Shown here: piece after piece, positions 1 through 64,000 of the stretch
How the letters are laid out: each line of letters begins with the position of its first letter
How positions within the stretch are numbered: the first letter of the stretch is position 1
NCBI GenBank assembly: GCA_043823745.1
Contig: JBDRAN010000028.1
Span: 67,116-131,115, forward strand
Direction: 5' to 3'
Source: Candidatus Omnitrophota bacterium
GTDB taxonomy: Bacteria > Omnitrophota > Gorgyraeia > Duberdicusellales > 4484-171
Length of the DNA stretch: 64,000 nt
The notes under the pieces: generated by a model
Seen by the model: the letters and a program-made list of their open reading frames with translations, nothing else
The model's database searches: none
Told to the model about the DNA's origin: nothing
Translations under genes and position numbers: made by a program

Positions 1-725
1 TCTTAAGTGACGTTACCAAGCAGCGTGAACTTGATGAGCTCAAGTCTAAATTCGTGGCCAGCGTTTCTCATGAGTTGCGTACGCCGCTGGTGTCGGTGGA
101 GAAGTCTATCTCGTTGATGCTTGCCGGAAAGGAAGAGGGCGCATCGGAAGCGGAGCGTCAGCTGCTGACGATCGCAGATCGGAATTTAAAACGCCTAAGC
201 CTCCTGGTGAACGATATCCTTGATTTTTCGAAGCTTGAAGCAGGGAGAATGGAAGTTAAAAAAGAAACGCTGCCGATCGAGCGAGTGATTGTTGATATTA
301 CCGAAACGCTTACCGCATGGGCGAATACAAAGACGATTAAGCTTGAAAAAAGTATTGATCCCGGCCTTCCCGAGGTTACGATCGATCCATTGAAGATAGG
401 CCAGGTACTGACTAATCTTATCAGCAATGCGATCAAGTTTACTCCCGCCGGAGGCACGGTCACGACCGAGGCAAAGCGTGACCGCGAAAAGAATAATCTT
501 TTGGTCAGCGTCCGAGACACCGGGATTGGAATTTCGGAGAAGGATCTGCCGAAAGTGTTCGATAAATTTTACCAGACCGGCGAACGAGTTTCTTCGGATA
601 TCGCCGGAACGGGATTAGGCTTATCGATTACAAAAGAAATTGTTGAATTGCACGGCGGGGCCATATGGGTTGAGAGTAAAAAAGATCAGGGAGCAACGTT
701 CACATTTTCAATACCATTAGGATAA
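1..725 (+). CDS. Sensor histidine kinase, C-terminal part (5'-truncated by window edge; HisKA H-box + HATPase_c)
   Basis: Frame-3 translation from nt 3 reads ...KFVASVSHELRTPL (H-box). Downstream N, G1 (DTGIGI) and G2 (GTGLGL) boxes are present. The ORF is open to the window start. Confidence 0.8.
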   Translation, partial: LSDVTKQRELDELKSKFVASVSHELRTPLVSVEKSISLMLAGKEEGASEAERQLLTIADRNLKRLSLLVNDILDFSKLEAGRMEVKKETLPIERVIVDITETLTAWANTKTIKLEKSIDPGLPEVTIDPLKIGQVLTNLISNAIKFTPAGGTVTTEAKRDREKNNLLVSVRDTGIGISEKDLPKVFDKFYQTGERVSSDIAGTGLGLSITKEIVELHGGAIWVESKKDQGATFTFSIPLG

Positions 726-806
726 GTGTATCATTCACAAGATGTATTTACCCTATAGTGTCTCGTCATACGTGGAATGGTTGCCTGCCTGCCGGCGAGG
801 CAGGCG

Positions 807-887
807 CAGCCCCCTGCGGGACGTGCTGGAGCACAGCCCCCTTTCGGGGACGCTTCGCAGCCCCCTACGGGACGTGCTGGAGCACAG
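807..887. repeat. Two inverted-orientation copies of a GC-rich palindromic intergenic repeat (same family as 11669-11818)
   Basis: cagccccctgcgggacgtgctggagcacag occurs twice, flanking ccccctttcggggacgcttcg. It is the reverse complement, with a few mismatches, of the unit at 11679-11705. Confidence 0.6.
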
Positions 888-1076
888 CTCGTTACGTCGT
901 GCGCAATGGAAAGGTTGCGTCAAAAACATCGGGAATAAAGACGATAGACGTTTAATACAACCCCGGTCTGTAGGCAGGCAGGGATACGAGCCTCGCAACC
1001 GATAGACGTAGCTCGATAGAATTAATCGCACAAACGGTACATTAGACTTTAAGGCTGTACAAAAAATGGGGGGTAT

Positions 1077-1484
1077 ATGGAAGAGCAAAAAGCGCAGGAA
1101 AACAAAATTCAGGTGTTGGTTGCGGACGATGAGGCCGATTTTCGGCAGCTTATGACATTCTGGCTTGAGTTTAAAGGTTACGCAGTGCTTACGGCTTCAA
1201 ACGGTGAAGAGGCGGCGCAGGTTGTCCGGGACCAAAAGCCCGATATCATATTTATGGATTTACGCATGCCGGTCATGGACGGAGTGGACTCCATCAAAAA
1301 GATTCGAACCTTCAATAAAGATGTCCCGATCATTATTATCAGCGCTTACGTCGATGATCCGAAAGCGAAAAAAGCCATGTCGTACGGTATTTCCGGTGTG
1401 TTTTACAAAGGAGCTGATTTTGCTGAAGGATTATCGCTGCTTGAGTCAGCCTTGCGTACTCATAAGAAATTAAAAAATAAATAA
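1077..1484 (+). CDS. Single-domain response regulator (CheY-like receiver only)
   Basis: VLVADDE...DLRMPVMDG...IIISAY receiver motifs. The protein is 135 aa with no output domain. Confidence 0.8.
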   Translation: MEEQKAQENKIQVLVADDEADFRQLMTFWLEFKGYAVLTASNGEEAAQVVRDQKPDIIFMDLRMPVMDGVDSIKKIRTFNKDVPIIIISAYVDDPKAKKAMSYGISGVFYKGADFAEGLSLLESALRTHKKLKNK

Positions 1485-1512
1485 CTCTTTTTAGTTGCCC
1501 CATTTTGACCCG

Positions 1513-4008
1513 ATGAAAAAATACATATATATTGTTATTCCGTTGCTGCTCGTTTTGGGACTCAACATCTATTTTCGTACCTTCCCGATCGCATTTCCGC
1601 AATTAACTGAGCAGGCGCGCGGAATGGTTAGTGAGCGCATCCGTCAGCAAGCTACTCAGGAAGTTTATGTGAAGTTTCCCCAGTATGACCCGCTCGCCAA
1701 AGAAAAACTCGTTAAGGCTCGGATTGATGAATACCGGGCGCAGGCAAAAGCGCAGATGGAACAGCAGGCGGCCGACATTGCGCGGCAAATGCGGGCTCGC
1801 TACCAGGATGAAAATAACCAGACATATCTGATGGAGCTTGATTGTTGGCATTGGGCACGCTATACGGAAAATGTCGTGTACCAGGGGTATCCGGGCGATG
1901 AGATCCGTGACGGAAAACAATTTGATGTGTTAATGCTTGCTCCCGAGGGGCTTTCGATGCCCTGGGGAAATTTCCTTTTTTATTTATCCGCATTTCTTTA
2001 TAAGGTTTTTTTATTTTTTAAGTTTGTTCCGCTTTTTACCTTTCTCTTTTATCTTCCGATTTTTTTTGCCAGCCTGCTTATTGTTACGCTGTACTTTTTT
2101 TCATTCCGGTTGGGAAAAGCCTTGTGCGCGGTGATAGCGTGTCTTTTTGTGGGCCTGGCTGCTAACTTTATTCCCCGTTCCTGCGCCGGTTGGTTTGACA
2201 AGGATGTTTTGAATCTTCTTTTCCCGCTTCTGATCATATGGCCGTATGCGGTCGCCTATGGCCATGAGACAGTAAAAAAACGAATGCTATGGGTATGCAT
2301 TGCCGGCTTTGCGACCGGTTTATTCGGGTTTACCTGGGAGAACTGGTGGTTTATATTCCTGATCGTTATTATGTATGAGATGCTTTCGATAATTCTTCTG
2401 TCAGTGGTCAAGCGTGACCCGGCCCCGCAGCGAAGCGTGCGCCGTCGTCAGCATTATGTTACCCTTGCCGCATATCTTGGTTTTACGCTTTTATGGCTTT
2501 TGCTCTTTTGCGGCATCGCGCCGCTTCGGTTTATTTACGATCAGGTTCGCGAGGCGATTATTTTAAGTAATCCGATGGCCTCCTCGATGTGGCCCAATGT
2601 TTTTTCTACGGTTGGTGAATTGAAAAAGGCCACCATGCGTGAGGTGGTTGAGTCCGCGGGGGGCCTGGTCATTTTTATTCCCGCCGTGGCCTCGATCATC
2701 GCGATATTTATTCGCGGTTTCTTTTTGCGCTCGTATGATGCGGCGCGCCGATGCGCGGCTATGATTCTGTGTTTGTGGTTCTTGGTAATGTTGTTTGCGT
2801 GTTTCCAGGGTGTACGTTTTGTGGTGTTTTTAGGTGTGCCGGTAGGGATTCTGTTTGGTTGGGGTGTTTCAGAATTCTACGGGTACATTAAAACAAAAAA
2901 CAAAATTATCGCGGGCCTATTCGCGTTTCTTGTTCTGGCGATTGTCGGTGGAATTTTTGTCCCTCGCGCTCAGACTGCCGCGAAGGGAAGTTATCCTCTT
3001 ATGCACGATGGCTGGTATAAGGTGCTGACGATCATACGCGACACCACGCCCCCTGATTCGGTTATTAACTCGTGGTGGGATTTTGGAGATTGGTTTAAGG
3101 TCGTTGGCCAGCGAAAAGTTATTTTTGACGGGCAGAGCCAGAACCGGCCGCAGGCATACTGGATGGCTAAGGCGATTCTTTCAAATAATGAGCAGGAGTC
3201 ATTAGGGATCTTGCGGATGCTGAATAACGGCGCCAACAAAGCGTTTACCGTTATTGACGGGTATTTAAAGGATCCGTTGCGTTCCATTCTTCTTCTTGAG
3301 ACTGCGATTCCGGTTGATCTCCAGCGTGCCCGCCAGATGCTCTCCGATTTCTTGCCGGCACGTGCGGTTGACGAGGTGATCTTGCTTCTGTTTGATAAGC
3401 CGGGCAACGCTTACTTCTTTGTGGATTACTCGATGATCTATAAAATTACCGCTATTTCATATTTGGGAAACTGGAATTTCTCTAAGGTTTATATCGCGCA
3501 GAATATCAATAAAAAAGAAAAAGCGGAGATTATTGATTACCTGGTGAAATTGGGAAAGAATAAGGATGAGATGGAGCGCTTGTATCAGGAAGCGTTTTTG
3601 ATAAGCGGTCGCGATCTTGATAAATGGGTTTCGCGGCCGGTCCAGTTTTATAGCGGAGTCCTGCGCGGCACGCCGCAAGGTAACACAATTTTTTTTAATG
3701 GCGGTATGGTATTTAATACGGAAAATAAGAGTGCGTATACGATTGACGGGAAGATACCACGTAGCGTGTTTTATCAGGATGGCGACATGTTTCGGGAGGT
3801 TGTGTTTCAGAACGCGAATATGGCGGTTTCCTTTTTGGTGTATAAGGCCAACAATGAATACCGGGGTGTTTTACTTGACCGGGAGTTAGCCAACAGCCTC
3901 TTTGTAAAATTGTATTTTTTAAAAGGTAAGGGCCTCGCGCATTTTAAAACCCACATCGATGCCGAGGAAGGGGAAAATTATTTAGGTAGCTTTAAGATTG
4001 AATGGTGA
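1513..4008 (+). CDS. STT3/AglB/PglB-family oligosaccharyltransferase catalytic subunit (GT-C)
   Basis: A polytopic N-terminal half is followed by a soluble C-terminal domain. Motifs: LMELDCWHWARY in the first external loop (compare STT3 EFDPWFNYR), FSTVGEL (TIxE/SVSE-type loop motif), and SWWDFGDWFK (WWDYG signature) followed by IFDGQS...AYWMAKAIL (compare STT3 LADGNT...IATIGKML). A TTG at 1495 is an alternative start. Confidence 0.78.
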   Translation: MKKYIYIVIPLLLVLGLNIYFRTFPIAFPQLTEQARGMVSERIRQQATQEVYVKFPQYDPLAKEKLVKARIDEYRAQAKAQMEQQAADIARQMRARYQDENNQTYLMELDCWHWARYTENVVYQGYPGDEIRDGKQFDVLMLAPEGLSMPWGNFLFYLSAFLYKVFLFFKFVPLFTFLFYLPIFFASLLIVTLYFFSFRLGKALCAVIACLFVGLAANFIPRSCAGWFDKDVLNLLFPLLIIWPYAVAYGHETVKKRMLWVCIAGFATGLFGFTWENWWFIFLIVIMYEMLSIILLSVVKRDPAPQRSVRRRQHYVTLAAYLGFTLLWLLLFCGIAPLRFIYDQVREAIILSNPMASSMWPNVFSTVGELKKATMREVVESAGGLVIFIPAVASIIAIFIRGFFLRSYDAARRCAAMILCLWFLVMLFACFQGVRFVVFLGVPVGILFGWGVSEFYGYIKTKNKIIAGLFAFLVLAIVGGIFVPRAQTAAKGSYPLMHDGWYKVLTIIRDTTPPDSVINSWWDFGDWFKVVGQRKVIFDGQSQNRPQAYWMAKAILSNNEQESLGILRMLNNGANKAFTVIDGYLKDPLRSILLLETAIPVDLQRARQMLSDFLPARAVDEVILLLFDKPGNAYFFVDYSMIYKITAISYLGNWNFSKVYIAQNINKKEKAEIIDYLVKLGKNKDEMERLYQEAFLISGRDLDKWVSRPVQFYSGVLRGTPQGNTIFFNGGMVFNTENKSAYTIDGKIPRSVFYQDGDMFREVVFQNANMAVSFLVYKANNEYRGVLLDRELANSLFVKLYFLKGKGLAHFKTHIDAEEGENYLGSFKIEW

Positions 4009-4011
4009 ACT

Positions 4012-5154
4012 ATGGATGTTGCGGTTGAAGTTTCGGTAGTGATGCCGTGTTTGAATGAGGGAGCGTCAATTGGCGCCTGCATCGAAAAGATTAAGGACGT
4101 TTTTTCCCGTGAGCATATCAACGGAGAGATAATCGTTTCCGATAATGGCTCAACTGATCGGTCGCGGGAAGTCGCTCACGCCGCCGGTGCGCGCGTGGTG
4201 AGTGAGCCGCGCAAAGGGTACGGCGCTGCCTACCTGCGGGGATTATCCGAGGTGCGGGGCAGCTACGTTGTTATCAGTGACAGTGATAATACGTATGATT
4301 TCAATGATATTCCGAAATTTGTGGCGGCGCTTAAAGGCGGCTATGATTTTGTGATGGGCTCGCGTTTTAAGGGAGCTATTCAGCAAGGCGCGATGAGCTT
4401 CTCACATCGCTATATCGGCAATCCTATTCTTTCGGGGTTGTGCCGGCTTTTTTTTCGCACAACGCTATCCGATATCCATTGCGGTATGCGCGCGTTCACC
4501 TATGGCGCCTATAAGAAAATGGGGCTTATGACACTGGGGATGGAGTTTGCGACCGAAATGGTTGTTTCGGCATTGACGAATAATCTTAAGATTTACGAGA
4601 TCCCGATCAATTATCATCCCCGCACCGGAGAGTCGAAGCTGAGTCCCTTAATTGACGCCTGGCGTCATGTGCGGTTTATGCTCCTGTATTGTCCTTTGTG
4701 GCTTTATTTTGTGCCGGGCATGGTTGGTTTGTGCGTGGGGTTTGTTTTTATGTTTTTCCTGATGCGAGGACCGTTCTTATTTCTAGGCCATCAGTGGGAT
4801 GTCCACATGATGGTATTTGCCAGTATGCTGTGTATCTTTTCGTATCAGATTATTAATCTTGGCGTATACGCGCATACCTACGGTATCCGGCAGGGATTCT
4901 TGAAATATGACCGGCTCACGTTATTCTTCCAGCGCCATTTTAATCTTGAACGGGGGATTATTCTTGGCGGTTTTATCCTGCTGGTCGGCTTTGGTATGAG
5001 TCTTTTTATCGTTATTGAGTGGTTGGCAAAGCATTTCGGAGCGCTTTCGCGCGTGCGCGAGTCTATTGTCGCGATGACATTTCTTATCATTGGCTTACAA
5101 ACAATATTTTCATCATTTTTTGTCAGTTTATTATTTATTGAGCGGAAGCAATAA
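4012..5154 (+). CDS. GT2 glycosyltransferase with C-terminal TM helices (polyprenyl-phosphate sugar synthase-like, DPM1/GtrB type)
   Basis: VVMPCLNE...IIVSDNGSTD...SDSDNTYD GT-A motifs. The C-terminus (~130 aa) is hydrophobic. Its start lies 4 nt after the OST stop. Confidence 0.75.
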   Translation: MDVAVEVSVVMPCLNEGASIGACIEKIKDVFSREHINGEIIVSDNGSTDRSREVAHAAGARVVSEPRKGYGAAYLRGLSEVRGSYVVISDSDNTYDFNDIPKFVAALKGGYDFVMGSRFKGAIQQGAMSFSHRYIGNPILSGLCRLFFRTTLSDIHCGMRAFTYGAYKKMGLMTLGMEFATEMVVSALTNNLKIYEIPINYHPRTGESKLSPLIDAWRHVRFMLLYCPLWLYFVPGMVGLCVGFVFMFFLMRGPFLFLGHQWDVHMMVFASMLCIFSYQIINLGVYAHTYGIRQGFLKYDRLTLFFQRHFNLERGIILGGFILLVGFGMSLFIVIEWLAKHFGALSRVRESIVAMTFLIIGLQTIFSSFFVSLLFIERKQ

Positions 5155-5202
5155 CAACGTACCCGGTTTCTTCGCGCCCTACGCCGCATAATCGAATTAT
5201 AC

Positions 5203-6846
5203 ATGTCTAACTGGAAACAATTAGTTATTCTGCTTCTTATACTCATTCTGGGGCTTGCCTTGCGTATATATAATCTTGATTTTCCTTCCATCGGGTACCA
5301 TAACATGAAGGAAAACGAATCATTGAGTATTGCCCAGTTGATGCGCGCAAGCGGAGATTACACCAATCAGAAGGTCTATTTTGTCGACGGTCTTTCCGAT
5401 ACGCCGCGATATAATTCGGGAGGGCAATTACCCCTTGTCCCCTATCAGATACTGTTTGCCTGGAATATATGGGGTGAGAATCTTTGGGGACCGCGCCTCG
5501 TGAATGTCATATTCGGGATACTTTCCGTGGTGCTGCTCTGGTGTCTGGGGCGCCTGTTCTATAAAGACGCGTTATGCGCGCTTTCCGCGGCATTGTTGCT
5601 TGCTCTTATGCCGATTGCGGTTTTTTTCTCGCGGAATCTGCAGGCAGAAAGCCCCGCGCTCTTTTTTATGCTTGCCGCAACGCTGCTTGGCGCGCGCTTT
5701 GCCGCGTCCGGTAAGCATTATAATCTTTTTCTGTCCGGCATCTGTATGGTTATAAGCTGGCTTTATAAATTCAATTTTCTTATCGGAGTAGTACCGCTTT
5801 TATTTATGCTCCCGTACCGGCGTCTTTTTACGAGCTGGAAAAAAGGATTGTTGTTCTGCGTGTCGTTTGTGATTCCGTATGCCGGCGCGATTGTGTATGC
5901 GTATGCGCATAACCTTTTCTCCGGCGTGCCGGCACTGGGTGAGAGCATTATTGACGCCTGTATGCTTTCCTATTGGAAGGCCCACGGCGACATGATTCTG
6001 TGGTATGTTAAAGTTGAGAATTTTACGCTTGTGTTTGCCTTTCTTGCCGTTGCCGGTGTATGTCTTGCTTGTTTTAATCGTAGGAGTCTCTTTGATCGCT
6101 ATTGTATCGGATCTTTGGCCGCAGCTATTGTATACACAGGGGTCTATAGCGCCCAGATTTATCAAAATAACTTTTCCCAGATGCCTTTTGTTGTTATGGT
6201 GTGTTGTGCGGCAGTATACGCGGTGCAGTTTGTTGCCGCGGAACTGAAGCGTTTTTTTGGAAAGAATTTATTTATAGTCGTAATGATCGCCGCTATCGGG
6301 ATATCGTCACCGGCAATCTATGGCGCGTTGCAGCGGATGCAGGTAACATTTTTTGCCGGTCTTGATGCCGCGGGCGCGACCCTACAGGAGTTTTCAAAAC
6401 CACAGGAGCGCGTTTTCCTTTTAACCTACGCGCAAGGTAATGCCATTGCCCGTTACGCGCGCCGGTATATGGGTTGGCCGGCAACGCTTGCCGAGATGCA
6501 GGAAAAAGAAAAGCAATACGGAATACGCCTGATGTGTATTTATCCTGCCGATTACTACGGCGTATTGCAGAGGAATAATCCCGATATTGCCGCGTATATT
6601 AAAAATAATTATCGGGTCAAAGAGGCGGGCTTGATTGAGAAGCCCAATAATCTCGTTTATTTTATTCTGGAGAGGGGCGTTGAGGGGAAAACGATTGAAA
6701 ACTATCTTGAATCAGCCAAGATTCAGCTTATTCCGCGCGCGATCTATAAGGTCTGGGGTAATTATTTTTTCTTTTACGCCATACGGCCTGAGAATATTAT
6801 GCCTCAAGATGCTGCTGTCGTAGACGAAACAAAGACTCAAAAATAA
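5203..6846 (+). CDS. GT-C fold membrane glycosyltransferase (ArnT/PMT-like, GT39/GT83-type)
   Basis: N-terminal LILGLALRIYNLDFPSIGYHNMKENES is typical of ArnT/PMT_2 loop-1. About 12 predicted TM segments. Confidence 0.6.
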   Translation: MSNWKQLVILLLILILGLALRIYNLDFPSIGYHNMKENESLSIAQLMRASGDYTNQKVYFVDGLSDTPRYNSGGQLPLVPYQILFAWNIWGENLWGPRLVNVIFGILSVVLLWCLGRLFYKDALCALSAALLLALMPIAVFFSRNLQAESPALFFMLAATLLGARFAASGKHYNLFLSGICMVISWLYKFNFLIGVVPLLFMLPYRRLFTSWKKGLLFCVSFVIPYAGAIVYAYAHNLFSGVPALGESIIDACMLSYWKAHGDMILWYVKVENFTLVFAFLAVAGVCLACFNRRSLFDRYCIGSLAAAIVYTGVYSAQIYQNNFSQMPFVVMVCCAAVYAVQFVAAELKRFFGKNLFIVVMIAAIGISSPAIYGALQRMQVTFFAGLDAAGATLQEFSKPQERVFLLTYAQGNAIARYARRYMGWPATLAEMQEKEKQYGIRLMCIYPADYYGVLQRNNPDIAAYIKNNYRVKEAGLIEKPNNLVYFILERGVEGKTIENYLESAKIQLIPRAIYKVWGNYFFFYAIRPENIMPQDAAVVDETKTQK

Positions 6847-8297
6847 TGAGTACCGAGATTCTGGTCATTAATGAACCGTTTGTGAAGGATTTCTGCCGGA
6901 CACAGCGCTGGGCAGCGCGAACGCGCGGCAGGGTTCTGCGCGCGCCGGATTGGCTTGCCTACGCCACGGCGGTTCTTGAGCGCGCGGGGCATAAGGTTCG
7001 GCTTCTTGATATGGTGGCACGAGGAGAGAGTAAGGAAGATCTGCGCCGCATGGTGACCCAGGAAAAACCGCGCTTTGTCGTTTTGGATTCGACAACGCCT
7101 TCAATACATTCAGATATTGGCTGTGCCGCACTTGTAAAAGAGGCTTCTAATGCCCGCGTCATTATGGTCGGGCCGCATATTTCGGTCCTGCCGATTGAAA
7201 CCCTGCGTGCTGCGCGTGGCGTAGTTGATGTTGCCTGTATTGGCGAGTACGATTGTACGGTACGCGAGGTAATAGAAAATTTTAGTAACCTTGATGTTGT
7301 TCCGGGGATTGCATATTATAAGAACGGAGAAATCAGCACAACTGGAGCACGGCCGTTGCTTGAGGATCTTGATACGCTTCCGTTTCCGGCGTGGGAGCAT
7401 CTTGATTTAATGAAATATTTTGACGGTGGAAAACTGTATCCGTATATTGATATTATTTCAGGCCGCGGATGTCCTAACCAGTGTATTTTTTGTCTGTGGC
7501 CGCAGGTGATGCATGGTACGCGATATCGTTTTCGTAGGGTCACTCGTGTTGTCGATGAGATTGAGCACGATATTAAACTCTGCCCCCAGGTTGTGCGCGG
7601 CGGTGAATTCTTTTTTGAGGACGATACGTTTACCGCTGACCGCGCTCGTGCGATGCTCTTGTGTGAAGAGATTCTGCGGCGTAACCTAAAAATAACATTT
7701 TCGGTCAACGCGCGCGTTGATACCGCCGATAGCAGGATGTTTTCTCTAATGAAACGCGCGGGTTGCCGGGAACTATTGGTAGGTTTTGAATCAGGAGCAC
7801 AAGAGGTTCTTGATACCGCGCATAAAAATATCACGATAGAACAGTCACGTCAATTTATGCGTGAGGCGAAGAAAGCAGGCCTCGAGGTTCACGGTTGCTT
7901 TGTTATTGGCCTTCCCGGTGAAACGCAGGCGAGCGCGCAGAAAACGATAGACTTTGCTTTGTCTCTTGGCTGTGATACAATTCAATTTTCGGGCGCTGTT
8001 CCGTTTCCGGGGACACGCTTTTTTACGATGGCGCAGGAGGAGGGTTGGCTTACGACTACCGAATGGCAGGATTGGCTTGATGGAGGGGAGCAGAAGGGAG
8101 TTATCAGCTACCCGCATTTGTCACAACGTAAAATTGACTCTTTTGTCGATGAGGGTTTGCGGAAGTTTTATTTGAGGCCTTCCTATATTTTGAAGTTTTT
8201 ATTTAAGACAAGGAGCACTGCGGATTTGTATCGCAAATTACGCGGCGCAAAAAATTATCTCGGGTATTTATTTAGTTCTAAACAGAAAAGCGTGTAG
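6846..8297 (+). CDS. Cobalamin-binding (class B) radical SAM enzyme
   Basis: B12-binding-like N-domain, then GRGCPNQCIFC (CxxxCxxC). TAATG overlap with the upstream gene. Confidence 0.8.
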   Translation: MSTEILVINEPFVKDFCRTQRWAARTRGRVLRAPDWLAYATAVLERAGHKVRLLDMVARGESKEDLRRMVTQEKPRFVVLDSTTPSIHSDIGCAALVKEASNARVIMVGPHISVLPIETLRAARGVVDVACIGEYDCTVREVIENFSNLDVVPGIAYYKNGEISTTGARPLLEDLDTLPFPAWEHLDLMKYFDGGKLYPYIDIISGRGCPNQCIFCLWPQVMHGTRYRFRRVTRVVDEIEHDIKLCPQVVRGGEFFFEDDTFTADRARAMLLCEEILRRNLKITFSVNARVDTADSRMFSLMKRAGCRELLVGFESGAQEVLDTAHKNITIEQSRQFMREAKKAGLEVHGCFVIGLPGETQASAQKTIDFALSLGCDTIQFSGAVPFPGTRFFTMAQEEGWLTTTEWQDWLDGGEQKGVISYPHLSQRKIDSFVDEGLRKFYLRPSYILKFLFKTRSTADLYRKLRGAKNYLGYLFSSKQKSV

Positions 8298-8334
8298 GGA
8301 TGCTGCGCTGTGCGAGTGATAAAAGCGATTGTTA

Positions 8335-8470
8335 CCGGAAGGGCTTGTTTGCCCCGTTTCTCCTGTGGGAGATTGAAACAATGAAGGCTTTAGTTACCGG
8401 AGGGGCTGGTTCACCCCGCCCCTCCTATGGGAGATTGGAATGATGAAGGCCTTGGTTACGGGAGGGGCGG
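8335..8470. repeat. About 2.5 tandem copies of a ~60-bp unit spanning hairpin + RBS + ATGAAGGC..GTTACCGGAGGGGC (duplicated 5' end of the epimerase gene)
   Basis: GTTACCGGA(A/G)GGGC...CTCCT(G/A)TGGGAGATTG(A/G)AA..ATGAAGGC recurs at 8328, 8389 and 8443. The middle copy encodes a 20-aa uORF, MKALVTGGAGSPRPSYGRLE. Confidence 0.7.
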
Positions 8471-9423
8471 GGTTCATCGGTTCTCATCTTGTAGAGCTCT
8501 TGCTCGCGCAAGGTATGCGCGTGTGCGCGATTGATAATTTAGCGACCGGAAGGCTCCATAATCTTAGCCAGGCCAGGCGTAATAAAAAATTTTCTTTTAT
8601 AAAGGTTGATGTTTCAGGTGGACGGAGCATAGGGAAATATTTTCGCGGCGTTGATTTTGTGTTCCATTTGGCGGCACTTGCGGATATTGTGCCCTCGGTA
8701 GTCGATCCGCTTACCTATCACACTGCGAACGTTAACGGAACGATCGCGGTGCTTGAGGCATCCCGGCAGGCGCGTGTTAAGAAATTTCTCTATGCTGCGT
8801 CAAGTTCTTGCTATGGCCTGGCAACCCTGCTTCCAACACCGGAAGACGCTCCCATTGCACCGCAATATCCGTATGCCTTGACGAAATGGTTGGGTGAGGA
8901 ATATGTGCGGCACTGGGCGCATGTGTATAAAATGCCGTTTGTTTCTTTGCGGCTTTTTAACGTATACGGGCCGCGCTCACGCACCAGCGGCGCCTATGGT
9001 GCGGTATTTGGTGTGTTTCTGGCGCAAAAACTGCACGGCAAACCTTTCACGGTTGTCGGTGATGGCACCCAGAAGCGTGATTTTATTTATGTGAGTGATG
9101 TGGCCGGCGCGTTTTATAGTGCCGCGGTCGCCAAAATTACCAATACGATTTTTAATGTTGGTTCAAGTGCCCCCCAGAGCATTAATACCTTGGTGCGATT
9201 GCTCCAGGGTCCTTTTGTGCATATTCCAAAACGGCCGGGTGAACCTGATTGCACCTGGGCTGATACGAGTAGAATTAAAAAAGAGTTAGGCTGGCAAGCG
9301 CAGGTAAGTTTTTCTGAGGGTGTACGCAGGATGCTTGCGCATATTGATTATTGGAAAACAGCTCCCGTTTGGACGCCGCAGCGGATTGCCAGGGCAACCG
9401 GCGATTGGTTTAAATATTTATGA
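8440..9423 (+). CDS. NAD-dependent sugar-nucleotide epimerase/dehydratase (extended SDR)
   Basis: VTGGAGFIGSHL Rossmann motif, YxxxK region and GDGTQKRDFIYVSDVA motif. Confidence 0.8.
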   Translation: MMKALVTGGAGFIGSHLVELLLAQGMRVCAIDNLATGRLHNLSQARRNKKFSFIKVDVSGGRSIGKYFRGVDFVFHLAALADIVPSVVDPLTYHTANVNGTIAVLEASRQARVKKFLYAASSSCYGLATLLPTPEDAPIAPQYPYALTKWLGEEYVRHWAHVYKMPFVSLRLFNVYGPRSRTSGAYGAVFGVFLAQKLHGKPFTVVGDGTQKRDFIYVSDVAGAFYSAAVAKITNTIFNVGSSAPQSINTLVRLLQGPFVHIPKRPGEPDCTWADTSRIKKELGWQAQVSFSEGVRRMLAHIDYWKTAPVWTPQRIARATGDWFKYL

Positions 9424-10955
9424 AACGCGACAGTTATTCAAAAATTAAGACTATTGAAACGCTTGGGGAAATCTGCGCGCAATTACGCCGGAAAGGGAAA
9501 AAAATTGTCCTTTGTCACGGAGTGTTCGATCTCCTGCATCCGGGACATATTAAGTATTTTGAGGCCGCCCGCAAAAAGGGAGATGTGCTCATTGTTACGG
9601 TTACCCGAGATGAGTATGTGAATAAAGGGCCGGGAAGGCCGATTTTTACTCATGCCTTGCGCGCCGAAAGCATTGCTGCGATCGAGTGTGTTGATTACGT
9701 CGCGGTCAATGAGTGGCCGACGGCGGTTGAGACAATTAAGAAACTTAAGCCTCATTGGTACGTGAAGGGCCGCGATTATGCCGATAAAAGCGCGGACCTT
9801 ACCGGGAAAATACATGACGAAGAACGGGCGATACGCTCGATCGGCGGCGACATACATTTTGTCGATGAGGCAACGTACAGCTCGTCGAGCCTTATCAATA
9901 CCTATCTTGCGCCATACCCTGCGGAAGCCAAAGATTTCTTCGCAAAGTTCAAAAAGAATCATGACGCCGCGTCCATCACGAATATTCTTAAAAGCGTCAA
10001 CGATATTAAGGTGCTGGTGATCGGCGACATTATTATCGATGAGTATCATTATTGCGTCGGCGTGGGCAAAGCCCAGAAGGATAACATTATCGCGACTAAA
10101 TTCTTAAACGAGGAAGTGTTTGCCGGAGGGGTGCTTGCCGCGGCAAATCACCTGGCGGGTTTTTGTAAGGATGTTACGCTGGTCAGCTGTGTTGGCGGAA
10201 AAAATAATTATCGCGATCTTATTGCCCGGCGCCTGAAGGCCAATATAAAAACAAAATTTTATAACCTTCCCGACGCTCATACGGTGGTCAAGCGCCGCTT
10301 CCTTGACCCTAATTTCCTGCATAAGCTTTTTGAGATCTGTTATCTTGAAGAACCGGGTATGATGCCCGCCGTCATCGAGAAGAAAATTTGTACGTACCTT
10401 GAGGCTCACCTGAAAGATTTCGATATGGTGTTGGTTGCCGACTTCGGCCATGGCATGATCACGCCGCGTATGGTTAAGCTTCTAACGCAAAAAGCAAAGT
10501 TTCTGTCGGTCAACGTGCAGACCAATAGCGCGAACCTCGGTTTTAATCTCATTACAAAATTCCCGCGCGCGGATTATATTTGTATCGATGAGCCGGAGTT
10601 GCGCCTTGCCTGTCATGACCGCGTCGGGAAGCTCGAGGGCCTGATAACCGGGATAAGCTCGAAGCTTTCCTGCGAGAGGATTATTATTACGCGCGGACAT
10701 CGCGGTTCGCTCGCCTACTCACGAAAAGAAGGCTTTTCACACATACCGGTATTTTCCACGCAGATCGTTGACCGGATCGGAGCCGGCGATGCTTACTTTT
10801 CCGTTACCTCCCCCTGCGTTTTTAAGAAGACGGCAATGGAAACGGTTGGTTTTATCGGCAATGCCGTCGGTGCCACAAAAGTATTGATCGTAGGTAACCG
10901 GTCCTCGGTTGAGCCGATCCCGCTGACTAAATATATTGTAACATTACTGCGATGA
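9420..10955 (+). CDS. Bifunctional heptose-1-phosphate nucleotidyltransferase / PfkB-family sugar kinase (HldE-like, domains in reversed order)
   Basis: N-terminus CHGVFDLLHPGHIKYFEAARKKGDVLIVTV (cytidylyltransferase-like HxGH). C-terminus ribokinase/PfkB with DRIGAGDAYFS. ATGA overlap with the neighbouring genes. Confidence 0.7.
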   Translation: MKRDSYSKIKTIETLGEICAQLRRKGKKIVLCHGVFDLLHPGHIKYFEAARKKGDVLIVTVTRDEYVNKGPGRPIFTHALRAESIAAIECVDYVAVNEWPTAVETIKKLKPHWYVKGRDYADKSADLTGKIHDEERAIRSIGGDIHFVDEATYSSSSLINTYLAPYPAEAKDFFAKFKKNHDAASITNILKSVNDIKVLVIGDIIIDEYHYCVGVGKAQKDNIIATKFLNEEVFAGGVLAAANHLAGFCKDVTLVSCVGGKNNYRDLIARRLKANIKTKFYNLPDAHTVVKRRFLDPNFLHKLFEICYLEEPGMMPAVIEKKICTYLEAHLKDFDMVLVADFGHGMITPRMVKLLTQKAKFLSVNVQTNSANLGFNLITKFPRADYICIDEPELRLACHDRVGKLEGLITGISSKLSCERIIITRGHRGSLAYSRKEGFSHIPVFSTQIVDRIGAGDAYFSVTSPCVFKKTAMETVGFIGNAVGATKVLIVGNRSSVEPIPLTKYIVTLLR

Positions 10956-11533
10956 AGAACGCATATTTTAAAACACTGACCGGTTTATTTTCAGCAATTG
11001 AGGCCACGGAAAAAGACGGCTTGTTCCTTGAGTTTTCCCGCGCGCACCGAGCGGCCGTCAGGCTTCTTGAAAATACCCGATCGAAGAATAAAGTTTTTTT
11101 GGTCGGCAACGGCGGCAGCGCTTCTATCGCAAGCCATATCGCGGTCGATTTTCTGAAAAACGGCCGCATCAGCGCCTACGCGCTTAACGACCCAAGCTTC
11201 CTTACCTGTATGAGTAATGATTACGGTTATGAATATGTTTTTTCAAAACCTTTGGAAACGCTTATCAGAAAAGGCGATGTTTTGCTTGCCATCAGTTCAT
11301 CCGGAGCTTCGGCGAATATTCTCGGTGCGGCCGCGAGCGCCCGCAAGAAAGGAGCGAACGTGATAACCTTTTCAGGTTTTATGCCGGACAATCCTTTGCG
11401 TACGTGCGGGGCGATTAATTTTTATGTACCTTCGTCTTCATATGGGTACGTAGAGATTGTCCATTTGGCCGTCTGTCATGAAATCGCAGACGCGTTAACC
11501 GGAAAAATGCAATTGGAAAGTAAAAAACGTTAA
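10952..11533 (+). CDS. gmhA: Phosphoheptose (sedoheptulose-7-phosphate) isomerase
   Basis: SIS domain VGNGGSASIASHIAVDF...ISSSGASANIL. The protein is 193 aa, typical for GmhA. Confidence 0.8.
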   Translation: MKNAYFKTLTGLFSAIEATEKDGLFLEFSRAHRAAVRLLENTRSKNKVFLVGNGGSASIASHIAVDFLKNGRISAYALNDPSFLTCMSNDYGYEYVFSKPLETLIRKGDVLLAISSSGASANILGAAASARKKGANVITFSGFMPDNPLRTCGAINFYVPSSSYGYVEIVHLAVCHEIADALTGKMQLESKKR

Positions 11534-11668
11534 AATTCCAAACAGCGTTTGTATTAAAAGCATATTGCACCAAAAGGTATGACATTTTTTCCGGTATACC
11601 CCGTCGTTGCGCGAAATGTCTGAGACTATAGAAATTTTGGCGGCGCCCCGTGCGCAACCTAACCGCCT

Positions 11669-11818
11669 GCGAAGCGTTCCCGAAGGGGGCTGCGCACCAG
11701 CGCGTCCCGAAGGGGGCTGCGCACCAGCGCGTCCCGAAGGGGGCTGCGCACCAGCGCGTCCCGAAGGGGGCTGCGCACCAGCGCGTCCCGAAGGGGGCTG
11801 CGAAGCGCTCCCGCAAGG
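11669..11818. repeat. Tandem array of about five 27-bp GC-rich units (cccgaagggggctgcgcaccagcgcgt)
   Basis: There are four exact 27-bp copies plus degenerate flanking copies. Three overlapping ORFs translate it as PEGGCAPAR/PFGTRWCAA repeats. No spacers separate the units. Confidence 0.85.
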
Positions 11819-11871
11819 GAGAAGGGTGTCAGGGCACAGAATGCGCGAAGCATGCATTAATGGAAACATAG

Positions 11872-12936
11872 ATGGACAGATTTCAAATTGACAGCCATAA
11901 ATTGATGTATCATGTTTCCCGCGTGAGCAGCTTCGCGTCCGGCGAATCGGTATACCCTATCTATGTAGAGATTTCACCAAGCGGTTCCTGCAACCATCGG
12001 TGCGTGTTCTGCGCATATGATTTTGTCGGCTACAAGCCGCGCTTGATCGATGCGGATATTCTCATTAAGCGTTTATCGGAAATGGCACGGCTTGGCGTAA
12101 AAAGCGTGCTTTATTCCGGAGAAGGGGAGCCATTACTTCATCCTGAAATCGGCCGCATCGCGGCTTCCGGCGCGCGCGCCGGTATTGATAGCGCGCTGGC
12201 AACGAATGCCGTACTCTTTACCATGGCCCGCGCGGTGGAGTTACTTCCGCATATGACCTGGATCAAAGTAAGTATCAATGCCGGTACATCAGCGACCTAT
12301 GAACGGATTCATCGCGCGCATCCGGGAGATTTCGCGAAAGTCATGGAAAATATGACCTACGCGGTCAGCTTACGCAAGAAGAAAAAATATCGTTGCACCC
12401 TGGGGATGCAGATCTTGCTTCTTCCGGAAAACTATCACCAGGTGCGTTCGCTGGCCGTTCGCGCCAAAGCCATCGGGATGGATTATCTGGTGGTCAAGCC
12501 TTATTCACATCACCCTTTAAGTATCACGCGCAAATACCGTAATATCAAATATGCCGATTATCTTGAGTGTATTGATGGTTTGCGGGAATTGAATGATGAG
12601 CGCTTTGAGGTTATCGCCCGGCTTAATACGATGAAAAAATGGGACGAGAAATCACGCGAGTACGATTGTTGTTACGCGCTTAATTTCTGGGCGCATATTG
12701 ACAGTGCAGGGGTTGTTTGGGGCTGCCCGATGCATTTTAATGATAAGCGCTTTAAGTACGGCAGTATCTATCAGGATACATTCAAAAATATCTGGAACGG
12801 TGCTGCAAAGCGGAAATTATTATCCGGGCGTAAGTCTTTTAGCATTTCCGGTTGCAGGATCAATTGCCGCATGGATGAGATCAATAAGTTTTTATGGAAG
12901 CTCAAGAATCCTCCGGAACATGTTAACTTCGTCTAA
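11872..12936 (+). CDS. Radical SAM enzyme (non-B12), paralog of 17226-18368
   Basis: SGSCNHRCVFCAY CxxxCxxC motif. Conserved HKLMYH..RV N-terminus and FLWKLKNPPEHVNF C-terminus are shared with the paralog. Confidence 0.75.
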   Translation: MDRFQIDSHKLMYHVSRVSSFASGESVYPIYVEISPSGSCNHRCVFCAYDFVGYKPRLIDADILIKRLSEMARLGVKSVLYSGEGEPLLHPEIGRIAASGARAGIDSALATNAVLFTMARAVELLPHMTWIKVSINAGTSATYERIHRAHPGDFAKVMENMTYAVSLRKKKKYRCTLGMQILLLPENYHQVRSLAVRAKAIGMDYLVVKPYSHHPLSITRKYRNIKYADYLECIDGLRELNDERFEVIARLNTMKKWDEKSREYDCCYALNFWAHIDSAGVVWGCPMHFNDKRFKYGSIYQDTFKNIWNGAAKRKLLSGRKSFSISGCRINCRMDEINKFLWKLKNPPEHVNFV

Positions 12937-12940
12937 CGCT

Positions 12941-13351
12941 ATGCGTATACAGGTTGCGCTCATTATTCTGTATGATTCAGGGGAGCGATTTCTCCTGCAG
13001 CATCGTACTCATGACGCGGCACTCCTGCCCAATCACTGGGCTTTTTTTGGGGGAAGGCTTGAAACAGGAGAAACTCCGCGTCAGGCGCTTGCGCGTGAAG
13101 CGTTTGAAGAATTGCACTATACCGTACAGAGTCCGGAGCTTGTGTTAACGCACGCATTTTGCGAAGATGATCTTTGTGGCGAGCTTTATGTTTTCACCGA
13201 GTATTTCGGCGGCGACAAAAACACGTTGCGTTTACAGGAGGGCCAGGATTGGGGTTGGTTTAGCGCCGAGGAGACCAGCACACTTAAGATGACCGGCCGC
13301 GATAGGGAGATTGTGGCAAAGCTTGCGCAGATTATTGCTCAACGCGTATGA
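12941..13351 (+). CDS. NUDIX hydrolase
   Basis: GGRLETGETPRQALAREAFEELHY Nudix box. The in-frame ATG lies at 12941 inside the longer listed ORF. Confidence 0.7.
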   Translation: MRIQVALIILYDSGERFLLQHRTHDAALLPNHWAFFGGRLETGETPRQALAREAFEELHYTVQSPELVLTHAFCEDDLCGELYVFTEYFGGDKNTLRLQEGQDWGWFSAEETSTLKMTGRDREIVAKLAQIIAQRV

Positions 13352-13505
13352 TAACGGATAGAAAGCGTATAGCGTTTAGCGATTAGCGTATAGCGGATAG
13401 CGTTTAGTGGAGAGAGGGACGTAGGACGTGGGACGAAATACGAAATACGGAATACGGAAGACGGAATACGAACGACGATGTGTTGATAACTAAAAAGGAG
13501 TTAGA

Positions 13506-14171
13506 ATGAAATCAAAAGAAATAAAAAAATGGAACGAAGCGAAAGCGTGCATGGGGCGTGATACGGTTACGCTCGGGCCCCATTACACCTATGTGCTTAA
13601 AAATCTTCCCCGGCGGCTGCTTTTTGTGTTAAGTCGCTATAAATTCGCGGCAAAAATAATCGGGCAGGGGAAAGATATCATTGAAGTCGGCTGCAGCGAA
13701 GGTTTTGGAACGAATATCCTTATGGAAGAGGCGCGCCGCGTTGTCGCGGTTGATTTTGACATTGACGCGATTGCTTGCGCCAAGGTGAGTTTTACTTCTA
13801 ACAAAGTACAGTTTATGATTGCGGATATTATGAAGGAACGTATCGGTTCTTTTGACGCTGCTGTTGCGCTTGATGTGATTGAGCATATTTATCCGAGTAA
13901 CGAAAAAAAATTTTTGATGAGCATCTGTGCAAATCTTAAGCCCTACGGTCTTGCAGTTATCGGTACTCCTAATAAAACCGCCGGCGTCTATGCTTCGAAA
14001 ACATCAAAATTAAGTCATGTGAATGTATATACAGCCCAGCGCCTGCGTGATTCGCTTTCCCGTTATTTTCATCAGGTGATGATCTTTTCGGCAAATGATG
14101 AAGTGGTGCATACCGGTTTTTATCCTATGGCGCACTATTTAATTGGCGTAGGAATCGCTCGCCGGTCTTAA
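13506..14171 (+). CDS. Class I SAM-dependent methyltransferase
   Basis: IIEVGCSEGFGTN motif I and VAVDFD motif II. Confidence 0.7.
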   Translation: MKSKEIKKWNEAKACMGRDTVTLGPHYTYVLKNLPRRLLFVLSRYKFAAKIIGQGKDIIEVGCSEGFGTNILMEEARRVVAVDFDIDAIACAKVSFTSNKVQFMIADIMKERIGSFDAAVALDVIEHIYPSNEKKFLMSICANLKPYGLAVIGTPNKTAGVYASKTSKLSHVNVYTAQRLRDSLSRYFHQVMIFSANDEVVHTGFYPMAHYLIGVGIARRS

Positions 14172-14176
14172 CGTGT

Positions 14177-14977
14177 ATGAGTATACAGAATAAAAATCTA
14201 ACGAGCGTAGCATGCGATATCCGCCGCAGTATTATTACTATGGCGCATGCTTCAGCCAGTCCCCATGTTGCTTCTGCGCTTTCTTGCGCTGATATCCTTA
14301 CGTATGTATATTTTAAGCAGTTGCGTCTTGTTCCCTGGAAGAGCCGTGATATTTTTATCTTAAGCAAAGGGCATTCCGCTATGGCGCTCTATGCGACCAT
14401 AGCCCGGCGGGGGATTATTGATGCTAAACTTCTTGACGGTTACTATCAAAACAATGGAAGCTTGCCCGCGCATCTTGACAGGTTTAGCGCAAAAGGTATT
14501 GAGGTTTCTGCGGGTTCGCTGGGCCATGGGTTTAATATGGGCCTTGGTATGGCTTTTGCGTTTAAGAAAAAAAAGCTCACGCAGCGCGTGTATTGCCTGA
14601 TTGGCGACGGAGAAACGCAGGAAGGCTCGATCTGGGAGGGCGCGCTCTTTGCGCCAACATTAGGCATTGATAATTTTACCGCGGTCATCGATTATAATAA
14701 TTTACAGGGTTACGGCAGGGCTCGGGAGCTTTGTCATTTTGAACCGCTTCGCGCGAAGTGGGAATCATTCGGTTGGAAAGTCGTCGAGGCTAACGGCCAT
14801 GATTTCAGGAGCCTTGATGCTGCTTTTCGCGCGCCCTCGTGCGGCCCCAAGGTTATTATTGCCCGCACGATTAAGGGCAAGGGTGTTTCATTTATGGAGG
14901 ATAAGCTTATCTGGCACTATTATGTCGTTAGCGATGAAATTAAGAATAAAGCATTAAGGGAGCTTATTTGTGCGTAA
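14177..14977 (+). CDS. Transketolase, N-terminal (TPP-binding) subunit of a split transketolase
   Basis: SKGHSAMALYA and GDGETQEGSIWE (TPP-binding) motifs. Confidence 0.8.
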   Translation: MSIQNKNLTSVACDIRRSIITMAHASASPHVASALSCADILTYVYFKQLRLVPWKSRDIFILSKGHSAMALYATIARRGIIDAKLLDGYYQNNGSLPAHLDRFSAKGIEVSAGSLGHGFNMGLGMAFAFKKKKLTQRVYCLIGDGETQEGSIWEGALFAPTLGIDNFTAVIDYNNLQGYGRARELCHFEPLRAKWESFGWKVVEANGHDFRSLDAAFRAPSCGPKVIIARTIKGKGVSFMEDKLIWHYYVVSDEIKNKALRELICA

Positions 14978-15908
14978 TACCTTTGTGAATGTTATTTTAG
15001 CCGCATCCAAAAAGAACAAAAATATTTTTATTGTCAGTGGCGATGCGGGCTTGGGTGTCTTTGATGATTACAAGGAACGTTCACCCGGTTGCTTTCTGAA
15101 TCTTGGTGTCGCGGAGCAGAATATGATTTCTTTTAGCGCGGGCATGGCGTTAGCAGGGTATCGCGTCTACGTGTATAACATTATTCCATTTTTACTCTAT
15201 CGTTGTTATGAGCAGGTGCGTAATGATATTTGTTATCAGAAATTGCCGGTGATTTTAGCGGGTATCGGAAGCGGTGTTACCTACGCGCCACAGGGTATGA
15301 CGCATTATTCGGTAGAAGATCTTGGTATCGCGCGTACGCTCCCTAATCTTCTGGTATTTTCTCCGGCTGACCCTTGTGAGGCGGCTGCGGTGGCGCGATA
15401 TTGTTTAAAGAGCACGGAACCTGTGTATGTGCGCCTGCCGAAAAGAGGAGAGCCTTGTTTTCACCGCGGTATTATCCGTAACATACGCGCGCCGCAAGTA
15501 TTAAGCCAAGGCCATGATGCCGCGATTATTTTCCATGGCTCGATAAGCCAGGAAGCGGTAGCGGCGGCAGGAATGCTTGCGCAGAGAAAGATCTCAGTTA
15601 AACTGATCTCAGTTCCCTGCGTGCAGCCGCTTGATATCGCCAAGGTTTTTGAGGTAACCGGAACTATACGCTGTGTTGTTTCTGTCGAGGAGCATTTTCT
15701 TGGAAGCGGCATAGGCTCATTGCTTGAGGCCGCCTTTTTGCGCCATAAGCCTACCTGTATGTTTACGGCACTTGGAATTCGCGATGAGTTTATTCATGCG
15801 ATAAAAAATACGGCTGGTATGCGGGAGCATTACGGGATATCAGCCGTAAAAATTGCCGCCCGCATTGAGGGTATGATAAAGAAAAAGATACACGGCCGGG
15901 CTCGGTAA
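14970..15908 (+). CDS. Transketolase, C-terminal (pyrimidine-binding) subunit
   Basis: 312 aa with a transketolase Pyr/C-terminal domain-like sequence. Overlaps the N-subunit gene by 8 nt. Confidence 0.75.
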   Translation: MRNTFVNVILAASKKNKNIFIVSGDAGLGVFDDYKERSPGCFLNLGVAEQNMISFSAGMALAGYRVYVYNIIPFLLYRCYEQVRNDICYQKLPVILAGIGSGVTYAPQGMTHYSVEDLGIARTLPNLLVFSPADPCEAAAVARYCLKSTEPVYVRLPKRGEPCFHRGIIRNIRAPQVLSQGHDAAIIFHGSISQEAVAAAGMLAQRKISVKLISVPCVQPLDIAKVFEVTGTIRCVVSVEEHFLGSGIGSLLEAAFLRHKPTCMFTALGIRDEFIHAIKNTAGMREHYGISAVKIAARIEGMIKKKIHGRAR

Positions 15909-15942
15909 TTATCCGCCTTCGTGTAGAAAATGAGGCTCCATT

Positions 15943-16791
15943 ATGGCAAAAAAAATACTCATATTAGGTAACACCGGAAAAATGGGCTGTGCGCTTAGTG
16001 ATGCTTTTAGCGCGGGTTTTGCGATTGTCGGTAAACATTCAACTGATCTTGATATGAGCGATGTATCGCGCCTGGAGCGTCTTATTGAGGAAGTCGTACC
16101 CGATATTGTTATGAATACCGTTGCTTTTTCCGGTATTGAACAGTGTGAACAAAAACCACAGGATGCGTTTTGCGTAAATGCGCTGCTCCCTAAAGCCTTA
16201 GCGCAACTCTCGCGTGAAAAAAAGTTTACGCTGGTGCATTTTAGCACGGATGCGGTTTTTAATGACGAAAAACAAGATTACTATCGGGAAAGTGACCCGT
16301 GTCGGCCGCTTAATGTGTATGGTATCGCTAAATACGCGGGTGATTGTTTTATCCGGGCCATCGCGCCAGACGCTTATATTTTCAGGATTTCGATTTTATT
16401 TGGAAGAACAACCAAGAATACTCAGTTTGTGGAAAAAATGCTTGCGCGTATAAGAGCCGGAGAGCACTCCTTGAAGATATCAAGTGATATCGTTGTTTCA
16501 CCGACCTACAATAAAGATGTGGCCTGCGCTATTCGGGATATGATCGAGCGTAATCAGGCGCCTGGTTTATACCATCTGGTAAATCAAGGGAAGGCTTCGT
16601 TGTATGATTTAATGAATGAGATTGTGAGAAACTTGAGGCTGCCGGTAGAAATAACAAAAGCTTCGCATAAAGATTTTCCTTCGGTTGCAGTCAAAAATAC
16701 CTATACGCCGCTGGCATCGGAAAGAGTAAAACCCCTGCGTCCTTGGCAGGAGGCGGTGGGGGAGTATTGTAGTGAAATTAAGAACAAATAA
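15943..16791 (+). CDS. RmlD-like NAD(P)H-dependent 4-keto-sugar-nucleotide reductase
   Basis: KILILGNTGKMG ... PDIVMNTVAF ... VHFSTDAVF parallels the RmlD GxxGxxG...STDYVF pattern. Confidence 0.65.
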   Translation: MAKKILILGNTGKMGCALSDAFSAGFAIVGKHSTDLDMSDVSRLERLIEEVVPDIVMNTVAFSGIEQCEQKPQDAFCVNALLPKALAQLSREKKFTLVHFSTDAVFNDEKQDYYRESDPCRPLNVYGIAKYAGDCFIRAIAPDAYIFRISILFGRTTKNTQFVEKMLARIRAGEHSLKISSDIVVSPTYNKDVACAIRDMIERNQAPGLYHLVNQGKASLYDLMNEIVRNLRLPVEITKASHKDFPSVAVKNTYTPLASERVKPLRPWQEAVGEYCSEIKNK

Positions 16792-16850
16792 CCAAGAACC
16801 AAGAAACAATTTCCAAGGAATAATCAATGTTTAATGGGTAACTATAAAAC

Positions 16851-17198
16851 ATGGCACGAGAATTCGATCTGGAGAAGCGTACTACAGAATTTGCAAAAGC
16901 GGTGATTAGGTTCTGTAAAACTTTATCTCGGAATCCGATACATGATAGATTGATTGCTCAAGCGGTTGCAGCCAGTGGCTCTGTTGGTGCGAATTATCGT
17001 GAAGCGAATGATCCTTTGGGGCCTAAAGATTTTATCCAGCGTATGCGGATAGCGCGTAGAGAGGCGAAAGAAAGCTATCATTGGTTAGAATTGCTTTTAG
17101 AGGCAAGCCCCGAGCGAGAAAGGGAAGTCAGACTACTTATGAAGGAAGCGGAAGAATTGAAAAAAATCCTTTCAACTATTATCAACAAAATGCATTGA
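16851..17198 (+). CDS. Four-helix-bundle protein (TIGR02436 / 23S rRNA-intervening-sequence protein family)
   Basis: 115 aa with a EAKESYHWLELLLE-type motif. This family is common in polysaccharide loci. Confidence 0.6.
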   Translation: MAREFDLEKRTTEFAKAVIRFCKTLSRNPIHDRLIAQAVAASGSVGANYREANDPLGPKDFIQRMRIARREAKESYHWLELLLEASPEREREVRLLMKEAEELKKILSTIINKMH

Positions 17199-17225
17199 TA
17201 GCTTTGTGTTTCTAGAATATATATT

Positions 17226-18368
17226 TTGTTTGGTAATTGTATCTTGGTTATTGGAAATTTAAATTTAGACTTAAAGGAGAAGATGTCCGACCAATACATT
17301 ATGGATGGGCACAAGCTGCTTTGGCACTTAGATCGTGTCGAGGATTGGTTTTCCGGTAAACATATCGCGCCGATTCATATTGATGTGGGCCTTTCAAAGG
17401 GCTGTAACATTAAGTGTGAGTATTGTTACGGAGTAACGCAGGGCAATTTCTATCGTAAGGGCGCGGATATTTATTTTCCCCGCGAAGCTCTTCTTCGCTA
17501 CATGTGCGATGCGGGCAGGGCCGGCGTGCGCTCTATGGCGCTTATCGGAGAAGGGGAGCCGCTTCTTAACCCTGCGGTGTATGAGGCGATTGTTATCGGG
17601 GCGCGCGCAGGAGTGGATATCGCGCTTGGCACTAATGGCATTTTATTTGATACCGGCTCTTCCGGAAGAAGAGCTTTGCAATATCTTATGTGGATTCGTT
17701 TTAATATCAGCGCTGCGACGCATGATGCGTATCGGCGTGTGCATCGTAGCAATGATTTTAAAGAGGCATTGAGTAAAATCAGCTTTTGTGTTAGGGAAAA
17801 ACGCAAGCGTGGGCTTGGCGTTACGATTGGCCTGCAGATGGTATTGACACCTTCAAATGTTGACCAGGTCCTGCCGCTTGCCCGGCTTGGCAAGAAACTC
17901 GGTGTTGATTATCTGGTGGTTAAGCAGTGCGGGGACACCAACACTAATACGCTCGGTGTGTATAAGCGGCTCGGTGAATATGAAGGATATTCGGATATTC
18001 TAAAAAAAGCCGAACGCGTAAGTGGTCCGGCGTACCGGGTGATCGTGAAATGGCAGAAAATAACGAATAAAGGAATAAAAGGTTTTAATCGTTGTTTGGG
18101 CGTACCATTTTTAATTTACTCAAGCGGTGACGCCAAGGTGTACCCGTGCGGTATGTTTTTTGATTATAAATCAGACGAATACTGTATGGGCGATTTAACC
18201 AAGCAGTCGTTTACCCAGATTGTCAAAAGTAAACGGTACTGGGATGTGGTAAGAAAGGTGAGTGCGATAAACGTGCACAAAGCTTGCTACGCTAATTGTC
18301 GCACCCATTATATTAACGAATTCTTGTGGAAGCTTAAAAATCCTCCGCAGCATTTAAATTTTATATGA
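17226..18368 (+). CDS. Radical SAM enzyme (non-B12), paralog of 11872-12936
   Basis: KGCNIKCEYCYG motif. Shares the HKLLWHLDRV N-terminus and FLWKLKNPPQHLNF C-terminus with the paralog. Confidence 0.75.
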   Translation: MFGNCILVIGNLNLDLKEKMSDQYIMDGHKLLWHLDRVEDWFSGKHIAPIHIDVGLSKGCNIKCEYCYGVTQGNFYRKGADIYFPREALLRYMCDAGRAGVRSMALIGEGEPLLNPAVYEAIVIGARAGVDIALGTNGILFDTGSSGRRALQYLMWIRFNISAATHDAYRRVHRSNDFKEALSKISFCVREKRKRGLGVTIGLQMVLTPSNVDQVLPLARLGKKLGVDYLVVKQCGDTNTNTLGVYKRLGEYEGYSDILKKAERVSGPAYRVIVKWQKITNKGIKGFNRCLGVPFLIYSSGDAKVYPCGMFFDYKSDEYCMGDLTKQSFTQIVKSKRYWDVVRKVSAINVHKACYANCRTHYINEFLWKLKNPPQHLNFI

Positions 18369-19099
18369 ACAAGGAAAAGGTACAGTATTCATTGACGGTG
18401 GTAAGCCCGGCACTTAACGAAGAGGAAAATGTTTCCGCAGCGCTGGAGGGTATGGTGGCCGCGCTCAATGACGCGGGCATTGATTGGGAAATCATTCTGG
18501 TTGATGATGGCTCAATAGATAAAACAGGCGCTCTTGCCGAAGATTGTGCGCTTCGAGAGCCGCGCATTAAAGTTATTCATCATGAGCGCCCCATGGGTAT
18601 TGGGTATAGTTTTCGTGATGGAGCATGTGCGGCGGCCAAAGACGCGGTGACCTATCTTCCCGGAGACGGAGAAAATGATCCTGCTGAGGTTATTAAGTAT
18701 GTGGGGTTATTGGCGCATGTTGACGTGGTTGTCCCTTTTGTGATCAATAAGGAAGTGCGTTCCCGGACGAGGCAGTTTTTGTCAAAACTTTATCTTGCGA
18801 TCACCAATACCAGCTTCGGTACCAATTTTAATTACACCAACGGGAATGTAATCTACAAGCGCTCTATTCTTGGCGCGCTCGCGGTCCGTTCAAATAGTTT
18901 TTTCTTTCAGACAGAATATTTATTACGTTCAACTGCCGCTGGATTTACCTTTGCCGAGGTGCCTATTCGCATACGGGCAAGATTACAGGGAAGATCAAAG
19001 GCGTTGTCATTCAAGTCATTTCGTACGCTCGTTGTGGAATTCACGCGCCTGTTTCTAGAATTGCGGATCGTTGTCCCATTGAAGAGTCTATTTAGCTAA
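18365..19099 (+). CDS. GT2 glycosyltransferase (soluble DPM1-like)
   Basis: VVSPALNEEENV...ILVDDGSIDKT...PGDGENDP motifs. Confidence 0.75.
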   Translation: MNKEKVQYSLTVVSPALNEEENVSAALEGMVAALNDAGIDWEIILVDDGSIDKTGALAEDCALREPRIKVIHHERPMGIGYSFRDGACAAAKDAVTYLPGDGENDPAEVIKYVGLLAHVDVVVPFVINKEVRSRTRQFLSKLYLAITNTSFGTNFNYTNGNVIYKRSILGALAVRSNSFFFQTEYLLRSTAAGFTFAEVPIRIRARLQGRSKALSFKSFRTLVVEFTRLFLELRIVVPLKSLFS

Positions 19100-19174
19100 G
19101 CAGTCGTCCCTATTTCGTCGTCCGTCTTCCGGGGGAACACGAAAATAAGGTATGGATTGGTATTGTAATTTGTT

Positions 19175-20653
19175 ATGAAAATCGCTTTTTTACAGGAAAC
19201 GGTCAATCAGAATGTCGGCCTGATGTATTTATCGGCCATAGTCAAGAGCCAGGGGCATGATTGCCAACTGTTTGTTGAGTCTTTAGAGAAAGATTTTTTG
19301 AACGCCGTGCGCGCGTTCGCGCCCGATGTTATTGGTTTTAGTATTATTACCGGAGCTCATCACTGGGTGTTGCGCGTCGCAACGAGCCTTAAACGCGAAC
19401 TCCCCGGAGTGCTAGTTATCGCCGGCGGGCCGCACCCTACCTATTGTACTGATTTTATCAAAGAGTCATGTATTGATATTATCGCTCGAGGCGAAGCGGA
19501 ATATTCGTTTCCGCGTCTCGTTGAGTGTTTAGGCCAGGGTAAAGATTATAGCGCGACGCAGGGATTGTGGGTAAAGCGTGGCGATGAAATTATGCGTAAT
19601 GACGTAGCAATGCTGGTCGAGGATTTATCAAGCTTACCTCATCCGGATCATGAATTGTATCTAAAGTATGATTTTTATCGTAACCAGAGTGAAGTTCCTT
19701 TTACCACCACGCGGGGGTGCCCTTTTAATTGTTCGTTTTGCTATAACCATGTCAAGGCAACACTCTATAAAGGTAAGGGAAAATATGTGCGTATGCGCGG
19801 GGTAAGCGATATTATCGCCGAGATGGAGCACGCGCGCCGGTTGTATCCGAAGATGCGTTCGGTGATCTTGTATGATGATATTATTGGTATCGATAGGAAA
19901 TGGCTGGCTTCCTATTGTAGCGCTTACCGGGAGTCGATTAATCTTCCGTGGTTTACCAGTATCAGGGCGGATATTGTCGATGAAGGTGTAGCGCGCGAAC
20001 TCGGCAGCGCCAATTGTTTTTGTCTGTCGCTTGGCCTTGAGACCGGGGATGATGATTTACGGGAAAAAGTTTTGTGTAAGCGCATTCCGGGCGCGCAATA
20101 CTTACGCGCGGCACAGCTTTTGCACGCGCAGAATATTAAGGTACGTACTTCAAATATGCTTTTTTTACCCGGAGAAAATATAGAGAAAGCGCTTGCCACG
20201 ATTAATATAAACCGCGCGATGGAGGTTGATTTCGCCTGGGCCTATACGATGCAGCCGTATCCGGGGACCGACATTTACGATTATGCGGTTAAGTCAGGTT
20301 TTCTTCCGCCGTCGTTTCAATTTGACGATATTGATCCTTTGGGGCTTCTTGATCCAATTGTGATGGTGCCTGATGTCCGCAAGATCCTTGTGGTGCACCG
20401 GCTTTTTCAGTTTTTGATTCATAACAATGTTGTGTACAGGATGCGTTCTTTTCTGATTGCGATAGGGCCGAATCCTGTGTATGATTTTTTCTATTATTTT
20501 TCTCTCATTAAGAGTTACGCGCGGTATCACCAGGTTAGTTTCCTGCGGGCATTGAAAGTAGCCTGGACTAATTATTGGGGGACGCGTATAACACGCAGCG
20601 TATATGTAAAAAAACAAAAAAAGGAGATACATGCGCCTGCCGCGTCTTGCTGA
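19175..20653 (+). CDS. Cobalamin-binding radical SAM enzyme
   Basis: B12-binding N-domain, then TTRGCPFNCSFCYN. Confidence 0.8.
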   Translation: MKIAFLQETVNQNVGLMYLSAIVKSQGHDCQLFVESLEKDFLNAVRAFAPDVIGFSIITGAHHWVLRVATSLKRELPGVLVIAGGPHPTYCTDFIKESCIDIIARGEAEYSFPRLVECLGQGKDYSATQGLWVKRGDEIMRNDVAMLVEDLSSLPHPDHELYLKYDFYRNQSEVPFTTTRGCPFNCSFCYNHVKATLYKGKGKYVRMRGVSDIIAEMEHARRLYPKMRSVILYDDIIGIDRKWLASYCSAYRESINLPWFTSIRADIVDEGVARELGSANCFCLSLGLETGDDDLREKVLCKRIPGAQYLRAAQLLHAQNIKVRTSNMLFLPGENIEKALATININRAMEVDFAWAYTMQPYPGTDIYDYAVKSGFLPPSFQFDDIDPLGLLDPIVMVPDVRKILVVHRLFQFLIHNNVVYRMRSFLIAIGPNPVYDFFYYFSLIKSYARYHQVSFLRALKVAWTNYWGTRITRSVYVKKQKKEIHAPAASC

Positions 20654-22205
20654 TATGAGTATTGTCGGCATTCTGGTAATGCTTTTTTTATGCGTTGCTG
20701 TCCCGCGTTTTCAGTTTCCCGATCTTGACCACGGGGATGATTATCAGGATGCCGATGTTTTAAATTCGGGGACTAACTTTGAACGTTTTGGGTTCGTCGC
20801 CTGCCGGTTCCTGCCGGTTTTGCAATTAGGACTTGAGAGCCCGCGTGACCCCTATACCCATTATCCGCCCCTGCCGCAGATCATAAACGGCGTTTTGCGT
20901 AAAGTTTTTAAAACCGGCTCGCTGAGTTTTTTTAGAGCGGTTGCGCTTCTGGTGTCGTTGGCCAATTTTCTATTTTGGTATTGGTGCGTCTTGCTTTTGA
21001 CACGTTCTCGGGGCATTGGGATCATTTCCGCCATCTTTTATCTGACGAACCCATTTTTTATCTACGGGATCGATTCTTTGAGCGAATTTCTCTACGCGGA
21101 CGCGTTGCGTTCGGTTATCCTGTTCGTCTTTTTATATCGTCAAACCGCCGCGCGGCCGGGCCGCTGGCTCGCCTGGGTTCTGTGGGGTCTTATTTTTACG
21201 ACGTCCTTAGTTTCGTTTGAGTACATTATTTTCTTTTCGCTCTTTTTTATCCTGTGCCGTTATTTTTTACCCTCCCTTCGTGCGCCATCCTGGAAATTGA
21301 TTGTTTTTTTGTGCACCGCTCCGGTCGCGGGGTTTCTGTTGCATTTTATTCAAAACGCCTGGTATTTTGCCGACGCGTCGCGCGCGTTTGACGATTTACG
21401 TTCCAGTGCCACCGAGCGCATCGTGGCCAGCAAAGACTCTTCGCTTTCGCTTAATTTTTCCAGTTGGTGGAGAGAAGTCGTGCTGCGCAATGTTACGCTC
21501 GTATTTATTTTTAACCACTTTTTACTCTTATTTTCGTTTTTTGTCGGTTATCTGGCGCGCCGGAATCTGTCCGGCCAGGACAAGGCCCGCGCGGCCAGCC
21601 TCGGCCGGTTCTTCGTTATTCTTTTTATATGCGGGCTTACGTGGTATGTATTTTTTCCATCGCATTCGCTTGCGCATACCTACGTGCTTTTTTTGGCGCG
21701 CCACCTGGTGCCGGCAGCAACGATTGGATTTTCGCTTTTGTTTTTTATTTTGTTCGCGGCCGCGCGTAACGCTCCTCAATACGCCGTGGTGATAAAAAAT
21801 ATTTGCATTACCGGAGGGGTCATTTTTGTGGCCGTCTCCGGTATTTCGCGGACGGGATTGCCGGTTACCAAAGATCTCCGGGAATACGCGCGTGATTTTT
21901 TTATGATCAAACAGTGTTTGGTCCAGTTGCGCGTTCGTTCGGATAAAAAGGATACGATCGCGATTAATTACCACCGTTCGCCGTTTGTGCGCTACTATAC
22001 CGATCGTTTTGTGCAGAATATTTTCGGCGTTCCGGAGCTCACTGCGCTTCATCGGCTTCCGCGATATTTTATCTTCATGCCGTATAACAATAAACCGACC
22101 GCGGAACTTTTGGAGTTTTTACAGGAACAGTATATGCAAGTCCTTGAATCTCGTTCGCGGCGTTTCCCGGCGCTGGTGTTCGAGCTGAAAGCAAAACAAC
22201 CATGA
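20631..22205 (+). CDS. Polytopic membrane protein (possible GT-C-like transferase or polymerase); function unknown
   Basis: 524 aa with at least 10 hydrophobic segments and no recognisable soluble catalytic motif. Coupled to its neighbours by overlapping start/stop. Confidence 0.4.
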   Translation: MRLPRLADMSIVGILVMLFLCVAVPRFQFPDLDHGDDYQDADVLNSGTNFERFGFVACRFLPVLQLGLESPRDPYTHYPPLPQIINGVLRKVFKTGSLSFFRAVALLVSLANFLFWYWCVLLLTRSRGIGIISAIFYLTNPFFIYGIDSLSEFLYADALRSVILFVFLYRQTAARPGRWLAWVLWGLIFTTSLVSFEYIIFFSLFFILCRYFLPSLRAPSWKLIVFLCTAPVAGFLLHFIQNAWYFADASRAFDDLRSSATERIVASKDSSLSLNFSSWWREVVLRNVTLVFIFNHFLLLFSFFVGYLARRNLSGQDKARAASLGRFFVILFICGLTWYVFFPSHSLAHTYVLFLARHLVPAATIGFSLLFFILFAAARNAPQYAVVIKNICITGGVIFVAVSGISRTGLPVTKDLREYARDFFMIKQCLVQLRVRSDKKDTIAINYHRSPFVRYYTDRFVQNIFGVPELTALHRLPRYFIFMPYNNKPTAELLEFLQEQYMQVLESRSRRFPALVFELKAKQP

Positions 22206-23131
22206 AGGGATCCGTCATAATTCCGGTGCGCGGAGACGCGCCGTATCTAGCCCGGTGCCTGGAGTCGGTAATAAAGGGCGCCGGTTCTTTTGAGATTATT
22301 CTCGTCGATGACGGCTTGACACTTGAGGCGCGAGAACAGTTGAAAGCATTTGAGGGGCGCGTTCGTGTGCTTGAGAGCACCGGCAAAGGCGCCTCCCGGG
22401 CGCGCAATCTTGCGGCACGCCAAAGTTCCGCCGACTTTATTGCGTTTACCGACAGCGATTGTATTGTTGACCGGCATTGGATCGAGGAATTATTGAAGGG
22501 TTTTGACGCGTTTCCCGGCGTCGTCGCCTGCGGCGGGCCGCAGCGTTTACCGGCGGACGCAACCGCGTTTGAGGCGCGTGTCTTTTTATTTATGCAGCAC
22601 GCGGGCATTATTTCTGATTACGTGCGCACCCCCTCGGGGGATCGGATCGTTTTCGTGAAGCATAATCCATCCTGCAATGTTATGTATAAGCGTGATATTT
22701 TTCTTGAGAGCGGGGGGTTCCTCGAGAATTTCTGGCCGGGAGAGGATGTTGAACTTGACTGGCGGCTGCACGGTAAGGGGTACTCTTTGGTCACCAATCC
22801 CAAAGCTGTCGTGTATCATTATAAACCGACGGACATGGCCCTGTTTGCGCGGATGATGTCACGGTATGGGTGGGCGCAGGGGTGCCTGGTGCGCATGCAC
22901 GGGGTTACGCGGTTGCTGCATTTGGCGGCGTTAGGGGCCCTGGCGGTCCTACTTATCGTGATCGCTTTGTTTATCATCAATCCGTTTGCTGCGGTATCGC
23001 TCATTGTCGGCATGGCGGCGGCATTATACGTGTATTGCTGTTTTCGCCGTCTTGATTTGCGGCTTCTTTTGACCGGTATTTTTTTCTGGCATCGCGGGTT
23101 TTTAAAAGGTATCTGCGCGCCGGGCCGTTAG
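22202..23131 (+). CDS. GT2 glycosyltransferase with C-terminal TM helices
   Basis: IIPVRGDAPYLARCLESV...ILVDDG...FTDSDC motifs. Hydrophobic C-terminus. Confidence 0.75.
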   Translation: MKGSVIIPVRGDAPYLARCLESVIKGAGSFEIILVDDGLTLEAREQLKAFEGRVRVLESTGKGASRARNLAARQSSADFIAFTDSDCIVDRHWIEELLKGFDAFPGVVACGGPQRLPADATAFEARVFLFMQHAGIISDYVRTPSGDRIVFVKHNPSCNVMYKRDIFLESGGFLENFWPGEDVELDWRLHGKGYSLVTNPKAVVYHYKPTDMALFARMMSRYGWAQGCLVRMHGVTRLLHLAALGALAVLLIVIALFIINPFAAVSLIVGMAAALYVYCCFRRLDLRLLLTGIFFWHRGFLKGICAPGR

Positions 23132-23156
23132 CATAATTCGGAGTATCTTCCGTAAG

Positions 23157-25124
23157 ATGAATTTATTTCATTCACAAAAGGATCTTTTTGCAATTTTCGC
23201 CATTACGTTCTTGGCGTGTATTGTTTTTTTCAATATTTTTGGAAATGCATTTATCTGGGATGACCAGCAGCTTATTGTTGAAAACCCTCATATTCAGTCG
23301 CTTAAAAGCCTTCCGTTTTTGTTTTCCCCGAGTTACTGGAAATATCATGCGCCTGAGGTCCGTGGCTGGTATCGGCCCGCCCGCGTCGTGACGTTAACCA
23401 TCGATTACTTTTTCTGGAAGCGTAATCCGTTTGGCTACCATTTGACAAATACACTTCTCCATGCCGCTAACAGTATTTTTGTATATTTTCTGACAGGGCT
23501 CCTTACCGCAACCATGGTATCGAGGACGAAAATAAAAGAGGGGGGCCGAGGGTGGCCGCAATTTTTTGAGCCGGCGTTTGTTGCCGCCGCGCTTTTTGCG
23601 GTCCATCCGATGCATGTAGAGTCAGTTGCCTGGATAAAGAACCGTTCCGATCTTTTGGCTTTATTCTTTTTTCTCGTGTCATTTTTATTGTTCGCACGGT
23701 TTCTGGCGCGCGGCGGTTGGTTCTTCTCTTTAGCGTCCATCGGCGCAATGTTCGCGGCATTCTGTTCTAAAGAAATGGGTTTGGTCATGCCGCTGGTATT
23801 GTTTTCGTACGTTGTTTTTTTTGTGCCGTCCGGGCGCCGCCGGAGGGCTGCGGCAGTAGTTGGGCCGATGTTTGTGCTCGCCTTTCTTTATTTTATATTC
23901 GGAAGGAGTATCGTTCCGGCGACCAGTGCGCCTCCCGCATACCCGATGAACGTGTATATTCATTGTTTAGCCGTCCTTAAGACATACGCATATTATATAA
24001 GGCTGGTGTGCGTTCCTGTCGGGCTGAATGCCGCACGTTTTTTTGGCATTCCGCGTTCATTTGTTGAGCCGGGAGTATTTTTTTCAATAGGAACGCTTCT
24101 GATAGCCGCATTTGCTTTTTTGAGCGTCGTACGGAAATCTCGCCCGGCTGCATTCGCGATATTATGGTTTTTCATAACGCTTCTACCTGTTTCTAATATA
24201 TTGTTTCTTGAAGGGCGTCCTATTGCCGAGCAACGCCTCTATATTCCATCGGTCGGATTTTGCATTTTCAGTGCGTTGGCCATCTATGCCTTGGCGTGTT
24301 CACGGATGCGGTTGACTTCTCGTGTCAAGGGGCCGCAGTTGGCATCTGTTGTGTTTATTTCGCTTCTTATCTGGTGGGGCACGACGACGGTTATGCGTAA
24401 TTTTGACTGGAAAGATTCTATTACGTTTTGGTCCAAGACGGTCCGTCAGTCTCCCTGGAGCAGCAGGGCTCTGTATAATTTGGGGACCGCCTATGTGTAT
24501 CAGGGCGATTTTGCGCGGGCAGCCGGTTTGTATGAGCAGTCGCTGGCCCGCAATCCCTCATCGCTCGATGCGCTTAATAATCTGGGCAATATTTATTATC
24601 AAAAAGGAGATTTTGAAAAAGCGATAGGATTGTATCGCGCGGCATTCGCGGTCGATCCCCGTTCTCTGGAAACATATAATAATCTTGGCGCCGCATACCA
24701 GGCTGTCAATAGGAGCTTCGAGGCCGCGAATGCTTATCAAGAAGCTATTACGATCGACCCGGACGACCCGGCGGCGTACAATAATTTGGGCACCTTGTAT
24801 GAGGCCGGCGGAAAAACACAGGAAGCCATCGCTGTGTATAAAAAAGCGGTTGTGTTAAAGCGCGCGTCGGCAGAAGTTTTTTTTAATCTAGGTGTTTCGT
24901 ATTGCTCGGCAGGGCAATACGCACAAGGGCTGGAAGCTTTCGCGCAGGCGATAGCGCGTAATCCCGCTTTCGCGCAGGCGTACAATAATATGGCGGTGGT
25001 GTACTATTACCAGCGGGATTACGACCGGGCATTGAGCACCGCTGAAAAAGCGGAAACGTTAGGCCTGCGCAACGAGGAACTTTTCCAGGCGCTTGAAGCT
25101 CTCGGAGCGAATATTCAATCGTGA
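23157..25124 (+). CDS. TMTC-like GT-C protein O-mannosyltransferase-type enzyme (DUF1736 membrane domain + C-terminal TPR repeats)
   Basis: N-terminal FGNAFIWDDQQLIVENPHIQS, about 11 TM segments, and about 6 C-terminal TPR repeats (YNLGTAY..., LNNLGNIYY..., YNNLGAAY...). Confidence 0.65.
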   Translation: MNLFHSQKDLFAIFAITFLACIVFFNIFGNAFIWDDQQLIVENPHIQSLKSLPFLFSPSYWKYHAPEVRGWYRPARVVTLTIDYFFWKRNPFGYHLTNTLLHAANSIFVYFLTGLLTATMVSRTKIKEGGRGWPQFFEPAFVAAALFAVHPMHVESVAWIKNRSDLLALFFFLVSFLLFARFLARGGWFFSLASIGAMFAAFCSKEMGLVMPLVLFSYVVFFVPSGRRRRAAAVVGPMFVLAFLYFIFGRSIVPATSAPPAYPMNVYIHCLAVLKTYAYYIRLVCVPVGLNAARFFGIPRSFVEPGVFFSIGTLLIAAFAFLSVVRKSRPAAFAILWFFITLLPVSNILFLEGRPIAEQRLYIPSVGFCIFSALAIYALACSRMRLTSRVKGPQLASVVFISLLIWWGTTTVMRNFDWKDSITFWSKTVRQSPWSSRALYNLGTAYVYQGDFARAAGLYEQSLARNPSSLDALNNLGNIYYQKGDFEKAIGLYRAAFAVDPRSLETYNNLGAAYQAVNRSFEAANAYQEAITIDPDDPAAYNNLGTLYEAGGKTQEAIAVYKKAVVLKRASAEVFFNLGVSYCSAGQYAQGLEAFAQAIARNPAFAQAYNNMAVVYYYQRDYDRALSTAEKAETLGLRNEELFQALEALGANIQS

Positions 25125-25238
25125 GCGCTTGCTTTTTCAGTACTCAACGATAGAATGCATTATGCCGTACGGCGGCTCGGCGCAGGTGTCCTTTGCTTTG
25201 CGTACGCGCCCAGCCGTTGTGGCCTGCAGCATGTATCC

Positions 25239-26738
25239 ATGAAAGAAAAAAAATATAAAATTTATCTTTTTTATGTCTCCAATAATCCCCTCTGGAGGCA
25301 TTTTCCTAATTCATTACTTGCGCTCTGCAATCCCCTGACTGATGCGGGGCTTACTCCGGTGATTATCGATACCGTGCTGCAGAAGACGGAGATTCTCGCG
25401 CTCGATGACGCGCTTTTTGCCGGTTTTAGTATTTATACCGACATTAATATTACGCGAGCCCTGGCGCTTGCGCGCGACCTACGAGCGCGCTATCCCACGC
25501 TTCCCTTGGTTTGGGGCGGCCCGCACGTGATCATGAAGCCCGAGCAGGCCGCCCGGCATCCGCTGGTTGATGTTGCCTGTTACGGCGAAGGAGAAATCTC
25601 TGTTGCCGCCCTGGCACGGAATCTTTTAAACGGAAAAGAAACCTTTGAAAATGTTCCGGGGATTATCTGGAAAAATGCCGCCGGCGAGCTCGTTAAAAAT
25701 CCTGCTCCCGATTATGTCGATGTGAACGCGCTTGCCGTATATCCGTACCAGATCCTTGACGAGAAGTTGTATAACTTAAAGCACGGGAAAATTTATTATG
25801 AGGCAAGCAGGGGGTGTCCGTATGGGTGTAAATTTTGTTCGTATGATCACACCAAGTGGCGTAATCGTGCCGCGGATAAAGTCATTGAGGATCTAGGTTT
25901 CATCGAGCGCGAGTTTATGCCTCAGGAAATCCAAATTACCGACGCCAACCATTTCATGAGTATTCCCTGGGTCAGCCGGATCTGGGCGGGGAAAATTTCC
26001 CGGGGGTTAAAATTCCGCTGGGAAACTAATTGCCGCTTTGATACGCTCGCACGCATACCCGATGAGGTGCTTGCAATAATCGCCGCCTCGGGGTGTTATC
26101 AACTGCGCCTGGGGGCTGAGTCAGGCTCGCAGGAGATCCTTGATTATCTCAATAAAGGCGTCAAGGTTGAGGAGCTTTTCGTGGGACTTGAAAAATGCCG
26201 GCGCCATAACATCGCGCCGCTTATTTCGTTTATGGTAGGATACCCGCCGGAAGGTGAACGCGAGATTGACGCGACGACACAGTTGATTGACCGTATCCGC
26301 GTGAAATTTCCGGCCGCGCAGATCAATGGACTTTTTCAGTTTCAACCCTACCCGAATACCAAAATTTACGAAGAAATCTCCCGTGACTACCACATTCCGC
26401 AGCCGGAAACGCTGGATGGCTGGGCACAGTATCAGATCATCGAGATGCACCGGGGAGATTTTCCCTGGCTCTCCAACCGCCAGTATCGCCAACTGCGGGT
26501 TTTAAACGCGATTGTCAGCTATATTTTCTTCGCGGATAAAGTGCGTAACATGCCCCGGGAGCAGAGGAATGCCATTGCTTTTTTTAAATTCGTTCCCCTA
26601 TTCTATCTTTTTTTAGCGTGCGATAGCGTCGTACGGAACATTTTTGTGCGTTTGCGCTGGGACAGAAAAATAATGTTTTTTCCGTTTGAGTGGTATGTGT
26701 GGAATTTTATCAGGAAGAACGTGCTCAAACTTTTTTAG
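25239..26738 (+). CDS. Cobalamin-binding radical SAM enzyme
   Basis: SRGCPYGCKFCSY motif. The likely ATG is at 25239 (MKEKKYKIYLF) inside the listed ORF. Confidence 0.8.
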   Translation: MKEKKYKIYLFYVSNNPLWRHFPNSLLALCNPLTDAGLTPVIIDTVLQKTEILALDDALFAGFSIYTDINITRALALARDLRARYPTLPLVWGGPHVIMKPEQAARHPLVDVACYGEGEISVAALARNLLNGKETFENVPGIIWKNAAGELVKNPAPDYVDVNALAVYPYQILDEKLYNLKHGKIYYEASRGCPYGCKFCSYDHTKWRNRAADKVIEDLGFIEREFMPQEIQITDANHFMSIPWVSRIWAGKISRGLKFRWETNCRFDTLARIPDEVLAIIAASGCYQLRLGAESGSQEILDYLNKGVKVEELFVGLEKCRRHNIAPLISFMVGYPPEGEREIDATTQLIDRIRVKFPAAQINGLFQFQPYPNTKIYEEISRDYHIPQPETLDGWAQYQIIEMHRGDFPWLSNRQYRQLRVLNAIVSYIFFADKVRNMPREQRNAIAFFKFVPLFYLFLACDSVVRNIFVRLRWDRKIMFFPFEWYVWNFIRKNVLKLF

Positions 26739-26928
26739 CGGTTAGCTCATGGGAGAGAATAAGAATGAGGGACGAGGGACGCGGATAAGCACGAATGCCC
26801 ACGAATAAAAAACGAATGATCACGAATTAAAGATTCGTGTGAATTCGTGACCCAATTTGTGGTAATTCGTGTTTGTACATTTGCGGTCATTAGCGTTTTA
26901 AATTAGCGGTCATTAGCGTAATATAAAT

Positions 26929-28074
26929 ATGAAAGTCTTAATAGTTAATCGTTATATGTCGCTGTACGGAGGAGCGGAAACCGTAGTAAAAGAGCTTGCC
27001 GCCGCATTGACCCGCTGCAACATCACAACTGCCGTACTCACCCTTAATGTATCCCCTGAAGTGGAGAGGCTTTGCAGCGGCATCGATGTGCGTTGTGCGC
27101 CCGGAGTATTTGATTATACGCTACGTAGTTCCGGATTTTTCTCAAGCGTTGGAGTTATCAGGGAAATCAAGGCGTTACGGACGTTACTTAAGAAATATGT
27201 CGCTGATTTTGACCTTATTAACGTGCATAATTTTCCGGCGAGCTGGGTTGCCGGCGGCCTCAAGAAACCCGTTGTTTGGATGTGCAATGAAGTGCCGGAT
27301 TTTTATAATAATCCTAAGCCTTCCATGGCAATACGATTGTTACGCAGTGCCGGCATCCGTCTTGACAAAAAAATCGTCAATGACACCATTGATTCTATTT
27401 GTGTTGCTGACGAATACAATGCCGCGATGGTTAAAGAGCGCTACGGCCGTACACCCGTTATCGTTAACTACGGAATCGAAACTGATTTTTTCTCATCCGG
27501 CGGCGACAGTGCGCCGCAGCAGCCGCAGACGGTTTTTACGCTTTTGCAGGTTGGAATGCTGAGCCCCGAAAAAAATCAACTAAAAAGCCTCGAGGCCCTT
27601 GCGACGCTCAAAGCAGATATTCCCAATATTATGCTTGTCCTTGCCGGAAGACCTCAGGAACCATACGCCTCGATGCTTCGCAGGCAAGCCGATGCTCTTG
27701 GTATCGCCGATAAGGTTGTGTTTACCGGACATATTACCAAAAATGATGTCCGTGATTTATATCATGCTTGCCAGGTTGCGCTCTTTCCGGTAAAATCTCA
27801 GGGCGGCTGGCTGGCGCCATTTGAGGCGTTGTCTGCGGCAAAACCGATCGTCACTTCAACGACCATGGGAGCAGCGAGTGTCATTAGCCGCCATGACCTG
27901 GGGATTGTTTCCGATGATTTCGCCGGGGCGATAAAAGATATTTATAGTCGTTACCAGGAATATCAAGAGAAAGCAGTCACCTCATGCGCCTGGGTCAAAA
28001 AGCATCTGACTTGGGAGCGGTTTACGGATACGATGGTGAAAGTGTTTGAGGAAACGATGGCACGGCGAGGATAA
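26929..28074 (+). CDS. GT4 (GT-B) glycosyltransferase
   Basis: C-terminal FPVKSQGGWLAPFEALSAAKPIV (EX7E-type motif). Confidence 0.75.
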   Translation: MKVLIVNRYMSLYGGAETVVKELAAALTRCNITTAVLTLNVSPEVERLCSGIDVRCAPGVFDYTLRSSGFFSSVGVIREIKALRTLLKKYVADFDLINVHNFPASWVAGGLKKPVVWMCNEVPDFYNNPKPSMAIRLLRSAGIRLDKKIVNDTIDSICVADEYNAAMVKERYGRTPVIVNYGIETDFFSSGGDSAPQQPQTVFTLLQVGMLSPEKNQLKSLEALATLKADIPNIMLVLAGRPQEPYASMLRRQADALGIADKVVFTGHITKNDVRDLYHACQVALFPVKSQGGWLAPFEALSAAKPIVTSTTMGAASVISRHDLGIVSDDFAGAIKDIYSRYQEYQEKAVTSCAWVKKHLTWERFTDTMVKVFEETMARRG

Positions 28075-28230
28075 GCAAGGAAGCTCATAGCTCATAAGCT
28101 CATAGGAAAGATGGCAGATAAGAAATCGAGAGATGAAGAAAAGATCTAATCGATTAGGAATCTCTGTAATCTTTCTCTAATCGCTGTAATCATAAATAAG
28201 TAATTCGCGTTCAAAAGAAGGAGCTTAATA

Positions 28231-29262
28231 ATGAAAGTTCTTGTTACCGGCGGTTGCGGGTTTCTTGGTTCATGGGTATGTGAGTATTACCGGAAAAAGG
28301 GCGATGCGGTTATTGCGTACGATAATATGACCAAGAACGAATTGATGCGTACCGGCTATAATGTCGAGCGTGCCCGTGATTATAATTGGAACTATCTTAA
28401 AAGTGCCGGCGTTGATCTTGTCAAGGCTGACGTGCGTAATAAAGAAGAATTATTTGAGTACGCCAAGAGCGTTGATTTTATCATCCACACCGCGGCGCAG
28501 CCGGCAATGACCATCAGCATTGAAAATCCAGAACTTGATGCAACTACGAATGTCATCGGCACCTTCAATGTGCTTGAGGCAGCGCGTACCTTTAAGATCC
28601 CTGCGGTTTCCTGTGCCACGGTACACGTGTACGGGAACCGGATCAATAAAGAATTAAAGCAGGCAAAAACCCGTTATGTCCGCAAGCCCTCTGCGATTGC
28701 CGAGACGTATCCTACGCTGACCGGAACCTTAACGCCGCTACATGCTTCCAAAGCCTCGGCTGATATTTATGTGCGCACGTATATCGATACTTTTAAAGTC
28801 AAAGCCGCAAGTTTTCGTTTTACCGGCTTATACGGTGAGCGGCAACTGGGTGGAGAGGATCATGGCTGGGTGGCGAATTTCTGCATTCGGGCATTGATGG
28901 GGATGTCGATCTCAATTTACGGCACCGGAAAGCAGGTACGGGATATTTTATATGCCGAAGACGCCGCGCGTGCCTTTGACGCTTTTTACCGCAAGCAGGT
29001 CCCGGGAATTTATAATATCGGCGGCAGCCGGGCTACGATGATCTCGTTGCGCGAAAGCATCAAGATCATCGCGGAGCTCACCGGAAAAAAAATAGACGCA
29101 ACCTTTGGGCCGGAGCGTTTGGGCGATCTGCGTTATTTTGTTTGCGACACCAGAAAGGCGCGTAAAGCCTTTGGCTGGTCGGCGGCGATCAAGCCGCGTG
29201 AAGGGATCAGCCGGCTTATTGCTTGGATAGAGAAGAATAGAAGCTTATTCCAGGCTTCTTGA
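28231..29262 (+). CDS. NAD-dependent sugar-nucleotide epimerase/dehydratase (SDR)
   Basis: VLVTGGCGFLGSW and GTGKQVRDILYAEDAA motifs. Confidence 0.75.
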   Translation: MKVLVTGGCGFLGSWVCEYYRKKGDAVIAYDNMTKNELMRTGYNVERARDYNWNYLKSAGVDLVKADVRNKEELFEYAKSVDFIIHTAAQPAMTISIENPELDATTNVIGTFNVLEAARTFKIPAVSCATVHVYGNRINKELKQAKTRYVRKPSAIAETYPTLTGTLTPLHASKASADIYVRTYIDTFKVKAASFRFTGLYGERQLGGEDHGWVANFCIRALMGMSISIYGTGKQVRDILYAEDAARAFDAFYRKQVPGIYNIGGSRATMISLRESIKIIAELTGKKIDATFGPERLGDLRYFVCDTRKARKAFGWSAAIKPREGISRLIAWIEKNRSLFQAS

Positions 29263-29297
29263 GGGGCTGCGCCCCAGTGCGTCCCGTGAGGGGCTGA
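29262..29297. repeat. Copy of the GC-rich palindromic repeat family
   Basis: gaggggctgcgccccagtgcgtcccgtgaggggctg resembles the units at 807-887 and 11669-11818. Confidence 0.5.
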
Positions 29298-29472
29298 GAT
29301 GCTCGTTTTGCCTTGGGGCTACGGTTTATCCTTAATTTTATATATTGAGCGGAACCCCTAAACGTAACCGATACTGGCAACGTTACCCTAACCGTTACCG
29401 AAGCACTAAAGAACTACGCTGTCGACAGGTAGGGAAGCGAGCCGCGCAACCGCAGGACGCACGACGAGATGA

Positions 29473-30213
29473 TTGGATAACTATATGAAAGTGTTATTAT
29501 TAGCTGCCGGCCGCGGAAAGAGATTAGGAAAAGTATCAGAGGGGATCAATAAGTGTTTGTTGCTGGTTCAGAACAAGCCGCTGATTGAGTATAGTCTTGA
29601 TGCGGTCGCGGCGCTCGCCGCCGTTAGCGAGATCGTGATTGTCGTGGGCTATAAGGCCCAAGATATTATCGCTCGCTACGGGAGCGCGTATCGTGGAAAG
29701 CCGATCGTGTATGTCCGCCAAGGCGAGCAGCATGGCCTGGTGCATGCCATTGAATGTGCAAAATTGGCGTTGGGTGCAAGTGACTTTATGTTGATGCTGG
29801 GTGATGAGTTTATGGTAAATGCCCGGCATGCTGAGTTCATCGAAGCATTTGGCCGGGAGCGCGCGTTTGCGCTCTGTGGCGTGGTCTCGGTAGCCGATAA
29901 AAGTCTTATTTCAAAAACCTATTCGGTTCTAGAGCTTCCCGACGGACGCATCGTGCGGCTGATTGAAAAGCCGGCGAAGCCCCTGAATAATATTATGGGA
30001 ACCGGCAATTGTATTTTTAAGAACGAAATCCTTTCGTATATCAACCGTACGCCGATCAACCAAAGCCGGCAGGAAAAAGAATTGCCGGATTTAATTCAGT
30101 GTGCGGTTGATGACGGTCATATGGTGAAGACATTTTCCATTTGTACCGAATATATTAATGTTAATTCTCAAGAAGAGCTCAATAAAACGACTAGTTATTT
30201 TGCGCATCTTTAG
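29473..30213 (+). CDS. Sugar-1-phosphate nucleotidyltransferase (HddC/RmlA-like NTP_transferase)
   Basis: KVLLLAAGRGKRLG P-loop-like motif. 246 aa. Confidence 0.7.
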   Translation: MDNYMKVLLLAAGRGKRLGKVSEGINKCLLLVQNKPLIEYSLDAVAALAAVSEIVIVVGYKAQDIIARYGSAYRGKPIVYVRQGEQHGLVHAIECAKLALGASDFMLMLGDEFMVNARHAEFIEAFGRERAFALCGVVSVADKSLISKTYSVLELPDGRIVRLIEKPAKPLNNIMGTGNCIFKNEILSYINRTPINQSRQEKELPDLIQCAVDDGHMVKTFSICTEYINVNSQEELNKTTSYFAHL

Positions 30214-30391
30214 AAAGACATCCTATAGCAATCAGGATGTCTTGATTGCAGCGATTAGGGGATGATTACAGAGATTATTTAGGGAGAGTTTCATGGGTAC
30301 CATCAAGACGCCCGTAATCTGTGTAATCAGTTTTAAATCATTGGAATCGAGTATAATATGTTATATCTGAAAATTACACTAGGAGTCTTAA

Positions 30392-31663
30392 ATGAACGAA
30401 AAAAAACATCCGTTTAAGAAATGGCTGGCATTGTTACCGGGAGGAGTTTTTACCACTTCCAACGTTTTCGGCGCGGGGTATCTGTTTGCCATGGCCTGGC
30501 GTATGGCTAAAAGCTATACCAAAACGTTTTTTTATCTGTTGTTTACCAGGCCGCCTGTCGCTGCCTACAATTTTTTCTATACGAAATTTTTTGTTCCGGT
30601 GGGCGAAGGCGCCGGCGCAGCGTTCTATGTTTTTTTTAACCCGCTTATACGTAAATTCCCGCGGCTGGCGCCTCTTCCGCAGTATGTCGAGATCGAAGTA
30701 ACCACGATTTGTCCGCGCAAATGCATTATGTGCGAGCATACCTATTGGCTTGATCAGGAGGAGCGGCATCTTTCGTTTGATGAGTTTAAGCATATCGTGG
30801 GGCAATTTCCCAAGTTGCGCTGGCTGCATCTGACCGGCGAGGGCTCAGCCTTTACTAATCCCGATTATCCGAAAATGCTTGAGTACGCCAAAAGCAAAAA
30901 CATTTGTGTGTATCTGGTTGACTCGCTTGATCACATTCCTGAATCGGCGCTTGAGAAGTTGATCGATCTTAAAATTGAAGGTATTTATATTTCGCTTGAT
31001 GCTGCGACAAAAGACGTGTACGAGAAGATACGGGTCGGCTGTGACTTTGATCGGGTCCTGGGCAATATCAGAAAATTTATCGCGCTTAAAGAAAAAAAGA
31101 AGTCACTGCTTCCCGAAATAAGTTTCCGTTATATCGTGATGAAACATAACGTGCACCAGATGCCGGCGTTTCTCGATTTGGTTAATTCTTTCGGCTCGCG
31201 TAAACTATTAGGTGAAGGAGGAAGGGTTGACTTTGTCGGTAATCTCGAGTTTCCCCAGGTAAAAGATTTAAGCGTGTATGAGCTTACCGACGATATCCTT
31301 AAGGGTGTTATCGAGAAGACCAAGCAGTATGGGCTGAATACCTTTTTAAGCCACACCGAAATAAAACGCAATCCGCCGATCGAGCAATGTATTTGCTGGC
31401 TTGAGCCCTATATCACCATGGGCGGCAATGTTATACCCTGCTGTAATATTTTGATGTCTAATGCGCGCACGGCCTTGCGGGAGCATAGCTTCGGTAATAT
31501 TTTCCAGCAGAACATCAAAGAGATCTGGAATTCTCCGCGCTTTAGGGAATTCAGGGATTCGGTCAACAAGCGCGATTGCAAAGTTCCGTTTCTCTGCACG
31601 CTTTGCCGCGGATATGATTTTAAAGAGCGTAGCGCCAAGCACGGCGTTAATCAGAATTTGTAG
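30392..31663 (+). CDS. Radical SAM enzyme with Cys-rich SPASM/twitch-like C-terminus and hydrophobic N-terminus
   Basis: TTICPRKCIMCEH motif. C-terminal CICW...CCNI...CTLCRGYD cysteine cluster. Confidence 0.7.
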   Translation: MNEKKHPFKKWLALLPGGVFTTSNVFGAGYLFAMAWRMAKSYTKTFFYLLFTRPPVAAYNFFYTKFFVPVGEGAGAAFYVFFNPLIRKFPRLAPLPQYVEIEVTTICPRKCIMCEHTYWLDQEERHLSFDEFKHIVGQFPKLRWLHLTGEGSAFTNPDYPKMLEYAKSKNICVYLVDSLDHIPESALEKLIDLKIEGIYISLDAATKDVYEKIRVGCDFDRVLGNIRKFIALKEKKKSLLPEISFRYIVMKHNVHQMPAFLDLVNSFGSRKLLGEGGRVDFVGNLEFPQVKDLSVYELTDDILKGVIEKTKQYGLNTFLSHTEIKRNPPIEQCICWLEPYITMGGNVIPCCNILMSNARTALREHSFGNIFQQNIKEIWNSPRFREFRDSVNKRDCKVPFLCTLCRGYDFKERSAKHGVNQNL

Positions 31664-33071
31664 GTTTCTTTATCCCCCGCAGTTTGGCTTTCGTAACCAG
31701 CCACGCTTCCTGCGCCATATAGCGGCCAAGCGTAAGATTCATGTTGCCCACAATCTCTTTGCAAAAATTTAACAGATAGTAAGTTTTTCCGTACACTGCG
31801 CGCCGCATGAATTCTCTGCGCTGCGCGAGGTCTGCGAAACTCCGCGTCCAGGGGAGCTTTATCCAGGGGATAAAGGAAGCAGTTGTGTTCCAGTCTCCAA
31901 TCAGGGTTTTATCTTGGCGCGCGTGCTCATAGATAGCGGTACCCGGATAAGGAACAAGGATGTTGATGTTGGCGGTTGTGGGTTTTAGCGCGGTTACTGC
32001 GGAGATAGTTTGACGTATCGATTCGTCGGTTTCCCCGGGAAACCCGATGATCCAGCCGGTGTTTAATTTAATTCCTGCATCAAGCACTATCCGGCCCGCG
32101 TCGATATTTGCTTTGACATTCGTCCCTTTCGCCATACGGTCAAGAATATTTTGTGAGCCCGACTCCATGCCTAGTGAAATAAGGTATGTTCCTGCTTGCC
32201 GGGCGCTTGCAACCAGTTCCCGGTCAATCGAGCCGGTCCGGCTTTTAAACCTGAACCTGATACGCAAGCCTTCTTTTTTTAATAACTCAAAAATACGCAT
32301 GGCTCGCTCGCGGTCGAAGGTGAAATTAGCATCAGAGACATCAAAAAGGCGTATTCCCTGTTTGTAGCGCGAATGGATCTCTGCTACGACGTTTTCCGCG
32401 CTGCGCGCGCGGTACGCGGTTGTGGTATTAGAGCAGAAGCGGCAGGTAAAGGGGCAGCCGCGGCTGGTGACAATAGTTTCTACGGGCCGCTCGCGCGTAA
32501 TGACGATATAATATTTTTTTTGCTCGTATTCACGCGCAAGGAGCTCGCGCGCCGGCAGAAGAAAGTCGTCGAGGGATGTGGTGTTTGTGCGTGCGGCGTT
32601 CTCGCGGATGAAGGCGGCCTGGCGCCAAAGCAGTCCGGGGACTCCTGAGATGTCACCACCGGGCAGTTTGTTGCAAAAGAGGCTGAAACTTTCCTCCGCT
32701 TCCGCCTTGAAAAGATAGTCGATTTCAGGACATTCAGCCAAGAGCGCTTGTCCTTTCGCGTGCGCGTGCGGGCCGCCGACAACCAGAATTATTTTGGGGA
32801 ACGCCGCTTTTATTCGTTTAATGAGCGCATAGGTAGGGATAAAAATTTCAGAGAAAAGCCCGATGCCGACGATATCGCAGCGGGCTTCGCGCAGTTTCTT
32901 GATGATGGCGGTATCGGTGAGATTGTGCGCGGCCGCATCAATGATGCGCACCGCGTGTTTATCGCGTTGTGCATACGCTGCCAGATAGAGGAGGCCTATC
33001 GGCGCAAAGCATTTTTGTGCTATTGCGCTGCCGCGTTCCTTGCCTCGGGGGTTTATCAGCGTAACATTCAT
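31647..33071 (-). CDS. Cobalamin-binding radical SAM enzyme
   Basis: SRGCPFTCRFCSN motif with an N-terminal B12-binding-like domain. Confidence 0.8.
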   Translation of the reverse strand: MNVTLINPRGKERGSAIAQKCFAPIGLLYLAAYAQRDKHAVRIIDAAAHNLTDTAIIKKLREARCDIVGIGLFSEIFIPTYALIKRIKAAFPKIILVVGGPHAHAKGQALLAECPEIDYLFKAEAEESFSLFCNKLPGGDISGVPGLLWRQAAFIRENAARTNTTSLDDFLLPARELLAREYEQKKYYIVITRERPVETIVTSRGCPFTCRFCSNTTTAYRARSAENVVAEIHSRYKQGIRLFDVSDANFTFDRERAMRIFELLKKEGLRIRFRFKSRTGSIDRELVASARQAGTYLISLGMESGSQNILDRMAKGTNVKANIDAGRIVLDAGIKLNTGWIIGFPGETDESIRQTISAVTALKPTTANINILVPYPGTAIYEHARQDKTLIGDWNTTASFIPWIKLPWTRSFADLAQRREFMRRAVYGKTYYLLNFCKEIVGNMNLTLGRYMAQEAWLVTKAKLRGIKKPTNSD

Positions 33072-34060
33072 TGTGGTTTATCCTTATGCGTGCGTGTCAC
33101 GCTGCTTAAGCCGCGGATAAAAGGAAATAAAAAAATAAGGCCAAAGATAACCGGTAAGAGATGCTCAACGAGCGAGACCAGTATTCCTGCGCTCATGAGC
33201 GTGGCAGCCGGGGCATACGCGGCGAATAAGAATATCATCAATCCTTCGCGTGTTCCCATACCGAGGATTGTCATCGGAAGAGCGCCGGCCAGCATGACGA
33301 AGGGAATAAAAACAAGAATTTGAGAAAAAGGAACGAAACATCCTACAGCGGTCATGAGGAGGTAGGTATTCAGAAATTCTGAAGATTGATAGACCAGCGA
33401 ATATCCGGCAAGTATTGCTTTTTCTTTTGCGGGTATTTCGCGCATGCCACTGGCTAACTCTTCGACGTGGCGTGTGTATCGGGGCAGCAAGCATTTGACG
33501 TAACGCACAAGGATGTCATAGGGGCGCGTAAAGAATATGAGCGCGGCCATGCCCAGGAGCGCTATGAAAGGAATGAGCTTTGGCATCGGTAAGGGCGCGA
33601 TGATCGTGCCGACAAGCATTATTCCGGCAAGCGTTAAGAGATTTAAGGCTTTATCGAGAACCAGGGAATGCGCTGCGCGGGCAACTGAGATATTCTTGCG
33701 TCGCGCCAGGTACGCGATCTTTAGGATCTCATGTGTTTTGAGGGGTAAGATAAGTTTCAACGGAAGGCAGCCGCTGCGGATCATCAGCGTTTCTTTAAAA
33801 GAGACCGTGCAGCCAAGGGCTGCAATGATCCTTTTCCACTTCGCGGTTCCCAGGAAAATATTTATTCCCAGGGAAATCAGGCAGCTTATAATCAGGGTCT
33901 CGCGCCGCGCCGCGCGAATAGTGTGTATGACGGCGCGGACATCGACTGCGCGCAGGAGCGCTGCGATAATAAGCGTTGATACGGCAACGCTCGCGGTCGT
34001 TATCAGGAAATTTTTTGTTTGAGCAGTCATGTTATAGCAAAAATGAACGCGCGTAATCAA
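33068..34060 (-). CDS. Flippase-like (lysylphosphatidylglycerol-synthase TM region / UPF0104) membrane protein
   Basis: 330 aa polytopic protein with the characteristic LLRAVDVRAV N-terminal segment. Confidence 0.5.
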   Translation of the reverse strand: MITRVHFCYNMTAQTKNFLITTASVAVSTLIIAALLRAVDVRAVIHTIRAARRETLIISCLISLGINIFLGTAKWKRIIAALGCTVSFKETLMIRSGCLPLKLILPLKTHEILKIAYLARRKNISVARAAHSLVLDKALNLLTLAGIMLVGTIIAPLPMPKLIPFIALLGMAALIFFTRPYDILVRYVKCLLPRYTRHVEELASGMREIPAKEKAILAGYSLVYQSSEFLNTYLLMTAVGCFVPFSQILVFIPFVMLAGALPMTILGMGTREGLMIFLFAAYAPAATLMSAGILVSLVEHLLPVIFGLIFLFPFIRGLSSVTRTHKDKPQ

Positions 34061-35027
34061 GCGCGGTTTGTATATCGGCGGTTAAGATCCTGTTTATCTC
34101 GATGCGCGATGCGCACCAGCAGTTCGGACAGTTTGTCTCGCTCAAATTTTCAAACGCTGCTCGTACGCCGTCGCGGATGCAATTGCCGGGTTTGGCCGGA
34201 ATTTTTTTTCGGCTGCAATTGAGCATGTCACCGTCCGGCTCAATCCGGCAGGTGAGGCGGCCGCTTGCACAGCGCAACGTTGATGCCTGGGGCCAGAGGC
34301 GCAGGTGTTTGAGCGCCGCACGCGAATTGCCGACTGAGGGATTTTTTTTCTTCTTCTGTTCAATGAGATAATCAATTGCCTGGTGTATTTGAGTGGTTGA
34401 AGGCGCTAGCATATGCGCATACGTACTTCCCAGCGCTATTTTCTCGACGGGTTGAACATAGACTTTTGCGTGGTAGCTTTGCGCAGCAGCAAGCACTGAG
34501 TCAAGATGCTTGCAGTTATGCTTGGTAAGAACGGTATAAAACGCGCACCGGATACCCCGGTTGGTTGCCGCGCTTATCGCTCCCATCACTTCATCCCATG
34601 ACCCTTGGCCGCGGATAGCATCATGGACTTCCCGAGGACCTTCGAGGCTTAGGTATAGGATATCAAGGTTTTTGAGCGCTTCTATTTTCTCTTTTACCAG
34701 CGCGCCGTTTGAGTTAAGTTTTACTTTGATGTTTTGATTGTGAGCGTGGGTTATGATTTCTTCGATATCGTCCCGCAGCAGGGGTTCTCCGCCGGTGAAA
34801 GAAATCATCATCGTCCCCATTTTTTTAAGGTCATCAATAACCGTTAGCACTTCTTTCCTGGTCAGTTCAGCGTTTTTTTTATCCCAGAGCCGGCAGTAGA
34901 GGCAGTGCCGGTTACAGTGGTAGGTAAGCGCCCAGCCGACCGCCAGCGGAAATTTCTTCATAAAGGCTTTTGCTTTAATGATGGCGGCTGCTCCCGCGGT
35001 AATCGTTTTTATTTTTTTTATGTTCAT
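34032..35027 (-). CDS. Radical SAM/SPASM-domain enzyme
   Basis: YHCNRHCLYCRLW motif. C-terminal CSRKK...CPNCWC cluster. Confidence 0.7.
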   Translation of the reverse strand: MNIKKIKTITAGAAAIIKAKAFMKKFPLAVGWALTYHCNRHCLYCRLWDKKNAELTRKEVLTVIDDLKKMGTMMISFTGGEPLLRDDIEEIITHAHNQNIKVKLNSNGALVKEKIEALKNLDILYLSLEGPREVHDAIRGQGSWDEVMGAISAATNRGIRCAFYTVLTKHNCKHLDSVLAAAQSYHAKVYVQPVEKIALGSTYAHMLAPSTTQIHQAIDYLIEQKKKKNPSVGNSRAALKHLRLWPQASTLRCASGRLTCRIEPDGDMLNCSRKKIPAKPGNCIRDGVRAAFENLSETNCPNCWCASRIEINRILTADIQTALDYARSFLL

Positions 35028-37147
35028 TAGTTTTTAACTCTTTTTGTCGCCTGGATACAAATGTGCCGTAACGGCGTACGACGAAAGGGGATGCCGATTT
35101 CGGCGTCAAAAGGCGTCATGAGCGCGCCCCCGGTGTCAAGGGAATGCGTTTCTATATCGGTAAAGCCATTCTCATGAAGCGCTGCGTTGATCGTTGCATG
35201 AGAAAAAAAGTGTACCATTGGTTTTTGAGCCACGCGCGCCAGTTGCGTCAATATTCCATGAAACATAAAGGTAAGCATTTCAAGCTCGTGGGGGCAGACT
35301 GCTTCGATAATGAATATCTTTCCGGCGTTTCGGAGCACTCGCTGCGCTTCATCGAGCGTGGCGCTCAAATTGTGCCTGGTCGATGCGGCAGTGTCGCCGG
35401 CTATATGGTGTAGCGTATGTAAGAGGAGGGCGTGATCGAACGTGTTGTTGCGTAGGCCAAGATTTTCGCTTTTTGTTGCCAGCGCCAGGGCGGCCGAGGC
35501 GTGTCTTTTAAGCGACTCAGGGGATGTATCGGCGCATACCAGCATCGAGATGGCATGGGTGCGGTAATCGGTGGTTGTTCCTGCGCCGATATCAAGAACG
35601 TTCCCAAAAAGTTTTCCCTCGAGGGCCTTGAGCGTGGCGGCTATGAGCGGCGCCTGAAGCCGGACTCTTGTTTCCTTAAGGCGGTCTGCCCGGCTATCAA
35701 AATACTCTCTCGTGCTTATGGGCCCTGCCAAGAATATTCTTTTGAGCGCGTTCGTTATAGCGCGTGGGTAGTATCGGGCGTAAATATAAAAACGCCTATC
35801 GTGCTGCTTGAGCGCTTGAAGAGCCATGGCAATAACGGTAAAAGGGCGCGGGATAAAGCGAAACAGGCCTACGAGTCTGCCCCGGATAATAAAGCGGTTT
35901 AGGGGCCGCGGTATCAGGGGAAGCATCTTGAAATAATTTTGAAATGATCTATTGACCCGGCGCATCCGGCCCTCACCCGGCACCCCGGAAAAAAAATCAT
36001 TGTCCGGGCCGTCAGGGCTTTTTGCTTCAGAAGGAGCCTTGCTATAGAGCGCGGAACCCGGATACACGGTAAGGTTATGGCACTTAATACGGTTTAAGCC
36101 GCGCAGCTGAGTGTAGTGTTGGGCTGCCTGTAGCAGGTCATCTTCGGTTTCGCCCGGGATACCAAAGAGATGATCGATGTCATAGGAAATCCCAAGGCGT
36201 TCGCAGAGCGCAAACGCTTCAAGGAGTGTCCGCGTGCCTTCCGGTCTATGGAGCACTTCTTTTTTGAGACGCTCGTTGAAGGTTTGGACTCCAAATTCGA
36301 CGCAGTAACAGTTACTCTCTTTGAGGAGGTGCGCCGTGTCTTGGGTAAAGGTGTCGGCCTTGGCAAAACACTTATAAGGAATACCTATGTTTTCCCGGTA
36401 GAGGGCAAGATAGCGCGCAAGCCAGGCGGGGTCGGCAGTAAACACCGCATCTTTATAAATAATTTCTCGTGGTTTAAAGTTGGCGCGCGCCCGGATTAAC
36501 TCAGCAATAACCGTTTCGGGGCTCCTGCGGCGGATATACGCTTGTCCGAAATTCTCTTTACGCAGGGTTTCCTGGCAATATGCGCACGCTGCCGCGCATC
36601 CTTTACCGGTATAGATGAGGTAGCTGTCGCTAAAATTAACAAAGCGGCTAAAGAGTGTTTTATCCGGTGCCGGCAGCGCGTCTAAGTCTGCCAGCTCCTC
36701 GAAACGATAGATATCTTTTTTTGAAGTGAAGATCCTGTCGTCAAAGAAACGCGTTGCAGCGTATTCAGGCTCTCCGGCAAGAATGTAATCATAGACCGTC
36801 TCGCCCGGTATCACGCGCGCATCCGTAAAAAGTATGGTGGGCATTTTCGGGCGCTCTTCTTTAAGCGAAGCCGCAAGACGTTTGTTCCATTGTCTGCGGG
36901 TTGCGCCATCAAGAAAGATCGCGGCGTCCGGGTTTTGGGAGATGATCTCGCGGAGCGTTTTCTTTTCGTCTGCGAAGATCCGGGCAAATCGCGGTAGCGA
37001 GATGATATTGTCGCTCGTGCCGAAAATATCTTGATCGTATACGAGGCCTGCGCGATGACCTCTTGCGCGCGCGATGGCAGAGAGGTATTCAAGCGAGATG
37101 CTATCGTAAACATGGTAGCGATTTTTATAGGCGAATACAAGTTTCAT
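35027..37147 (-). CDS. Cobalamin-binding radical SAM enzyme fused to a C-terminal class I SAM methyltransferase domain
   Basis: KGCAAACAYCQE motif. C-terminal ~220 aa carry VLDIGAGTTTD (motif I). Confidence 0.75.
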   Translation of the reverse strand: MKLVFAYKNRYHVYDSISLEYLSAIARARGHRAGLVYDQDIFGTSDNIISLPRFARIFADEKKTLREIISQNPDAAIFLDGATRRQWNKRLAASLKEERPKMPTILFTDARVIPGETVYDYILAGEPEYAATRFFDDRIFTSKKDIYRFEELADLDALPAPDKTLFSRFVNFSDSYLIYTGKGCAAACAYCQETLRKENFGQAYIRRRSPETVIAELIRARANFKPREIIYKDAVFTADPAWLARYLALYRENIGIPYKCFAKADTFTQDTAHLLKESNCYCVEFGVQTFNERLKKEVLHRPEGTRTLLEAFALCERLGISYDIDHLFGIPGETEDDLLQAAQHYTQLRGLNRIKCHNLTVYPGSALYSKAPSEAKSPDGPDNDFFSGVPGEGRMRRVNRSFQNYFKMLPLIPRPLNRFIIRGRLVGLFRFIPRPFTVIAMALQALKQHDRRFYIYARYYPRAITNALKRIFLAGPISTREYFDSRADRLKETRVRLQAPLIAATLKALEGKLFGNVLDIGAGTTTDYRTHAISMLVCADTSPESLKRHASAALALATKSENLGLRNNTFDHALLLHTLHHIAGDTAASTRHNLSATLDEAQRVLRNAGKIFIIEAVCPHELEMLTFMFHGILTQLARVAQKPMVHFFSHATINAALHENGFTDIETHSLDTGGALMTPFDAEIGIPFRRTPLRHICIQATKRVKN

Positions 37148-38625
37148 ATTAGTTTTTCGGCTTTCACGTGATCGTTGATCCGCCGGCGCTCCTCGTGGTA
37201 CGCAACAAACCGGTCGTCGCGCGTCGAGGTGTTTTCCTGGCCCAAGAGCATTCCAAGGTAGGCGGAGAGTTTTCGTTTAAACTCAGGGAGCGAACGCACC
37301 GCCAGAGCGGATTTTAATAGAAATGAGGGCCGGGAATGAAAACGTACATACGCCCATTTTGTGAGCCGGTCGATCTGCTCGTTGGTTAGCTGCGTCCAGG
37401 GCCGTTCCAGGACGCGGTCAACTTCATTGCCGAGCACCCATTCTTTCCAGAAATCTTGTCCGGTTTGCTCGACGAGATTTTCCCAGAGCGGCGTACGTGG
37501 TTTAGCCAGGCATTTTGAGAATTGCACATAATCAAGATCTAGTTTTTCGGCAAAGGCGACGGTTTGTCGCACGGTCTGTACGGTTTCGCCCGGCGCTCCG
37601 ACGAGAAAGAAACCGAGGGCTTTTATGCCCAGGGCCTTGGTTGCGGCGATGGTGTCTTGTATCTGCGCGAGCGTGATCCCTTTGGCCACGGTATCAAGAA
37701 TTTTCTGTGAGCCCGACTCGATGCCGTAGTAGATCCTTCCGCACCCGGCTTGACTCATTTCGCGCAGGAGCTGAGCATCTATGTCTATTCGCGAGCGGCA
37801 GGCCCAGAGGATATCGAGGTTGCGTTCCCTCATGAGACGGCAAATCGCGATTGTCCGGCTTTTGTCGGCAGTAAAGTCGTAGTCAAAAATATCGATTTCC
37901 CGGACCCCGTAACGGTGGTAGCATTCAGTCATCTCATCGACGACGGTCAGGGGTGAGCGCGGGTTGTAGGCTGTTCTGCCTGCTTCACAGAAAAAACATC
38001 CCCGGGGGCAGCCAAGGCTGGTTACCATGACCGTGAAGTTTTTACGCTCCGTGGGAAACTCGGCGTAGAGATCATTGGGTAACAAGTCCCGCGCAGGAGC
38101 GGGGAATTGCTCAAAGGAAACTTCCCGGGGAGGATTAAGCCGTATCTGCCCGGCTTCCTTGTAGACCAGTCCGACTACCTCGCTGAGTTTTCGTTTTCCC
38201 TGGAGCGCCTCCAGGAGTTGCGGCACGGTTTCCAGAGCATGTTCGATAACGCCATAGTCTATTTCAGGATGGCTGATGGATTCTTTCGGATAGACACGCA
38301 GGTTGTAGCCGCCGATCACCACCGGGACATCGCATTCTTTCTTAAGGATTCGTATCCATTCCAGCGTATCGCGGAACATGTAGGTGGTCATCATGAAGCC
38401 CATAATATCCGGCTTAAACGCGCGTAGGCGTTCCGCTACCTGCTGTGGAGAGAGGCGTAACGTGCGCGCGTCAATGAGCGTTACATCGTGACCGGCGTCC
38501 CGGGCGATTGAAGCGACCCATGCCAGGCTTAAAGGGGGGAACATCCCGAAGTATTTTTGCACTATGCGTAAATTCTCTTCATGGATTTTGTACTTAAAAG
38601 GGGTAAATATGAGCGCGAGCCTCAT
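37144..38625 (-). CDS. Cobalamin-binding radical SAM enzyme
   Basis: SLGCPRGCFFCEAGR motif. Confidence 0.8.
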   Translation of the reverse strand: MRLALIFTPFKYKIHEENLRIVQKYFGMFPPLSLAWVASIARDAGHDVTLIDARTLRLSPQQVAERLRAFKPDIMGFMMTTYMFRDTLEWIRILKKECDVPVVIGGYNLRVYPKESISHPEIDYGVIEHALETVPQLLEALQGKRKLSEVVGLVYKEAGQIRLNPPREVSFEQFPAPARDLLPNDLYAEFPTERKNFTVMVTSLGCPRGCFFCEAGRTAYNPRSPLTVVDEMTECYHRYGVREIDIFDYDFTADKSRTIAICRLMRERNLDILWACRSRIDIDAQLLREMSQAGCGRIYYGIESGSQKILDTVAKGITLAQIQDTIAATKALGIKALGFFLVGAPGETVQTVRQTVAFAEKLDLDYVQFSKCLAKPRTPLWENLVEQTGQDFWKEWVLGNEVDRVLERPWTQLTNEQIDRLTKWAYVRFHSRPSFLLKSALAVRSLPEFKRKLSAYLGMLLGQENTSTRDDRFVAYHEERRRINDHVKAEKLI

Positions 38626-39899
38626 TGGCCGCCTCGACGCTTCAGGGCGCTTGTTATATTTCGATATACTTCATTGACGCTGATAGACTCAAGGCAGCGT
38701 GCCTGCTTGCATGTAGACTGTCTTTGGTTGTAGGCGCTTAAACACGGGCTGCATTCCTGCGCGTGGTAGAGTATGGTTGTGTTTGGCGAGCGCGGTCCAT
38801 AGAGAAGCGGTGTTTCCGGGCCAAAGAGTATTACGGCGTTGATCGGGGTAAGCGCCGCAAAGTGTCCGGGGCCAGAATCGCTGGTCACCAGGACGTCGGC
38901 GATGCAGTAAAGCGTAAGGAGTTCCCGAAGAGAAGTTTTACCGGCAAGAGAACAGGCGCCCGGTATGGCCGCGGCAATTTCTCCTGTCGAGCGCTGCTCG
39001 TCGTATGTTCCGCTGACGACGATCGTGGCCGAAGGGATATCGCGCATAATTTTTTTTCCAAGTTCGATAAAATTTTCTTTCGGCCACGCGCGCACCCTCA
39101 ACGGGTCCGCAGTATTTGGATTTATAATAATTATCGGGAACGTTACCGGCGCGCGCGTGCGTTGCATGATGATGTTCGTGAGAGAGTCTTTCTCTTGCAG
39201 TCTCGGCGTAAATTGCGGCAGCGCGGCAAGCGATTGGGGGTGAGGACGCGCGCGGGCGTGTTGGTCGGCGCCATGGCTCGCTGTTTCCACTAACCGTACG
39301 AAAAAAAGTTCTGTGTGCAGCGTTGGATCGTAGGCCAACCGATGCGTTAACAGGTCTCCCCGCCATGGTCCGCAGCCCGGCGCGGCATGTAAGCCGACTC
39401 GGGCTCGGGCGCCCGACAGGTACGCGATGATCGCCGAGCCTCGTGAATAAAATTCCATGTCAAGGCATGTATCGATTTTTTCTTTGCGGATACGGCAAAG
39501 AGCGCGCAGAAAAGAAAAAAACATTCGGATAGGCCGGCACGCGTCGATCTCGATGATGTTCTCCGGAAGAATAATTCCGAGCATATCAAGAATGGGGCGG
39601 TTTTGCGTAAATACTAAAAAGTAGACATTACCTGCACCGACGAGTTTCGACGCTCTCTGGAGGGCGGGGATGCTGATGACTGTTGAGCCTTGTTCGCTTA
39701 GCTTAATGAAAATAATTTTTTGCGTTTTGTTCGCGTGCCGAGCGTATTGGGTCGCTTTCGTGAAGAGTATCCGGTGTATTGTTAAGAGAGCACAGAGAGG
39801 CACGCCGATAAATTTATCTATCCTGCGGATAAGGGCTATCTTCATATGATACAGGAAAGGTTGTGTTAGGGCGCTGTATTGATGGCCGCCGCATGTCAC
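38622..39899 (-). CDS. GT9 glycosyltransferase (ADP/NDP-heptose heptosyltransferase family)
   Basis: IADVLVTSDSGPGHFAALTPINAVILFGP C-terminal GT9 signature. Confidence 0.75.
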   Translation of the reverse strand: MTCGGHQYSALTQPFLYHMKIALIRRIDKFIGVPLCALLTIHRILFTKATQYARHANKTQKIIFIKLSEQGSTVISIPALQRASKLVGAGNVYFLVFTQNRPILDMLGIILPENIIEIDACRPIRMFFSFLRALCRIRKEKIDTCLDMEFYSRGSAIIAYLSGARARVGLHAAPGCGPWRGDLLTHRLAYDPTLHTELFFVRLVETASHGADQHARARPHPQSLAALPQFTPRLQEKDSLTNIIMQRTRAPVTFPIIIINPNTADPLRVRAWPKENFIELGKKIMRDIPSATIVVSGTYDEQRSTGEIAAAIPGACSLAGKTSLRELLTLYCIADVLVTSDSGPGHFAALTPINAVILFGPETPLLYGPRSPNTTILYHAQECSPCLSAYNQRQSTCKQARCLESISVNEVYRNITSALKRRGGQ

Positions 39900-40095
39900 A
39901 TTTAGAAATATCGAATCAAGAATGAGAGGGTAGTTTTTCGTTTATGCACCCCGTAAACAAACGGTATTATACCAGAAGGCTTTGTTTTGATAAGAGGTTT
40001 TTGTTTCTTACGAGATGCAAGAGCCTTGTTGATTGTTGTTGAGTATCATTTTGAGCGAAAACGCCTGTTAAATAAAGCACAAAACCAATTTTTTA

Positions 40096-40123
40096 TTGAC
40101 AGCTACCCCATTTATGCTACAAT
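40096..40123 (+). promoter_or_regulatory. Sigma70-like promoter (TTGACA-16 nt-TACAAT)
   Basis: Consensus -35 and -10 hexamers with a 16-nt spacer, in an AT-rich divergent intergenic region upstream of the + strand secretin module. Confidence 0.5.
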
Positions 40124-40338
40124 CGAATTACGGTACATACGATAAGTTCGGTATGTCGATCTATTAGTATAATATATATACTAAAACGCACGCGTTGCAA
40201 CGTACGTTTTATATTTATTTTTTTTCGGACGCGTTATTGTTATACTTCGCCGGTGTTTTAAGTATAACCCGTACGGGATGGAGCCAAAGGCGAGAGCCGG
40301 GGGGCCAGAGGCGAAGGGGTTACCAACGGGATACATCA

Positions 40339-40590
40339 ATGACCGAAAGCAATAAAAGCAGCGAACAAGCTCGTGTCATTTCCGCAAAGGATATTGTTGC
40401 ACAATACAATATCACCTACCAAACGGTCAATCATTACACAGATTTTGGATTATTGCCGGTTGTCACCAAGAAGGGTAACGTGCGTTTTTACGATACTGAC
40501 CTTATTGATAAGCGTTTAACGCAGATAGAGGAGTTCAAGAGGGAAGGTTATTCGTTGCGGCTTATCCGTAAGAAACTTATTGGAATATAA
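40339..40590 (+). CDS. Small MerR/excisionase-like HTH DNA-binding protein
   Basis: ISAKDIVAQYNITYQTVNHYTDFGLLP HTH motif. The ATG at 40339 lies inside the longer listed ORF. Confidence 0.5.
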   Translation: MTESNKSSEQARVISAKDIVAQYNITYQTVNHYTDFGLLPVVTKKGNVRFYDTDLIDKRLTQIEEFKREGYSLRLIRKKLIGI

Positions 40591-40736
40591 TGAAAAAATT
40601 ACCAATAACCAAGATACAAGCACCAAACAGATCGCAACACCCAATAACCAATAAGAAAATTGATTTGTTTGATGATTGGAATTTGGTCATTGAGTATTGT
40701 TTGGTTATTGGAAATTGATTATCGGTTATTTAAACC

Positions 40737-41615
40737 ATGAGTTATTATAAAGTTTTAGGATTTGACAAAGAGCCGTTTTCCACAAGTCCGGACCCTGATT
40801 TTTTTTATCTTTCCAAGGAGCATGAGACAGCGCTTACGAACATCCTGATCGAGCTGCGCTTAAAACGGGGGCTTTCAGTCATTCTGGGTGATGTGGGCAC
40901 CGGGAAAACGACCCTTTCGCGCAAGCTTATCCAGGAGTTAAAATCGCGTGACGATTTTGTGTTCCATATGGTGCTTGACCCCTCGTTTGACGATGAGCAG
41001 CTTTTTCTTACGTCACTTGCGCGTAACTTTGAGATTGCGTCCGTTCAGCAACCCGGCGCGACCGTACTTGATTTGCGTGAGGCGCTGGAACGGTTTCTTT
41101 TCCAGAAGGGAGTAAACGAGCACAAAACAATTACCCTGATCGTTGACGAGGCCCAGAAACTCAGCGACGGGTCGCTTGAGCTCTTACGGGTTCTTCTGAA
41201 CTATGAGACCAACGAGTATAAGCTCCTGCAGCTTATTCTTCTGGGGCAGCTTGAGTTGTATTCGCGCATCATGGGTATCGCTAATTTTTTTGACCGTATC
41301 AGTTTTAAGTATACCTTAAACCCTCTCGATATTAACGAGACACGCGAAATGATCGAGTTTCGCGTCCGCCAGGCGGGTTATAAAGCAAACATGTATATTT
41401 TTCTTGATGATGCGATCAGAGAGATTCATCAGCATACCCGGGGTTATCCGCGCCGCGTGACGATGCTTTGTCACAAAGCGCTTAAGAGCCTGGTGCTTAA
41501 AAATAAATTTGTAATTGACGCGGAAATTATTCGGGAGTTGATTCAAGAGGAGCATAAGCTCGGGTGGTACAATGCAAACGCCGTGCCTCAGAAGGCAGTG
41601 GTAAAAGCAGAATAA
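40737..41615 (+). CDS. ExeA/GspA/MshM-like AAA ATPase
   Basis: ILGDVGTGKTT Walker A and LIVDEAQ Walker B. 292 aa. Confidence 0.7.
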   Translation: MSYYKVLGFDKEPFSTSPDPDFFYLSKEHETALTNILIELRLKRGLSVILGDVGTGKTTLSRKLIQELKSRDDFVFHMVLDPSFDDEQLFLTSLARNFEIASVQQPGATVLDLREALERFLFQKGVNEHKTITLIVDEAQKLSDGSLELLRVLLNYETNEYKLLQLILLGQLELYSRIMGIANFFDRISFKYTLNPLDINETREMIEFRVRQAGYKANMYIFLDDAIREIHQHTRGYPRRVTMLCHKALKSLVLKNKFVIDAEIIRELIQEEHKLGWYNANAVPQKAVVKAE

Positions 41616-41619
41616 TAAT

Positions 41620-43224
41620 ATGAGTATTCAAATCAGATTTTTTCGTCCTCGTTTGGCGCGCACCAAGAGTTTTTTTATTCTCGTTATTCTTGCGATCGTG
41701 TTTACGCTCGCCGTCAGCCTTCTGCGCCGTGAGCCTGAAAAATCAGCGAACACGGTGCGGGACGTAACCGTTCCTTCGGCGTCGTATCCGCTGGCCCGCC
41801 GGCCGACGAGCTCCGCCGCCGCGGGATTTGCCCGCGCACGCGCGCTGCGAACGAAAGGGTCGGTTCAAGAAGCCTCGGCGGCCGAAGCGCCTTCATCCCG
41901 TACCCAGCCTGCCGTTGAGAAAAGCCTGTGGCGCATTAAAGGATACATGAAGAGCGCTGCCGAGGCAAACGCGTTCCTCAAGGAGAAGGCGGCGCTTCTG
42001 GGTAACCTGCTTGAGGCAAAAGCAAAAGAAACAGAGCATCTGACGCAGGAAAACGCGCGCCTTAAGAATGATGTGGAAACGATACAGAAAGAGCAAACCA
42101 GGCTGAAAGGTAAGTTTGCCGCACAACTCAGTAATCTGAACGTGCAACTTGCTCAAAAAGACCTCGTGCTGTCGGGGCTTAATACCGCCAAGCGTAACCT
42201 TGAGGGCGAGCTGAATAGCCTTGGCAACAAAATTACCGGCCTCTCAAGCGCGCATGATGCCGTGCAGTTTCAACTTGCAAATGCATTGGCCGGCAAAACA
42301 AGCCTCGAGGAGTCGGTGCGTAAGCTCACCGATGACCTTGCGCGGCAGAATACCGCCAATGAAGCGTTACATAAAAATGTTGAAGAATTAACGGCTGCCT
42401 TGCGAGACAAAGAAAGTCAGCGCCAGCTCGTCGCGGGCGAGCTGGAACAATTAGGGATATTTAAGAAAAATATCGAAGCGGAGCTCGTCAGTCTTAAGCG
42501 CAACAAGAGTGAGCTTTCTTCTGCGGCGCAGGATTTGGAAGCGCGGCTTGCTGAGGCTGTCACCGCAAAGAGCGGCCTTGAAGGGGAGTTGCGGAGCATT
42601 AAAGAAGAGCTCGCCAAGCAGCTGGCGGTGAATGAGGCTTTAAATCGCAGCGTGAATGAGCTATCGGATCGCGCCAACCAGGCAGAAAGTCGTGGACGCT
42701 CAAGCGCCGACGTCCAGGCTCAGTTTGACGCGTACCGGGCGCAGTCTGAGGCGCGCATCAGGGAACTCACCGATGCGCAGGCAGAGAGTGAAAAGAAAAT
42801 TCAGGAATTTCTCAATCGCATCGAGGAGCTTACCCGGGCATCCGATGCAACCAAAAAATCCACTTCAGAGCTTTCTGAGATTATCGCTCAAAAAGAACTT
42901 TCGATCAACGAGAAGCAGCGTGAGATTGAAAAGCTCACCGGGCTTCTGCAAAAAACGACCGCCGAGCGTAATAATCTTATTCTTACGCTTGAAGAGCGGG
43001 AAAGAAGCATCAATGGTTTACGCGCGGCCCTTAAGAATATGGAAGCCCAGAGCGCTGTCCTGCAACAGGAGCTTGGTTCAGGGCGCAGCTATGAGGCTGA
43101 TGCCGGCCGGCAGCTTGAGCAGGCCAAGGCGTTGAATAATTCTTTGAAGAAAAAGATCAGCAATCTTTACGTGGAGCTGGAATTGCTTCGCGTTGAAAGC
43201 GCGCAGCAGGCCCGATCGCAATAG
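41620..43224 (+). CDS. Membrane-anchored coiled-coil protein
   Basis: N-terminal TM segment (FFILVILAIVFTLAV), then about 400 aa of heptad-rich E/K/L/A sequence. Confidence 0.5.
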   Translation: MSIQIRFFRPRLARTKSFFILVILAIVFTLAVSLLRREPEKSANTVRDVTVPSASYPLARRPTSSAAAGFARARALRTKGSVQEASAAEAPSSRTQPAVEKSLWRIKGYMKSAAEANAFLKEKAALLGNLLEAKAKETEHLTQENARLKNDVETIQKEQTRLKGKFAAQLSNLNVQLAQKDLVLSGLNTAKRNLEGELNSLGNKITGLSSAHDAVQFQLANALAGKTSLEESVRKLTDDLARQNTANEALHKNVEELTAALRDKESQRQLVAGELEQLGIFKKNIEAELVSLKRNKSELSSAAQDLEARLAEAVTAKSGLEGELRSIKEELAKQLAVNEALNRSVNELSDRANQAESRGRSSADVQAQFDAYRAQSEARIRELTDAQAESEKKIQEFLNRIEELTRASDATKKSTSELSEIIAQKELSINEKQREIEKLTGLLQKTTAERNNLILTLEERERSINGLRAALKNMEAQSAVLQQELGSGRSYEADAGRQLEQAKALNNSLKKKISNLYVELELLRVESAQQARSQ

Positions 43225-43461
43225 TTGATGCGGGCCTCTCGATAGGTCTCTCCGTGAGTACGATGCTCCTTGCGGTGATGTGCGTATTCGCACTGCGCCG
43301 GGGTATCGGGTGATGAAAGAGCGGGTTTAACCGTGCGGCGCGCCATGAGTGCCTGTCGTGTCCGCACGCACAGCGTTCTTAAAAGAACCGCTGGCTATTT
43401 TGTGAGGCCTGCTTTTGGGGTTGTGTGAATCGGTGCTTATGGATACACCACGCACTATACG

Positions 43462-44136
43462 ATGATGGCAAAGGACGACAAAGCGCGTACGCCGGAGAAA
43501 AACCTGCTTAACCTCATTGAGACTCCTTCGTCGCGCGCGCCACTTTCAACCGCGACTATTAAACACCATGGGTTCAGCCTTTTTTCACCGGCGGCTCTTA
43601 AGGGTAGGTTTTCTTTTCTGCGCAATAGCCTTAAGAGCGGATTCAAATTACCCGATTTTTCTCAATTTGACGTTAAGCTGCTGAACGGCATTCTTCGGAT
43701 CGTTATTGTTGTTTTGACGGTTTATTTTTTGCTGAGCCTGGCGGGTTCGATGGCCGACCTGCGTAAGGGGTTTACGGTCACCTCGGAAGAAGGGGTAAAA
43801 GGCGTTGAAGAGCCCGCGGCTATTTCGTTTTTGAAAGCAGCGTCATATTATCTCGATAAAGCCCGTCAGCGTGATATCTTTACGATGGGTTTAAGAAAAG
43901 TTTCGGCTCCGGGCGGCAAAGTCAGTGTCAGCAGAATTATCGAGGAGACGAAAGATTTTCGCCTGGTGGGGATATCGTGGTCGGCTGACCCGGACGTGAT
44001 GATTGAGGACATTAAGAATAAGCGCACCTTGTTTCTTAAAAAAGGGCAACTGATCGATAACAAGATCAAGCTTAAAAGCGTTTTTAAGGATAAAGTTCTT
44101 TTAAGCTATGGAGGCGAGGAGATAGAATTACGATGA
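43462..44136 (+). CDS. Secretin-associated inner-membrane protein (GspC/PilP/MshK-like, tentative)
   Basis: Single TM segment (ILRIVIVVLTVYFLL) and a C-terminal beta-rich domain. ATGA overlap with the secretin start. Confidence 0.35.
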   Translation: MMAKDDKARTPEKNLLNLIETPSSRAPLSTATIKHHGFSLFSPAALKGRFSFLRNSLKSGFKLPDFSQFDVKLLNGILRIVIVVLTVYFLLSLAGSMADLRKGFTVTSEEGVKGVEEPAAISFLKAASYYLDKARQRDIFTMGLRKVSAPGGKVSVSRIIEETKDFRLVGISWSADPDVMIEDIKNKRTLFLKKGQLIDNKIKLKSVFKDKVLLSYGGEEIELR

Positions 44137-46115
44137 TGGTCAAGCGGCATACCACTTCATTCGTTGCCCGGCTTTTTGTTGGCGCGCTGTCGTTTTCTTT
44201 GGGGCTTGGCGCGAATGCGCCCCGCGTGGCGGGAAACCAGGCCTTTTCGTACGTTGTGGCCGAATCCGCCGCCGCGCGCGAAGACCTTGTCTCGGCCGCG
44301 CCCCAGGAACGCATATCGCTTAATTTGCGCAACATCGACATAATCGAGGCGCTTAAGTTTTTCTCTCTTCGCTCAGGCTATAATATTATCCCTACCCAGA
44401 AAGTCGCCGGCCGCGTGACGCTTAACGTTGAAAATGTAACGGTAAAAGATGTCTTTGACGTTATGTTGCGTTCCAATAATCTTGCCTACGATAAGCGGGG
44501 CGACATCTATAATGTTATGACGGAGGCGGAGTACAAGCAGCTGTACGGAAAGAATTTTTTTGACAGCCGTCAGGTTAAGGTATTCCGGCTCAAATATGCG
44601 ATACCCGAACAGGCGTTCAGCCTTCTTGATGCGATTAAAAGTGATATCGGCAGGCTCTTGGTGGATTCAGAGTCAGGTTCCGTGGTGATTATCGATACGC
44701 CGGAAAAAATTGCGGAAGCGGAAAGCGCCCTCTCAGCCATGGAGCAGAAGAATATGGTAAAGGTGTTCACGCTTAAATATGCCAAGGCAAAGGAAGTCGA
44801 GGAGCAGCTTAAAGTCCAACTCGATCTTAAAAAGGTCGGCCTTATCAAGGCCGACGAGAGGACGAACCAGGTTATCGTGCAGACGCTGCCTGAGCGCATG
44901 CAGAATATCGAAGAGCTTATTACGAGCCTTGATAAAAAAACCAAGGGCGTGCTTATTGACTGTAAGATTATTAAAATAAAGTTAAGCGACCAGCGTGACC
45001 AAGGCATTCAGTGGGAAGGCCTTTTTAATATTGCCAAAGCCTATGGCATGGCGTATCTGGGCTCCTATCCCTTTAGCGTGATGACTGCCGGAATCACCAA
45101 TCCCGCCTTTACCTCACGAGCCGATTATGCCAACACGGTCAACAGCGCCGGCCAGTACCCTTTTAGCGGCACAACCTCAAGCCTTAATGCAAGCACAAAG
45201 GTTGCGCCGGGTGAGAGGATGCATGTCGGGATCGTCGGCTCCAAGACCGATTTCGACGTTTTGATTAAATACCTGCAGACCTTGGGTAATTCTAAAATAA
45301 TGGCAAGCCCGTCGCTGGCGGTCGTCAATAACCAGGAAGCAAAGATCCATATCGGCGAGCGAAGGGCCTACATTACGACAACGACGACCACCGGGTCCAC
45401 AACGTCGACTGTTTCCGAGGAGGTAACGTTTGTTGACGTGGGAGTGCGCCTGTCGGTGATCCCTACGATCAATGACGACGGGTATATCACGATGAAGGTG
45501 AAGCCGGAAATAAGCAGTATTATCGGCAGCATTACTTCCTCCAGCAATAACGTGGTCCCCATTATCGACACTAATACCGCCGAAACAACCGTTATAGCCA
45601 AGGATGGTTCAACCGTTATCATCGGGGGCATGGGAAGGGAGGAGGTTACGGAAGGCTCCGAGGGGGTTCCGTTTCTCAGCAAAATTCCCATTATCGGTAA
45701 TCTTTTTAAGAATAGTACGAAACGCAAAGAGCGCGTTGAGCTGATTATTATGATTACCCCTATCATTTTTGAAGGGGATAAATTCATTACCACCAAAGAC
45801 GCAGACAAGTTTCCGGTTAAGCCGGTAAAAAAATTCGATGTTTTCAAGCAGGAATCGCCCCTGCCGCAATCGTCCTTAAGCAAGCCGATGACATCACCGG
45901 AAATCTATAAGGGGCTTAAGCGCCCGGAGCTAGGAGCGGCCGGCCCTATACATACCGGCTCAGGCGTTCCGCTTCCGTTTCAAAGGGATGTTTCCGCTAA
46001 AGGTTTTAAGATGTATGAAGGATTTTCTTCGAATCAGGACGTGACTGATGACGCGGTTAAGAAGTTTTCCGGCGGCGATAGCCAGGCAGTGAAAGGTTTT
46101 AAACCGTATAATTGA
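44133..46115 (+). CDS. Secretin (PilQ/MshL/GspD family)
   Basis: N0-like domain LNLRNIDIIEALKFFSLRSGYNII. Secretin core VVNNQEAKIHIGERRAY...VGVRLSVIPTINDDGYITMKVKPEISS...VIIGGM. Confidence 0.85.
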   Translation: MMVKRHTTSFVARLFVGALSFSLGLGANAPRVAGNQAFSYVVAESAAAREDLVSAAPQERISLNLRNIDIIEALKFFSLRSGYNIIPTQKVAGRVTLNVENVTVKDVFDVMLRSNNLAYDKRGDIYNVMTEAEYKQLYGKNFFDSRQVKVFRLKYAIPEQAFSLLDAIKSDIGRLLVDSESGSVVIIDTPEKIAEAESALSAMEQKNMVKVFTLKYAKAKEVEEQLKVQLDLKKVGLIKADERTNQVIVQTLPERMQNIEELITSLDKKTKGVLIDCKIIKIKLSDQRDQGIQWEGLFNIAKAYGMAYLGSYPFSVMTAGITNPAFTSRADYANTVNSAGQYPFSGTTSSLNASTKVAPGERMHVGIVGSKTDFDVLIKYLQTLGNSKIMASPSLAVVNNQEAKIHIGERRAYITTTTTTGSTTSTVSEEVTFVDVGVRLSVIPTINDDGYITMKVKPEISSIIGSITSSSNNVVPIIDTNTAETTVIAKDGSTVIIGGMGREEVTEGSEGVPFLSKIPIIGNLFKNSTKRKERVELIIMITPIIFEGDKFITTKDADKFPVKPVKKFDVFKQESPLPQSSLSKPMTSPEIYKGLKRPELGAAGPIHTGSGVPLPFQRDVSAKGFKMYEGFSSNQDVTDDAVKKFSGGDSQAVKGFKPYN

Positions 46116-46174
46116 TCATTGTATTTTTTTGTCGTCCGGGGAGTGAGGCGCAAGAGCTAAGAGGGAGAAGCGGA

Positions 46175-49100
46175 ATGAAAAAAATAATCGTTATTTTCTT
46201 TGTAGCCATGATGGTGTCGGTGTGCGGATTCGCGCGTAACGGAAACGGTTCGCCGGCGAGCGTTGATGATGAATTAAGCGGCCTCTTGGATGATTTTAAT
46301 AGTCTCAAAGAGGAGCTCGCGGCTGCGAGGGACGATTACCGGAATCTCACGAGTGAATACATGCAAGCCTCTGTGGATGCTCAGGCGCAGCTTGCCGCCG
46401 CCGCCGCAGAGCGCGCCGCGCTTAGTGCACAGCTTGCCCAGGCCCATGCCGCGCGGGAAACATTAAAGCTGCGCTATGAGCAGGCGCAAAGCTCGATTGC
46501 AGAAAAAGAGGGGTTTATCAATGAGACGGAGCGCGCCAGGCAGAAACTTGCGAATCAGCTTAAAGATATTGAAGATAAGTTTTCTCAGACACAAGCCTCC
46601 GGCGATCGCGCGCGCGCCCAATTGCAGCAAACGGCAAGCGACCTTACGAATAAAGAAAAGAATCTTGCGGAGATTGAGAATACCCGCCAGCAATTGAACA
46701 TGAATCTTAAGGAAACAGAAGCGCGGCTCGCGCAAATCGTCTCTGAGAAGGCAGCCATCGTAACCCAGCTTGCCGCCTACAAAGCCAAAGAATCCGGCTG
46801 GCAGCAGCGCGCCGGACAGCTTGCCGGCGTTATTGCCGAAAAAGAAAAAGCGATTATCAATGCAACAGGCGCAGCCAATCAGGTTAGCGTAAAACTTAAA
46901 GACTATGAAGCGAAGCTAGCCGCTCTTGAATCTCAGAAAACAGTACTCGAGAAGCGCGTTCAAGAGTCACAGGCTCGCGAGCAGGCACTCGAGGCGCAAG
47001 CGCAGCAGGCTGGCGCGAACCTTCAGGGTAACGAAAAAACTCTAAACGAATTAACACAGGCTAAGCAGCAGCTTCTTGTCCAGGCACAAGAGCTCCAATC
47101 GCGTCTTGCGGCAACACTCCAGGAAAAAGATAAGGCGCTTGCGGAACTGGCAACAACCAGGGAACAACTTCTCGCTCAGACAAAGGAATTAGAAACTAAA
47201 TCAGCGGCGGTGCAATCAGAAAAAGCCAGTCTCAACAGTCAGCTCGCCGCCTACAAAGCCAAAGAAACCGGTTGGCAGCAGCGCGCGAATCAGTTCGCGG
47301 AGACGATCGCCGAAAAAGAAAAAGCGATCGCGGATCTCGCAGCCGCAGGCAAGCAAGCCAGCGCGAAGCTCAAAGAGTACGACGAAAAGATCGCGGGGCT
47401 TGAATCCCAAAAAGCCGCGCTCGAGGCAGCGGCGAAAGGCCTGCAAACGCAGGGACAGTCGGCGCGCGTGCAGCTTGAGCAGACGGCCGCAGCGCTTCAG
47501 GAGAAAGATAAAGCACTGGTGGAGCTGACGAAAGCAAAGGAACAGTTCCTTGTTCAGATAAAAGAGCTGGAAACGAAGTCGGCAGCCCTGCAATTAGATA
47601 AAACAAACCTCGACGGACAGCTCGCCGCCTACAAAGCCAAAGAATCCGGCTGGCAGCAGCGCAGCCAGCAGCTGGCAATGGAGGCTAAGGATCTTGAGGC
47701 AAAATTTTCGCAGGTGAGTTCTGAAAAATCAGCGCTTCTGCCGCAGCTGGCCGCCTACAAAACCAAGGAAGCCGGCTGGCAGCAGCGCAGCCAGCAGTTA
47801 ACCGAACTGGTCAGCGAGAAAGAAAAAGGTATCGCCCAGCTTACGCAATCAGAAAATAATAACAACAATCTTATCAAAGAATATGAAGCGCGAATAACGA
47901 TTTTGAATCAGCAACGGATGGCTCTTGAAACACAGATAAAAAATATGAAAGCAAAAGTTGATTCGTTTGATGCGCAGCTAGGGCAGATGGTCGCCGCCGG
48001 GCAAGAGAAGGAACGTGAGTTTGCGCAGCTTGAACATACTCGTCAGCAACTGGTGGCGCAGGCTAAAGATCTTGGAAGCAGTCTTGCTCAAACGCTTTCG
48101 GAAAAAACAGCGCTTACCGGTCAGCTCAATGGCTACAAAATCAAGGAGGCGGGGTGGCAAGTGCGCAGCCAGCAGCTTGCAAGCGATATCGCTGATAAGG
48201 AGAAAACGATTGAAGCACTTACACAAACAGGTACTCAGACTGCCGCAACTTTGAGGGATTACGAAACAAAGATAGTTGCCCTTGAGTCACAGCGAGCGGC
48301 TCTTGAGTCTAAGATGCAAGACGCGCAAACGCAGCAAGAGTCGTTGCGGGTGCAGTTTGGAGAGGCAACGAGAGTGCTCCAGGGAAGAGACAAAGCTCTT
48401 ATGGAGCTGGCGAAGGCCAAAGAGCAGCTTCTCGGCCAGATAAAAGAGCTGGAAGCTAAATCAGGAACCCTGCAAATAGACAAAGAAAGCCTTGACGGGC
48501 AGCTGGCCGCCTACAAAACCAAGGAAGCCGGCTGGCAGCAGCGCGCCGGGCAGCTTGCCGGCGTTATTGCCGAAAAAGAAAAAGCGATCATTCAACTCTC
48601 GCAGGAGAAAACCCAAATACTCACTCAACTACGCGAAACCAGGGAGAAGTATGCACAGGAAGTATCGGCGCGCGAAGCGTTACGTAAACAGTTTGATGAA
48701 CTGAGCGAGAAAGAAAAAGCCTTGCGAGCGCAGACTGCGTCCGAAAAAGGGTCTCTCGAAGCGCAACTTAATGCCTACACGACCAAAGAGGCCGGCTGGC
48801 AGGTACGCTCTGGACAATTATCTACCGCTATTACCGATAGAGATAAAAATATCGCGGAACTCAAACAAACAGTGTATCAGAATGCTATTCAGCTTAAGGA
48901 TTATGAAGCACAGAGTGCCGCGCTGCAGCTTGAGAAGGCGGCTCTTGCCACGCAGTTCAAAGAGCTGCAGCTTAGAGAGCAGGCCGCCCAGATGAGCACG
49001 CAACAGGCGGTCGCGAGCCTGCAGGAGAAGGAAAAAACAATCGCCGGCTTGGCTCAAAGTCATCAGATTACCGCCATACAACTTAAAGGCTTTGAGGCAC

Positions 49101-50017
49101 AGCTTGCCCACGCAGCGAATGAAAAGTCTGAATTGCAAAAACAACTCGTTCAATGCGCGGCTACCATGGGGGATAAGGCTAAAATCATTTCTGGCCTGAC
49201 AGAAGACTTTAAGCATTCCAGTATGCAGGTTAGAGAGTCAGAAATAAAAATGGCGCAGCTTCGGAGCGAACGTGCCGGCCTGCAGAATCAATTTACACAG
49301 ATTAATGATCTCCTGCAGCAAAAAATGAAAACCATCGTGACACTTCAGGCCCAATACAATGAGCTCGCTAAAAAGCAGGAGGCAATCGTTACGCAGTTTA
49401 ACAATAGCGAGATGGCGTTAGGAGTTTTACAATCAGAAAAAGTAACGCTTGACGGCCGCGTTAGGGATTACGAGCTTAAAGAGCAAGCATGGCTCGCGAA
49501 AAATGAGCAGCTGGCGGCTGCTATTGATATGAAGGAAAGAAATGTTAAAGATTTACTGACTCTGCAACAGAACTATGAGACGCAACTGCGCGACGTTCAG
49601 CGGCAGCAGGGTCAGCTGCAGGAAAAAAACACCCTTCTTTTTAAGGATAATAAGCTTCTGAAACAAAAAGTCGATCTCTATGCCGGCAGGCTTTCAAAGA
49701 TGGCGGTGCTTAAAGACCGGCTTTTAAAAGAAAACTCAGTCTTGCACTACAACCTCGGTGTTTTTTACCTGCAGCGGCAGGATTATAATGAGGCGATCGT
49801 TGAGTTTGAGAAGGTCCTGGAGCTTAGCCCCGATGACGCGGCTACCCATTATAATCTTGGGCTTGTCTATTCTGAATATCTCGATAATAAGCCAAAGGCG
49901 ATCGCGCATTTTAAGCGGTACCTTACGCTTGACCCCAAGGACAAAGATGCCGATCGCGCGCGTAAATATATTTTAACATGGGAAACGTGGCAGGATGAAC
50001 GGCCGGAAAGTCATTAA
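46175..50017 (+). CDS. Giant (1,281 aa) secreted or lipo-anchored coiled-coil protein with about eight ~120-aa repeats and a C-terminal TPR domain
   Basis: Signal peptide MKKIIVIFFVAMMVSVCGFA. Repeated LAAYKAKESGWQQRAGQLA...EKEKAI units. C-terminal YNLGVFYLQRQDYNEAIVEFEKVLELSPDDAATHYNLGLVY TPRs and a KYILTWETWQ tail. RBS GAGGGAG upstream. Confidence 0.7.
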   Translation: MKKIIVIFFVAMMVSVCGFARNGNGSPASVDDELSGLLDDFNSLKEELAAARDDYRNLTSEYMQASVDAQAQLAAAAAERAALSAQLAQAHAARETLKLRYEQAQSSIAEKEGFINETERARQKLANQLKDIEDKFSQTQASGDRARAQLQQTASDLTNKEKNLAEIENTRQQLNMNLKETEARLAQIVSEKAAIVTQLAAYKAKESGWQQRAGQLAGVIAEKEKAIINATGAANQVSVKLKDYEAKLAALESQKTVLEKRVQESQAREQALEAQAQQAGANLQGNEKTLNELTQAKQQLLVQAQELQSRLAATLQEKDKALAELATTREQLLAQTKELETKSAAVQSEKASLNSQLAAYKAKETGWQQRANQFAETIAEKEKAIADLAAAGKQASAKLKEYDEKIAGLESQKAALEAAAKGLQTQGQSARVQLEQTAAALQEKDKALVELTKAKEQFLVQIKELETKSAALQLDKTNLDGQLAAYKAKESGWQQRSQQLAMEAKDLEAKFSQVSSEKSALLPQLAAYKTKEAGWQQRSQQLTELVSEKEKGIAQLTQSENNNNNLIKEYEARITILNQQRMALETQIKNMKAKVDSFDAQLGQMVAAGQEKEREFAQLEHTRQQLVAQAKDLGSSLAQTLSEKTALTGQLNGYKIKEAGWQVRSQQLASDIADKEKTIEALTQTGTQTAATLRDYETKIVALESQRAALESKMQDAQTQQESLRVQFGEATRVLQGRDKALMELAKAKEQLLGQIKELEAKSGTLQIDKESLDGQLAAYKTKEAGWQQRAGQLAGVIAEKEKAIIQLSQEKTQILTQLRETREKYAQEVSAREALRKQFDELSEKEKALRAQTASEKGSLEAQLNAYTTKEAGWQVRSGQLSTAITDRDKNIAELKQTVYQNAIQLKDYEAQSAALQLEKAALATQFKELQLREQAAQMSTQQAVASLQEKEKTIAGLAQSHQITAIQLKGFEAQLAHAANEKSELQKQLVQCAATMGDKAKIISGLTEDFKHSSMQVRESEIKMAQLRSERAGLQNQFTQINDLLQQKMKTIVTLQAQYNELAKKQEAIVTQFNNSEMALGVLQSEKVTLDGRVRDYELKEQAWLAKNEQLAAAIDMKERNVKDLLTLQQNYETQLRDVQRQQGQLQEKNTLLFKDNKLLKQKVDLYAGRLSKMAVLKDRLLKENSVLHYNLGVFYLQRQDYNEAIVEFEKVLELSPDDAATHYNLGLVYSEYLDNKPKAIAHFKRYLTLDPKDKDADRARKYILTWETWQDERPESH

Positions 50018-50020
50018 CCC

Positions 50021-50073
50021 AAAAAATGCACGCTTCGCAGCCCCCTTCGGGGACGCTTCGCAGGCATTTTTTG
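50021..50073. repeat. Intergenic repeat/hairpin element (aaaaaatgc...acgcttcgcag-cccccttcgggg-acgcttcgcag...gcatttttt)
   Basis: Direct 11-mers flank a CCCC/GGGG mini-hairpin and are bracketed by inverted aaaaaatgc/gcatttttt. The core matches the GC-rich repeat family. Confidence 0.5.
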
Positions 50074-50336
50074 CCCGAATACCCTGGCGGGTAGGCTGTC
50101 CTTTGCCTATACATCGCGAAAATCTCAACGATATTTTCACGATAGGCTGCAGGACGCCATTGGTGTCACCATAATGGGAGGTCGCGCACGGGCCGCCGCC
50201 GAAATTTCTAAGCCGAAGGCTACCCAGCAGGGTGTCCTGTTGGACTATGGGAATTTCGGGAAACGGCGGGGTATACCGGAAAAATGTTGAACCTTTCAAT
50301 TGCATTTTTCCGGTTAAGAGGGGAAAGTAATCGGCG

Positions 50337-52304
50337 ATGAAATTATTAAACACAATCAGGCGCGGGCGCATGTGTGTTTGCCTTGTAAACATTCTTGTCT
50401 TATCTGTGGTGTTGTTGCCGCTGGCACACGCCGCAGAAGAGGCGGTATCGATCATCGATGAGGCGGTCATAGAGGCAGTTCCTGGCGAGACCCTCGCCCA
50501 TGAGGCGGTTGCGTCACCGGCAAAACTCGAAGAAGAAGAGATAGCGGGAAAGGAGGATAAAGAAATAGCGGCGGCAGCCGAGGAAAGCGAAGAGGAAGCG
50601 CTGAAGCGCCTGCGCCAGAGCATGAGCGAGGATGAGCTTTTCAGCCAGCGCGTATCGCTTGATCTTCGTAATATCGATGTTCTTGAAGCGCTCAAATTCC
50701 TCTCGACAAAAAGCGGCCTTAATATCGTCCCCACGAAAAATGTTTCCGGCCGGGTCAGCCTTACGATCGAGGACGTCCCTTTTAAGGATGTGTTTGATCT
50801 CCTGCTGCGCTCAAACGGCCTCGCGTACACAAAAGTCGGGAAAATTTATTCGGTAATGACCGAGGCGGAATATAAAGCGTTGTACGGGAAAAATTTCTTT
50901 GACGTCCGGCAGGTTAAGGTTTTACGCTTGCAATACGCGATACCCGAGCAGGCATTTACGATGCTTGACGCGATAAAGAGCGACCTGGGGCGCGTTATCA
51001 CCGATAAAGAATCGGGCAATGTCATGATCATGGATACGCCCGAGCGTATCGTTCAGATGGAAGCGGCGCTGGCGGAATTTGAAAAGCGCAATATCGTGAG
51101 AGTTTTTTCCTTAAAATACGCGCGCGCCAAAGAGGTCGAGGAGATCCTGCGCAGCCGGCTTGACGCAAAGAGCGTCGGTTCAGTGAAGGCCGATGAGCGA
51201 AATAATCAAATTATTGTTCAGACGCTTGCCGATCGTATGGACGAAATTACGACCCTTATCGGGCGCCTTGACCGGACCACCAAGGAAGTGCTCATCGATA
51301 CGAAAATTATTAAAATAAAACTTTCGGATCAGTTGACCTCGGGCCTTGAATGGGAAGGGCTTTTTAATGTTCTGAAGAAATTCGGCGGGACCTATCTTGG
51401 CTCGTATCCCTACAGCGTCATGAATGCCGGCGTTACCACGCCCGCGTTTCAGACGCGCGTTAATCAACTGGACAGCACGGGAGGCAATGTCGGATACTAC
51501 CCGTTTAGCGGCACCACCCCAGCATTAAGTACCAGCACTAAAACTGTTGTCGGTAAAAACATGCACTTTGGCATGGTTTCCGAGGATCTTGATTTTGACC
51601 TCCTTCTTAATTATTTTAATACCATCGGTAAAACCCGGGTGCTGGCAAATCCTAAAATCATCGTGGTAAACAATCAGGAGGCAAAAATCCATATCGGCGA
51701 GCGCCAGGCCTACGTTACAACGACCACAACCACGGGGCAATCCACCAGCACTGTTTCCGAAGAGGTCCAGTTCGTGGATGTGGGCATACAGCTATCCGTA
51801 ACCCCCACGATCAATGACGATGGTTTTGTTACCATGAAGGTTAAGCCGGAAATTTCAAGCGTCAGTTCGATTTTAACGACACCGACGGGAAATAAGATCC
51901 CTATTATTGATACGTCGTTAACCGAAACCACGGTTATGGTCAAGGATGGAGTTACACTGCTCATCGGCGGCTTACGCAAAGAAGAAAAATTCCTTGATTC
52001 CACGCAAACCCCGTTTTTGGGTAGTCTTCCGTTCGTGGGGAACCTTTTTAAAAGCTCGACCGATAAGACAGACAGGACTGAGCTTCTGGTTATGATAACG
52101 CCGCATATCGTTGCCGGAAATGATTTTGAAGCCGGTGCGGCGCGTGAAATCGGCGATAAGCCGCCGAAAGATTACCGCCAATATCAGCCGATTACACCCG
52201 ATAAAACGTTGCTTCCCGCCGGAGCCACACAAGGCCCGGCGCTTGCGCCTAAGTCGTACCGTGATTATTTAAGTTTTAGCGAAAAAAAAGGCGAGGATGC
52301 GTAA
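50337..52304 (+). CDS. Secretin paralog (PilQ/MshL/GspD family)
   Basis: About 65% identical to the 44133 product across the N0 and secretin domains. Acidic E-rich N-terminal extension. Confidence 0.85.
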   Translation: MKLLNTIRRGRMCVCLVNILVLSVVLLPLAHAAEEAVSIIDEAVIEAVPGETLAHEAVASPAKLEEEEIAGKEDKEIAAAAEESEEEALKRLRQSMSEDELFSQRVSLDLRNIDVLEALKFLSTKSGLNIVPTKNVSGRVSLTIEDVPFKDVFDLLLRSNGLAYTKVGKIYSVMTEAEYKALYGKNFFDVRQVKVLRLQYAIPEQAFTMLDAIKSDLGRVITDKESGNVMIMDTPERIVQMEAALAEFEKRNIVRVFSLKYARAKEVEEILRSRLDAKSVGSVKADERNNQIIVQTLADRMDEITTLIGRLDRTTKEVLIDTKIIKIKLSDQLTSGLEWEGLFNVLKKFGGTYLGSYPYSVMNAGVTTPAFQTRVNQLDSTGGNVGYYPFSGTTPALSTSTKTVVGKNMHFGMVSEDLDFDLLLNYFNTIGKTRVLANPKIIVVNNQEAKIHIGERQAYVTTTTTTGQSTSTVSEEVQFVDVGIQLSVTPTINDDGFVTMKVKPEISSVSSILTTPTGNKIPIIDTSLTETTVMVKDGVTLLIGGLRKEEKFLDSTQTPFLGSLPFVGNLFKSSTDKTDRTELLVMITPHIVAGNDFEAGAAREIGDKPPKDYRQYQPITPDKTLLPAGATQGPALAPKSYRDYLSFSEKKGEDA

Positions 52305-53396
52305 ATGAAAATGCAGGCAGGATTTTTGAAGATCATCATTAACCGGAACGTTATCTTTTTTGTTGTTCCTCTTGCCGCGGCGCTCATGGCAGCGTCATAT
52401 TTTGCCCTGAAAGCTCATACATATTCCGCGCGGCTTCGCGCGCAAGGCGGAACGTATGAGAAATTCAACAAAGAAAACGTTGAACTGCGTGATGCGTATG
52501 TTACCATAAAAAATGATTACGAAAAGATAAAAAAAGACTACGACAACATCTCGGCTGACCGCGATAATCTTCTTATCCAGATAAAGAAAAATGTCGCTGA
52601 TGTAAACCGCCTAGCCGAGCTTGAGGCAGCAACCGGAGAATTTACTAAAGAAAAGGATGGGCTTGAAAGCGAAAAGCTGGCGCTTCTTAACCAGAATGCC
52701 GATTTAAAAGAAAAAATCGATAAACTCCAGGGTGTGTATAAGCAGGCGCTTGATGCGCGTGACGCGCTCAGCGAAGAGCTCGTGCGCGCAAAAGACGCTT
52801 CGGGAAAAATGGTCCTTGAGCAGCAGAATGCTGAGCTTACCAGGCGCCTGGCTGCCGCACAGGAGGAAAACGGGCGCCTGCAGAGCGCTCAATCGGCAAC
52901 GCTTAAGCAGGCGCTGGATACGGTCACCACGCTTAAAGCGAGCGACGCGCAGCTGCAGGATAAAGTTAAGGAATACCAGCTTCACGAGAAAGAGTTAACC
53001 AAGAAATACGCCGAGGCGGTTAAGAAAACAAAATCCTTTGAAGCCAAGGTCGCGCGAGACCCGGCAAAGTTTACGGAAATTGCGCGGCAGAATAAGGCGC
53101 TTATACGCGATACCTCCACCATGCATTACAACATGGGGGTATTTTACTTAAAACAAAAAGAATATTCGCGCGCGGTAGCGGAATTTGAAAAAGCGGTTGA
53201 GCTTACTCCGGACGACGCCTACGCGCATTTTAATTTAGGTTATATGTATGCCGAGTATCTGGTGAATCGTAAAAAAGCAGTGGAGCATTTCAGGCACTAC
53301 TTGCGCGTCGCAAAGAGTGACGATAAAGACGTCGATTGGGTCAAAAAATATATCCTTACATGGGAAACATGGCAGGCTCAACAGCCAATGAAATAA
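52305..53396 (+). CDS. Coiled-coil + C-terminal TPR protein (short paralog of 46175-50017)
   Basis: N-terminal TM/signal, about 230 aa coiled coil, and a TPR tail ending KKYILTWETWQ, identical to the giant paralog's tail. Confidence 0.65.
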   Translation: MKMQAGFLKIIINRNVIFFVVPLAAALMAASYFALKAHTYSARLRAQGGTYEKFNKENVELRDAYVTIKNDYEKIKKDYDNISADRDNLLIQIKKNVADVNRLAELEAATGEFTKEKDGLESEKLALLNQNADLKEKIDKLQGVYKQALDARDALSEELVRAKDASGKMVLEQQNAELTRRLAAAQEENGRLQSAQSATLKQALDTVTTLKASDAQLQDKVKEYQLHEKELTKKYAEAVKKTKSFEAKVARDPAKFTEIARQNKALIRDTSTMHYNMGVFYLKQKEYSRAVAEFEKAVELTPDDAYAHFNLGYMYAEYLVNRKKAVEHFRHYLRVAKSDDKDVDWVKKYILTWETWQAQQPMK

Positions 53397-54448
53397 AACA
53401 GTTCTTTGGAAAGCTGGCCGCCTGCATAAGCGCAGGGGTATTTTTTTTCTCTGTATCAGGCTGCGGAAACGGTGCGTCTGCGCCGGCATTGCCGGCGCAG
53501 GTAGCGGCAGGCGCCGGTAACGAATCGGTGCGTCAACCGGATGCCGCGGAGGCTTCGGCCGACAACAATGCTGACGGTTTTGTCGGAGAGATCTTCGGTG
53601 AAAAGGTTCCGATAAACAATTATTATTTTGTGCGCGGTGTGATCGCGGTGTTCGGCAATAAGTTTGGCGCGCCGCCAAACACAAAAGAAGACCTTGAAAG
53701 TGCGATTTGGGATCAGCTCCTGTTGTCTCTGGTGGCGTTCAGCCAGAATATCAGCGTCACGCAAGAAGAAATTGACGCCGAGATAACCAGAACGCTTGCC
53801 GCGGAGCACACGGCCTTCGACCGCGTTAGCGATCCCGAAAATTACCATGAGTGGCTGCAGAAAAAAGCTGGCCTGACTCCGGAGCTTTTTGAAAATCAGA
53901 TCAGATATCTCCTGCAGCTTCAGAAACTTAAAAATCATGTTATCGACACCGTTGTTGCTCCAAGGATTACAGTAAGCGACGAGGAAGCCTACGAGGCTTT
54001 TTTACGCGAGCATAACACACTTGCGCTTGAACTTGTGCAGTTTAAGGCGCAAGAAGAGGCTGGTGCGTTCTATAAGAAAGTTGCAGGCCGTTCACGCTCC
54101 TGGGATCGGGAAAAGACGCGGTATGAAAAGGATGTACGTAAGCCGGGGTTTGTGTCGCTCGAATTTCTAATCGATCTTTGGGGAATACCTGCCGACGCTG
54201 CGTTTGCAATGGTGACGCGGTCTATCGGGGATATCTATCCGCCCCGGCCGGTCTATAAAGGATATGCGGTGTTTAAAATTCTCCAGACGCGCCAGGCAGA
54301 TACGTCGCTTTTTCCCGGAGCAAAAGAAAACTATAGGGAAAAAGTAAAGGCAAAGAAGAAAGTTTCAGGCTTTGCGAATTGGTTTGTAGGGCTTAAAAAC
54401 GCGGCCCAGATAAAAATATATGGCGAAGTACGAGATAATGTGCGATAA
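53369..54448 (+). CDS. Lipoprotein with SurA-N-like chaperone domain (tentative)
   Basis: Lipobox VSGC after a hydrophobic h-region. Alternative ATGs at 53360 and 53369. The function call is weak. Confidence 0.35.
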   Translation: MAGSTANEIKQFFGKLAACISAGVFFFSVSGCGNGASAPALPAQVAAGAGNESVRQPDAAEASADNNADGFVGEIFGEKVPINNYYFVRGVIAVFGNKFGAPPNTKEDLESAIWDQLLLSLVAFSQNISVTQEEIDAEITRTLAAEHTAFDRVSDPENYHEWLQKKAGLTPELFENQIRYLLQLQKLKNHVIDTVVAPRITVSDEEAYEAFLREHNTLALELVQFKAQEEAGAFYKKVAGRSRSWDREKTRYEKDVRKPGFVSLEFLIDLWGIPADAAFAMVTRSIGDIYPPRPVYKGYAVFKILQTRQADTSLFPGAKENYREKVKAKKKVSGFANWFVGLKNAAQIKIYGEVRDNVR

Positions 54449-54492
54449 TAGCAACTAATATGTTTTGTATCGGGAGAAAGAAGGAGGGCATC

Positions 54493-54999
54493 ATGAAGAG
54501 AATGGTTGTTCCCTTGGCGGTTTTATTTTTTGTAGCAGCCTGCGGCGTGAGCTTTGCGGCTGACAAGAAAAGAGTAGCAGCGCGCATGGGGTTATCCGAA
54601 CAGCAGCGGGTAGCGATTGCGGAGGATGCCACCGCGGCTATGACCGCTCAGGCGTGGACTATTTATCTGACTCAGCAGAACGTCGCGAGACCCAGCGTGC
54701 AGACCGACACACTCACCTTTACTTCTATGACCGTTGCTTCAACGAATCTTGTTGCCAAAGGCTATAATGTTTCTAGCTACGCGCTTAAAATAAACGATGA
54801 TGGTGGCGCGGTATGGGAAACAGTCCAGCGCAACGCGGATGACGATCTGGCGCTCTGGCGCGGCGAGTACCGGGAAGACGGGATTAACGGCGTTGTAACG
54901 ATGCGTTCAAAATCAGGCGCAACCGTGATGTATAATTTCTCAAGCGCAATGCCGGCGCTTAAGGAAGTTGGTGAGTCCGCGCCGCCAAAGAAGAAATAG
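54493..54999 (+). CDS. Small lipoprotein, unknown function
   Basis: MKRMVVPLAVLFFVAAC lipobox. Confidence 0.4.
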   Translation: MKRMVVPLAVLFFVAACGVSFAADKKRVAARMGLSEQQRVAIAEDATAAMTAQAWTIYLTQQNVARPSVQTDTLTFTSMTVASTNLVAKGYNVSSYALKINDDGGAVWETVQRNADDDLALWRGEYREDGINGVVTMRSKSGATVMYNFSSAMPALKEVGESAPPKKK

Positions 55000-55308
55000 T
55001 ATTTTCGGGAGGTGTTCAGGCGCATCAGAAGAGTTCAGAGCGTCGGGGTTTTTTGTATTCTATATATAGGTAAGAAGATGGCTCCTTTGTTAGCATTGGT
55101 AGCTATGGGTGAGACGTGCATAAGAAGAGTCTTTATACATCCCAGGGTTGTTTATGGAACCCTGGGATATTTTATTAATGAGCGCATTCTTTTTTCAAGC
55201 GACCGAAAGGGAGCGTAGAAAAAAGAATAGTGCGAATTATCTAATGAAGCTTGTCACGATGTAATCGTGACTTAGCTAAATTATCCTCGAAGGGGACAAG
55301 AAGCCTTT

Positions 55309-55347
55309 CGGTAAACTTTCGCCGGTTCCTGCCAAGAAAGTTTACCG
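55309..55347. other. Perfect 12-bp stem / 15-nt loop hairpin in a 480-bp non-coding gap
   Basis: cggtaaactttc-gccggttcctgccaa-gaaagtttaccg. The arms are exact reverse complements. Confidence 0.6.
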
Positions 55348-55496
55348 ATACCAAGAGGCAAGGGGTAATGAGACTTAGATTTTCGCGAGAGTAATGCGTA
55401 GTGAAAATCTGTAGGTGGATTATCCTGAAACCTAATTTCAACGCGGGTTTGGAAAAGGCTGGTTATTGATTGGCAAGAATAAGGAAATTATAATTT

Positions 55497-55907
55497 ATGG
55501 AGATAAAAAAGGTTCTCAGAGAGTTTAAAGTAATGACGAGGGAGCTTTATGGCCGGAGACTAAAAGAGATAATCCTTTACGGCTCCTGGGCGAGGAATGA
55601 GGCAACGCAAGACTTGGATATAGATTTGTTGATTATTCTTAAAGGAAAGGTTACCCCAGGTAGAGAGATAGATAAAATGATAGATATAATTACAGAGTTA
55701 AATTTGAAATATGGAGTGCTTTTAGCGGTTTATCCCGTTAGAAAATACCCTGTGGCTTGCTACAGGGTTCTTCCAAATTTTACGAACACGGGGTCTAATA
55801 CCCCGTGTGAGTTTTCTAACGGGATTTATCCGGTTTCTGAGGAAGAGCACTCTTTTTTTAAAAGCCCCCTGCTGATGAATGTACGAAGAGAGGGGGTGCC
55901 GGCATGA
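55497..55907 (+). CDS. MNT-type minimal nucleotidyltransferase (antitoxin of a HEPN/MNT pair)
   Basis: LYGSWARNEATQDLDIDLLII GSx(9-13)DxD motif. Confidence 0.75.
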   Translation: MEIKKVLREFKVMTRELYGRRLKEIILYGSWARNEATQDLDIDLLIILKGKVTPGREIDKMIDIITELNLKYGVLLAVYPVRKYPVACYRVLPNFTNTGSNTPCEFSNGIYPVSEEEHSFFKSPLLMNVRREGVPA

Positions 55908-56212
55908 AAAGGAAGGGAGCCGCACCGTTCATTAAAAGGGCGGAGAGATATCTTAAGAGTGCCCGGTTGCTCCTCAAAGAGGGCGACTACGAATCTTGTG
56001 TATCGAGGGTTCGATTTGGTTTTGAATATATAGAATCATTGCTGATGGCTTCGGGCAGAAAAATAATAGTAGTCGATAACACCGAGATGAAAGATGATTT
56101 AGTTCAGGATATGATTGATGTATTAACCAGTTTCTGCGCAAGATTATATGGCCGGCGTTCAGCGAAAAACCGGGCGAAAAAAGCCATACAGGCGATAGAT
56201 AATGCTGATTAA
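55904..56212 (+). pseudogene. Chimeric ORF: HEPN toxin N-terminus (about 35 aa) fused in frame to the C-terminal ~65 aa of an IS607-type serine-recombinase TnpA
   Basis: KRAERYLKSARLLLKEGDYESCVSR is a HEPN N-terminus. It is followed by VRFGFEYIESLLMASGRKIIVVDN...LVQDMIDVLTSFCARLYGRRSAKNRAKKA, typical of an IS607 TnpA C-terminus. It overlaps the tnpB start as in IS607. Confidence 0.6.
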
Positions 56213-57438
56213 CCAAGCCTATAGATACGAATTGAAGCCCAACAATAAACAAAAGACGTTGTTGGCAAAACACGCCGGCGTCGCCCGGTTTGCTTATAAT
56301 TGGGGCCTGGTCCGGCGAAAAGAGTTATACGAAAAAACGAAGGGAAGTACAACCGCCGTAAACCAGCACCGGGAATTGAATAAGCTGAAAAAAAGTGAAT
56401 TTCCCTGGATGTACGAAGTATCAAAATGCGCGCCGCAGGAAGCTTTAAGGGATTTACATCAAGCTTACCAGAATTTTTTCCGTGAGCTTAAAAAAGGCAA
56501 GAAAACAGGATTTCCCAAATTCAAAAAGAAAGACATGCATGATTCATTCCGTCTGACCGGCGCAATTGGGGCGACAGACAATACTGTACAGCTTCCCCGG
56601 CTGGGGAAAATCCGCGCAAAAGAAAGAATTGATTTAAAAGGAAGAATACTATCGGCTGCAATCAGTAAAGAGGCTGACCGGTGGTATGTAAGTTTTGCCG
56701 TAGAGAGAGATAGGAAGATAGCGGTTAATAATAACGGGGAAGCGGTGGGCATAGACCTCGGGTTGGAAAACTTCGCGGTTTTATCAGACAGCAGTCAGAT
56801 ACCTAATCCCATGTTCTATAAAAAATCATTGCGATTATTGCGGCGGAGCTGCAAGCAGCTTACCCGTAAACAAAAAAGCTCCTATAATCGCAAGAAAGCC
56901 ATAATTAAACTGAGCCGTTTACATCGCCGCGTCCGGAATAAACGGTTTGACTTTTTACATAAAGCGAGCACAGAGTTGGCGAAAACCAAGTCAATGATTG
57001 TGGTGGAAAGCTTAAATGTAAAAGGGATGGTAAAAAACCGTTGTCTAAGCGGCGCTATCAGCGATGTTGGTTGGGGCATGTTCAAAGCCATGTTGAGATA
57101 TAAGGCTTCCTGGTATGGTTCAAAACTGATAGAAGCGCCGGACTTTTTCCCTTCATCGCGGATATGCAGTAACTGCGGCACTTATAATGCCGCTTTAGAA
57201 CTAAGTGACCGCGTATTTGAGTGTCCGGGATGCGGATTGCGAATCAACCGCGATTTAAACGCGGCGGTTAATTTAAAGAAGTATACTACCGCAAGTTCTG
57301 CGGGAAGTTACGCCTGTAGAGATACCTCTGGCGGCGGAATTCCGATAAAACGGGAGTCTACGAGTCATGTATCGCTGAAGCAGGAAGCAGACGCCAAATC
57401 TTCCTCGGGAATATTTGGGTAAGTTCTGTGGAACGGTT
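56009..57438 (+). mobile_element. IS607-like element remnant (5'-truncated tnpA + intact tnpB) inserted in a HEPN gene
   Basis: The host HEPN reading frame stops at about 56009 and resumes at about 57439 ([14 protein letters not shown]). Confidence 0.6.
56202..57422 (+). CDS. tnpB: TnpB (IS605/IS607 OrfB family RuvC-like RNA-guided endonuclease)
   Basis: N-terminal [15 protein letters not shown]. Ruv[13 protein letters not shown], Ruv[14 protein letters not shown], zinc finger CSNCG...CPGCG, Ruv[14 protein letters not shown]. Confidence 0.85.
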
Positions 57439-57719
57439 TACTACGCTATGTTTTATGCGACAGAAGCGGTATTGCTTACGAAAAATTTGTCATTCTCTTC
57501 TCACAAAGCGGTGATTTCCGCCTTTGGAGAGCACTTTGTCAAAACTGGATTTTTTCCAAAGATATGGGCAGAGAACTTAACCGGGCGTTTGAGAAAAAAC
57601 AATTAGGGGATTATAGCGCTGCTTTTGTAATCTCTCAAGAGGAAGCCAGAGAATTACTTGAAGAAGGTAATGAATTTATACGTAAGATTACCCAACATTT
57701 AAAAGAGCTCGGAGCATAG
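57439..57719 (+). pseudogene. HEPN toxin gene, C-terminal part, with a +/-1 frameshift in a T6 run near 57545
   Basis: [38 protein letters not shown], then a frame switch to ...[54 protein letters not shown]. Confidence 0.6.
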
Positions 57720-57789
57720 CTACATTCTCATTAAAGGCCTACTATGCCGTATCCCATCGTTCCGCGGCTGCGTGTTAAAACGGGAGCAG

Positions 57790-58090
57790 TTAAGAAATGA
57801 AAAACACCATGAACAAAAAAAAGAATTCCGTTAGCGCACTCGTAACTTTTATTCTAATCTGTTTCCCAGCAGCCCCCGGTTTTACCCAAGGAACCCAGGG
57901 CACCCTCGCACTAAAAGGCCCCCAGTTTAATAAGACGCGCGTTGCCAAAGAAATCCAGGGGGAAGTGACATGGATAGCCCGTGACCGCATTGCTCTTGTC
58001 TTTAGCAGCACCGCCGATAGCGAGCAAGAGATACTGCTTCCCTTTGACGCGGATGCCCAGATTGTGCACAAGAGATTGAGGAATTCATAA
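57790..58090 (+). pseudogene. Truncated copy of a small secreted protein (paralog of 59003-59476)
   Basis: Signal peptide plus the shared QFNKTRVAKEIQGEVTW...LLPFDADAQIVHK segment, about 90% nucleotide identity over about 150 bp. It ends prematurely relative to the paralog. Confidence 0.5.
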
Positions 58091-58185
58091 AAGAAATGAG
58101 TTATGAAGAGTTTGTAACCACCAAAGTGAACGCCATTGGAAAGGTGCATGGATTCAACCTGCGAGGTTGAATCGGTGAAAAGGTT

Positions 58186-58578
58186 ATGAAGGAAGAGACC
58201 AAAAATTGGTTAGAGATGGTTGAGTATGATTTAGCTACGGCTCAAGAAATGTTTAAGGCAGGCCGTTATGTCTATGTTATTTTTATGTGTCATCTGGCTA
58301 CCGAGAAGGTTCTGAAAGCGATAATCTGCGAAGAGACAAATAAGGTTCCTCCCAAAACACATGATTTAATTTATTTGGTTAATCTTGGGAAAGTTGAGCT
58401 GTCTAGTGATTTGCTGGATTTTCTTGGCATAATAAATAATGCCGGTATAGTAACAAGGTATCCTGAAGATTTATCAAAACTTGTTTTAAGTTATCCCGAA
58501 GAAGTCGCTAAGAAATATTTAGACAAAACACAAGAGGTAATAAAATGCATAAAGCAAGACCCGAGGTTAAAGAAATAA
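58186..58578 (+). CDS. HEPN-domain toxin
   Basis: WLEMVEYDLATAQEMFKAGRY...HLATEKVLKA HEPN pattern. Overlaps the downstream MNT gene. Confidence 0.7.
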   Translation: MKEETKNWLEMVEYDLATAQEMFKAGRYVYVIFMCHLATEKVLKAIICEETNKVPPKTHDLIYLVNLGKVELSSDLLDFLGIINNAGIVTRYPEDLSKLVLSYPEEVAKKYLDKTQEVIKCIKQDPRLKK

Positions 58579-58868
58579 TAGAAGAATATAAACAAGCGTT
58601 AAAAGCATTGGGAATTAATGCTGAAGGTGTGATTCTTTACGGTTCACATGTATTAGGAAATCAGAGAGAAGACAGCGATATAGATGTGATGGTTGTCTCA
58701 AAAGATTTTAGAAATTTAAACTTACGAGAGAGGCTTGAGATTTTGGGTATAGCAGCCGCAAGGATGCACAAACCCATTGAAGCAAAGGGATATACCCCAG
58801 AAGAAATAGAGGCGGCTCAAGAAGCCAGTTTTTTAAAAGAAATTTTAGAAGGGGGGGTTAGTATTTAA
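58545..58868 (+). CDS. MNT nucleotidyltransferase antitoxin
   Basis: ILYGSHVLGNQREDSDIDVMVV motif. Confidence 0.75.
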   Translation: MHKARPEVKEIIEEYKQALKALGINAEGVILYGSHVLGNQREDSDIDVMVVSKDFRNLNLRERLEILGIAAARMHKPIEAKGYTPEEIEAAQEASFLKEILEGGVSI

Positions 58869-58923
58869 GAGGTGAGGCCTCCAAACAGAGTGAGAGAAAA
58901 AGTGTGTAGCATACCAGTGCACT

Positions 58924-58961
58924 CTGTTGGGTAGCCCAACGGGACACCCTGTTGGGTAGCC
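58924..58961. repeat. Palindromic dispersed repeat (ctgttgggtagcc-caacgggacacc-ctgttgggtagcc), second copy at 50218-50243 in opposite orientation
   Basis: The reverse complement of 50218-50243 (ggctacccagcagggtgtcctgttgg) matches 58936-58961 with two mismatches. Confidence 0.65.
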
Positions 58962-59002
58962 GAAGTACCCTCGTAGAGGATGATGAACCTTAGTTAGAAA
59001 AA

Positions 59003-59476
59003 ATGCACAAACAATCAAGCGTCATGAACATGAGGAAACATTATATTGGTGCGCTCATAATTTTTATTCTAATCAGTTTTCTGGCAACTTCCGGTTTTGC
59101 CCGGGACACCCCCGAATTAAAAAAGCCCCAGTTTAATAAGACGCGCGTTGCCAAAGAAATCCAGGGGGAAGTAACCTGGCTGGCCCGTGACCGCATTGCC
59201 GTTGTCTTTAGCAGCACCGCAGATAGCGAACAAGAGATGCTGCTTCCCTTTGATGCGGATGTCCAGATTGTACATAAAAAAGGATTACGCGACATCGGCG
59301 TCGGCGACGCGGTAAGTGTTGCGTACGAAGAGGTAACCGAGGAAACGCCGGAAGGCGCAAAAACCAGGCGTAAGGCAAAATCAATAACTTTTTTACGCAA
59401 GGCTCCGGCTAAGCCGACCCCTTATGGCGTAGAGGACAAAGATACGGGAGTGTTGGTTAGCGGCGTTGGGGAGTAG
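59003..59476 (+). CDS. Small secreted protein of unknown function (full-length paralog)
   Basis: Signal peptide IGALIIFILISFLATSGFA and conserved core. 157 aa. Confidence 0.55.
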   Translation: MHKQSSVMNMRKHYIGALIIFILISFLATSGFARDTPELKKPQFNKTRVAKEIQGEVTWLARDRIAVVFSSTADSEQEMLLPFDADVQIVHKKGLRDIGVGDAVSVAYEEVTEETPEGAKTRRKAKSITFLRKAPAKPTPYGVEDKDTGVLVSGVGE

Positions 59477-59550
59477 TAAGCAAGTTTGATAAACGTTGTG
59501 CGAAACCCGGTAATGTTACCTAATATGGAAGGCTTCATTTTTAAATCTTT

Positions 59551-59844
59551 ATGATCGGGCAGAATATTCAAAAAGTAATACGTACGATACATGCTGGCGC
59601 GCGAAAGGCTGCCGGTAATTTCGGCATGCCGGATGCAACAGCGACCCGCGTTGGCCGCTCGCTGCGTTCCGCCCGCGTTCTTCTGTCGTTAGTACTAACC
59701 TTTCTACTTATTATCGCCGGCCTGCTTTTCTTTGTACCTGAGGCGCGGGCCTATCAGATTAAGCGGGTGGTGAGAGGAAATACAACGTTGGACTTAACCA
59801 TTTTTGGAATAAATAAGGTGGAAGGGGCGTTTGGAGGTAGTTAA
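59551..59844 (+). pseudogene. N-terminal 97-aa fragment paralogous to the giant sequon-rich protein (61286->)
   Basis: Shares RSLRSARVLLSLV..LL..AGLLFFV..ARAYQIKRVVRGN.T with the N-terminus of the giant protein. It terminates 3 nt before an MNT gene. Confidence 0.55.
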
Positions 59845-59846
59845 AG

Positions 59847-60152
59847 ATGGGAGTTAGATTAGATGCGATAACTAATTATGCCAAGAAGATAAAACAGAGA
59901 TTCCATCCTGAAGAAATTATTCTTTTTGGTTCATACGCGGTTCGAAGGGCAAGCAAAGATAGCGATGTTGATTTGTTAGTAATTATGGAGACTAAACGAA
60001 GGCCAGTAGAGCAGGCTGTACTTATAAGAAAAGAATTGCCCTCTCCTTTCCCCCTAGACCTCATGGTAAGAAAACCAAAAGACATAAAGGAAAGAATAAA
60101 AGAAGGGGATTTCTTTTTGAAAGCAATCCTCGAAACGGGTAAAAGATTATGA
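59847..60152 (+). CDS. MNT nucleotidyltransferase antitoxin
   Basis: LFGSYAVRRASKDSDVDLLVIM motif. Confidence 0.75.
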   Translation: MGVRLDAITNYAKKIKQRFHPEEIILFGSYAVRRASKDSDVDLLVIMETKRRPVEQAVLIRKELPSPFPLDLMVRKPKDIKERIKEGDFFLKAILETGKRL

Positions 60153-60202
60153 AGGAGTTAACTAAGGAGTGGATTAAAAAAGCAAAGGAGGAGAGAAGAT
60201 AA
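60149..60202 (+). pseudogene. 17-codon remnant of a HEPN gene
   Basis: MKELTKEWIKKAKEERR* matches HEPN N-termini (compare EWLxKAEEDL) and stops prematurely. Confidence 0.4.
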
Positions 60203-60299
60203 TTTCAACATTTCTGCCATATAAGGAAAAGGTGCGTAAGAAGTGTAGAGGTCAGATGGGGTTGCGGGAAGAAGAAACTAGGAGGAGAGGGGTTTAACG

Positions 60300-60635
60300 G
60301 TGAGCGATAATCTTCGTAAAGAAAAATTAGAAGCTGAATTTAAAAGAATCGTAGAGATATTGATACATAAATATTCTCCCGAGGAATTGATTGTTTTTGG
60401 TTCGTTTGCGCGCGGTACCATAGGTGAGAACAGCGATATAGATTTAGTAATTATAAAGAAGACACATAAGAAATTTACTGAAAGAATCGGAGAAGTAATA
60501 GAACTCTGTCATCCTACGATGGCAGTTGATTTTATTGTCTATACTCCTGAAGAATTTGCGCGCCTCGAAACAAAAGAAGACTTTATAAAAAAGGAAGTGG
60601 TGGAAAAGGGAAAAGTGATTTATGTTAAACAATAA
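60300..60635 (+). CDS. MNT nucleotidyltransferase antitoxin (GTG start)
   Basis: VFGSFARGTIGENSDIDLVII motif. RBS AGGAGGAGAGGGG upstream. Confidence 0.75.
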   Translation: MSDNLRKEKLEAEFKRIVEILIHKYSPEELIVFGSFARGTIGENSDIDLVIIKKTHKKFTERIGEVIELCHPTMAVDFIVYTPEEFARLETKEDFIKKEVVEKGKVIYVKQ

Positions 60636-61056
60636 CGAAACGAATAAATATGGTTTTTCGGTGTGGCTACAATTTGCTGAGGAGGACCTTCTTTCAGCTG
60701 AGGCTCTTTTAGAGAAGAAGATACATAATCAGGTCTGTTTTCATAGCCAGCAATCAGTAGAAAAGATACTCAAAGCCTTCCTAAAATCTCAGAAGATACT
60801 ACCACCTAAGATCCATAGCTTGTTAGAATTATTGGAGATGTGTAAAGAAAAGAATAACAAGTTTTGTACACTTCAGAAGGGATGCGCATATTTGAGCAGG
60901 TTTTATCTGTCGGTTAGATATCCAGATGCTTTAGCAGGTGTTTTACCAGAAGGGTTGCCGAGTTTCGAAGAAGCTAAGAGGTCATTGGCCTTTGCCGAAG
61001 AGATTATTGCATTTGTAAAGAAAATATTGTTAAGCCAAAGGAATTCCAGCGTGTAG
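60622..61056 (+). CDS. HEPN-domain toxin
   Basis: WLQFAEEDLLSAEALLEKKI...HSQQSVEKILKAFL HEPN pattern. Overlaps the MNT gene. Confidence 0.7.
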   Translation: MLNNNETNKYGFSVWLQFAEEDLLSAEALLEKKIHNQVCFHSQQSVEKILKAFLKSQKILPPKIHSLLELLEMCKEKNNKFCTLQKGCAYLSRFYLSVRYPDALAGVLPEGLPSFEEAKRSLAFAEEIIAFVKKILLSQRNSSV

Positions 61057-61225
61057 GTGGGAAAGGTTAATTTAGGGGGAGAGGGTTAATTCGACAAGAT
61101 GTCACAAAATGAGCATTGTTGAAAGTGTCAACCTAAGGATAGAAAGAGATGGGTAAGAAGGAAAAAAGAAGGTTAAGCGTCAGCGAAAACACTCCCTTTC
61201 CCATTCCAATGCGGGTTTGGAAGGG

Positions 61226-61266
61226 GTTAATTGCACAGATAAGGTTGAACCTTAAGTGTGCAATTA
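61226..61266. promoter_or_regulatory. Inverted repeat TTAATTGCACA-N19-TGTGCAATTAA, 20 nt upstream of the giant gene start (candidate operator)
   Basis: 11-bp perfect arms. A related ggttaatt motif also occurs at about 61066 and about 61085. Confidence 0.4.
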
Positions 61267-61285
61267 AGGGTGCAGTATAGGCTAT

Positions 61286-64000
61286 ATGCGGCAGGGAATT
61301 AAAAAAATATTTATTCAGACAATTAATGGCCTCAAGAGGACATTGGGTGCACGCGCGGCCGGCGCGCAGGTAAGCCGCCTTTCGTACTCTTTACGCTCGG
61401 CGAGAGTGTTTGCCTCTTTAGTGTTCATTCTTCTTGTCGCAGCCGCCGGCTTGTTTTTCTTTGTGCGCCAGGCGCATGCCTATCAGATTAAGCGTATTAT
61501 CAGGGGTAATTACACATTTCTAATAGGTACAGAGGCAACTACCATAGATATCAGCGGGCAGCTTGGCGGTACGGGGATTAACAATAGCAATGCCTTTATC
61601 CTTTTGAGCAGGCGTCATACAAGCGATTCGCATTCCGCCGGAGATATCCTTAATGTAATCGATGACCCCACAAACTTGCTCTTGGCGCGTATTAATTCTG
61701 CTACTAATGTTAGTACTGAGTATCAGGTGGTTGAGTTTAATTCAGGCGTGAGTGTTCAGTCAGGCATTACCACCATACCTGAGACTAAGGCAAATAAGAC
61801 CATTACCCTTCCTGATAGTGTCAATGTAAGCAGGTCTATTCCGATTTTAAGCTGGAAATCGTTTAGGACATCAACCAGAGCTGATGAGATGAATTTTTTT
61901 GCGGCGAATATCACTTCAGCTGATACCTTATTTATCGGCCGCTCGGAAACCAGAAGCGGCTTTAATAATGATATTGCCTATCAGGTTGTAGAGTTTGACC
62001 GCGACGTTAATGTTACCAAAGGCCAGACGCTTCTTACCGGAACTTCTGTTGATGCCACGGTTTCTCTTACTGATATGAATAAAACATGGTTAGTATTTAA
62101 CACCATGCCTTCGGGAACCATCAACGGTGAAGACGGTGCATACCCGGTGAGGGGTTACTTAACCAATAATTCCAACCTGCGCTTTGAACGGTTTGATACT
62201 GTGGGTAATGTGACTATTTACTGGTTTTTGGCGGAATTTCAAAATAATGCATTGACGCAGACTGCAACCTCTTGGCAGAACGCTACTAATATAAGCAACA
62301 CTAATCTGAGCGTCTCGCCCCAATGGGATTTAAACAGAACCACGTTTTTTCATTCCGTAAGTCTTCAGTCAATCAACCAAACCGACGGTGAGCTCTTCTT
62401 TACCACGGCCCAGCTTAATCAAACGAGCAATGATGTTAATTTGACTGTCAGAAGAGATCTTGCGAGAAATAGCGCGCTGGGAATTGCCGCCAGCATTATA
62501 GAGTTTCCCTCTTTAGATGTGATTACTCCTAACGGAGGAGAAGGTTTGACTGTAGGCCAAACACAGGCGATTACCTGGAAACACGCTGACTCGGCGGCAG
62601 GTCATGACCTGACTATTGCTTTATGTAAAAGCGGCTGTGACCAGATCGCTAATTACAATATTCTGGTCGCAAGTAACGTCAATGCTTCAAACGATACTTA
62701 TAACTGGACTATCGGGAATACGGTCAACAGCACCGCTAATCCTATTAACGGCACCCTGCGTGTTGCGCTTATCGATACGACCGCCCGCAGCTGGGCAACG
62801 ACCAATCAGACAAGCCGCAACTGGGATATTTCCAATAATAACTTTACCATTAACGGTTCAGTGACCATGATTCTTCCCGACGGGGGCGAGACCTGGTATA
62901 TCGGAGAGCTGCGAGATATCACTTGGGATAAGACCGGTAATTTTAACTATACTTCATTTAATATTACCTTATCCGATAACGGGGGTAGCAGTTATGCCAC
63001 GGTTATTAACGGTGATGTCACGCAAAATCAGACCATGGCAAACTGCGACGAGAATGACAATACCTGCTCCTACGCCTGGAGCGTGCCCAAGGGATTTGGA
63101 AGTAATTATAAGGTTAAGGTTTCGCTTAATTCAAATTACCCGACGCCGGTTAATACTACAACAACCGGCGTTTTTACGATTACCGGCGATATGAACTTAA
63201 CGCTGCCGGTAGGCGGTGAGGCTTGGTATGTCAATGATACCGCGCGCGCCATCAACTGGACCAAACACGGAAACTATAGTGGCATTTCGAATTTTAATAT
63301 CACCTTATCTACTGATGGCGGTGGAAGTTATACCACGGTTGTCGCGGCCGGGGTTAATCAGACCGGAAACTGCTCCGGAGATAATTGCTCCTATGCCTGG
63401 AACCCGCTGTACTATAATTCAAATAAAACCCTGCGCGTTAAAGTCAATCTTATGTCCGAACCGGTCAATATTACCGGGAGCTCAAGTAGTAATTTCAGCA
63501 TTAAAGGAAAACTCAATGTTACCGCGCCGACTACCGGAGACAGCTGGTATGCTTCGACGTATCACGATATTGCCTGGACCCGGTACGGTAACTGGACCTC
63601 GCCCGGAGCCCCGTACGGCGCCAACTCCGTAAACTTAAGTTATTATTTTCCCGCTGAAGGAATCAATTACACGATTATGGATAATATTACCGGAAGCTGT
63701 ACTAATTACGCAACGTATTCTAATTGTACCTATAATTGGACGGTTGACCCGGGCGCGGTGGGCGCTAACGTGCGCGTGGTTGCAACAAGCACTCAGGATC
63801 CGGCGCTGCAGATTTCCAATGAGTCACAATCGTTCGCTGTCTCGGCCTATGTTACCGTTACCAAGCCTACGGGCCTGCAGAATTTTACTATCGGCGAAGC
63901 AATGAACGTGAGCTGGAATCTTTCGGGTAATTTCCCATCAAGCCACGTTTGGTATTCCAAGAATAACGCCACAAACTGGGTGCGCGTCACGGACACAGCA
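61286..64000 (+). CDS. Giant secreted or anchored repeat protein saturated with N-X-S/T sequons (3'-partial; at least 905 aa in the window); putative N-glycosylated surface/S-layer-like protein
   Basis: Open frame from ATG 61286 to the window end (this is why it is absent from the ORF track). N-terminal TM/signal LVFILLVAAAGLFFFV. Repeated ~100-aa modules GGE.WY...W.K.GN(F/Y)..(F)NITLS..GG.SY.TV. At least 50 N-x-S/T tripeptides. Confidence 0.75.
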   Translation, partial: MRQGIKKIFIQTINGLKRTLGARAAGAQVSRLSYSLRSARVFASLVFILLVAAAGLFFFVRQAHAYQIKRIIRGNYTFLIGTEATTIDISGQLGGTGINNSNAFILLSRRHTSDSHSAGDILNVIDDPTNLLLARINSATNVSTEYQVVEFNSGVSVQSGITTIPETKANKTITLPDSVNVSRSIPILSWKSFRTSTRADEMNFFAANITSADTLFIGRSETRSGFNNDIAYQVVEFDRDVNVTKGQTLLTGTSVDATVSLTDMNKTWLVFNTMPSGTINGEDGAYPVRGYLTNNSNLRFERFDTVGNVTIYWFLAEFQNNALTQTATSWQNATNISNTNLSVSPQWDLNRTTFFHSVSLQSINQTDGELFFTTAQLNQTSNDVNLTVRRDLARNSALGIAASIIEFPSLDVITPNGGEGLTVGQTQAITWKHADSAAGHDLTIALCKSGCDQIANYNILVASNVNASNDTYNWTIGNTVNSTANPINGTLRVALIDTTARSWATTNQTSRNWDISNNNFTINGSVTMILPDGGETWYIGELRDITWDKTGNFNYTSFNITLSDNGGSSYATVINGDVTQNQTMANCDENDNTCSYAWSVPKGFGSNYKVKVSLNSNYPTPVNTTTTGVFTITGDMNLTLPVGGEAWYVNDTARAINWTKHGNYSGISNFNITLSTDGGGSYTTVVAAGVNQTGNCSGDNCSYAWNPLYYNSNKTLRVKVNLMSEPVNITGSSSSNFSIKGKLNVTAPTTGDSWYASTYHDIAWTRYGNWTSPGAPYGANSVNLSYYFPAEGINYTIMDNITGSCTNYATYSNCTYNWTVDPGAVGANVRVVATSTQDPALQISNESQSFAVSAYVTVTKPTGLQNFTIGEAMNVSWNLSGNFPSSHVWYSKNNATNWVRVTDTA

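What the first reader, a model, noticed from the sequence alone, without database searches (positions are those of the whole stretch)
6846..38625. Ten radical SAM enzymes (six cobalamin-binding) embedded in one sugar locus
The ten lie at 6846, 11872, 17226, 19175, 25239, 30392, 31647(-), 34032(-), 35027(-) and 37144(-). Class B (B12) radical SAM enzymes typically C-methylate unactivated carbons, and SPASM types make thioether or C-C crosslinks or epimerise. Six class B enzymes beside glycosyltransferases suggest multiple C-methylations or unusual radical modifications of the glycan, or of a peptide. That density is rare outside antibiotic clusters.
Basis: partly seen in the sequence, partly recalled or inferred. 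Interest (0 to 1): 0.7.

Follow-up and report, generated by a model that had tools for sequence, protein, structure and literature searches.

The report
Radical-SAM-rich surface glycan locus
An uncultured Omnitrophota bacterium packs ten different radical SAM enzymes into a 38-kb protein- and polysaccharide-glycosylation locus built from cassettes that recur in other anaerobic phyla, which points to widespread, uncharacterised radical chemistry on cell-surface sugars.

Summary
Exactly ten ORFs in the window are radical SAM (rSAM) enzymes. All ten lie between 6.8 and 38.6 kb, all carry CxxxCxxC, and none lies in the other 32 kb. Five, not six, have a recognisable B12-binding domain; the sixth has a degenerate N-terminal domain. 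Three have SPASM domains. The ten share only 21-32% identity and none reaches the curated cutoff of any named family, so they are not HpnJ, BchE or MiaB.

The window comes from a Candidatus Omnitrophota MAG. The locus is a mosaic of five cassettes, and each cassette occurs on its own elsewhere.
- A: a core STT3-GT2-(GT-C)-B12 rSAM-GT2. Its rSAM is 60-73% identical across more than ten anaerobic phyla.
- B: a heptose-like nucleotide-sugar cassette with two SPASM rSAMs, fully conserved in an anammox Brocadiales polysaccharide locus.
- C: a B12 rSAM plus a polytopic membrane protein.
- D: an NDP-6-deoxyhexose cassette with one B12 and one SPASM rSAM.
- E: a GT9-led operon with four rSAMs.

Relatives carry up to 7 rSAMs in 16-21 kb. 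I found no precursor peptide, RRE domain or lipid-synthesis gene. The closest solved structures are sugar enzymes: AprD4 and DesII.

Best reading: radical tailoring of nucleotide- or lipid-linked sugars of a surface glycan, which is transferred by an STT3-type oligosaccharyltransferase and other GT-C enzymes. The actual chemistry, such as C-methylation, is not established.

The parts
1495..4008 (+). STT3-type oligosaccharyltransferase (837 aa, about 10 or more TM segments, WWDFG motif)
   Evidence: Pfam STT3 115 bits plus STT3-PglB_core. WWDFG seen in the translation. TM count. It scores far below the PglB and archaeal STT3 NCBIfam cutoffs.
4012..5154 (+). GT2a: AglJ-like polyprenyl-phosphate hexose synthase-type GT2 with a C-terminal TM domain
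   Evidence: Pfam GT2. NCBIfam AglJ 165 bits, below the cutoff of 325. Homologues carry GT2_TM_C. It is adjacent to R1 in most of the 83 loci.
5203..6846 (+). GT-C glycosyltransferase (PMT_2/ArnT-like, about 10 TM)
   Evidence: Pfam PMT_2 and PMT. TM count.
6846..8297 (+). R1: B12-domain rSAM, HpnJ-like and AprD4-like; the conserved core enzyme
   Evidence: PF04055 plus PF02310. HpnJ model 366 bits, below the cutoff of 577. 60-73% identical orthologues in more than ten phyla. AF2 model pLDDT 83.6; best fold match AprD4, TM 0.73-0.77.
8440..9423 (+). SDR epimerase/dehydratase (cassette B)
   Evidence: Pfam Epimerase and GDP_Man_Dehyd. NCBIfam GalE, LegB and heptose-epimerase hits are all below cutoff.
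9420..10955 (+). HldE-like bifunctional nucleotidyltransferase plus PfkB sugar kinase (domain order reversed relative to E. coli HldE)
   Evidence: Pfam CTP_transf_like at 32-143 and PfkB at 197-496. NCBIfam HldE 157 bits, below the cutoff of 521.
10952..11533 (+). GmhA-like SIS sugar-phosphate isomerase
   Evidence: Pfam SIS_2. gmhA model 102 bits, below the cutoff of 209.
11872..12936 (+). R2: rSAM with a partial SPASM (single auxiliary cluster) domain, DesII-like fold
   Evidence: PF04055 plus PF13186. Family of 355-aa proteins at 54-60% identity. Invariant C-terminal Cys are C267, C285, C328 and C332. Best PDB match by sequence and by fold is DesII, then BlsE.
12698..13351 (+). NUDIX hydrolase (the true start is probably downstream of 12698)
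   Evidence: Pfam NUDIX at residues 85-208. The L084 orthologue is 147 aa.
13506..14171 (+). Class I SAM methyltransferase
   Evidence: Pfam Methyltransf_11/25/23.
14177..15908 (+). Split transketolase (N subunit 14177-14977, C subunit 14970-15908)
   Evidence: Pfam Transketolase_N; Transket_pyr plus Transketolase_C.
15943..16791 (+). RmlD-like NDP-4-keto-sugar reductase
   Evidence: Pfam RmlD_sub_bind 202 bits. rmlD model 202 bits, below the cutoff of 224.
17226..18368 (+). R3: rSAM/SPASM, paralogue of R2 (32% identity); likely start 17286
   Evidence: PF04055 plus PF13186. BLAST against R2. Orthologue in Brocadiales L084 scores 587 bits.
18365..19099 (+). GT2b glycosyltransferase (last gene of cassette B)
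   Evidence: Pfam GT2. Conserved after R3 in L084.
19175..20653 (+). R4: B12-domain rSAM
   Evidence: PF02310 73.6 bits plus PF04055. Nearest solved structure is TokK. R4-like genes lie next to the mem20631 homologue and GT9 in L004 and L005.
20631..22205 (+). Polytopic membrane protein (about 11 TM), no Pfam family; candidate GT-C or polymerase
   Evidence: No Pfam or NCBIfam hit. TM count. Homologues sit in R1 loci L001, L004, L005 and L013.
22202..23131 (+). GT2c: the GT2 normally found immediately downstream of R1
   Evidence: Pfam GT2 and Glyco_tranf_2_3. MftF-like 138 bits, below cutoff. Follows R1 in most related loci.
23157..25124 (+). TMTC-like protein: N-terminal domain of about 8 TM with a WDD motif, plus C-terminal TPR repeats
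   Evidence: Pfam TPR at residues 415-640. TM segments and sequence. Homologues follow cassette E in L088, L089, L092, L093 and L095.
25155..26738 (+). R5: B12-domain rSAM (likely start 25239)
   Evidence: PF04055, and PF02310 at the cutoff. Nearest solved structure is QCMT 9ccb. Orthologues score 757 bits in L010 and 752 bits in L093.
26929..28074 (+). GT4 glycosyltransferase
   Evidence: Pfam Glycos_transf_1 and Glyco_transf_4.
28231..29262 (+). NDP-hexose 4,6-dehydratase-like SDR
   Evidence: Pfam Epimerase. dTDP-glucose dehydratase model 149 bits, below cutoff.
29473..30213 (+). Sugar-1-phosphate nucleotidyltransferase
   Evidence: Pfam NTP_transferase. AglF- and RmlA-like.
30392..31663 (+). 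R6: rSAM/SPASM with an N-terminal extension of about 95 aa
   Evidence: PF13186 45.8 bits plus PF04055. Orthologue in L010 scores 769 bits; the order GT4-SDR-NTP-R6 is conserved in L010 and L018.
31647..33071 (-). R7: B12-domain rSAM (last gene of operon E)
   Evidence: PF04055 83.5 bits plus PF02310 62 bits. BchE model 173 bits, below the cutoff of 481. Orthologue in L088 and L093 scores 526 bits.
33068..34060 (-). LPG_synthase_TM / flippase-like membrane protein
   Evidence: Pfam PF03706. TIGR00374 flippase-like domain above cutoff.
34032..35027 (-). R8: rSAM with a Cys-rich C-terminus (no SPASM hit)
   Evidence: PF04055 93.6 bits plus Fer4_12. MftC- and PTO1314-like, below cutoffs. Cys positions. 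No SPASM hit at E<=1.
35027..37147 (-). R9: rSAM with a degenerate Rossmann-like N-terminal domain, fused to a class I methyltransferase
   Evidence: PF04055 plus Methyltransf_11. Alignment to R4. No PF02310 hit. Homologues are about 470 aa without the methyltransferase; the fusion is unique to this protein.
37144..38625 (-). R10: B12-domain rSAM
   Evidence: PF04055 plus PF02310 62 bits. 34 metagenome loci at 55-77% identity, usually with GT9 upstream and R9 downstream.
38622..39899 (-). GT9 heptosyltransferase-like glycosyltransferase (first gene of operon E)
   Evidence: Pfam Glyco_transf_9. Heptosyltransferase II model 65 bits, below the cutoff of 135.

Best explanation
The region from about 1.5 to 39.9 kb is one composite cell-surface glycosylation locus of an Omnitrophota bacterium.

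Shown:
- It encodes an STT3-type oligosaccharyltransferase with an intact WWDxG motif.
- It encodes three further GT-C-like polytopic proteins: a PMT_2 protein, a TMTC-like TPR protein and an unassigned protein of about 11 TM.
- It encodes six cytoplasmic glycosyltransferases: three GT2-family enzymes plus the AglJ-like GT2a, one GT4 and one GT9.
- It encodes a flippase-like protein.
- It encodes two nucleotide-sugar pathways. One is heptose-like (split transketolase, GmhA-like isomerase, HldE-like kinase/nucleotidyltransferase, SDR, RmlD-like reductase, methyltransferase, NUDIX). The other is NDP-6-deoxyhexose-like (nucleotidyltransferase plus a 4,6-dehydratase-like SDR).
- The ten rSAM genes are distributed among these cassettes and are co-inherited with them in other genomes.

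Inferred:
- The rSAMs are tailoring enzymes acting on nucleotide-activated or polyprenyl-phosphate-linked sugars.
- R2 and R3, and probably R6 and R8, do DesII/BtrN/BlsE-type redox chemistry on NDP-sugars: dehydrogenation, elimination, decarboxylation or epimerisation.
- R4 and R5 are the best candidates for cobalamin-dependent C-methylation.
- R1, and perhaps R7 and R10, do HpnJ/AprD4-type rearrangement or dehydration, or methylation, on a membrane-anchored sugar made by the adjacent AglJ-like GT2.
- The finished glycan is flipped and then transferred in the periplasm to proteins by STT3 and by the GT-C enzymes.
For: The STT3 WWDFG motif is, and the TM topology of four GT-C-like proteins is.

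Cassette conservation:
- GT2a-R1-GT2c occurs in nearly all of the 83 R1-anchored loci from more than ten phyla. In distant phyla it sits with further GT2/GT4 genes and a large polytopic protein.
- Cassette B is complete in a Brocadiales MAG, next to Wzz, Wzy_C and Poly_export genes. It is partial in two other polysaccharide loci.
- Cassette D is present in L010 and L018.
- Cassette E is present in L088, L093 and many metagenome contigs.

Evidence on the rSAMs:
- They share only 21-32% identity, so they are distinct functions and not recent duplicates.
- The nearest solved relatives are sugar enzymes. R1 matches AprD4 by sequence (1e-26) and by fold (TM 0.73-0.77). R2 matches DesII and BlsE by sequence and by fold.
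- R1's best family model is HpnJ, an enzyme proposed to act on a lipid-linked glucosamine (PMC13459092).
- The genes of operon E overlap each other by 4-29 nt, which is consistent with translational coupling.
Against: - No biochemical or structural-chemical data exist for any of these ten families. Every named-family score is below its curated cutoff, so the assignment of chemistry rests on remote homology.
- Cobalamin binding is not demonstrated. R1, R7 and R10 are closest to AprD4, which does not bind cobalamin.
- The glycan acceptor (protein, LPS or lipid) is unknown. The GT9 and flippase-like genes of operon E would equally fit an LPS-core or glycolipid pathway.
- The R1 triad occurs in many phyla without STT3, so R1's product need not be an N-glycan.
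- Genome-wide rSAM density for this MAG could not be measured.
Confidence: 0.65

Rival explanations
1. The rSAMs modify lipids and not glycans: membrane lipid tails or head groups, or lipid A/LPS core. This would follow HpnJ, calditol synthase, and ladderane or GDGT enzymes. The glycosyltransferases would then build a glycolipid head group that is radically rearranged.
For: - R1's best model is HpnJ, at 366 bits.
- HpnJ and Cds act on lipid-linked sugars (PMC13459092).
- The ladderane-type TIGR04072 model gives weak hits.
- Operon E has a GT9 LPS-heptosyltransferase-like gene and an LPG_synthase_TM protein, and L088 adds a GDSL lipase.
- The R1 triad occurs without STT3 in Desulfobacterota.
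- R8 gives a weak hit to GDGT-MAS 7tol.
Against: - The locus has no fatty-acid, isoprenoid, squalene/hopene or lipid A genes.
- No HpnI, HpnK or HpnH hits were found.
- Cassettes B and D are plainly nucleotide-sugar pathways with their own glycosyltransferases.
- This reading overlaps the main one if the lipid is simply the polyprenyl carrier.
Confidence: 0.15
2. The locus is a secondary-metabolite cluster that makes a diffusible oligosaccharide or aminoglycoside-like antibiotic, tailored by rSAMs as in the gentamicin, apramycin or avilamycin pathways.
For: - Characterised sugar-acting rSAMs (AprD4, DesII, BlsE, GenK/GenD1) all come from antibiotic pathways.
- rSAM density is high.
Against: - The locus has STT3, three other GT-C-like membrane proteins and a flippase-like protein, and its relatives have Wzz/Wzy/Poly_export neighbours. 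These are hallmarks of cell-surface glycoconjugate assembly.
- There is no 2-deoxy-scyllo-inosose synthase, aminotransferase set, resistance gene or exporter.
- The core cassette is conserved at 60-73% identity across more than ten phyla, which is atypical for an antibiotic cluster.
Confidence: 0.07
3. The SPASM and B12 rSAMs mature a ribosomal peptide (RiPP), which is then glycosylated.
For: - SPASM and class B rSAMs are common RiPP maturases.
- NCBIfam lists weak hits to ApyD, the sactipeptide and ranthipeptide maturases, and MftC.
- R8's nearest solved relatives include CteB and SkfB.
Against: - All of those hits are far below the cutoffs.
- No PqqD/RRE domain is present in any of the ten.
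- The N-terminal extensions are too short for an RRE, apart from the extension of about 95 aa in R6, which gives no domain hit.
- The only intergenic ORFs are a four-helix-bundle protein (TIGR02436) and ORFs that are artefacts of tandem repeats.
- There is no peptidase or ABC exporter.
- The genes of operon E overlap, leaving no room for a precursor gene.
- Related loci show no conserved small gene next to the SPASM genes.
Confidence: 0.04
4. The clustering is incidental: unrelated housekeeping rSAMs happen to lie near sugar genes in a genome that is generally rSAM-rich.
For: - Anaerobic candidate phyla encode many rSAMs (general knowledge).
- Genome-wide density could not be measured here.
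Against: - The window has 10 rSAMs in 31.8 kb against 0 in the other 32 kb.
- None matches a housekeeping family above its cutoff.
- The same rSAM-glycosyltransferase adjacencies are conserved across phyla and in independent metagenomes.
Confidence: 0.02

Closest known systems
HpnJ (hopanoid-associated B12-domain rSAM, TIGR03471) and calditol synthase Cds
   Same: R1 aligns end to end with the HpnJ model (residues 18-477 against model positions 18-469 of 472, 366 bits). Like HpnJ, it sits beside glycosyltransferases that could make a membrane-anchored sugar. HpnJ and Cds are proposed to ring-contract a lipid-linked hexose (PMC13459092).
   Different: The score is below the 577-bit cutoff. The locus has no SHC, HpnH, HpnI or HpnK. 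The neighbouring GT2s are AglJ-like and MftF-like, not HpnI-like. The family is spread through phyla and contexts that are unrelated to hopanoids.
AprD4 (apramycin 1,2-diol dehydratase, PDB 6fd2)
   Same: It is the best solved match for R1, R7 and R10 by sequence, and for R1 by fold over the full length (TM 0.73-0.77). It acts on a sugar ring of an aminoglycoside.
   Different: Identity is only 23-24%, and the NCBIfam AprD4 model scores 111 bits against a cutoff of 500. AprD4 does not bind cobalamin. R1, R7 and R10 do score on the Pfam B12-binding model. There is no AprD3-like partner reductase next to them.
DesII and BlsE (nucleotide-sugar and nucleoside-sugar rSAMs)
   Same: They are the best sequence and fold matches for R2. 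R2 and R3 are likewise embedded among NDP-sugar biosynthesis genes.
   Different: Identity is 16-17%, and the DesII model scores 51 bits against a cutoff of 450. R2 has a C-terminal four-Cys auxiliary-cluster domain. The associated pathway is heptose-like and not desosamine.
Cobalamin-dependent sugar C-methylases of antibiotic pathways (GenK, GenD1, Fms7, MoeK5)
   Same: They share the domain architecture (B12-binding domain plus rSAM) and a sugar context.
   Different: The nearest solved methylases to R4 and R5 are TokK and QCMT, which act on a carbapenem and on a protein. The present genes are in a cell-surface glycan locus and not in an antibiotic cluster.
Archaeal Agl and bacterial Pgl N-glycosylation loci (AglB/PglB with AglJ-type GT2)
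   Same: An STT3-family enzyme with WWDxG lies next to an AglJ-like GT2 and further glycosyltransferases, sugar-nucleotide genes and a SAM methyltransferase.
   Different: The STT3 is only remotely related to both the PglB model (38 bits) and the archaeal STT3 model (66 bits). As far as I know, no described Agl or Pgl locus contains rSAM enzymes; a literature search for radical SAM together with AglB and N-glycan found nothing.
ADP-/GDP-heptose pathway (GmhA, HldE/HddA, GmhB, HldD)
   Same: Cassette B has GmhA-like, HldE-like and HldD-like genes, and the locus also has a GT9 heptosyltransferase-like gene.
   Different: All scores are below the equivalog cutoffs. The HldE domain order is reversed. 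There is no GmhB. The cassette always includes a split transketolase and one or two SPASM rSAMs, so the product is probably a different higher-carbon or modified sugar.

Membership tests
Radical SAM superfamily | PF04055 core domain with a CxxxCxxC cluster motif | tested here: met
   All ten hit PF04055 at 39-94 bits against a cutoff of 29.5. All ten carry CxxxCxxC.
Class B (cobalamin-dependent) rSAM | N-terminal B12-binding (Rossmann) domain, PF02310 | tested here: met
   Met for R1, R4, R5 (exactly at the cutoff), R7 and R10. The fold is confirmed for R1. Not met for R9: there is no hit at E<=1 and the GGPH motif is lost.
Class B (cobalamin-dependent) rSAM | Actual cobalamin binding and use | not testable with these tools
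   AprD4 and ArsL homologues carry a related domain but bind no cobalamin (PMC12931638). R1, R7 and R10 are closest to AprD4.
SPASM/twitch rSAM | C-terminal PF13186 domain with Cys ligands for auxiliary Fe-S cluster(s) | tested here: met
   R2, R3 and R6 hit PF13186. The R2 family conserves only four C-terminal Cys, so probably one auxiliary cluster. R8 gives no PF13186 hit although it has 7 C-terminal Cys.
HpnJ (TIGR03471) | Score above the curated cutoff, plus a hopanoid gene context (SHC, HpnH, HpnI, HpnK) | tested here: not met
   R1 scores 366 bits against 577. There are no hopanoid genes in the window or in related loci, and no HpnI hit for the neighbouring GT2s.
   Best BchE score is 173 against 481 (R7). 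Best HpnR score is 112 against 650. MiaB/RimO scores at most 62 against 251.
   The best score is 136 bits, for R1.
RiPP biosynthetic cluster | Precursor peptide gene, an RRE/PqqD domain or partner, and a leader peptidase or exporter | tested here: not met
   No such domains were found. The intergenic ORFs are a four-helix-bundle protein or repeat artefacts. Related loci have no conserved small ORF.
STT3/PglB/AglB oligosaccharyltransferase | PF02516 multi-TM domain and the WWDxG catalytic motif | tested here: met
   PF02516 scores 115 bits and the core domain 28 bits. WWDFG is present. There are about 10 TM segments. Activity and acceptor sequon cannot be tested here. The protein scores below the cutoffs of both the PglB and the archaeal STT3 NCBIfam models.
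ADP-heptose biosynthesis (GmhA-HldE-GmhB-HldD) | All four activities, with equivalog-level scores | tested here: not met
   GmhA-like scores 102 against 209 and HldE-like 157 against 521, with swapped domains. No GmhB is present. The SDR's best match is GalE-like.
DesII (TIGR04426) / BlsE (TIGR04466) | Score above the curated cutoff | tested here: not met
   R2 scores 51 against 450 and 39 against 400. The resemblance is at fold level only.

The most novel reading that the evidence does not exclude
The R1 family is conserved at 60-73% identity in Omnitrophota, Margulisbacteria, Elusimicrobia, Sumerlaeota, Fibrobacterota, Caldiserica, Nitrospirota and Desulfobacterota, and it always lies between two GT2 genes. 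On this reading it is an HpnJ/Cds-like enzyme that radically rearranges a membrane-anchored hexose, for example by ring contraction to a carbocyclic sugar. Together with the other nine rSAMs (C-methylases and DesII-like enzymes) it would produce a protein-linked N-glycan containing sugar types not yet described in any organism. That would make radical chemistry a routine part of surface-glycan biosynthesis in strict anaerobes.
Probability: 0.2. Interest if true: 0.85.

Novelty: new variant of a known kind. Interest (0 to 1): 0.66.

Why it matters
Radical SAM enzymes that act on sugars are known almost only from antibiotic pathways and from hopanoid or calditol lipids. This locus, and the recurrent cassettes it is built from, suggest that strict anaerobes routinely use such chemistry to build cell-surface glycans. 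These lineages include Omnitrophota, Elusimicrobia, anammox Planctomycetes, Sumerlaeota and Desulfobacterota.

It offers three concrete targets for enzymology:
- the highly conserved GT2-R1-GT2 triad;
- the 'SDR-HldE-SIS-rSAM-transketolase' nucleotide-sugar cassette;
- the GT9-R10-R9-R8 operon.

It may also bear on 'methylated' or unidentified sugar residues seen by mass spectrometry in such organisms. One example is the unassigned 174-Da residue of the Kuenenia S-layer glycan (PMC5088730), where O-methyl and C-methyl groups cannot be told apart. This is a lead only.

It would also extend bacterial STT3-type glycosylation to a new phylum with an unusual glycan.

Tried and rejected
- An exact-sequence look-up of the window's R1 found no record. 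The source was identified instead through a 100%-identical NCBI protein.
- Literature searches found nothing that describes this locus type. The term sets were: Omnitrophota + radical SAM; radical SAM + oligosaccharyltransferase + B12-binding; radical SAM + heptose + SPASM; radical SAM + N-glycan + AglB; and cobalamin rSAM + polysaccharide + C-methylation.
- I tested whether the GT2 partners of R1 are HpnI-like. They are not.
- I tested R9 for a cryptic B12 domain and R8 for a cryptic SPASM domain at relaxed thresholds. Neither was found.
- I looked for precursor-like small ORFs in every intergenic gap longer than 60 nt. I found only repeat-derived ORFs and a four-helix-bundle protein.
- Rfam and tRNA scans of the window were empty.
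- I compared the large unannotated membrane proteins next to R1 in two distant phyla. They are unrelated to each other and to the window's proteins.
- I did not model the 524-aa membrane protein, because no alignment could be supplied and both prediction slots went to R1 and R2.
- Genome-wide rSAM density of the source MAG could not be obtained.

Full report
**1. Observation**

PF04055 scores are 39-94 bits against a cutoff of 29.5. Each carries a canonical CxxxCxxC motif. A sweep of every ORF of at least 80 aa in all six frames, using the ten as phmmer queries plus a motif search, finds exactly these ten and no others. There are therefore ten in 31.8 kb and none in the other 32 kb of the window.

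For assumed background densities of 0.2, 0.5 and 1 rSAM per 10 kb, P(>=10) is 2e-9, 7e-6 and 2e-3. These background values are my assumption, because the whole genome was not available.

Domain assignments need correcting in several places:
- The B12-binding domain PF02310 is present in five proteins. I label them R1 (6846), R4 (19175), R5 (25155, scoring exactly at the cutoff), R7 (31647-) and R10 (37144-).
- The sixth candidate, R9 (35027-37147-), has an N-terminal domain that aligns with that of R4, but the GGPH motif is replaced. It gives no PF02310 hit even at E<=1.
- R9 also carries a C-terminal class I methyltransferase domain. Among 196 homologues this fusion occurs only in this protein.
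- SPASM (PF13186) is present in R2 (11872), R3 (17226) and R6 (30392).
- R8 (34032-) has seven C-terminal cysteines but no SPASM hit.

**2. What the ten enzymes are not**

Against NCBIfam, none reaches the curated cutoff of any family.
- R1's best match is HpnJ, at 366 bits against a cutoff of 577.
- R7's best match is BchE, at 173 against 481.
- MiaB/RimO, HpnR, the ladderane-type TIGR04072 model and all RiPP maturase models score far below their cutoffs.

It is not fulfilled.

The ten share only 21-32% identity with one another. They are therefore ten different enzymes and not a recent amplification.

**3. Source and surroundings**

R1, R2 and R9 are each 100% identical to proteins of a Candidatus Omnitrophota MAG, on a contig of 136 kb.

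The genes around and between the rSAMs are listed.
- An STT3-type oligosaccharyltransferase with an intact WWDFG motif.
- An AglJ-like GT2 with a C-terminal TM domain.
- A PMT_2 GT-C enzyme.
- A heptose-like set: an SDR, an HldE-like nucleotidyltransferase plus kinase with reversed domain order, a GmhA-like isomerase, NUDIX, a methyltransferase, a split transketolase and an RmlD-like reductase.
- Two further GT2s.
- A membrane protein of about 11 TM with no family assignment.
- A protein with about 8 N-terminal TM segments, a WDD motif and C-terminal TPR repeats, which is TMTC-like.
- A GT4, a 4,6-dehydratase-like SDR and a sugar-1-phosphate nucleotidyltransferase.
- On the opposite strand, a GT9 heptosyltransferase-like gene and a flippase-like LPG_synthase_TM protein.

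Hydropathy analysis gives four GT-C-like polytopic proteins in the locus.

Plus-strand genes run from 1495 to 31663. Minus-strand genes run from 39899 to 31647. The two units converge and overlap by 17 nt.

**4. The locus is a mosaic of conserved cassettes**

I fetched 80 genome loci anchored on R1 and compared their ORFs with all window proteins.

*Cassette A* is GT2a-R1-GT2c. R1 orthologues are 60-73% identical in the following groups:
- Omnitrophota
- Margulisbacteria
- Elusimicrobia/Endomicrobia
- Sumerlaeota
- Chitinispirillaceae
- Caldiserica
- Nitrospirota
- Desulfomonilaceae/Syntrophales

The triad is present almost everywhere. STT3 and PMT_2 are added in Omnitrophota, Margulisbacteria and Chitinispirillaceae. 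In two distant phyla the triad sits with more GT2/GT4 genes and a polytopic protein of about 730 aa that has no family. In the window, GT2c is separated from R1 by about 14 kb, which holds cassettes B and C.

*Cassette B* is SDR-HldE-GmhA-R2-NUDIX-TKN-TKC-RmlD-R3-GT2b.
- It is completely conserved in a Brocadiales (anammox) MAG, inside a Wzz/Wzy_C/Poly_export polysaccharide locus. There R2 scores 471 bits and R3 587 bits.
- It is partly conserved in an Omnitrophota capsule-type locus and in a third genome.
- The R2 family is length-invariant at 355 aa and 54-60% identical.

*Cassette C* is R4 plus the 11-TM protein. It recurs with a GT9 gene in L004 and L005; L013 has the GT9 and 11-TM genes with an R10-like rSAM instead.

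*Cassette D* is R5-GT4-SDR-NTP-R6. It is conserved in L010, where R5 scores 757 bits and R6 769 bits, and partly in L018.

*Cassette E* is GT9-R10-R9-R8-LPGs-R7.
- In L088 and L093 it is conserved directly after cassette A. It is followed there by the TMTC-like TPR gene and, in L088, by the same AAA_22 and secretin genes that follow the locus in the window.
- 34 metagenome contigs carry R10 orthologues, usually with GT9 upstream and R9 downstream.

**5. Density in relatives**

Among the 83 R1-anchored loci, each 21 kb or shorter, the number of rSAM ORFs per locus was distributed as follows:

| rSAM ORFs per locus | Loci |
|---|---|
| 1 | 49 |
| 2 | 17 |
| 3 | 8 |
| 4 | 5 |
| 5 | 4 |

L088 and L093 have 7 rSAMs in 16-19 kb, L087 has 7 in 21 kb, and L108 has 6. 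The window is therefore the largest example seen, but it is not an oddity. rSAM-rich glycan loci are a trait of these lineages. This contradicts the statement that such density is rare outside antibiotic clusters.

**6. Evidence on substrates**

- R1's nearest solved relative is AprD4, the rSAM diol dehydratase that acts on the aminoglycoside paromamine. The sequence E-value is 1e-26.
- An AlphaFold model of R1, built from 24 orthologues, has pLDDT 83.6. Its best full-length fold match is also AprD4, at TM 0.73-0.77. TsrM, QCMT, OxsB, CysS and TokK follow.
- R7 and R10 also match AprD4 best.
- R4 matches TokK best. R5 matches 9ccb best, which is the MCR glutamine C-methylase QCMT.
- R2's best sequence and fold matches are DesII, which acts on a TDP-sugar, and BlsE.
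- The R2 family conserves four C-terminal cysteines (C267, C285, C328, C332). This implies one auxiliary cluster, as in twitch-type sugar dehydrogenases.

These resemblances are remote, at 16-24% identity. They support 'acts on sugars' as a class, not any specific reaction. A recent review notes that AprD4-like proteins carry a Rossmann-like domain without binding cobalamin (PMC12931638). 'Cobalamin-binding' is therefore a domain-level statement only.

**7. Alternatives**

*RiPP.* No PqqD/RRE domain, peptidase or exporter is present. The intergenic ORFs are a four-helix-bundle protein (TIGR02436) or translations of tandem repeats. The operon E genes overlap. No conserved small ORF appears in relatives. 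I rate this reading at about 0.04.

*Lipid modification.* This is suggested by the HpnJ resemblance, the GT9 and flippase-like genes, and the occurrence of the R1 triad without STT3. No lipid-synthesis genes are present, and cassettes B and D are clearly nucleotide-sugar pathways. I rate it at about 0.15. It overlaps the main reading if the lipid is the polyprenyl carrier.

*Diffusible antibiotic.* This is disfavoured by the GT-C, STT3, flippase and Wzy contexts, and by conservation across phyla. I rate it at about 0.07.

*Chance clustering.* This is excluded by the conserved synteny.

**8. Most likely mechanism**

The gene content and its conservation are shown. The chemistry is inferred.

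- Two nucleotide sugars are made. One is a heptose-like or higher-carbon sugar from a transketolase product, via the isomerase, the kinase/nucleotidyltransferase and the SDR and reductase steps. The other is an NDP-6-deoxyhexose.
- They are tailored by SPASM/twitch rSAMs (R2, R3, R6) and B12-type rSAMs (R4, R5), together with ordinary methyltransferases.
- The AglJ-like GT2 starts a polyprenyl-phosphate-linked sugar.
- R1 modifies that sugar by a rearrangement or dehydration of the HpnJ/AprD4 type, or by methylation.
- GT2c, GT2b, GT4 and GT9 extend it.
- Operon E adds further radical tailoring.
- The flippase-like protein translocates the product.
- STT3 and the PMT_2, TMTC-like and unassigned GT-C proteins transfer glycans to periplasmic or surface acceptors.

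Candidate acceptors are suggested only by neighbourhood. In L001 pilin-like N_methyl genes lie directly upstream of STT3. In the window and in L088 secretin and AAA_22 genes lie downstream.

**9. Novelty**

Searches of the held literature found no description of rSAM enzymes in STT3/Agl/Pgl-type or Wzy-type surface-glycan loci. Sugar-acting rSAMs are known from antibiotic pathways and from hopanoid or calditol lipids.

I therefore classify this as a new variant of a known kind: a glycan-assembly locus whose tailoring layer is radical chemistry. It contains at least three conserved, uncharacterised enzyme cassettes that are directly testable.

One lead was not tested. The S-layer O-glycan of the anammox bacterium Kuenenia contains methylated HexNAc and an unidentified 174-Da residue (PMC5088730). 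Anammox relatives carry cassette B.

**10. Verdict**

Glycan tailoring is supported, the peptide reading is not, and C-methylation is unproven. Interest is 0.66.

Noticed in passing
window 55497-61056: Four HEPN / minimal-nucleotidyltransferase (MNT) toxin-antitoxin-like gene pairs lie here: 55497/55904, 58186/58545, 59847 with an unassigned 59551, and 60300/60622. They are arranged around a TnpB (IS605 OrfB, Cas12f-like TNB domain) gene at 56202-57422. GC content drops to 41-44% in this region.
   Followed up: partly
window 11678-11802; also 807-888 and 8331-8476: A perfect 27-bp x 4.6 tandem repeat lies in the gap between the GmhA-like gene and R2. A looser 27-bp repeat lies upstream of STT3. 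A 62-bp x 2.3 repeat duplicates the ribosome-binding site and first codons of the SDR gene at 8440. These could be slippage or phase-variation sites inside a surface-glycan locus.
   Followed up: no
window 40737-54448; L088 15788-21422; L001 511-2440: The glycan locus is followed by an AAA_22 (ExeA/MshM-like) ATPase, coiled-coil proteins, two secretins and a 1301-aa coiled-coil/TPR protein. The same TPR-AAA_22-secretin set follows the locus in L088. In L001 three N_methyl (pilin-like) genes lie directly upstream of STT3. This may indicate a link between STT3 glycosylation and a pilus or secretion apparatus.
   Followed up: no
window 6846-8297 (R1), residues 16-39 and Cys 17, 93, 273, 307, 351: Across 24 orthologues from several phyla, R1 keeps an invariant arginine-rich N-terminal motif (FCRTQRWAARTRGRVLRAPDWLAY). 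AlphaFold predicts this stretch with low confidence. R1 also keeps five invariant cysteines in addition to the CxxxCxxC motif. These could mark an extra metal site or a membrane/lipid-binding element.
   Followed up: no
window 35027-37147 (-): R9 is fused to a C-terminal Methyltransf_11 domain, and the fusion occurs only in this MAG. All other family members are about 470 aa and lack it. It could be a real fusion or an assembly or frameshift artefact.
   Followed up: partly
window 16851-17198: A four-helix-bundle protein of family TIGR02436 (75 bits, cutoff 24) is inserted between the RmlD-like gene and R3. It is absent from the otherwise colinear Brocadiales cassette in L084.
   Followed up: no
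L078 7612-9804; L028 13471-15684; window 20631-22205: R1 cassettes in different phyla each include a large polytopic membrane protein (11-14 TM, 524-737 aa) with no Pfam family. These proteins are not detectably similar to one another. They may be novel GT-C enzymes or polymerases.
   Followed up: partly

Follow-up and report, generated by a model that had tools for sequence, protein, structure and literature searches.

Which secretion or filament system do the two secretins encoded in a 64-kb stretch of a Candidatus Omnitrophota genome (hereafter the window) belong to, when GspE, GspF and pilin genes are all absent from it? Our tblastn search of the window with Omnitrophota GspE/F/G/I/J/K/L/M proteins gave no match. 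An earlier note on this DNA had compared the locus to the secretin subcomplex of the MSHA pilus, while considering that its architecture did not match any canonical system. We show here that the same genes occur throughout the phylum and, in some genomes, beside those of a type II secretion system (T2SS). The best interpretation of the module is the half of a split T2SS that corresponds to gspA/C/D, not an MSHA-like or orphan system. It probably supplies the secretin side, in the outer membrane and periplasm, of a T2SS characteristic of Candidatus Omnitrophota.

A module conserved across Omnitrophota

The gene order first described (HTH, ATPase, transmembrane coiled-coil protein, GspC/PilP-like protein, two secretin-TPR pairs and two more genes) is real, all ten genes being found on the forward strand where they had been placed (Table 1). 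The module is kept across the phylum: 122 species genomes were matched with a relative of the GspC-like gene, and the same order was recovered in 80 genome loci as well as on further contigs. About 85 loci were fetched independently, and the order recurs in the great majority of them, far more often than chance would allow. The core order consists of MerR, an ExeA/GspA-like AAA ATPase, the GspC-like protein, a secretin, a coiled-coil-TPR protein, a SurA/PPIase-like chaperone and two small periplasmic proteins, usually followed by a secreted protein of 2,000-7,000 aa. Among the classifiable loci, two secretins were present in 21 and a single one in 30. The existence in Omnitrophota of a "T2SS-like locus upstream of giant genes" was already reported in a preprint of 2023, which describes these genes as "generally preceded by" such a locus, with gspD, gspE, gspF and a Rotamase_2 PPIase, and mentions neither doubled secretins nor coiled-coil-TPR partners (10.1101/2023.11.21.568195).

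The operon had been thought to end at 54999. However, two more conserved members have orthologues beyond this point, one at 59003-59476 and one that starts at 61286 and runs off the window, both split from the operon by a toxin-antitoxin/TnpB insertion. The first of these, a 157-aa protein for which no known relatives were found, has orthologues whose genes, in other genomes, directly precede that of the large protein. On the other side, homologues of the PAS histidine kinase (470 aa at full length in L090) and of the small receiver-only response regulator precede the module in 30 and 33 related loci, respectively; both are conserved neighbours, and the latter is probably a regulator. The MerR-type protein has orthologues in the same position in most related loci, and the promoter match upstream of its gene (11 of 12 positions) is the best sigma-70-like match within 39800-55600.

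Table 1. Features of the secretin module and its surroundings, in window coordinates.
Feature	Position	Strand	Evidence or remark
PAS-type histidine kinase, 3' part of gene, cut by window start	1..725	+	HisKA, HATPase_c
Receiver-only response regulator, 135 aa	1077..1484	+	PF00072, E 1e-27
STT3/PglB-type oligosaccharyltransferase	1513..4008	+	PF02516, E 5.5e-33; STT3-PglB core domain; WWDFG at residue 527
Sigma-70-like promoter match	40096..40123	+	TTGACA, 16 nt, TACAAT, extended -10 TG; pattern match only
Small MerR-type HTH protein, 83 aa, first module gene	40339..40590	+	PF13411, E 1.6e-8
Cytoplasmic AAA_22 ATPase, ExeA/GspA / MshM / TIGR03015 type, 292 aa	40737..41615	+	PF13401, E 3e-21
Inner-membrane-anchored periplasmic coiled-coil protein, 534 aa	41620..43224	+	N-terminal membrane helix; coiled-coil-type Pfam matches only
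GspC-like adaptor p224, 224 aa	43462..44136	+	Orthologue profile, AF2 model, Foldseek
Secretin A, 660 aa	44133..46115	+	Pfam, NCBIfam, AF2 model, Foldseek
Long periplasmic coiled-coil-TPR protein, 1,280 aa from first ATG	46175..50017	+	TPR_1, E 1.2e-12; ORF opens at 46112
Secretin B, 655 aa	50337..52304	+	Pfam, NCBIfam
Short coiled-coil-TPR protein, 363 aa	52305..53396	+	TPR matches
Periplasmic SurA/PrsA-like chaperone, 359 aa as called	53369..54448	+	SurA_N_3, E 7e-6; ORF opens at 53336
Small secreted protein, 168 aa as called, conserved module member	54493..54999	+	Orthologues 27-48% identical in most loci
Terminator-like hairpin, 11-bp stem then T-run	55139..55168	+	After last operon gene; pattern match only
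Small secreted protein, 157 aa	59003..59476	+	tblastn to L006 and L009; 14 orthologues aligned
Very large Sec-dependent repeat protein, 5' part, at least 904 aa, runs off window	61286..64000	+	Open frame

Secretins and their partners

Secretins A and B each contain an STN/N0 domain, two Secretin_N domains and a Secretin domain (E 3e-47), with no AMIN domain in either. In secretin A, a signal peptide is followed by N0, two ring domains and the secretin core, and the KGFKxY motif occurs twice in a disordered tail; secretin B has an acidic leader before N0, and its tail motifs are KDYRQY and PKSYRDY. They reach none of the curated cutoffs of the named secretin families, the PilQ and GspD models scoring 248 and 235 bits, both below cutoff, and the MshL model 169 bits against a cutoff of 250. 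T2SS secretins were the top structural matches of the AF2 model of secretin A, for which Foldseek retrieved PulD, GspD, InvG and ExeD as best hits.

The identity between A and B, previously put at about 65%, is 58% over 540 aa (BLASTP) and not uniform, ranging from 57-68% in the folded parts to 15-28% in the leader and C-terminal tail. In the tree, the A copies and the B copies each formed a clade of their own, indicating that the duplication is old. A large group of single-copy secretins formed the sister clade of the B copies, B being nearest to the secretin of one-secretin genomes. The secretin and coiled-coil-TPR pair is duplicated as proposed, not as a recent tandem copy but as an old, lineage-restricted paralogy. 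The two secretins may form either separate or mixed pores.

The assignment of p224 as a GspC/PilP-like protein was confirmed. Alignments delineate a cytoplasmic N-terminus with a conserved TPEKxLLxLIE motif and, after a single membrane helix, an HR domain in the periplasm; there is no PDZ domain. The C-terminal domain has the GspC HR / PilP-type fold: the profile of 70 p224 orthologues matches GspC (PDB 3OSS_C, E 1.4e-4) and also OutC (6HCG_e), and the AF2 model, whose C-terminal domain has a pLDDT above 90, retrieved 3OSS_C first in Foldseek (target TM-score 0.79, rmsd 1.5 A), followed by PilP and LspC. Some p224 homologues carry the Pfam domain T2SSC. The ATPase likewise proved to be ExeA/MshM-like, with intact Walker A (GDVGTGKT) and Walker B (LIVDE) motifs; it has neither a membrane segment nor a peptidoglycan-binding domain and is 59-86% identical among related genome loci. 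Between the ATPase and GspC-like genes, only double-secretin loci of the window type encode the 534-aa coiled-coil protein, which continues for about 435 aa free of proline after its membrane helix.

Both coiled-coil proteins encoded after the secretins do possess TPR domains. They are not the lipoproteins that had been suggested: the signal peptide of the long one is cleavable, and the short one is anchored in the membrane by a segment that stays uncleaved. In the former, a coiled coil of about 1,150 aa, made of about seven diverged repeats of around 126 aa with no repeat at the DNA level, precedes a C-terminal TPR domain of two to three repeats; its orthologues vary from 335 to 1,362 aa. The short protein, a core member in every layout of the module, has a coiled coil of about 218 aa (about 32 nm if continuous) before its C-terminal TPR domain. 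Its length is tightly conserved (median 363 aa, interquartile range 347-375). The TPR tails of the two paralogues are 47% identical. Judged from their sequences, these TPR domains are generic and the term "pilotin-like" is not supported, the tail profile matching generic TPR proteins only in the PDB, with no pilotin among its best 60 matches, and no lipobox being conserved in the proteins. The PilW and Tgl models scored far below their own cutoffs.

The two proteins that follow, also described as lipoproteins, are indeed secreted. The first is a SurA/PPIase-like chaperone (30 bits against the PRK00059 PPIase) with a lipobox in this genome only. Its 42 orthologues include 14 with a cyclophilin domain (E 1e-56), 14 with SurA_N_2/3 and seven with Rotamase_2, and this family of periplasmic chaperones/PPIases belongs to the fixed components of the module. 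The second, with no relatives in Pfam, NCBIfam or the PDB, has a possible lipobox that is missing in its orthologues.

Type II secretion genes in related genomes

Of the 80 genome loci, about 74 lacked GspE, GspF and pilin genes within 10 kb of the module. In six related genomes, by contrast, T2SS genes directly adjoin it. A gspE/F-G-I-J-K-L-M operon is located about 3 kb upstream of the module in three of them: L065 encodes T2SSF, T2SSG (E 1.9e-32), T2SSI, T2SSJ, T2SSK, GspL-like and GspM-like proteins 3-9 kb upstream, and in L093 and L096 the genes run from GspE (T2SSE, E 2e-128) through GspM to MerR-AAA-p224. Five prepilin-type genes lie directly upstream of MerR in L020, GspK-L-M-like genes directly downstream of the module in L063, and a GspM-like gene after the last module gene in L015. 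Conversely, none of the eight classifiable T2SS loci that we fetched (L094/95, L097-L102, L104) has a secretin or GspC homologue of its own in the sequence seen, which extends from gspF by at most 10 kb in each direction, short contigs giving less. These adjacencies and secretin-less loci together suggest that the module is one half of a split T2SS, so that a canonical system would account for its architecture. As the two halves are not adjacent in most related loci, we infer their pairing.

The module might instead be the secretin subcomplex of a surface type IV pilus (type-4a or MSHA-like) used for attachment or predation, which would pass through the secretins, the large protein being a co-regulated adhesin and not a cargo. 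A published survey (PMC10066038) annotated Omnitrophota filament clusters as type-4a pili and reported that they adjoin non-respiratory F-type ATPases and that V. archaeovorus expresses them. In L093, a gene for an F-type ATPase subunit does lie just upstream of GspE, and the GspE-type ATPase carries MshEN and PilZ domains, but T2SSG, T2SSI, T2SSJ and T2SSK, the families matched by the filament genes beside the module, are specific to T2SSs. Similarly, the marginally higher score of the PilQ model, compared with GspD, concerns secretins that nevertheless lack AMIN domains, and PilP is the second-best structural match of an adaptor anchored in the manner of GspC. A GspA/ExeA-type ATPase and a dedicated periplasmic chaperone also suit protein secretion better, and we consider a pilus unlikely. 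The MSHA analogy in particular is not supported, given the low MshL score, the GspC-like adaptor and the T2SS type of the adjacent filament genes in relatives.

In a different scenario, the module would be a self-contained translocon devoid of pseudopilus, whose ATPase, adaptor and coiled-coil-TPR struts replace the T2SS piston to export giant glycoproteins, the gsp adjacency being coincidental. The distance of GspE, GspF and pilin genes in most loci and their absence from the window fit such a device, as do the promoter, ATPase and chaperone that the module has of its own. We regard it as quite improbable: adjacency in six genomes exceeds the chance expectation, which we put roughly, rather than by computation, at less than one locus for genomes of about 2 Mb; the fetched T2SS operons lack a dedicated secretin within the sequence seen; and ExeA-type ATPases, such as that of Aeromonas ExeAB, have been described as assembly factors of secretins and not as motors of translocation.

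The large downstream protein and a model for its export

The protein starting at 61286 is orthologous to a 4,476-aa protein encoded after the module in L006 and belongs to a family of 2,671 representatives, the best 150 of which measure 2,222 aa in the median and up to 6,941 aa. Its mature N-terminus, QIK[RK], is conserved. A very large protein with a signal peptide follows the module in about 17 of the 27 loci with enough downstream sequence, whereas about one third of these have no large ORF there. The 904 aa present in the window contain 52 N-X-S/T N-glycosylation sequons (z = 7.9 against shuffles), and the enrichment is found in this protein and its orthologues (z = 6.5-11.8), only about 19% of the 150 best-scoring relatives being sequon-rich. 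We consider this protein the likely main cargo of the secretins.

The module adjoins a glycan island of about 38 kb (1495-39899), whose first gene encodes the STT3/PglB-type transferase. This enzyme is associated with the module and stands outside the secretin machine; STT3 also flanks the module in L003/L004, L017, L032 and L042, and glycosyltransferase and radical-SAM sugar genes do so in many genomes. The occurrence of STT3 in the island next to a sequon-rich protein points to a glycoprotein rather than to a free polysaccharide, and in this lineage the large surface protein is probably sugar-coated, being N-glycosylated in the periplasm by the neighbouring transferase. Export of polysaccharide from the island through the secretins, by analogy with exopolysaccharide loci of the PEP-CTERM/exosortase type, where an ExeA-like ATPase is encoded too, is most improbable: the best curated match of the ATPase is the XrtA/PEP-CTERM-associated TIGR03015 and sugar genes are frequent neighbours, but this match (185 bits) is far below the 324-bit cutoff, no Wza, Wzc, exosortase or PEP-CTERM features were seen, secretins are to our knowledge not polysaccharide channels, and the island varies between lineages, MerR directly following the response regulator in L016.

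Under the split T2SS that we favour, one GspD-type secretin, or two paralogous ones in this lineage, would form the pores. The GspA/ExeA-like ATPase, acting via the conserved cytoplasmic tail of p224, probably helps to assemble or place the secretin, and the HR domain of p224 would dock on the secretin N0 domain. Each secretin would have its own periplasmic coiled-coil-TPR partner, plausibly a tether or stabiliser; the short membrane-anchored one, at about 32 nm, could span the periplasm. The SurA/PPIase-type chaperone and the two small periplasmic proteins would be further parts. The inner-membrane platform and pseudopilus (GspE, F, G, I, J, K, L, M) would be supplied by a separate operon, elsewhere in most genomes and adjacent in some. 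The Sec-exported repeat protein of several thousand residues encoded just downstream, once glycosylated, would then be pushed through the secretin. Compared with known systems, the adaptor p224 shares its membrane anchoring with GspC, whereas PilP is a lipoprotein.

Operon layout, secretin paralogues and accessory proteins

The genes that the earlier note had listed in this operon were all recovered on the plus strand, at the positions it had given; they are compiled below together with the other features discussed here. Several window proteins were identical to proteins on short contigs of the sister assembly GCA_018827245.1. A PHROGs scan returned only resemblances to the phage pIV secretin and to a Mu-B-like ATPase.

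Coordinates of the secretin operon and of neighbouring or related features (window positions unless a locus is named; L-numbers are fetched related Omnitrophota loci)
Feature	Location	Strand	Remark
Glycan island	1495-39899		about 38 kb
Protein of 524 aa	20631-22205; L008/L009 1295-2869		no Pfam match
Promoter-like match	40096		best of region
MerR-type HTH	40339-40590	+	PF13411
AAA_22 ATPase	40737-41615	+	TIGR03015 best curated match, below cutoff; Walker motifs intact
Membrane-anchored coiled-coil protein	41620-43224	+	534 aa
p224 (GspC-like protein)	43462-44136	+	224 aa
Secretin A	44133-46115	+	tail 45774-46112
Long coiled-coil-TPR protein	46175-50017	+	1,280 aa
Secretin B	50337-52304	+	tail 51978-52301
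Short coiled-coil-TPR protein	52305-53396	+	363 aa
Two secreted proteins	53369-54448 and 54493-54999	+
Terminator-like hairpin	55139		after last operon gene
Region with four nucleotidyltransferase/HEPN pairs	55497-61056		toxin-antitoxin-like
IS605-type TnpB	56202-57422		inside HEPN gene (halves 55904-56212 and 57415-57606)
Partial duplicate, 5' end of 157-aa gene	57808-58071		vs 59023-59277
157-aa ORF	from 59003
Partial duplicate, 5' end of large gene	59715-59781		vs 61444-61510
Large ORF	61286 to window end		open, at least 904 aa
Five prepilin-type genes	L020 93-2343
Genes upstream of gspF	L093 41-9263
Post-gspM protein	L065 6079-6978; L093 15891-16541; L094 16294-17097; L096 12184-12903	minus	opposite strand to operon
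Post-gspM protein	L097 7707-8426; L101 8045-8743; L104 15747-16430	minus	opposite strand to operon

Both secretins carried the Secretin, Secretin_N and STN domains of Pfam. They were 58% identical over 540 aa, the N0, ring domains and core sharing 57-68% and the leaders and tails only 15-28%. In the AF2 model of secretin A, the signal peptide was followed by N0, a pair of ring domains, the core and, last, a disordered tail of 100 aa; the model had neither S-domain nor AMIN domains, and Pfam gave no AMIN match. Its best structural matches were the T2SS secretins PulD, GspD and ExeD together with InvG, PilQ being slightly behind. Every curated secretin family scored below its cutoff for A and B: 248 and 250 bits for PilQ (TIGR02515, cutoff 284), 235 and 227 bits for GspD (TIGR02517, cutoff 351, with only N0 and two ring domains present) and, lower than these two models, 169 and 164 bits for MshL (TIGR02519, cutoff 250).

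In a neighbour-joining tree rooted at the midpoint, the window-type A copies formed one clade and the B copies a separate one, sister to a large clade of single-copy secretins. Best-hit scores agreed with this separation, and the duplication is thus old. A recent duplication or an assembly artefact was ruled out by the low identity between A and B and by the presence of orthologues of each in more than 10 genomes. The disordered secretin tails bore short Tyr motifs that differed by paralogue: two KGF[KR]xY motifs in the A copies, the last one at the very C-terminus, and K[DE]Y[KR][DE]Y plus [IV]K[PS]Y[RK][DE]Y in the B and single-copy secretins. These motifs may be docking peptides for the TPR domains.

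The two coiled-coil-TPR proteins were nearly proline-free and consisted for about 72% of A/E/L/K/Q/R/D/N. The long one, with about seven diverged repeats of 126 aa, started with a cleavable signal peptide and the short one with an uncleaved membrane anchor; no lipobox was conserved, and neither protein is a lipoprotein, contrary to the earlier note. No tandem repeats were found at the DNA level in the 1,280-aa gene; its repeats are old and can be seen in the protein only. The two TPR tails shared 47% identity. From genome to genome, the short protein was of rather constant length (median 363 aa, interquartile range 347-375) and the long one ranged from 335 to 1,362 aa. The proposal that the TPR domain is a pilotin was rejected: it had only 2-3 generic repeats, a profile of 73 TPR tails matched generic TPR proteins only, with no pilotin among its best 60 PDB matches, and the PilW (TIGR02521, 31.5 bits against 154) and Tgl (NF033762, 22 against 225) models remained far below their cutoffs.

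The label "GspC/PilP-like" given earlier to p224 proved correct, with the topology of GspC. The N-terminus of this protein is cytoplasmic and conserved (TPEKxLLxLIE); a single membrane helix leads to a C-terminal beta domain, which AF2 modelled with pLDDT >90. A profile of this domain (70 orthologues) matched the GspC HR domain 3OSS in the PDB (E 1.4e-4) and also OutC, and Foldseek placed 3OSS_C first (target TM-score 0.79, rmsd 1.5 A), followed by PilP and LspC; some p224 homologues carried PF11356. A GspC-type HR domain, a feature of T2SS membership, is hence present in p224, its binding to N0 being predicted; a PDZ domain was absent.

The ATPase (292 aa) matched PF13401 (E 3e-21) over residues 43-177 and retained Walker A (GDVGTGKT) and Walker B (LIVDE) motifs, as found in a cytoplasmic AAA_22 domain. 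The TIGR03015 alignment covered residues 3-271 with 185 bits against a cutoff of 324.5. The transmembrane segment and the periplasmic peptidoglycan-binding domain of ExeA were absent, Pfam giving only AAA/P-loop NTPase-type families. The first of the two secreted proteins belonged to a SurA/PrsA-like family, in which an alignment-wide Pfam scan detected a cyclophilin domain in 14 of 42 orthologues and a parvulin-type domain in 7 of 42. PDB sequence searches with the ATPase and with the SurA-like protein of the window gave nothing useful, and profiles of the 179-aa and 157-aa small proteins had no PDB match.

Conservation of the module and its T2SS neighbourhood

Look-ups of three secretin homologues showed that the whole gene order, from MerR through to the small protein and then a very large protein, recurred in other Omnitrophota contigs, with either STT3 or genes for B12-radical-SAM enzymes and glycosyltransferases at its flanks. 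Relatives of p224 were present in 122 genomes (p224 alignment scan, one genome per species), and we fetched 80 loci, essentially all labelled Omnitrophota. Their core order was MerR, AAA, p224, secretin, short coiled-coil-TPR protein, small protein, SurA-like protein, small protein and large protein. Thirty loci, each with at least 7 kb visible downstream, had a single secretin and 21 had two; a further 26 were unclassifiable. The double layout of the window type has three more genes than the core, namely those for the 534-aa coiled-coil protein, for secretin A and for the long coiled-coil-TPR protein, and a second double layout lacks the 534-aa protein. Upstream, the module was most often accompanied by a response regulator of the receiver-only kind (33 loci) and by a PAS histidine kinase (30 loci). 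The same pair stands at the start of the window, separated from MerR by the 38-kb glycan island.

Most of the related loci, like the 64-kb window, lacked GspE, GspF, GspL/M and the pseudopilins GspG-K. First motif scans had found no GspE-type Walker A and had detected pilin-like N-termini in two loci, catching only two of the five pilin-like genes of L020 and one of the three of L065. The idea that T2SS genes are missing near the module was overturned by direct reading of L020, a looser motif, Pfam analysis of L065 and a metagenome scan with the GspF of L065, which yielded 12 loci. T2SS genes directly adjoined the module in six genomes, as full or nearly full sets in L065, L093 and L096 and as partial sets in L020, L063 and L015. 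In L065, the end of a T2SSF gene, a peptidase, T2SSG (E 1.9e-32), T2SSI, T2SSJ, T2SSK, a GspL-like (PilM/PilN) and a GspM-like gene lay 3-9 kb upstream of MerR-AAA-p224-secretin. L093 and L096 shared the order GspE ... GspF-peptidase-G-I-J-K-L-M, two opposite-strand genes and MerR-AAA-p224, the genes between GspE and GspF in L093 being PilZ and sensor-kinase genes, with no secretin. L020, which is of the window type, had five prepilin-type genes directly upstream of MerR, L063 had GspK-L-M-like genes directly after the module, and L015 a GspM-like gene after it. The same E-M operon was found in the other loci amenable to classification (L094/95, L097-L102 and L104), with no homologue of the secretin or of p224 within 10 kb on either side of gspF, or less on short contigs.

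Since T2SS genes adjoin the module in six genomes and the T2SS operons seen are devoid of secretin, the simplest reading of these gene orders is that the module would supply the gspA/C/D functions of a split T2SS. The module is real, conserved and unusual and is best read as a T2SS variant, all statements on its function resting on homology and gene neighbourhood.

Several further observations concern the T2SS operons. A protein of 216-299 aa was encoded on the opposite strand directly after gspM in nearly every fetched Omnitrophota T2SS operon. The L093 copy is a multi-repeat TPR protein according to Pfam, and the other copies were grouped with it by 29-43% BLAST identity to the long coiled-coil-TPR protein of the window. 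This protein could be a separate pilotin-like factor. The region upstream of gspF in L093 also encoded an alpha/beta subunit of an F-type ATPase, a GspE that combines MshEN with C-terminal PilZ, a further PilZ protein on its own and CHASE/PAS sensor kinases, a gene content that suggests control by c-di-GMP. This set matches published loci described as a type-4a pilus next to a non-respiratory F-ATPase; the "type-4a pilus" clusters reported beside F-type ATPases in Omnitrophota (PMC10066038) may be the same filament operon. The five prepilin-type genes of L020 seemed, on inspection by eye, to contain many N-X-S/T sequons.

Candidate cargo and proposed export route

The large ORF was missing from the ORF list because it runs off the end of the window. 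Its product, a candidate cargo, was orthologous to proteins located after the module in L006 (4,476 aa) and L009, and the 157-aa ORF matched the small gene that precedes the large protein in both loci. Its Sec signal peptide precedes a mature N-terminus, QIK[RK], that is conserved, and the protein had no Pfam match. The family included 2,671 representatives at E up to 0.001, with a median length of 2,222 aa and a maximum of 6,941 aa among the best 150 of the 2,671. Of the 27 loci that extended far enough downstream, about 17 had a large ORF after the module, a link that is frequent without being universal.

In the window, four NTase/HEPN pairs and an IS605-type TnpB set the 157-aa and large genes apart from the operon. 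The TnpB gene splits one HEPN gene into two halves, the 5' ends of the 157-aa and large genes are partially duplicated in this region, and the 6-kb contig of the sister assembly stops just short of the TnpB gene.

The large protein, a secreted repeat protein, contained 52 N-X-S/T sequons in 904 aa (5.75 per 100 aa). The remaining window proteins averaged 0.47 per 100 aa, a density about 12-fold lower, and composition-preserving shuffles gave z = 7.9. Its orthologues in L006 and L009 were enriched as well (z 6.5 to 11.8), and only about 19% of the best 150 of the 2,671 relatives were sequon-rich. Only two loci had both STT3 and large protein genes, and both were sequon-rich. This density points to heavy N-glycosylation in a bacterium. 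The glycan island, located between the kinase/regulator pair and the secretin operon, is headed by an STT3/PglB-type oligosaccharyltransferase with a WWDFG motif; we found no mention of Omnitrophota together with an oligosaccharyltransferase in the literature searched. The island also contained GT2, GT4, GT9 and PMT_2 transferases, heptose-type genes, RmlD, a split transketolase and no fewer than nine radical-SAM enzymes, of which six carry B12-binding domains. In at least five glycan clusters of Omnitrophota, the 524-aa protein was conserved with B12-radical-SAM genes on both sides.

We propose that the large protein would be exported by Sec, handled by the SurA/PPIase-like chaperone, N-glycosylated in the lineage of the window, and driven out through the secretin by a pseudopilus platform whose genes lie elsewhere. 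The p224 protein would link this platform to the N0 domain of the secretin, and the truncated ExeA-like ATPase probably takes part in assembling the secretin via the cytoplasmic motif of p224, in the manner of ExeAB in Aeromonas. The short coiled-coil-TPR protein would be anchored in the inner membrane, and from there its coil, about 32 nm long, could extend to the outer-membrane complex. Speculatively, its TPR domain might bind the Tyr tails of the secretins (KGFKxY in A; KxYRxY in B and single copies), replacing a pilotin. It is a doubtful extension of this scheme that, in one large Omnitrophota branch, one T2SS platform would serve two secretins, each with its own periplasmic coiled-coil-TPR protein reading its lineage-specific Tyr-motif tail instead of a pilotin, as two specialised pores or one mixed A/B pore for multi-thousand-residue, heavily N-glycosylated proteins of the surface. 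If true, this would be a T2SS architecture and a route of bacterial N-glycoprotein export not described before.

Omnitrophota are abundant, uncultured and ultra-small bacteria, thought to be predators or parasites. Foremost among the candidates for host contact are their surface proteins of very large size. For the passage of these multi-thousand-residue proteins across the outer membrane, the present analysis names a likely exit machinery, a type II system encoded in two loci. Its accessory parts are unusual (coiled-coil-TPR proteins of periplasm length, an ExeA-like ATPase in truncated form and a foldase of its own), and two old secretin paralogues persist in one branch of the phylum. It also ties this machinery to probable bacterial N-glycosylation, an STT3 enzyme being encoded near a protein with nearly 6 sequons per 100 residues.

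Comparison with known systems

The module most resembles the GspA(ExeA)/GspB-GspC-GspD subassembly of the T2SS (Aeromonas Exe, Vibrio Eps, E. coli/Klebsiella Gsp/Pul), with which it shares a secretin with N0, ring domains and core, a bitopic GspC-type HR protein and an ExeA-type AAA_22 ATPase; the gspE-F-G-I-J-K-L-M set adjoins it in related genomes. It differs from the T2SS in being split over two loci in most genomes, in an ATPase without membrane segment or peptidoglycan-binding domain, and in a GspC-like protein that has a conserved cytoplasmic motif and neither a PDZ nor a coiled-coil C-terminal domain. Moreover, its secretin has three N-domains instead of four and a disordered Tyr-motif tail in place of the S-domain, periplasmic coiled-coil-TPR partners stand instead of a small pilotin lipoprotein, a dedicated SurA/PPIase chaperone is included, and two secretin paralogues exist in part of the phylum.

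The type IVa pilus PilQ-PilP-PilF/Tgl shares with the module a secretin, an HR-domain partner (PilP was the second structural match) and a TPR protein acting on the secretin, whereas the module secretins lack AMIN, the HR protein is membrane-anchored instead of a lipoprotein, the TPR protein has no lipobox, and PilM/N/O genes are absent in cis. The earlier note had drawn an analogy with MSHA, in which MshL-MshM-MshN form a similar combination of secretin, AAA_22 ATPase and TPR protein. This analogy was not supported: the MshL model was well below its cutoff, no MSHA pilin or MshE/G/I/J/K gene was found in the window, the filament genes adjoining the module in relatives are of T2SS type, and the module TPR is fused to a long coiled coil. 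Polysaccharide export via the secretins is unlikely: the best curated match of the ATPase and the glycan-gene-rich setting recall XrtA/PEP-CTERM exopolysaccharide loci, but the ATPase scores below the TIGR03015 cutoff, no polysaccharide-export genes were seen and the genes annotated in the window included no exosortase; the part of the large protein that could bear a PEP-CTERM tail lies beyond the window.

The split T2SS reading agrees with the "T2SS-like locus upstream of giant genes" described in Omnitrophota in a preprint (West-Roberts et al. 2023, 10.1101/2023.11.21.568195) and repeated in another (10.64898/2026.06.07.730766). The former describes the giant genes as "generally preceded by" a locus that comprises gspD, gspE, gspF and a PPIase of the Rotamase_2 type. 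This locus is in the same phylum and in the same place upstream of very large genes, and its components match the secretin of the module, the adjoining T2SS operon and the SurA-like chaperone; it is presumably the same locus. Term searches of both preprint texts gave no mention of two secretins, coiled-coil-TPR proteins, an ExeA-like ATPase, a GspC-like adaptor, a split arrangement or N-glycosylation. The T2SS variant is partly anticipated in the literature; what is new is that the secretin is doubled, that it has coiled-coil-TPR partners, that the system is split, and that it is probably linked to N-glycosylation.

Follow-up and report, generated by a model that had tools for sequence, protein, structure and literature searches.

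A secretin module with a long coiled-coil/TPR gene

The window, by which we mean the whole 64,000-nt stretch of DNA analysed here, carries on its forward strand a run of genes for a secretin apparatus:

40737..41615, + strand: GspA/ExeA/MshM-like AAA_22 ATPase (Pfam AAA_22, E=3e-21; TIGR03015, 185 bits against a cutoff of 324.5)
41620..43224, + strand: 534-aa TM-anchored coiled-coil protein, present in the closest relatives only
43462..44136, + strand: GspC-like bitopic inner-membrane protein with an HR domain (matches to PF11356 and PDB 3OSS)
44133..46115, + strand: secretin 1, the cognate partner, with STN, Secretin_N and Secretin domains (Pfam)
46092..46112, + strand: KGFKPYN motif at the C-terminus of secretin 1, a candidate TPR ligand
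46175..50017, + strand: long CC-TPR gene (coiled-coil/TPR protein, 1,280 aa; ORF with ribosome-binding site, Pfam TPR_1)
50337..52304, + strand: secretin 2, 58% identical to secretin 1
52305..53396, + strand: CC-TPR2, a short paralogue (363 aa) with a TM anchor, a coil of ~200 aa and the same TPR domain
54460..54999, + strand: small lipoprotein (lipobox VAAC), conserved at the module end, with orthologues in most loci

The reading frame at 46175-50017, proposed in the first-pass annotation, is a real gene: it starts with ATG, is preceded 8-9 nt upstream by an AGGGAG ribosome-binding site and encodes 1,280 aa followed by a stop codon. Its product consists, in order, of a signal sequence, a conserved head of ~35 aa, a heptad coil of ~1,150 residues and a two-repeat TPR domain of ~95 aa, with a Pfam TPR_1 match at aa 1190-1221 (E=1e-12).

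Among the neighbours, assignment of the GspC-like protein is based on PF11356 (T2SSC), matched by 25 of 29 orthologues with a best E of 1.8e-10, and on a match of the family profile to chain C of PDB 3OSS (E=8e-5). Secretin 1 is PilQ/GspD-like according to the NCBIfam models, below their cutoffs; identity with MshL was not supported, TIGR02519 giving 169 bits against a cutoff of 250 and the PilQ and GspD models scoring higher. The tail of secretin 1 is ~110 aa long and terminates in KGFKPYN, and a basic-aromatic motif, [LF]KG[FL][KR]xYN, is conserved at the C-terminus of secretins paired with long CC-TPRs. The small lipoprotein is possibly the true pilotin of the module. We found no pilin, GspE/PilB, GspF, MshE or MshG gene in the window or in the inspected flanks.

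Architecture of the long CC-TPR

The protein was divided into the following parts:

46175..46237, + strand: signal peptide, aa 1-21 (MKKIIVIFFVAMMVSVCGFA, then RN; sequence reading and orthologue N-termini)
46256..46360, + strand: conserved N-terminal head motif (DDELSGLLDDFNSLKEELAAARDDY...; alignment of long-type orthologues)
46262..49729, + strand: coiled-coil rod, ~1,150 residues, ~165-170 nm if straight (periodicity, register map, AF2)
49730..50014, + strand: mini-TPR domain of two TPR repeats and a capping helix; conservation within the family is highest here (AF2, Foldseek, alignment A1)

Periodicity of the rod is that of a canonical left-handed coiled coil, with both sustained heptads and few helix breakers. 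Hydrophobic power over aa 31-1165 peaked at period 3.5 with z=55 against shuffled sequences, with nothing at 3.4 or 3.6, and a single proline occurs in the ~1,190 residues between aa 28 and 1218. Coiled-coil propensity, on which the first-pass annotation depended, is thus very strong. The heptad register falls into four blocks separated by three +4 stutters, near aa 67, 310 and 860, and the AF2 model of aa 180-600 is helical except for one break of two residues. The proposal of a very long coiled coil therefore stands, although the length of about 190 nm given for it has to be lowered to ~165-170 nm for a straight rod. This still far exceeds the width of a normal periplasm, as had been stated. 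For scale, a rod of ~170 nm is more than half the diameter of an Omnitrophota cell (0.2-0.3 µm).

The mini-TPR domain was modelled by AF2 with a pLDDT of 93 and, when searched with Foldseek, matched only generic or consensus TPRs. Sixteen columns of the C-terminal alignment (A1) are invariant, and the last 142 aa share 42% identity with the 363-aa paralogue.

At the N-terminus, the first-pass annotation had proposed a lipoprotein-type signal, which we do not retain. Cys17 is preceded by V-S-V, placing Val at position -1 where a lipobox requires G, A or S; the sequence thus departs from [LVI][ASTVI][GAS]C. Moreover, this Cys is not kept in orthologues, whose N-termini are ordinary signal-peptidase I sites (AxA followed by Q or E). 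The first 21 residues probably form a signal peptide with a signal-peptidase I site and no canonical lipobox. Since it is not a lipoprotein, the long CC-TPR cannot serve as a classical Lol-routed pilotin. The head motif just beyond was delineated by an alignment of long-type orthologues (L004, L005, L007, L084, L087, L092, L001 and L002).

Repeat units in protein and DNA

The rod contains a recurrent tryptophan motif, located as follows:

46739..46864, + strand: W-motif block A, unit 1 (aa 189-230)
47213..47338, + strand: W-motif block A, unit 2 (aa 347-388)
47591..47716, + strand: W-motif block A, unit 3 (aa 473-514), a solitary 42-aa block
47717..47842, + strand: W-motif block A, unit 4 (aa 515-556)
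48095..48220, + strand: W-motif block A, unit 5 (aa 641-682)
48473..48598, + strand: W-motif block A, unit 6 (aa 767-808)
48737..48862, + strand: W-motif block A, unit 7 (aa 855-896)
49430..49555, + strand: degenerate W-motif block, unit 8 (aa 1086-1127)
46766..46858, + strand: near-identical DNA patch, copy 1 (93 nt, 7 mismatches with copy 2)
48500..48592, + strand: near-identical DNA patch, copy 2

Seven units clearly fit QL(A/N)(A/G)Y(K/T)xKExGWQ(Q/V)R...(E/D)(K/R)(E/D)K, with Trp at aa 209, 367, 493, 535, 661, 787 and 875, and one further unit (Trp at aa 1106) is degenerate, in agreement with the earlier count of about eight. These Y-x6-W units are embedded in a super-repeat of 126 aa that comprises three blocks of 42 aa. 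In each of the eight units the Trp falls on heptad position d, and the spacings between motifs are 7n or 7n+4.

At the DNA level, several near-identical repeats of about 90 bp had been reported. We observed a single such pair, 46766-46858 and 48500-48592, at an offset of 1,734 nt and with 92% identity, flanked by sequence only 31-38% identical; the example originally given (46775-46865 versus 48498-48590) is 11 nt out of register and 30% identical as written. Across the unit core the remaining pairs showed 55-78% nucleotide identity, and within stretches of 60-70 nt they reached 80-85%. The gene contains seven stretches of 60-nt windows at least 85% identical, each at an in-frame offset, and codon-shuffled controls contained none; the longest exact repeat is 46 nt. 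Tandem Repeats Finder detected no array of 42-, 126- or 378-nt units in the gene, because the copies have diverged, and returned two short low-scoring arrays (9- and 12-nt period). A recent expansion of this gene, as first suggested, is contradicted by these identities: the units are old, and the W-motif unit is common to distant orthologues. The 93-nt patch lies between random flanks and has the appearance of either a short conversion tract or a core kept by selection.

Family, synteny and length evolution

The long CC-TPR belongs to a large family confined almost entirely to Omnitrophota: we found ~50 loci of this phylum in which a CC-TPR follows a secretin, and of the best 150 profile matches more than 100 were representatives of the phylum's CC-TPRs. 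Like other members, the product of 46175-50017 combines the C-terminal signature ...LHYNLGVFY...HYNLG...DKD..(K/R)YI(L/M)TWE, an N-terminal signal or anchor, a coil between them and a secretin gene directly upstream. The conserved module comprises the GspA/MshM-like ATPase, the GspC-like protein, a secretin, a CC-TPR, optionally a second secretin with its CC-TPR, and the small lipoprotein; the secretin/CC-TPR pair is often duplicated within it. In 39 of 41 complete loci the secretin stop and the CC-TPR start overlap, as they frequently do, or are separated by at most 91 nt. The link to the secretin suggested in the first-pass annotation is thereby supported, the CC-TPR starting within 100 nt of the secretin stop in these loci. 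In a minority of loci, repeatedly, the module lies near glycan synthesis or export genes (STT3, glycosyltransferases, Wza-like).

Most members are 305-440 aa long and a minority 530-1,362 aa, the long-type relatives including proteins of 655, 684, 815, 928, 1,203 and 1,362 aa. Several members, among them the paralogue at 52305-53396, have uncleaved-looking TM anchors; the signal of the long forms looks cleavable and would leave them no membrane anchor. Fresh internal duplications were found in two long-type genes. One of them (L004) carries a duplication of 356 nt at 95% identity, with an offset of exactly 36 heptads. The other (L007) carries duplications at offsets of exactly 46, 27 and 19 heptads, the 46-heptad one extending over 713 nt at 97.5% identity. 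Across both genes the duplicated copies are 95-97.5% identical. As judged from these sequences, rod-length evolution is driven by in-frame duplications, mostly of whole numbers of heptads. Length variation through repeat duplication, which the first-pass annotation had put forward, thus holds at the level of the family.

A probable secretin accessory protein and its alternatives

Secretins require small accessory proteins such as pilotins, TPR lipoproteins, GspAB and GspC. [quoted passage not shown] We consider it rather likely that the long CC-TPR is exported by the Sec route, carries no lipid and serves the secretin of the gene just upstream as an accessory or tether protein. Its TPR domain would dock on this secretin, plausibly, by comparison with TadD/RcpA, at the conserved [LF]KG[FL][KR]xYN tail, although this motif could have the small lipoprotein, or the secretin itself, as its ligand instead. 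The rod would be a long spacer holding the N-terminal head at a set distance from the secretin, and the conserved head would bind a second partner. In the short paralogues the TM-anchored coil of ~200 aa would measure roughly 30 nm, equal to the width of the periplasm. The ~170-nm rod of the long form does not match this width, so that it must lie along the envelope or protrude from it; as it is too long to cross the periplasm, the picture of a 'periplasmic tether' is incomplete for the long form.

The length of the rod also fits the extracellular fibre proposed in the first-pass annotation, or an adhesin. In this reading the Sec-exported rod would thread the adjacent secretin or have its anchor there, and would reach up to ~170 nm as a tether to prey, host or surfaces, with the head as its distal binding tip. 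The cleavable-looking signal would leave no membrane anchor in the long forms, the head motif is conserved at the mature N-terminus, and fast length change through duplication is typical of surface fibres; Omnitrophota are moreover ultra-small bacteria with predicted epibiotic or predatory lifestyles dependent on envelope machines (PMC10066038). However, most of the family is only 305-440 aa long, several members keep what appear to be uncleaved anchors, and conservation peaks in a TPR domain, of the type that binds secretins on the periplasmic side. The 1:1 pairing with the secretin and the frequent start/stop overlap likewise suggest a structural partner rather than cargo, and Pfam detected no adhesin-type domain in the long CC-TPR, so that we regard a fibre as rather unlikely. 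We find it more doubtful still that the protein lies in the periplasm, parallel to the membranes, as a scaffold or ruler comparable to CpoB or tropomyosin, in which the eight Y/W sites, one every 126 aa (~18.7 nm), would bind peptidoglycan, polysaccharide or a filament and space envelope complexes, for example the two secretins. The Tyr-x6-Trp core is invariant, at the same heptad position in each unit and kept in distant orthologues, CpoB has the same layout, and the module recurrently adjoins STT3, glycosyltransferase and Wza-like genes. Yet such adjacency concerns a minority of loci, no TolA_bind_tri or sugar-binding domain was matched in Pfam or NCBIfam, and the W-motif is missing from several long orthologues (L005, L033) and present once in another (L007), hence not essential to the CC-TPR family.

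An assembly artefact, with repeats collapsed, expanded or chimerically joined and a 1,280-aa frame not real as written, appears very improbable. Related contigs do often break inside the gene, leaving it 5'-truncated (L003, L006, L083, L085, L086, L089, L090, L094 and L096), and a scaffold gap of L028 falls inside a repeat. Against this, the longest exact repeat in this gene measures 46 nt and one 93-nt stretch alone surpasses 90% identity, the 3.8-kb frame is open with heptad phase preserved over all junctions, and the same architecture recurs in independent assemblies at 655-1,362 aa.

In a further reading, which we offer as speculation of low probability, the rod, anchored at a secretin, might be a ruler whose length is tuned genetically, or a docking rail with periodic sites. 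Lying along the envelope or extending from it, such a rod would define how far an apparatus for contact with host or prey cells reaches or how it is spaced, or would align with an exported filament or glycan. Eight invariant Tyr/Trp sites 18.7 nm apart on a coil of roughly 170 nm would provide the docking points, the filament or glycan polymer aligned with the rod would be exported by the paired secretins, and lineages would retune the distance by in-phase heptad duplications.

Comparison with known systems

PilF/PilW/Tgl, TadD and MshN are, like CC-TPR, TPR partners of secretins of the type IV filament superfamily, and TadD binds the extreme C-terminus of its own secretin (PMC10499894). The operon of MshN with the secretin MshL and the ExeA-like ATPase MshM mirrors the set of ATPase, HR-domain protein, secretin and TPR protein described here, and this MSHA-type set occurs in one operon in ~40 loci. 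In contrast to TPR pilotins, which are outer-membrane lipoproteins with 5-6 TPR repeats, the long CC-TPR has two repeats plus a cap and no lipobox, and in CC-TPRs the TPR domain comes after a coil whose length ranges from 200 to over 1,100 residues. Accordingly, the long CC-TPR matched neither pilotin model (TIGR02521, NF033762), the short paralogue scored 31.5 bits (PilW cutoff 154) and 22.2 bits (Tgl cutoff 225), and the Foldseek search of the mini-TPR domain returned neither PilF nor TadD. A secretin TPR partner with a rod of ~30 to ~200 nm varying by whole heptads was not described in the literature searched.

CpoB (YbgF) is a periplasmic protein whose signal peptide is cleaved and whose N-terminal coiled coil is followed by a small TPR domain at the C-terminus. 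This member of the Tol-Pal system shares signal peptide, coiled coil and C-terminal TPR with the long CC-TPR, but its coil is ~80 aa long versus ~1,150 residues, and the partner of CC-TPR is a secretin. No PF16331 match at E<=0.01 and no nearby tol-pal genes were found.

The T3SS ruler YscP and Braun lipoprotein Lpp change in length by duplication or deletion of repeats, and their length determines one dimension of a structure in the envelope. Neither is related in sequence to CC-TPR; YscP does not form a coiled coil, and Lpp is lipidated and has 58 aa. A ruler function likened to theirs would be purely an extrapolation by analogy. CC-TPR and its often duplicated secretin module are conserved across an uncultivated phylum of ultra-small, probably host-dependent bacteria. 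Should rod length determine a physical dimension of the envelope or of a device for cell contact, the series from 305 to more than 1,360 aa would amount to a ready-made experiment on the spacing of envelope-spanning machines. The rod is also a concrete target for cryo-ET of Omnitrophota.

Matches to crescentin and SMC models were coil-only and compositional (Rod_CreS, 34.6 against a cutoff of 100; SMC_prok_B, 119 against 567), and we rejected both identities. Crescentin, Scy/FilP, SMC arms and M proteins are, as is CC-TPR, alpha-helical heptad rods with stutters. Crescentin, Scy/FilP and SMC are cytoplasmic, however, and M proteins are wall-anchored, whereas CC-TPR is exported, ends in a TPR domain and lacks ATPase heads.

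Gene and repeat organization

The long CC-TPR gene (46175-50017, + strand) starts with ATG behind an AGGGAG and encodes a coiled-coil/TPR protein of 1,280 residues, for which an exact-sequence lookup returned no record. A motif search recovered seven strong copies of the W motif, QL(A/N)(A/G)Y(K/T)xKExGWQ(Q/V)R...(E/D)(K/R)(E/D)K, with Trp at residues 209, 367, 493, 535, 661, 787 and 875, and one degenerate copy with Trp at 1106, so that the repeats reported by the first-pass annotation largely stand. When the sequence was set in 42-residue rows, a super-repeat of 126 aa composed of three 42-aa blocks appeared, with about five complete super-repeats and partial ones in the array:

Block A, W motif
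Block B, ...LKDYExK..LESQK...
Block C, ...LQEKDKAL.EL.KAKEQLL.QIKELE.KS...

Ala, Gln, Leu, Glu and Lys account for 58% of the residues and only one Pro lies between residues 28 and 1218. Hydrophobic Fourier power at period 3.5 reached 55 SD above shuffles for residues 31-1165, with no signal at periods 3.4 and 3.6 over the same residues, indicating that heptad phase is coherent across more than 1,100 residues. The coiled coil claimed earlier was thus confirmed, with a near-continuous register. The local register map divides into four blocks, whose a positions fall at 5, 2, 6 and 3 mod 7, and shows three shifts, each of +4 (classical stutters), near residues 67, 310 and 860; one heptad run is unbroken over about 550 residues. 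Motif spacings of 42, 126 and 231 aa keep the 7n phase, and those of 158 and 88 aa are 7n+4 and match the stutters near residues 310 and 860. Accordingly, all eight units have Trp and the Tyr seven residues earlier at position d, and a Glu at the a position in between.

The AF2 model of residues 180-600 (single sequence, pLDDT 75) was all helix with one two-residue break mid-segment, and the midpoint hairpin of this predicted model is a typical monomer artefact. A spectrin-like three-helix bundle for the 126-aa unit was ruled out, as the heptad register crosses the G/N-rich linkers; it is also contradicted by the model, where the helix is continuous without three-helix bundles. At 0.1485 nm per residue, some 1,150 residues correspond to about 165-170 nm for a straight rod.

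Age of the array and length change in the family

In-register unit pairs are 55-72% identical at the nucleotide level over 141 nt and 55-78% over the 31-codon core. The sole exception is the pair 46766-46858 and 48500-48592 (93 nt, 7 mismatches), whose flanks are 31-38% identical. Sliding-window self-comparison of the gene added six 60-70-nt stretches with 80-85% identity, each centred on the motif, against none in codon-shuffled controls; the longest exact repeat within the gene is 46 nt. Tandem Repeats Finder detected no array of 42-, 126- or 378-nt units in this gene because the units are too diverged, and reported just two short, low-scoring arrays with periods of 9 and 12 nt.

Judged from this divergence, which spares a single patch, the array is old. 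The first-pass annotation had described several near-identical units, giving example coordinates 11 nt out of register, and had proposed a recent expansion: one pair alone reaches that level, and neither the age of the units nor the patch flanks bear out a recent expansion of this gene. Recent duplication as the source of the patch was ruled out by its flanks, which are at random identity. Codon identity at shared residues was 0.82 for the patch pair and 0.70-0.90 for the other pairs among units 1, 2, 3, 4 and 6. The patch would therefore reflect conversion over a short tract, selective freezing of the core or a combination of the two, origins that are inseparable here since 0.82 barely exceeds the other pairs.

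Relatives at loci on other contigs (L-numbers) carry closer copies.

Internal duplications in long CC-TPR orthologues
L004: 356 nt, 95% identity, offset 756 nt (36 heptads)
L007: 713 nt, 97.5% identity, offset 966 nt (46 heptads)
L007, further: 246-nt copies, offsets of 27 and 19 heptads
L006 and L001: 151-337 nt, 94-95% identity, offset 1,005 nt

The closest orthologue (L004) has 815 aa, is 49% identical to residues 544-1280 of the long CC-TPR, and has just three W units. Length change driven by duplication is well supported across the family by these alignments, and the changes mostly preserve heptad phase. Length variation by duplication, as proposed earlier, thus holds for the family, with fresh duplications in L004 and L007, and fails as a recent event in the gene studied here.

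A secretin-associated locus

The gene lies in the following set:

40096-40123, promoter-like site, near-consensus sigma-70-like (11/12 matches, extended -10)
40195-40590, MerR-family-like small HTH ORF, just downstream of the promoter-like site
40737-41615, AAA_22 ATPase of the ExeA/GspA/MshM kind (TIGR03015 185 bits, below cutoff)
41620-43224, TM-anchored 534-aa coiled-coil protein, between the ATPase and GspC-like genes
43462-44136, GspC-like 224-aa bitopic protein
44133-46115, secretin 1
46175-50017, + strand, long CC-TPR gene
50337-52304, secretin 2, 58% identical to secretin 1
52305-53396, CC-TPR2, 363 aa (TM anchor, coil of about 200 aa, TPR C-terminus)
53336-54448, SurA_N-like lipoprotein
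54460-54999, small lipoprotein
55139-55168, terminator-like hairpin at the downstream end of the gene set that starts after 40096-40123

The C-terminal 142 aa of CC-TPR2 are 42% identical to those of the long CC-TPR. From gene order and paralogy, the locus is a duplicated pair of secretin and CC-TPR genes, preceded by the genes for a GspA-like ATPase and for a GspC-like protein. The GspC assignment is supported by Pfam T2SSC, matched by 25 of 29 orthologues of the 224-aa protein (best E = 1.8e-10), and by a match of the orthologue profile to the GspC HR domain of PDB 3OSS (E = 8e-5). No pilin, GspE or GspF was found within the 64-kb window, and an Rfam search of the whole window gave no match. 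The MerR-like ORF may be a regulator of the secretin operon.

The 534-aa protein is exported, with an N-terminal TM anchor and a heptad coil of about 430 aa, and shows no BLAST similarity to the long CC-TPR rod; a gene-sized gap at its position is present in the closest relatives only (L004, L005, L007). The interval that separates secretin 2 from the long CC-TPR gene (50018-50336) is unusually long, 320 nt, and opens with a terminator-like CCCCTTCGGGG hairpin that has the direct repeat ACGCTTCGCAG and A6/T6 arms on its flanks.

Distribution, synteny and length of relatives

Homologues of the C-terminal domain found by protein search come from Candidatus Omnitrophota. The first such search returned only proteins of up to 314 aa, many of them pieces of longer genes whose contigs are short or frameshifted. 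Scanning one genome per species gave 80 loci, of which roughly the first 50 are family members, almost all labelled Omnitrophota or in bins likely mislabelled. A tblastn map revealed a recurrent module: ATPase, GspC-like protein, secretin and CC-TPR, then a small lipoprotein, with a further secretin/CC-TPR pair ahead of the lipoprotein in some loci. In 39 of the 41 complete cases, no more than 91 nt separate the secretin stop from the CC-TPR start, and the two genes frequently overlap by 1-4 nt, which upholds the secretin link made by the first-pass annotation.

Lengths of CC-TPR family members
31/41 complete members: 201-443 aa
10/41 complete members: 529-1,203 aa
Metagenome-contig members: 655, 928 and 1,362 aa
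Double-secretin loci, gene between both secretins: 376 to 1,362 aa or more
Double-secretin loci, gene after the second secretin: 305-363 aa

When a profile was run against 1.84 billion representatives, more than 100 proteins among the best 150 matches had the domain at their C-terminus; these matches are mostly of 310-440 aa, the longest of 1,325 aa. The scan for same-species relatives gave, as best full-length metagenome matches, proteins 57-67% identical over the C-terminal 180 aa, too distant for comparing repeat number within a population. In two loci of sample ERZ1286166 (L001 6000-10700 and L002 6400-10750) frameshift errors in a long-read assembly have apparently broken the orthologous long gene and the secretins into several ORFs; the database proteins P0009 and P0017 (224-243 aa) are thus pieces of far longer genes, for which the two contigs imply about 1,250 and 1,530 aa.

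Another AAA_22 ATPase, diverged from the first (30-35% identity), recurs directly behind the small lipoprotein that closes the module, in L018 (11044-12931) and also in L009, L011, L013, L015, L017 and L022. The L018 copy is followed by an HD_5 (HD-GYP-like) protein; in this locus a histidine kinase and a response regulator precede the module, and a Wza-like Poly_export/SLBB gene lies downstream.

Conserved ends and probable function

The N-terminus reads MKKIIVIFFVAMMVSVCGFA|RN. A lipoprotein-type signal had been proposed; V-S-V precedes Cys17, leaving the lipobox broken at -1, and long-type orthologues have AxA|Q/E sites with no conserved Cys, so that reading does not hold and, as judged from these motifs, a signal-peptidase I signal is more likely. 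Immediately past the predicted cleavage site, the long-type clade keeps a head motif, (Y/F)(E/D)DEL...(N/D)DF.xLKEEL....Y..L. In the model of the C-terminal 140 residues (20-sequence alignment, pLDDT 93), the long helix comes to its end and gives way to two TPR repeats, which are capped by a further helix. The TPR domain (about 95 aa) is the most conserved region of the family, with 16 invariant columns. Foldseek against PDB matched designed or consensus TPRs, OGT and MamA, indicating a generic TPR, and gave no link to PilF, TadD or BamD.

In working mode, the nearest systems are the TPR secretin partners PilF/PilW/Tgl, TadD and MshN, and the MshK-L-M-N module parallels that of the long CC-TPR. 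The protein is nonetheless outside these families; they have five or six TPR repeats and it has two, it lacks their lipobox, NCBIfam scores for TPR secretin-partner models were far below cutoffs, and its fold matches are generic. CpoB has the same layout of signal peptide, coiled coil and TPR, but its domains and gene context are not shared. Membership in the crescentin/SMC group was rejected, as model matches were compositional and sub-threshold. Our literature search on Omnitrophota secretins, pili and long proteins found no description of the family.

The secretins end differently according to their partner: [LF]KG[FL][KR]xYN with long CC-TPRs and [IL]KPx[RK]N with short ones. The tail of secretin 1 (45780-46115), some 110 aa in length and following the secretin domain, contains KGFKxY twice, as AKGFKMYEG and the terminal VKGFKPYN, and the duplication recurs in the L004 secretin tail (7700-7901). 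PilF/PilW and MshN are TPR partners of secretins (PMC10499894; PMC6668835), and the last four residues of RcpA sit in the TadD TPR groove (PMC10499894). We propose that the long CC-TPR serves its secretin as a TPR accessory protein, to which a giant, evolvable coiled coil is fused. It is predicted to be exported. It has two conserved ends on either side of a variable rod, and its gene is obligately paired with that of a secretin, on which the TPR domain would dock. Short paralogues, with a TM anchor and a coil of about 30 nm, could reach across a periplasm, from the inner membrane up to the secretin. The form of 170 nm is too long for this and must run along the envelope or exit.

Of the possible roles, we favour that of a secretin accessory or tether as the probable one. 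An extracellular fibre seems unlikely, and a periodic scaffold or ruler even more so. One relative has a scaffold gap within a repeat (L028) and contigs frequently end inside CC-TPR genes; even so, the feature is real and well formed, and we give very little credence to an assembly artefact.

Flanking regions

A large glycan/glycoconjugate cluster occupies 1-39899, with an STT3/PglB-like oligosaccharyltransferase (1495-4008) and a PMT_2 (5203-6846). It also holds numerous GT2/GT4/GT9 genes and genes of the heptose pathway, and encodes at least eight enzymes of the radical-SAM type that carry B12-binding or SPASM domains. No PglB-type sequons (D/E-x-N-x-S/T) were seen by eye in the long CC-TPR, so nothing points to its modification by the neighbouring STT3 enzyme. 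Elsewhere, an STT3 gene directly follows the CC-TPR gene (L024) or lies downstream of the module (L002). On the other side lie a nucleotidyltransferase/HEPN pair (55497-56212) and, after it, an IS605 OrfB/TnpB-type gene (56202-57422), and GC falls to 41-44% across 56-62 kb of the window; the same nucleotidyltransferase/HEPN pair also follows the secretin module in L001.
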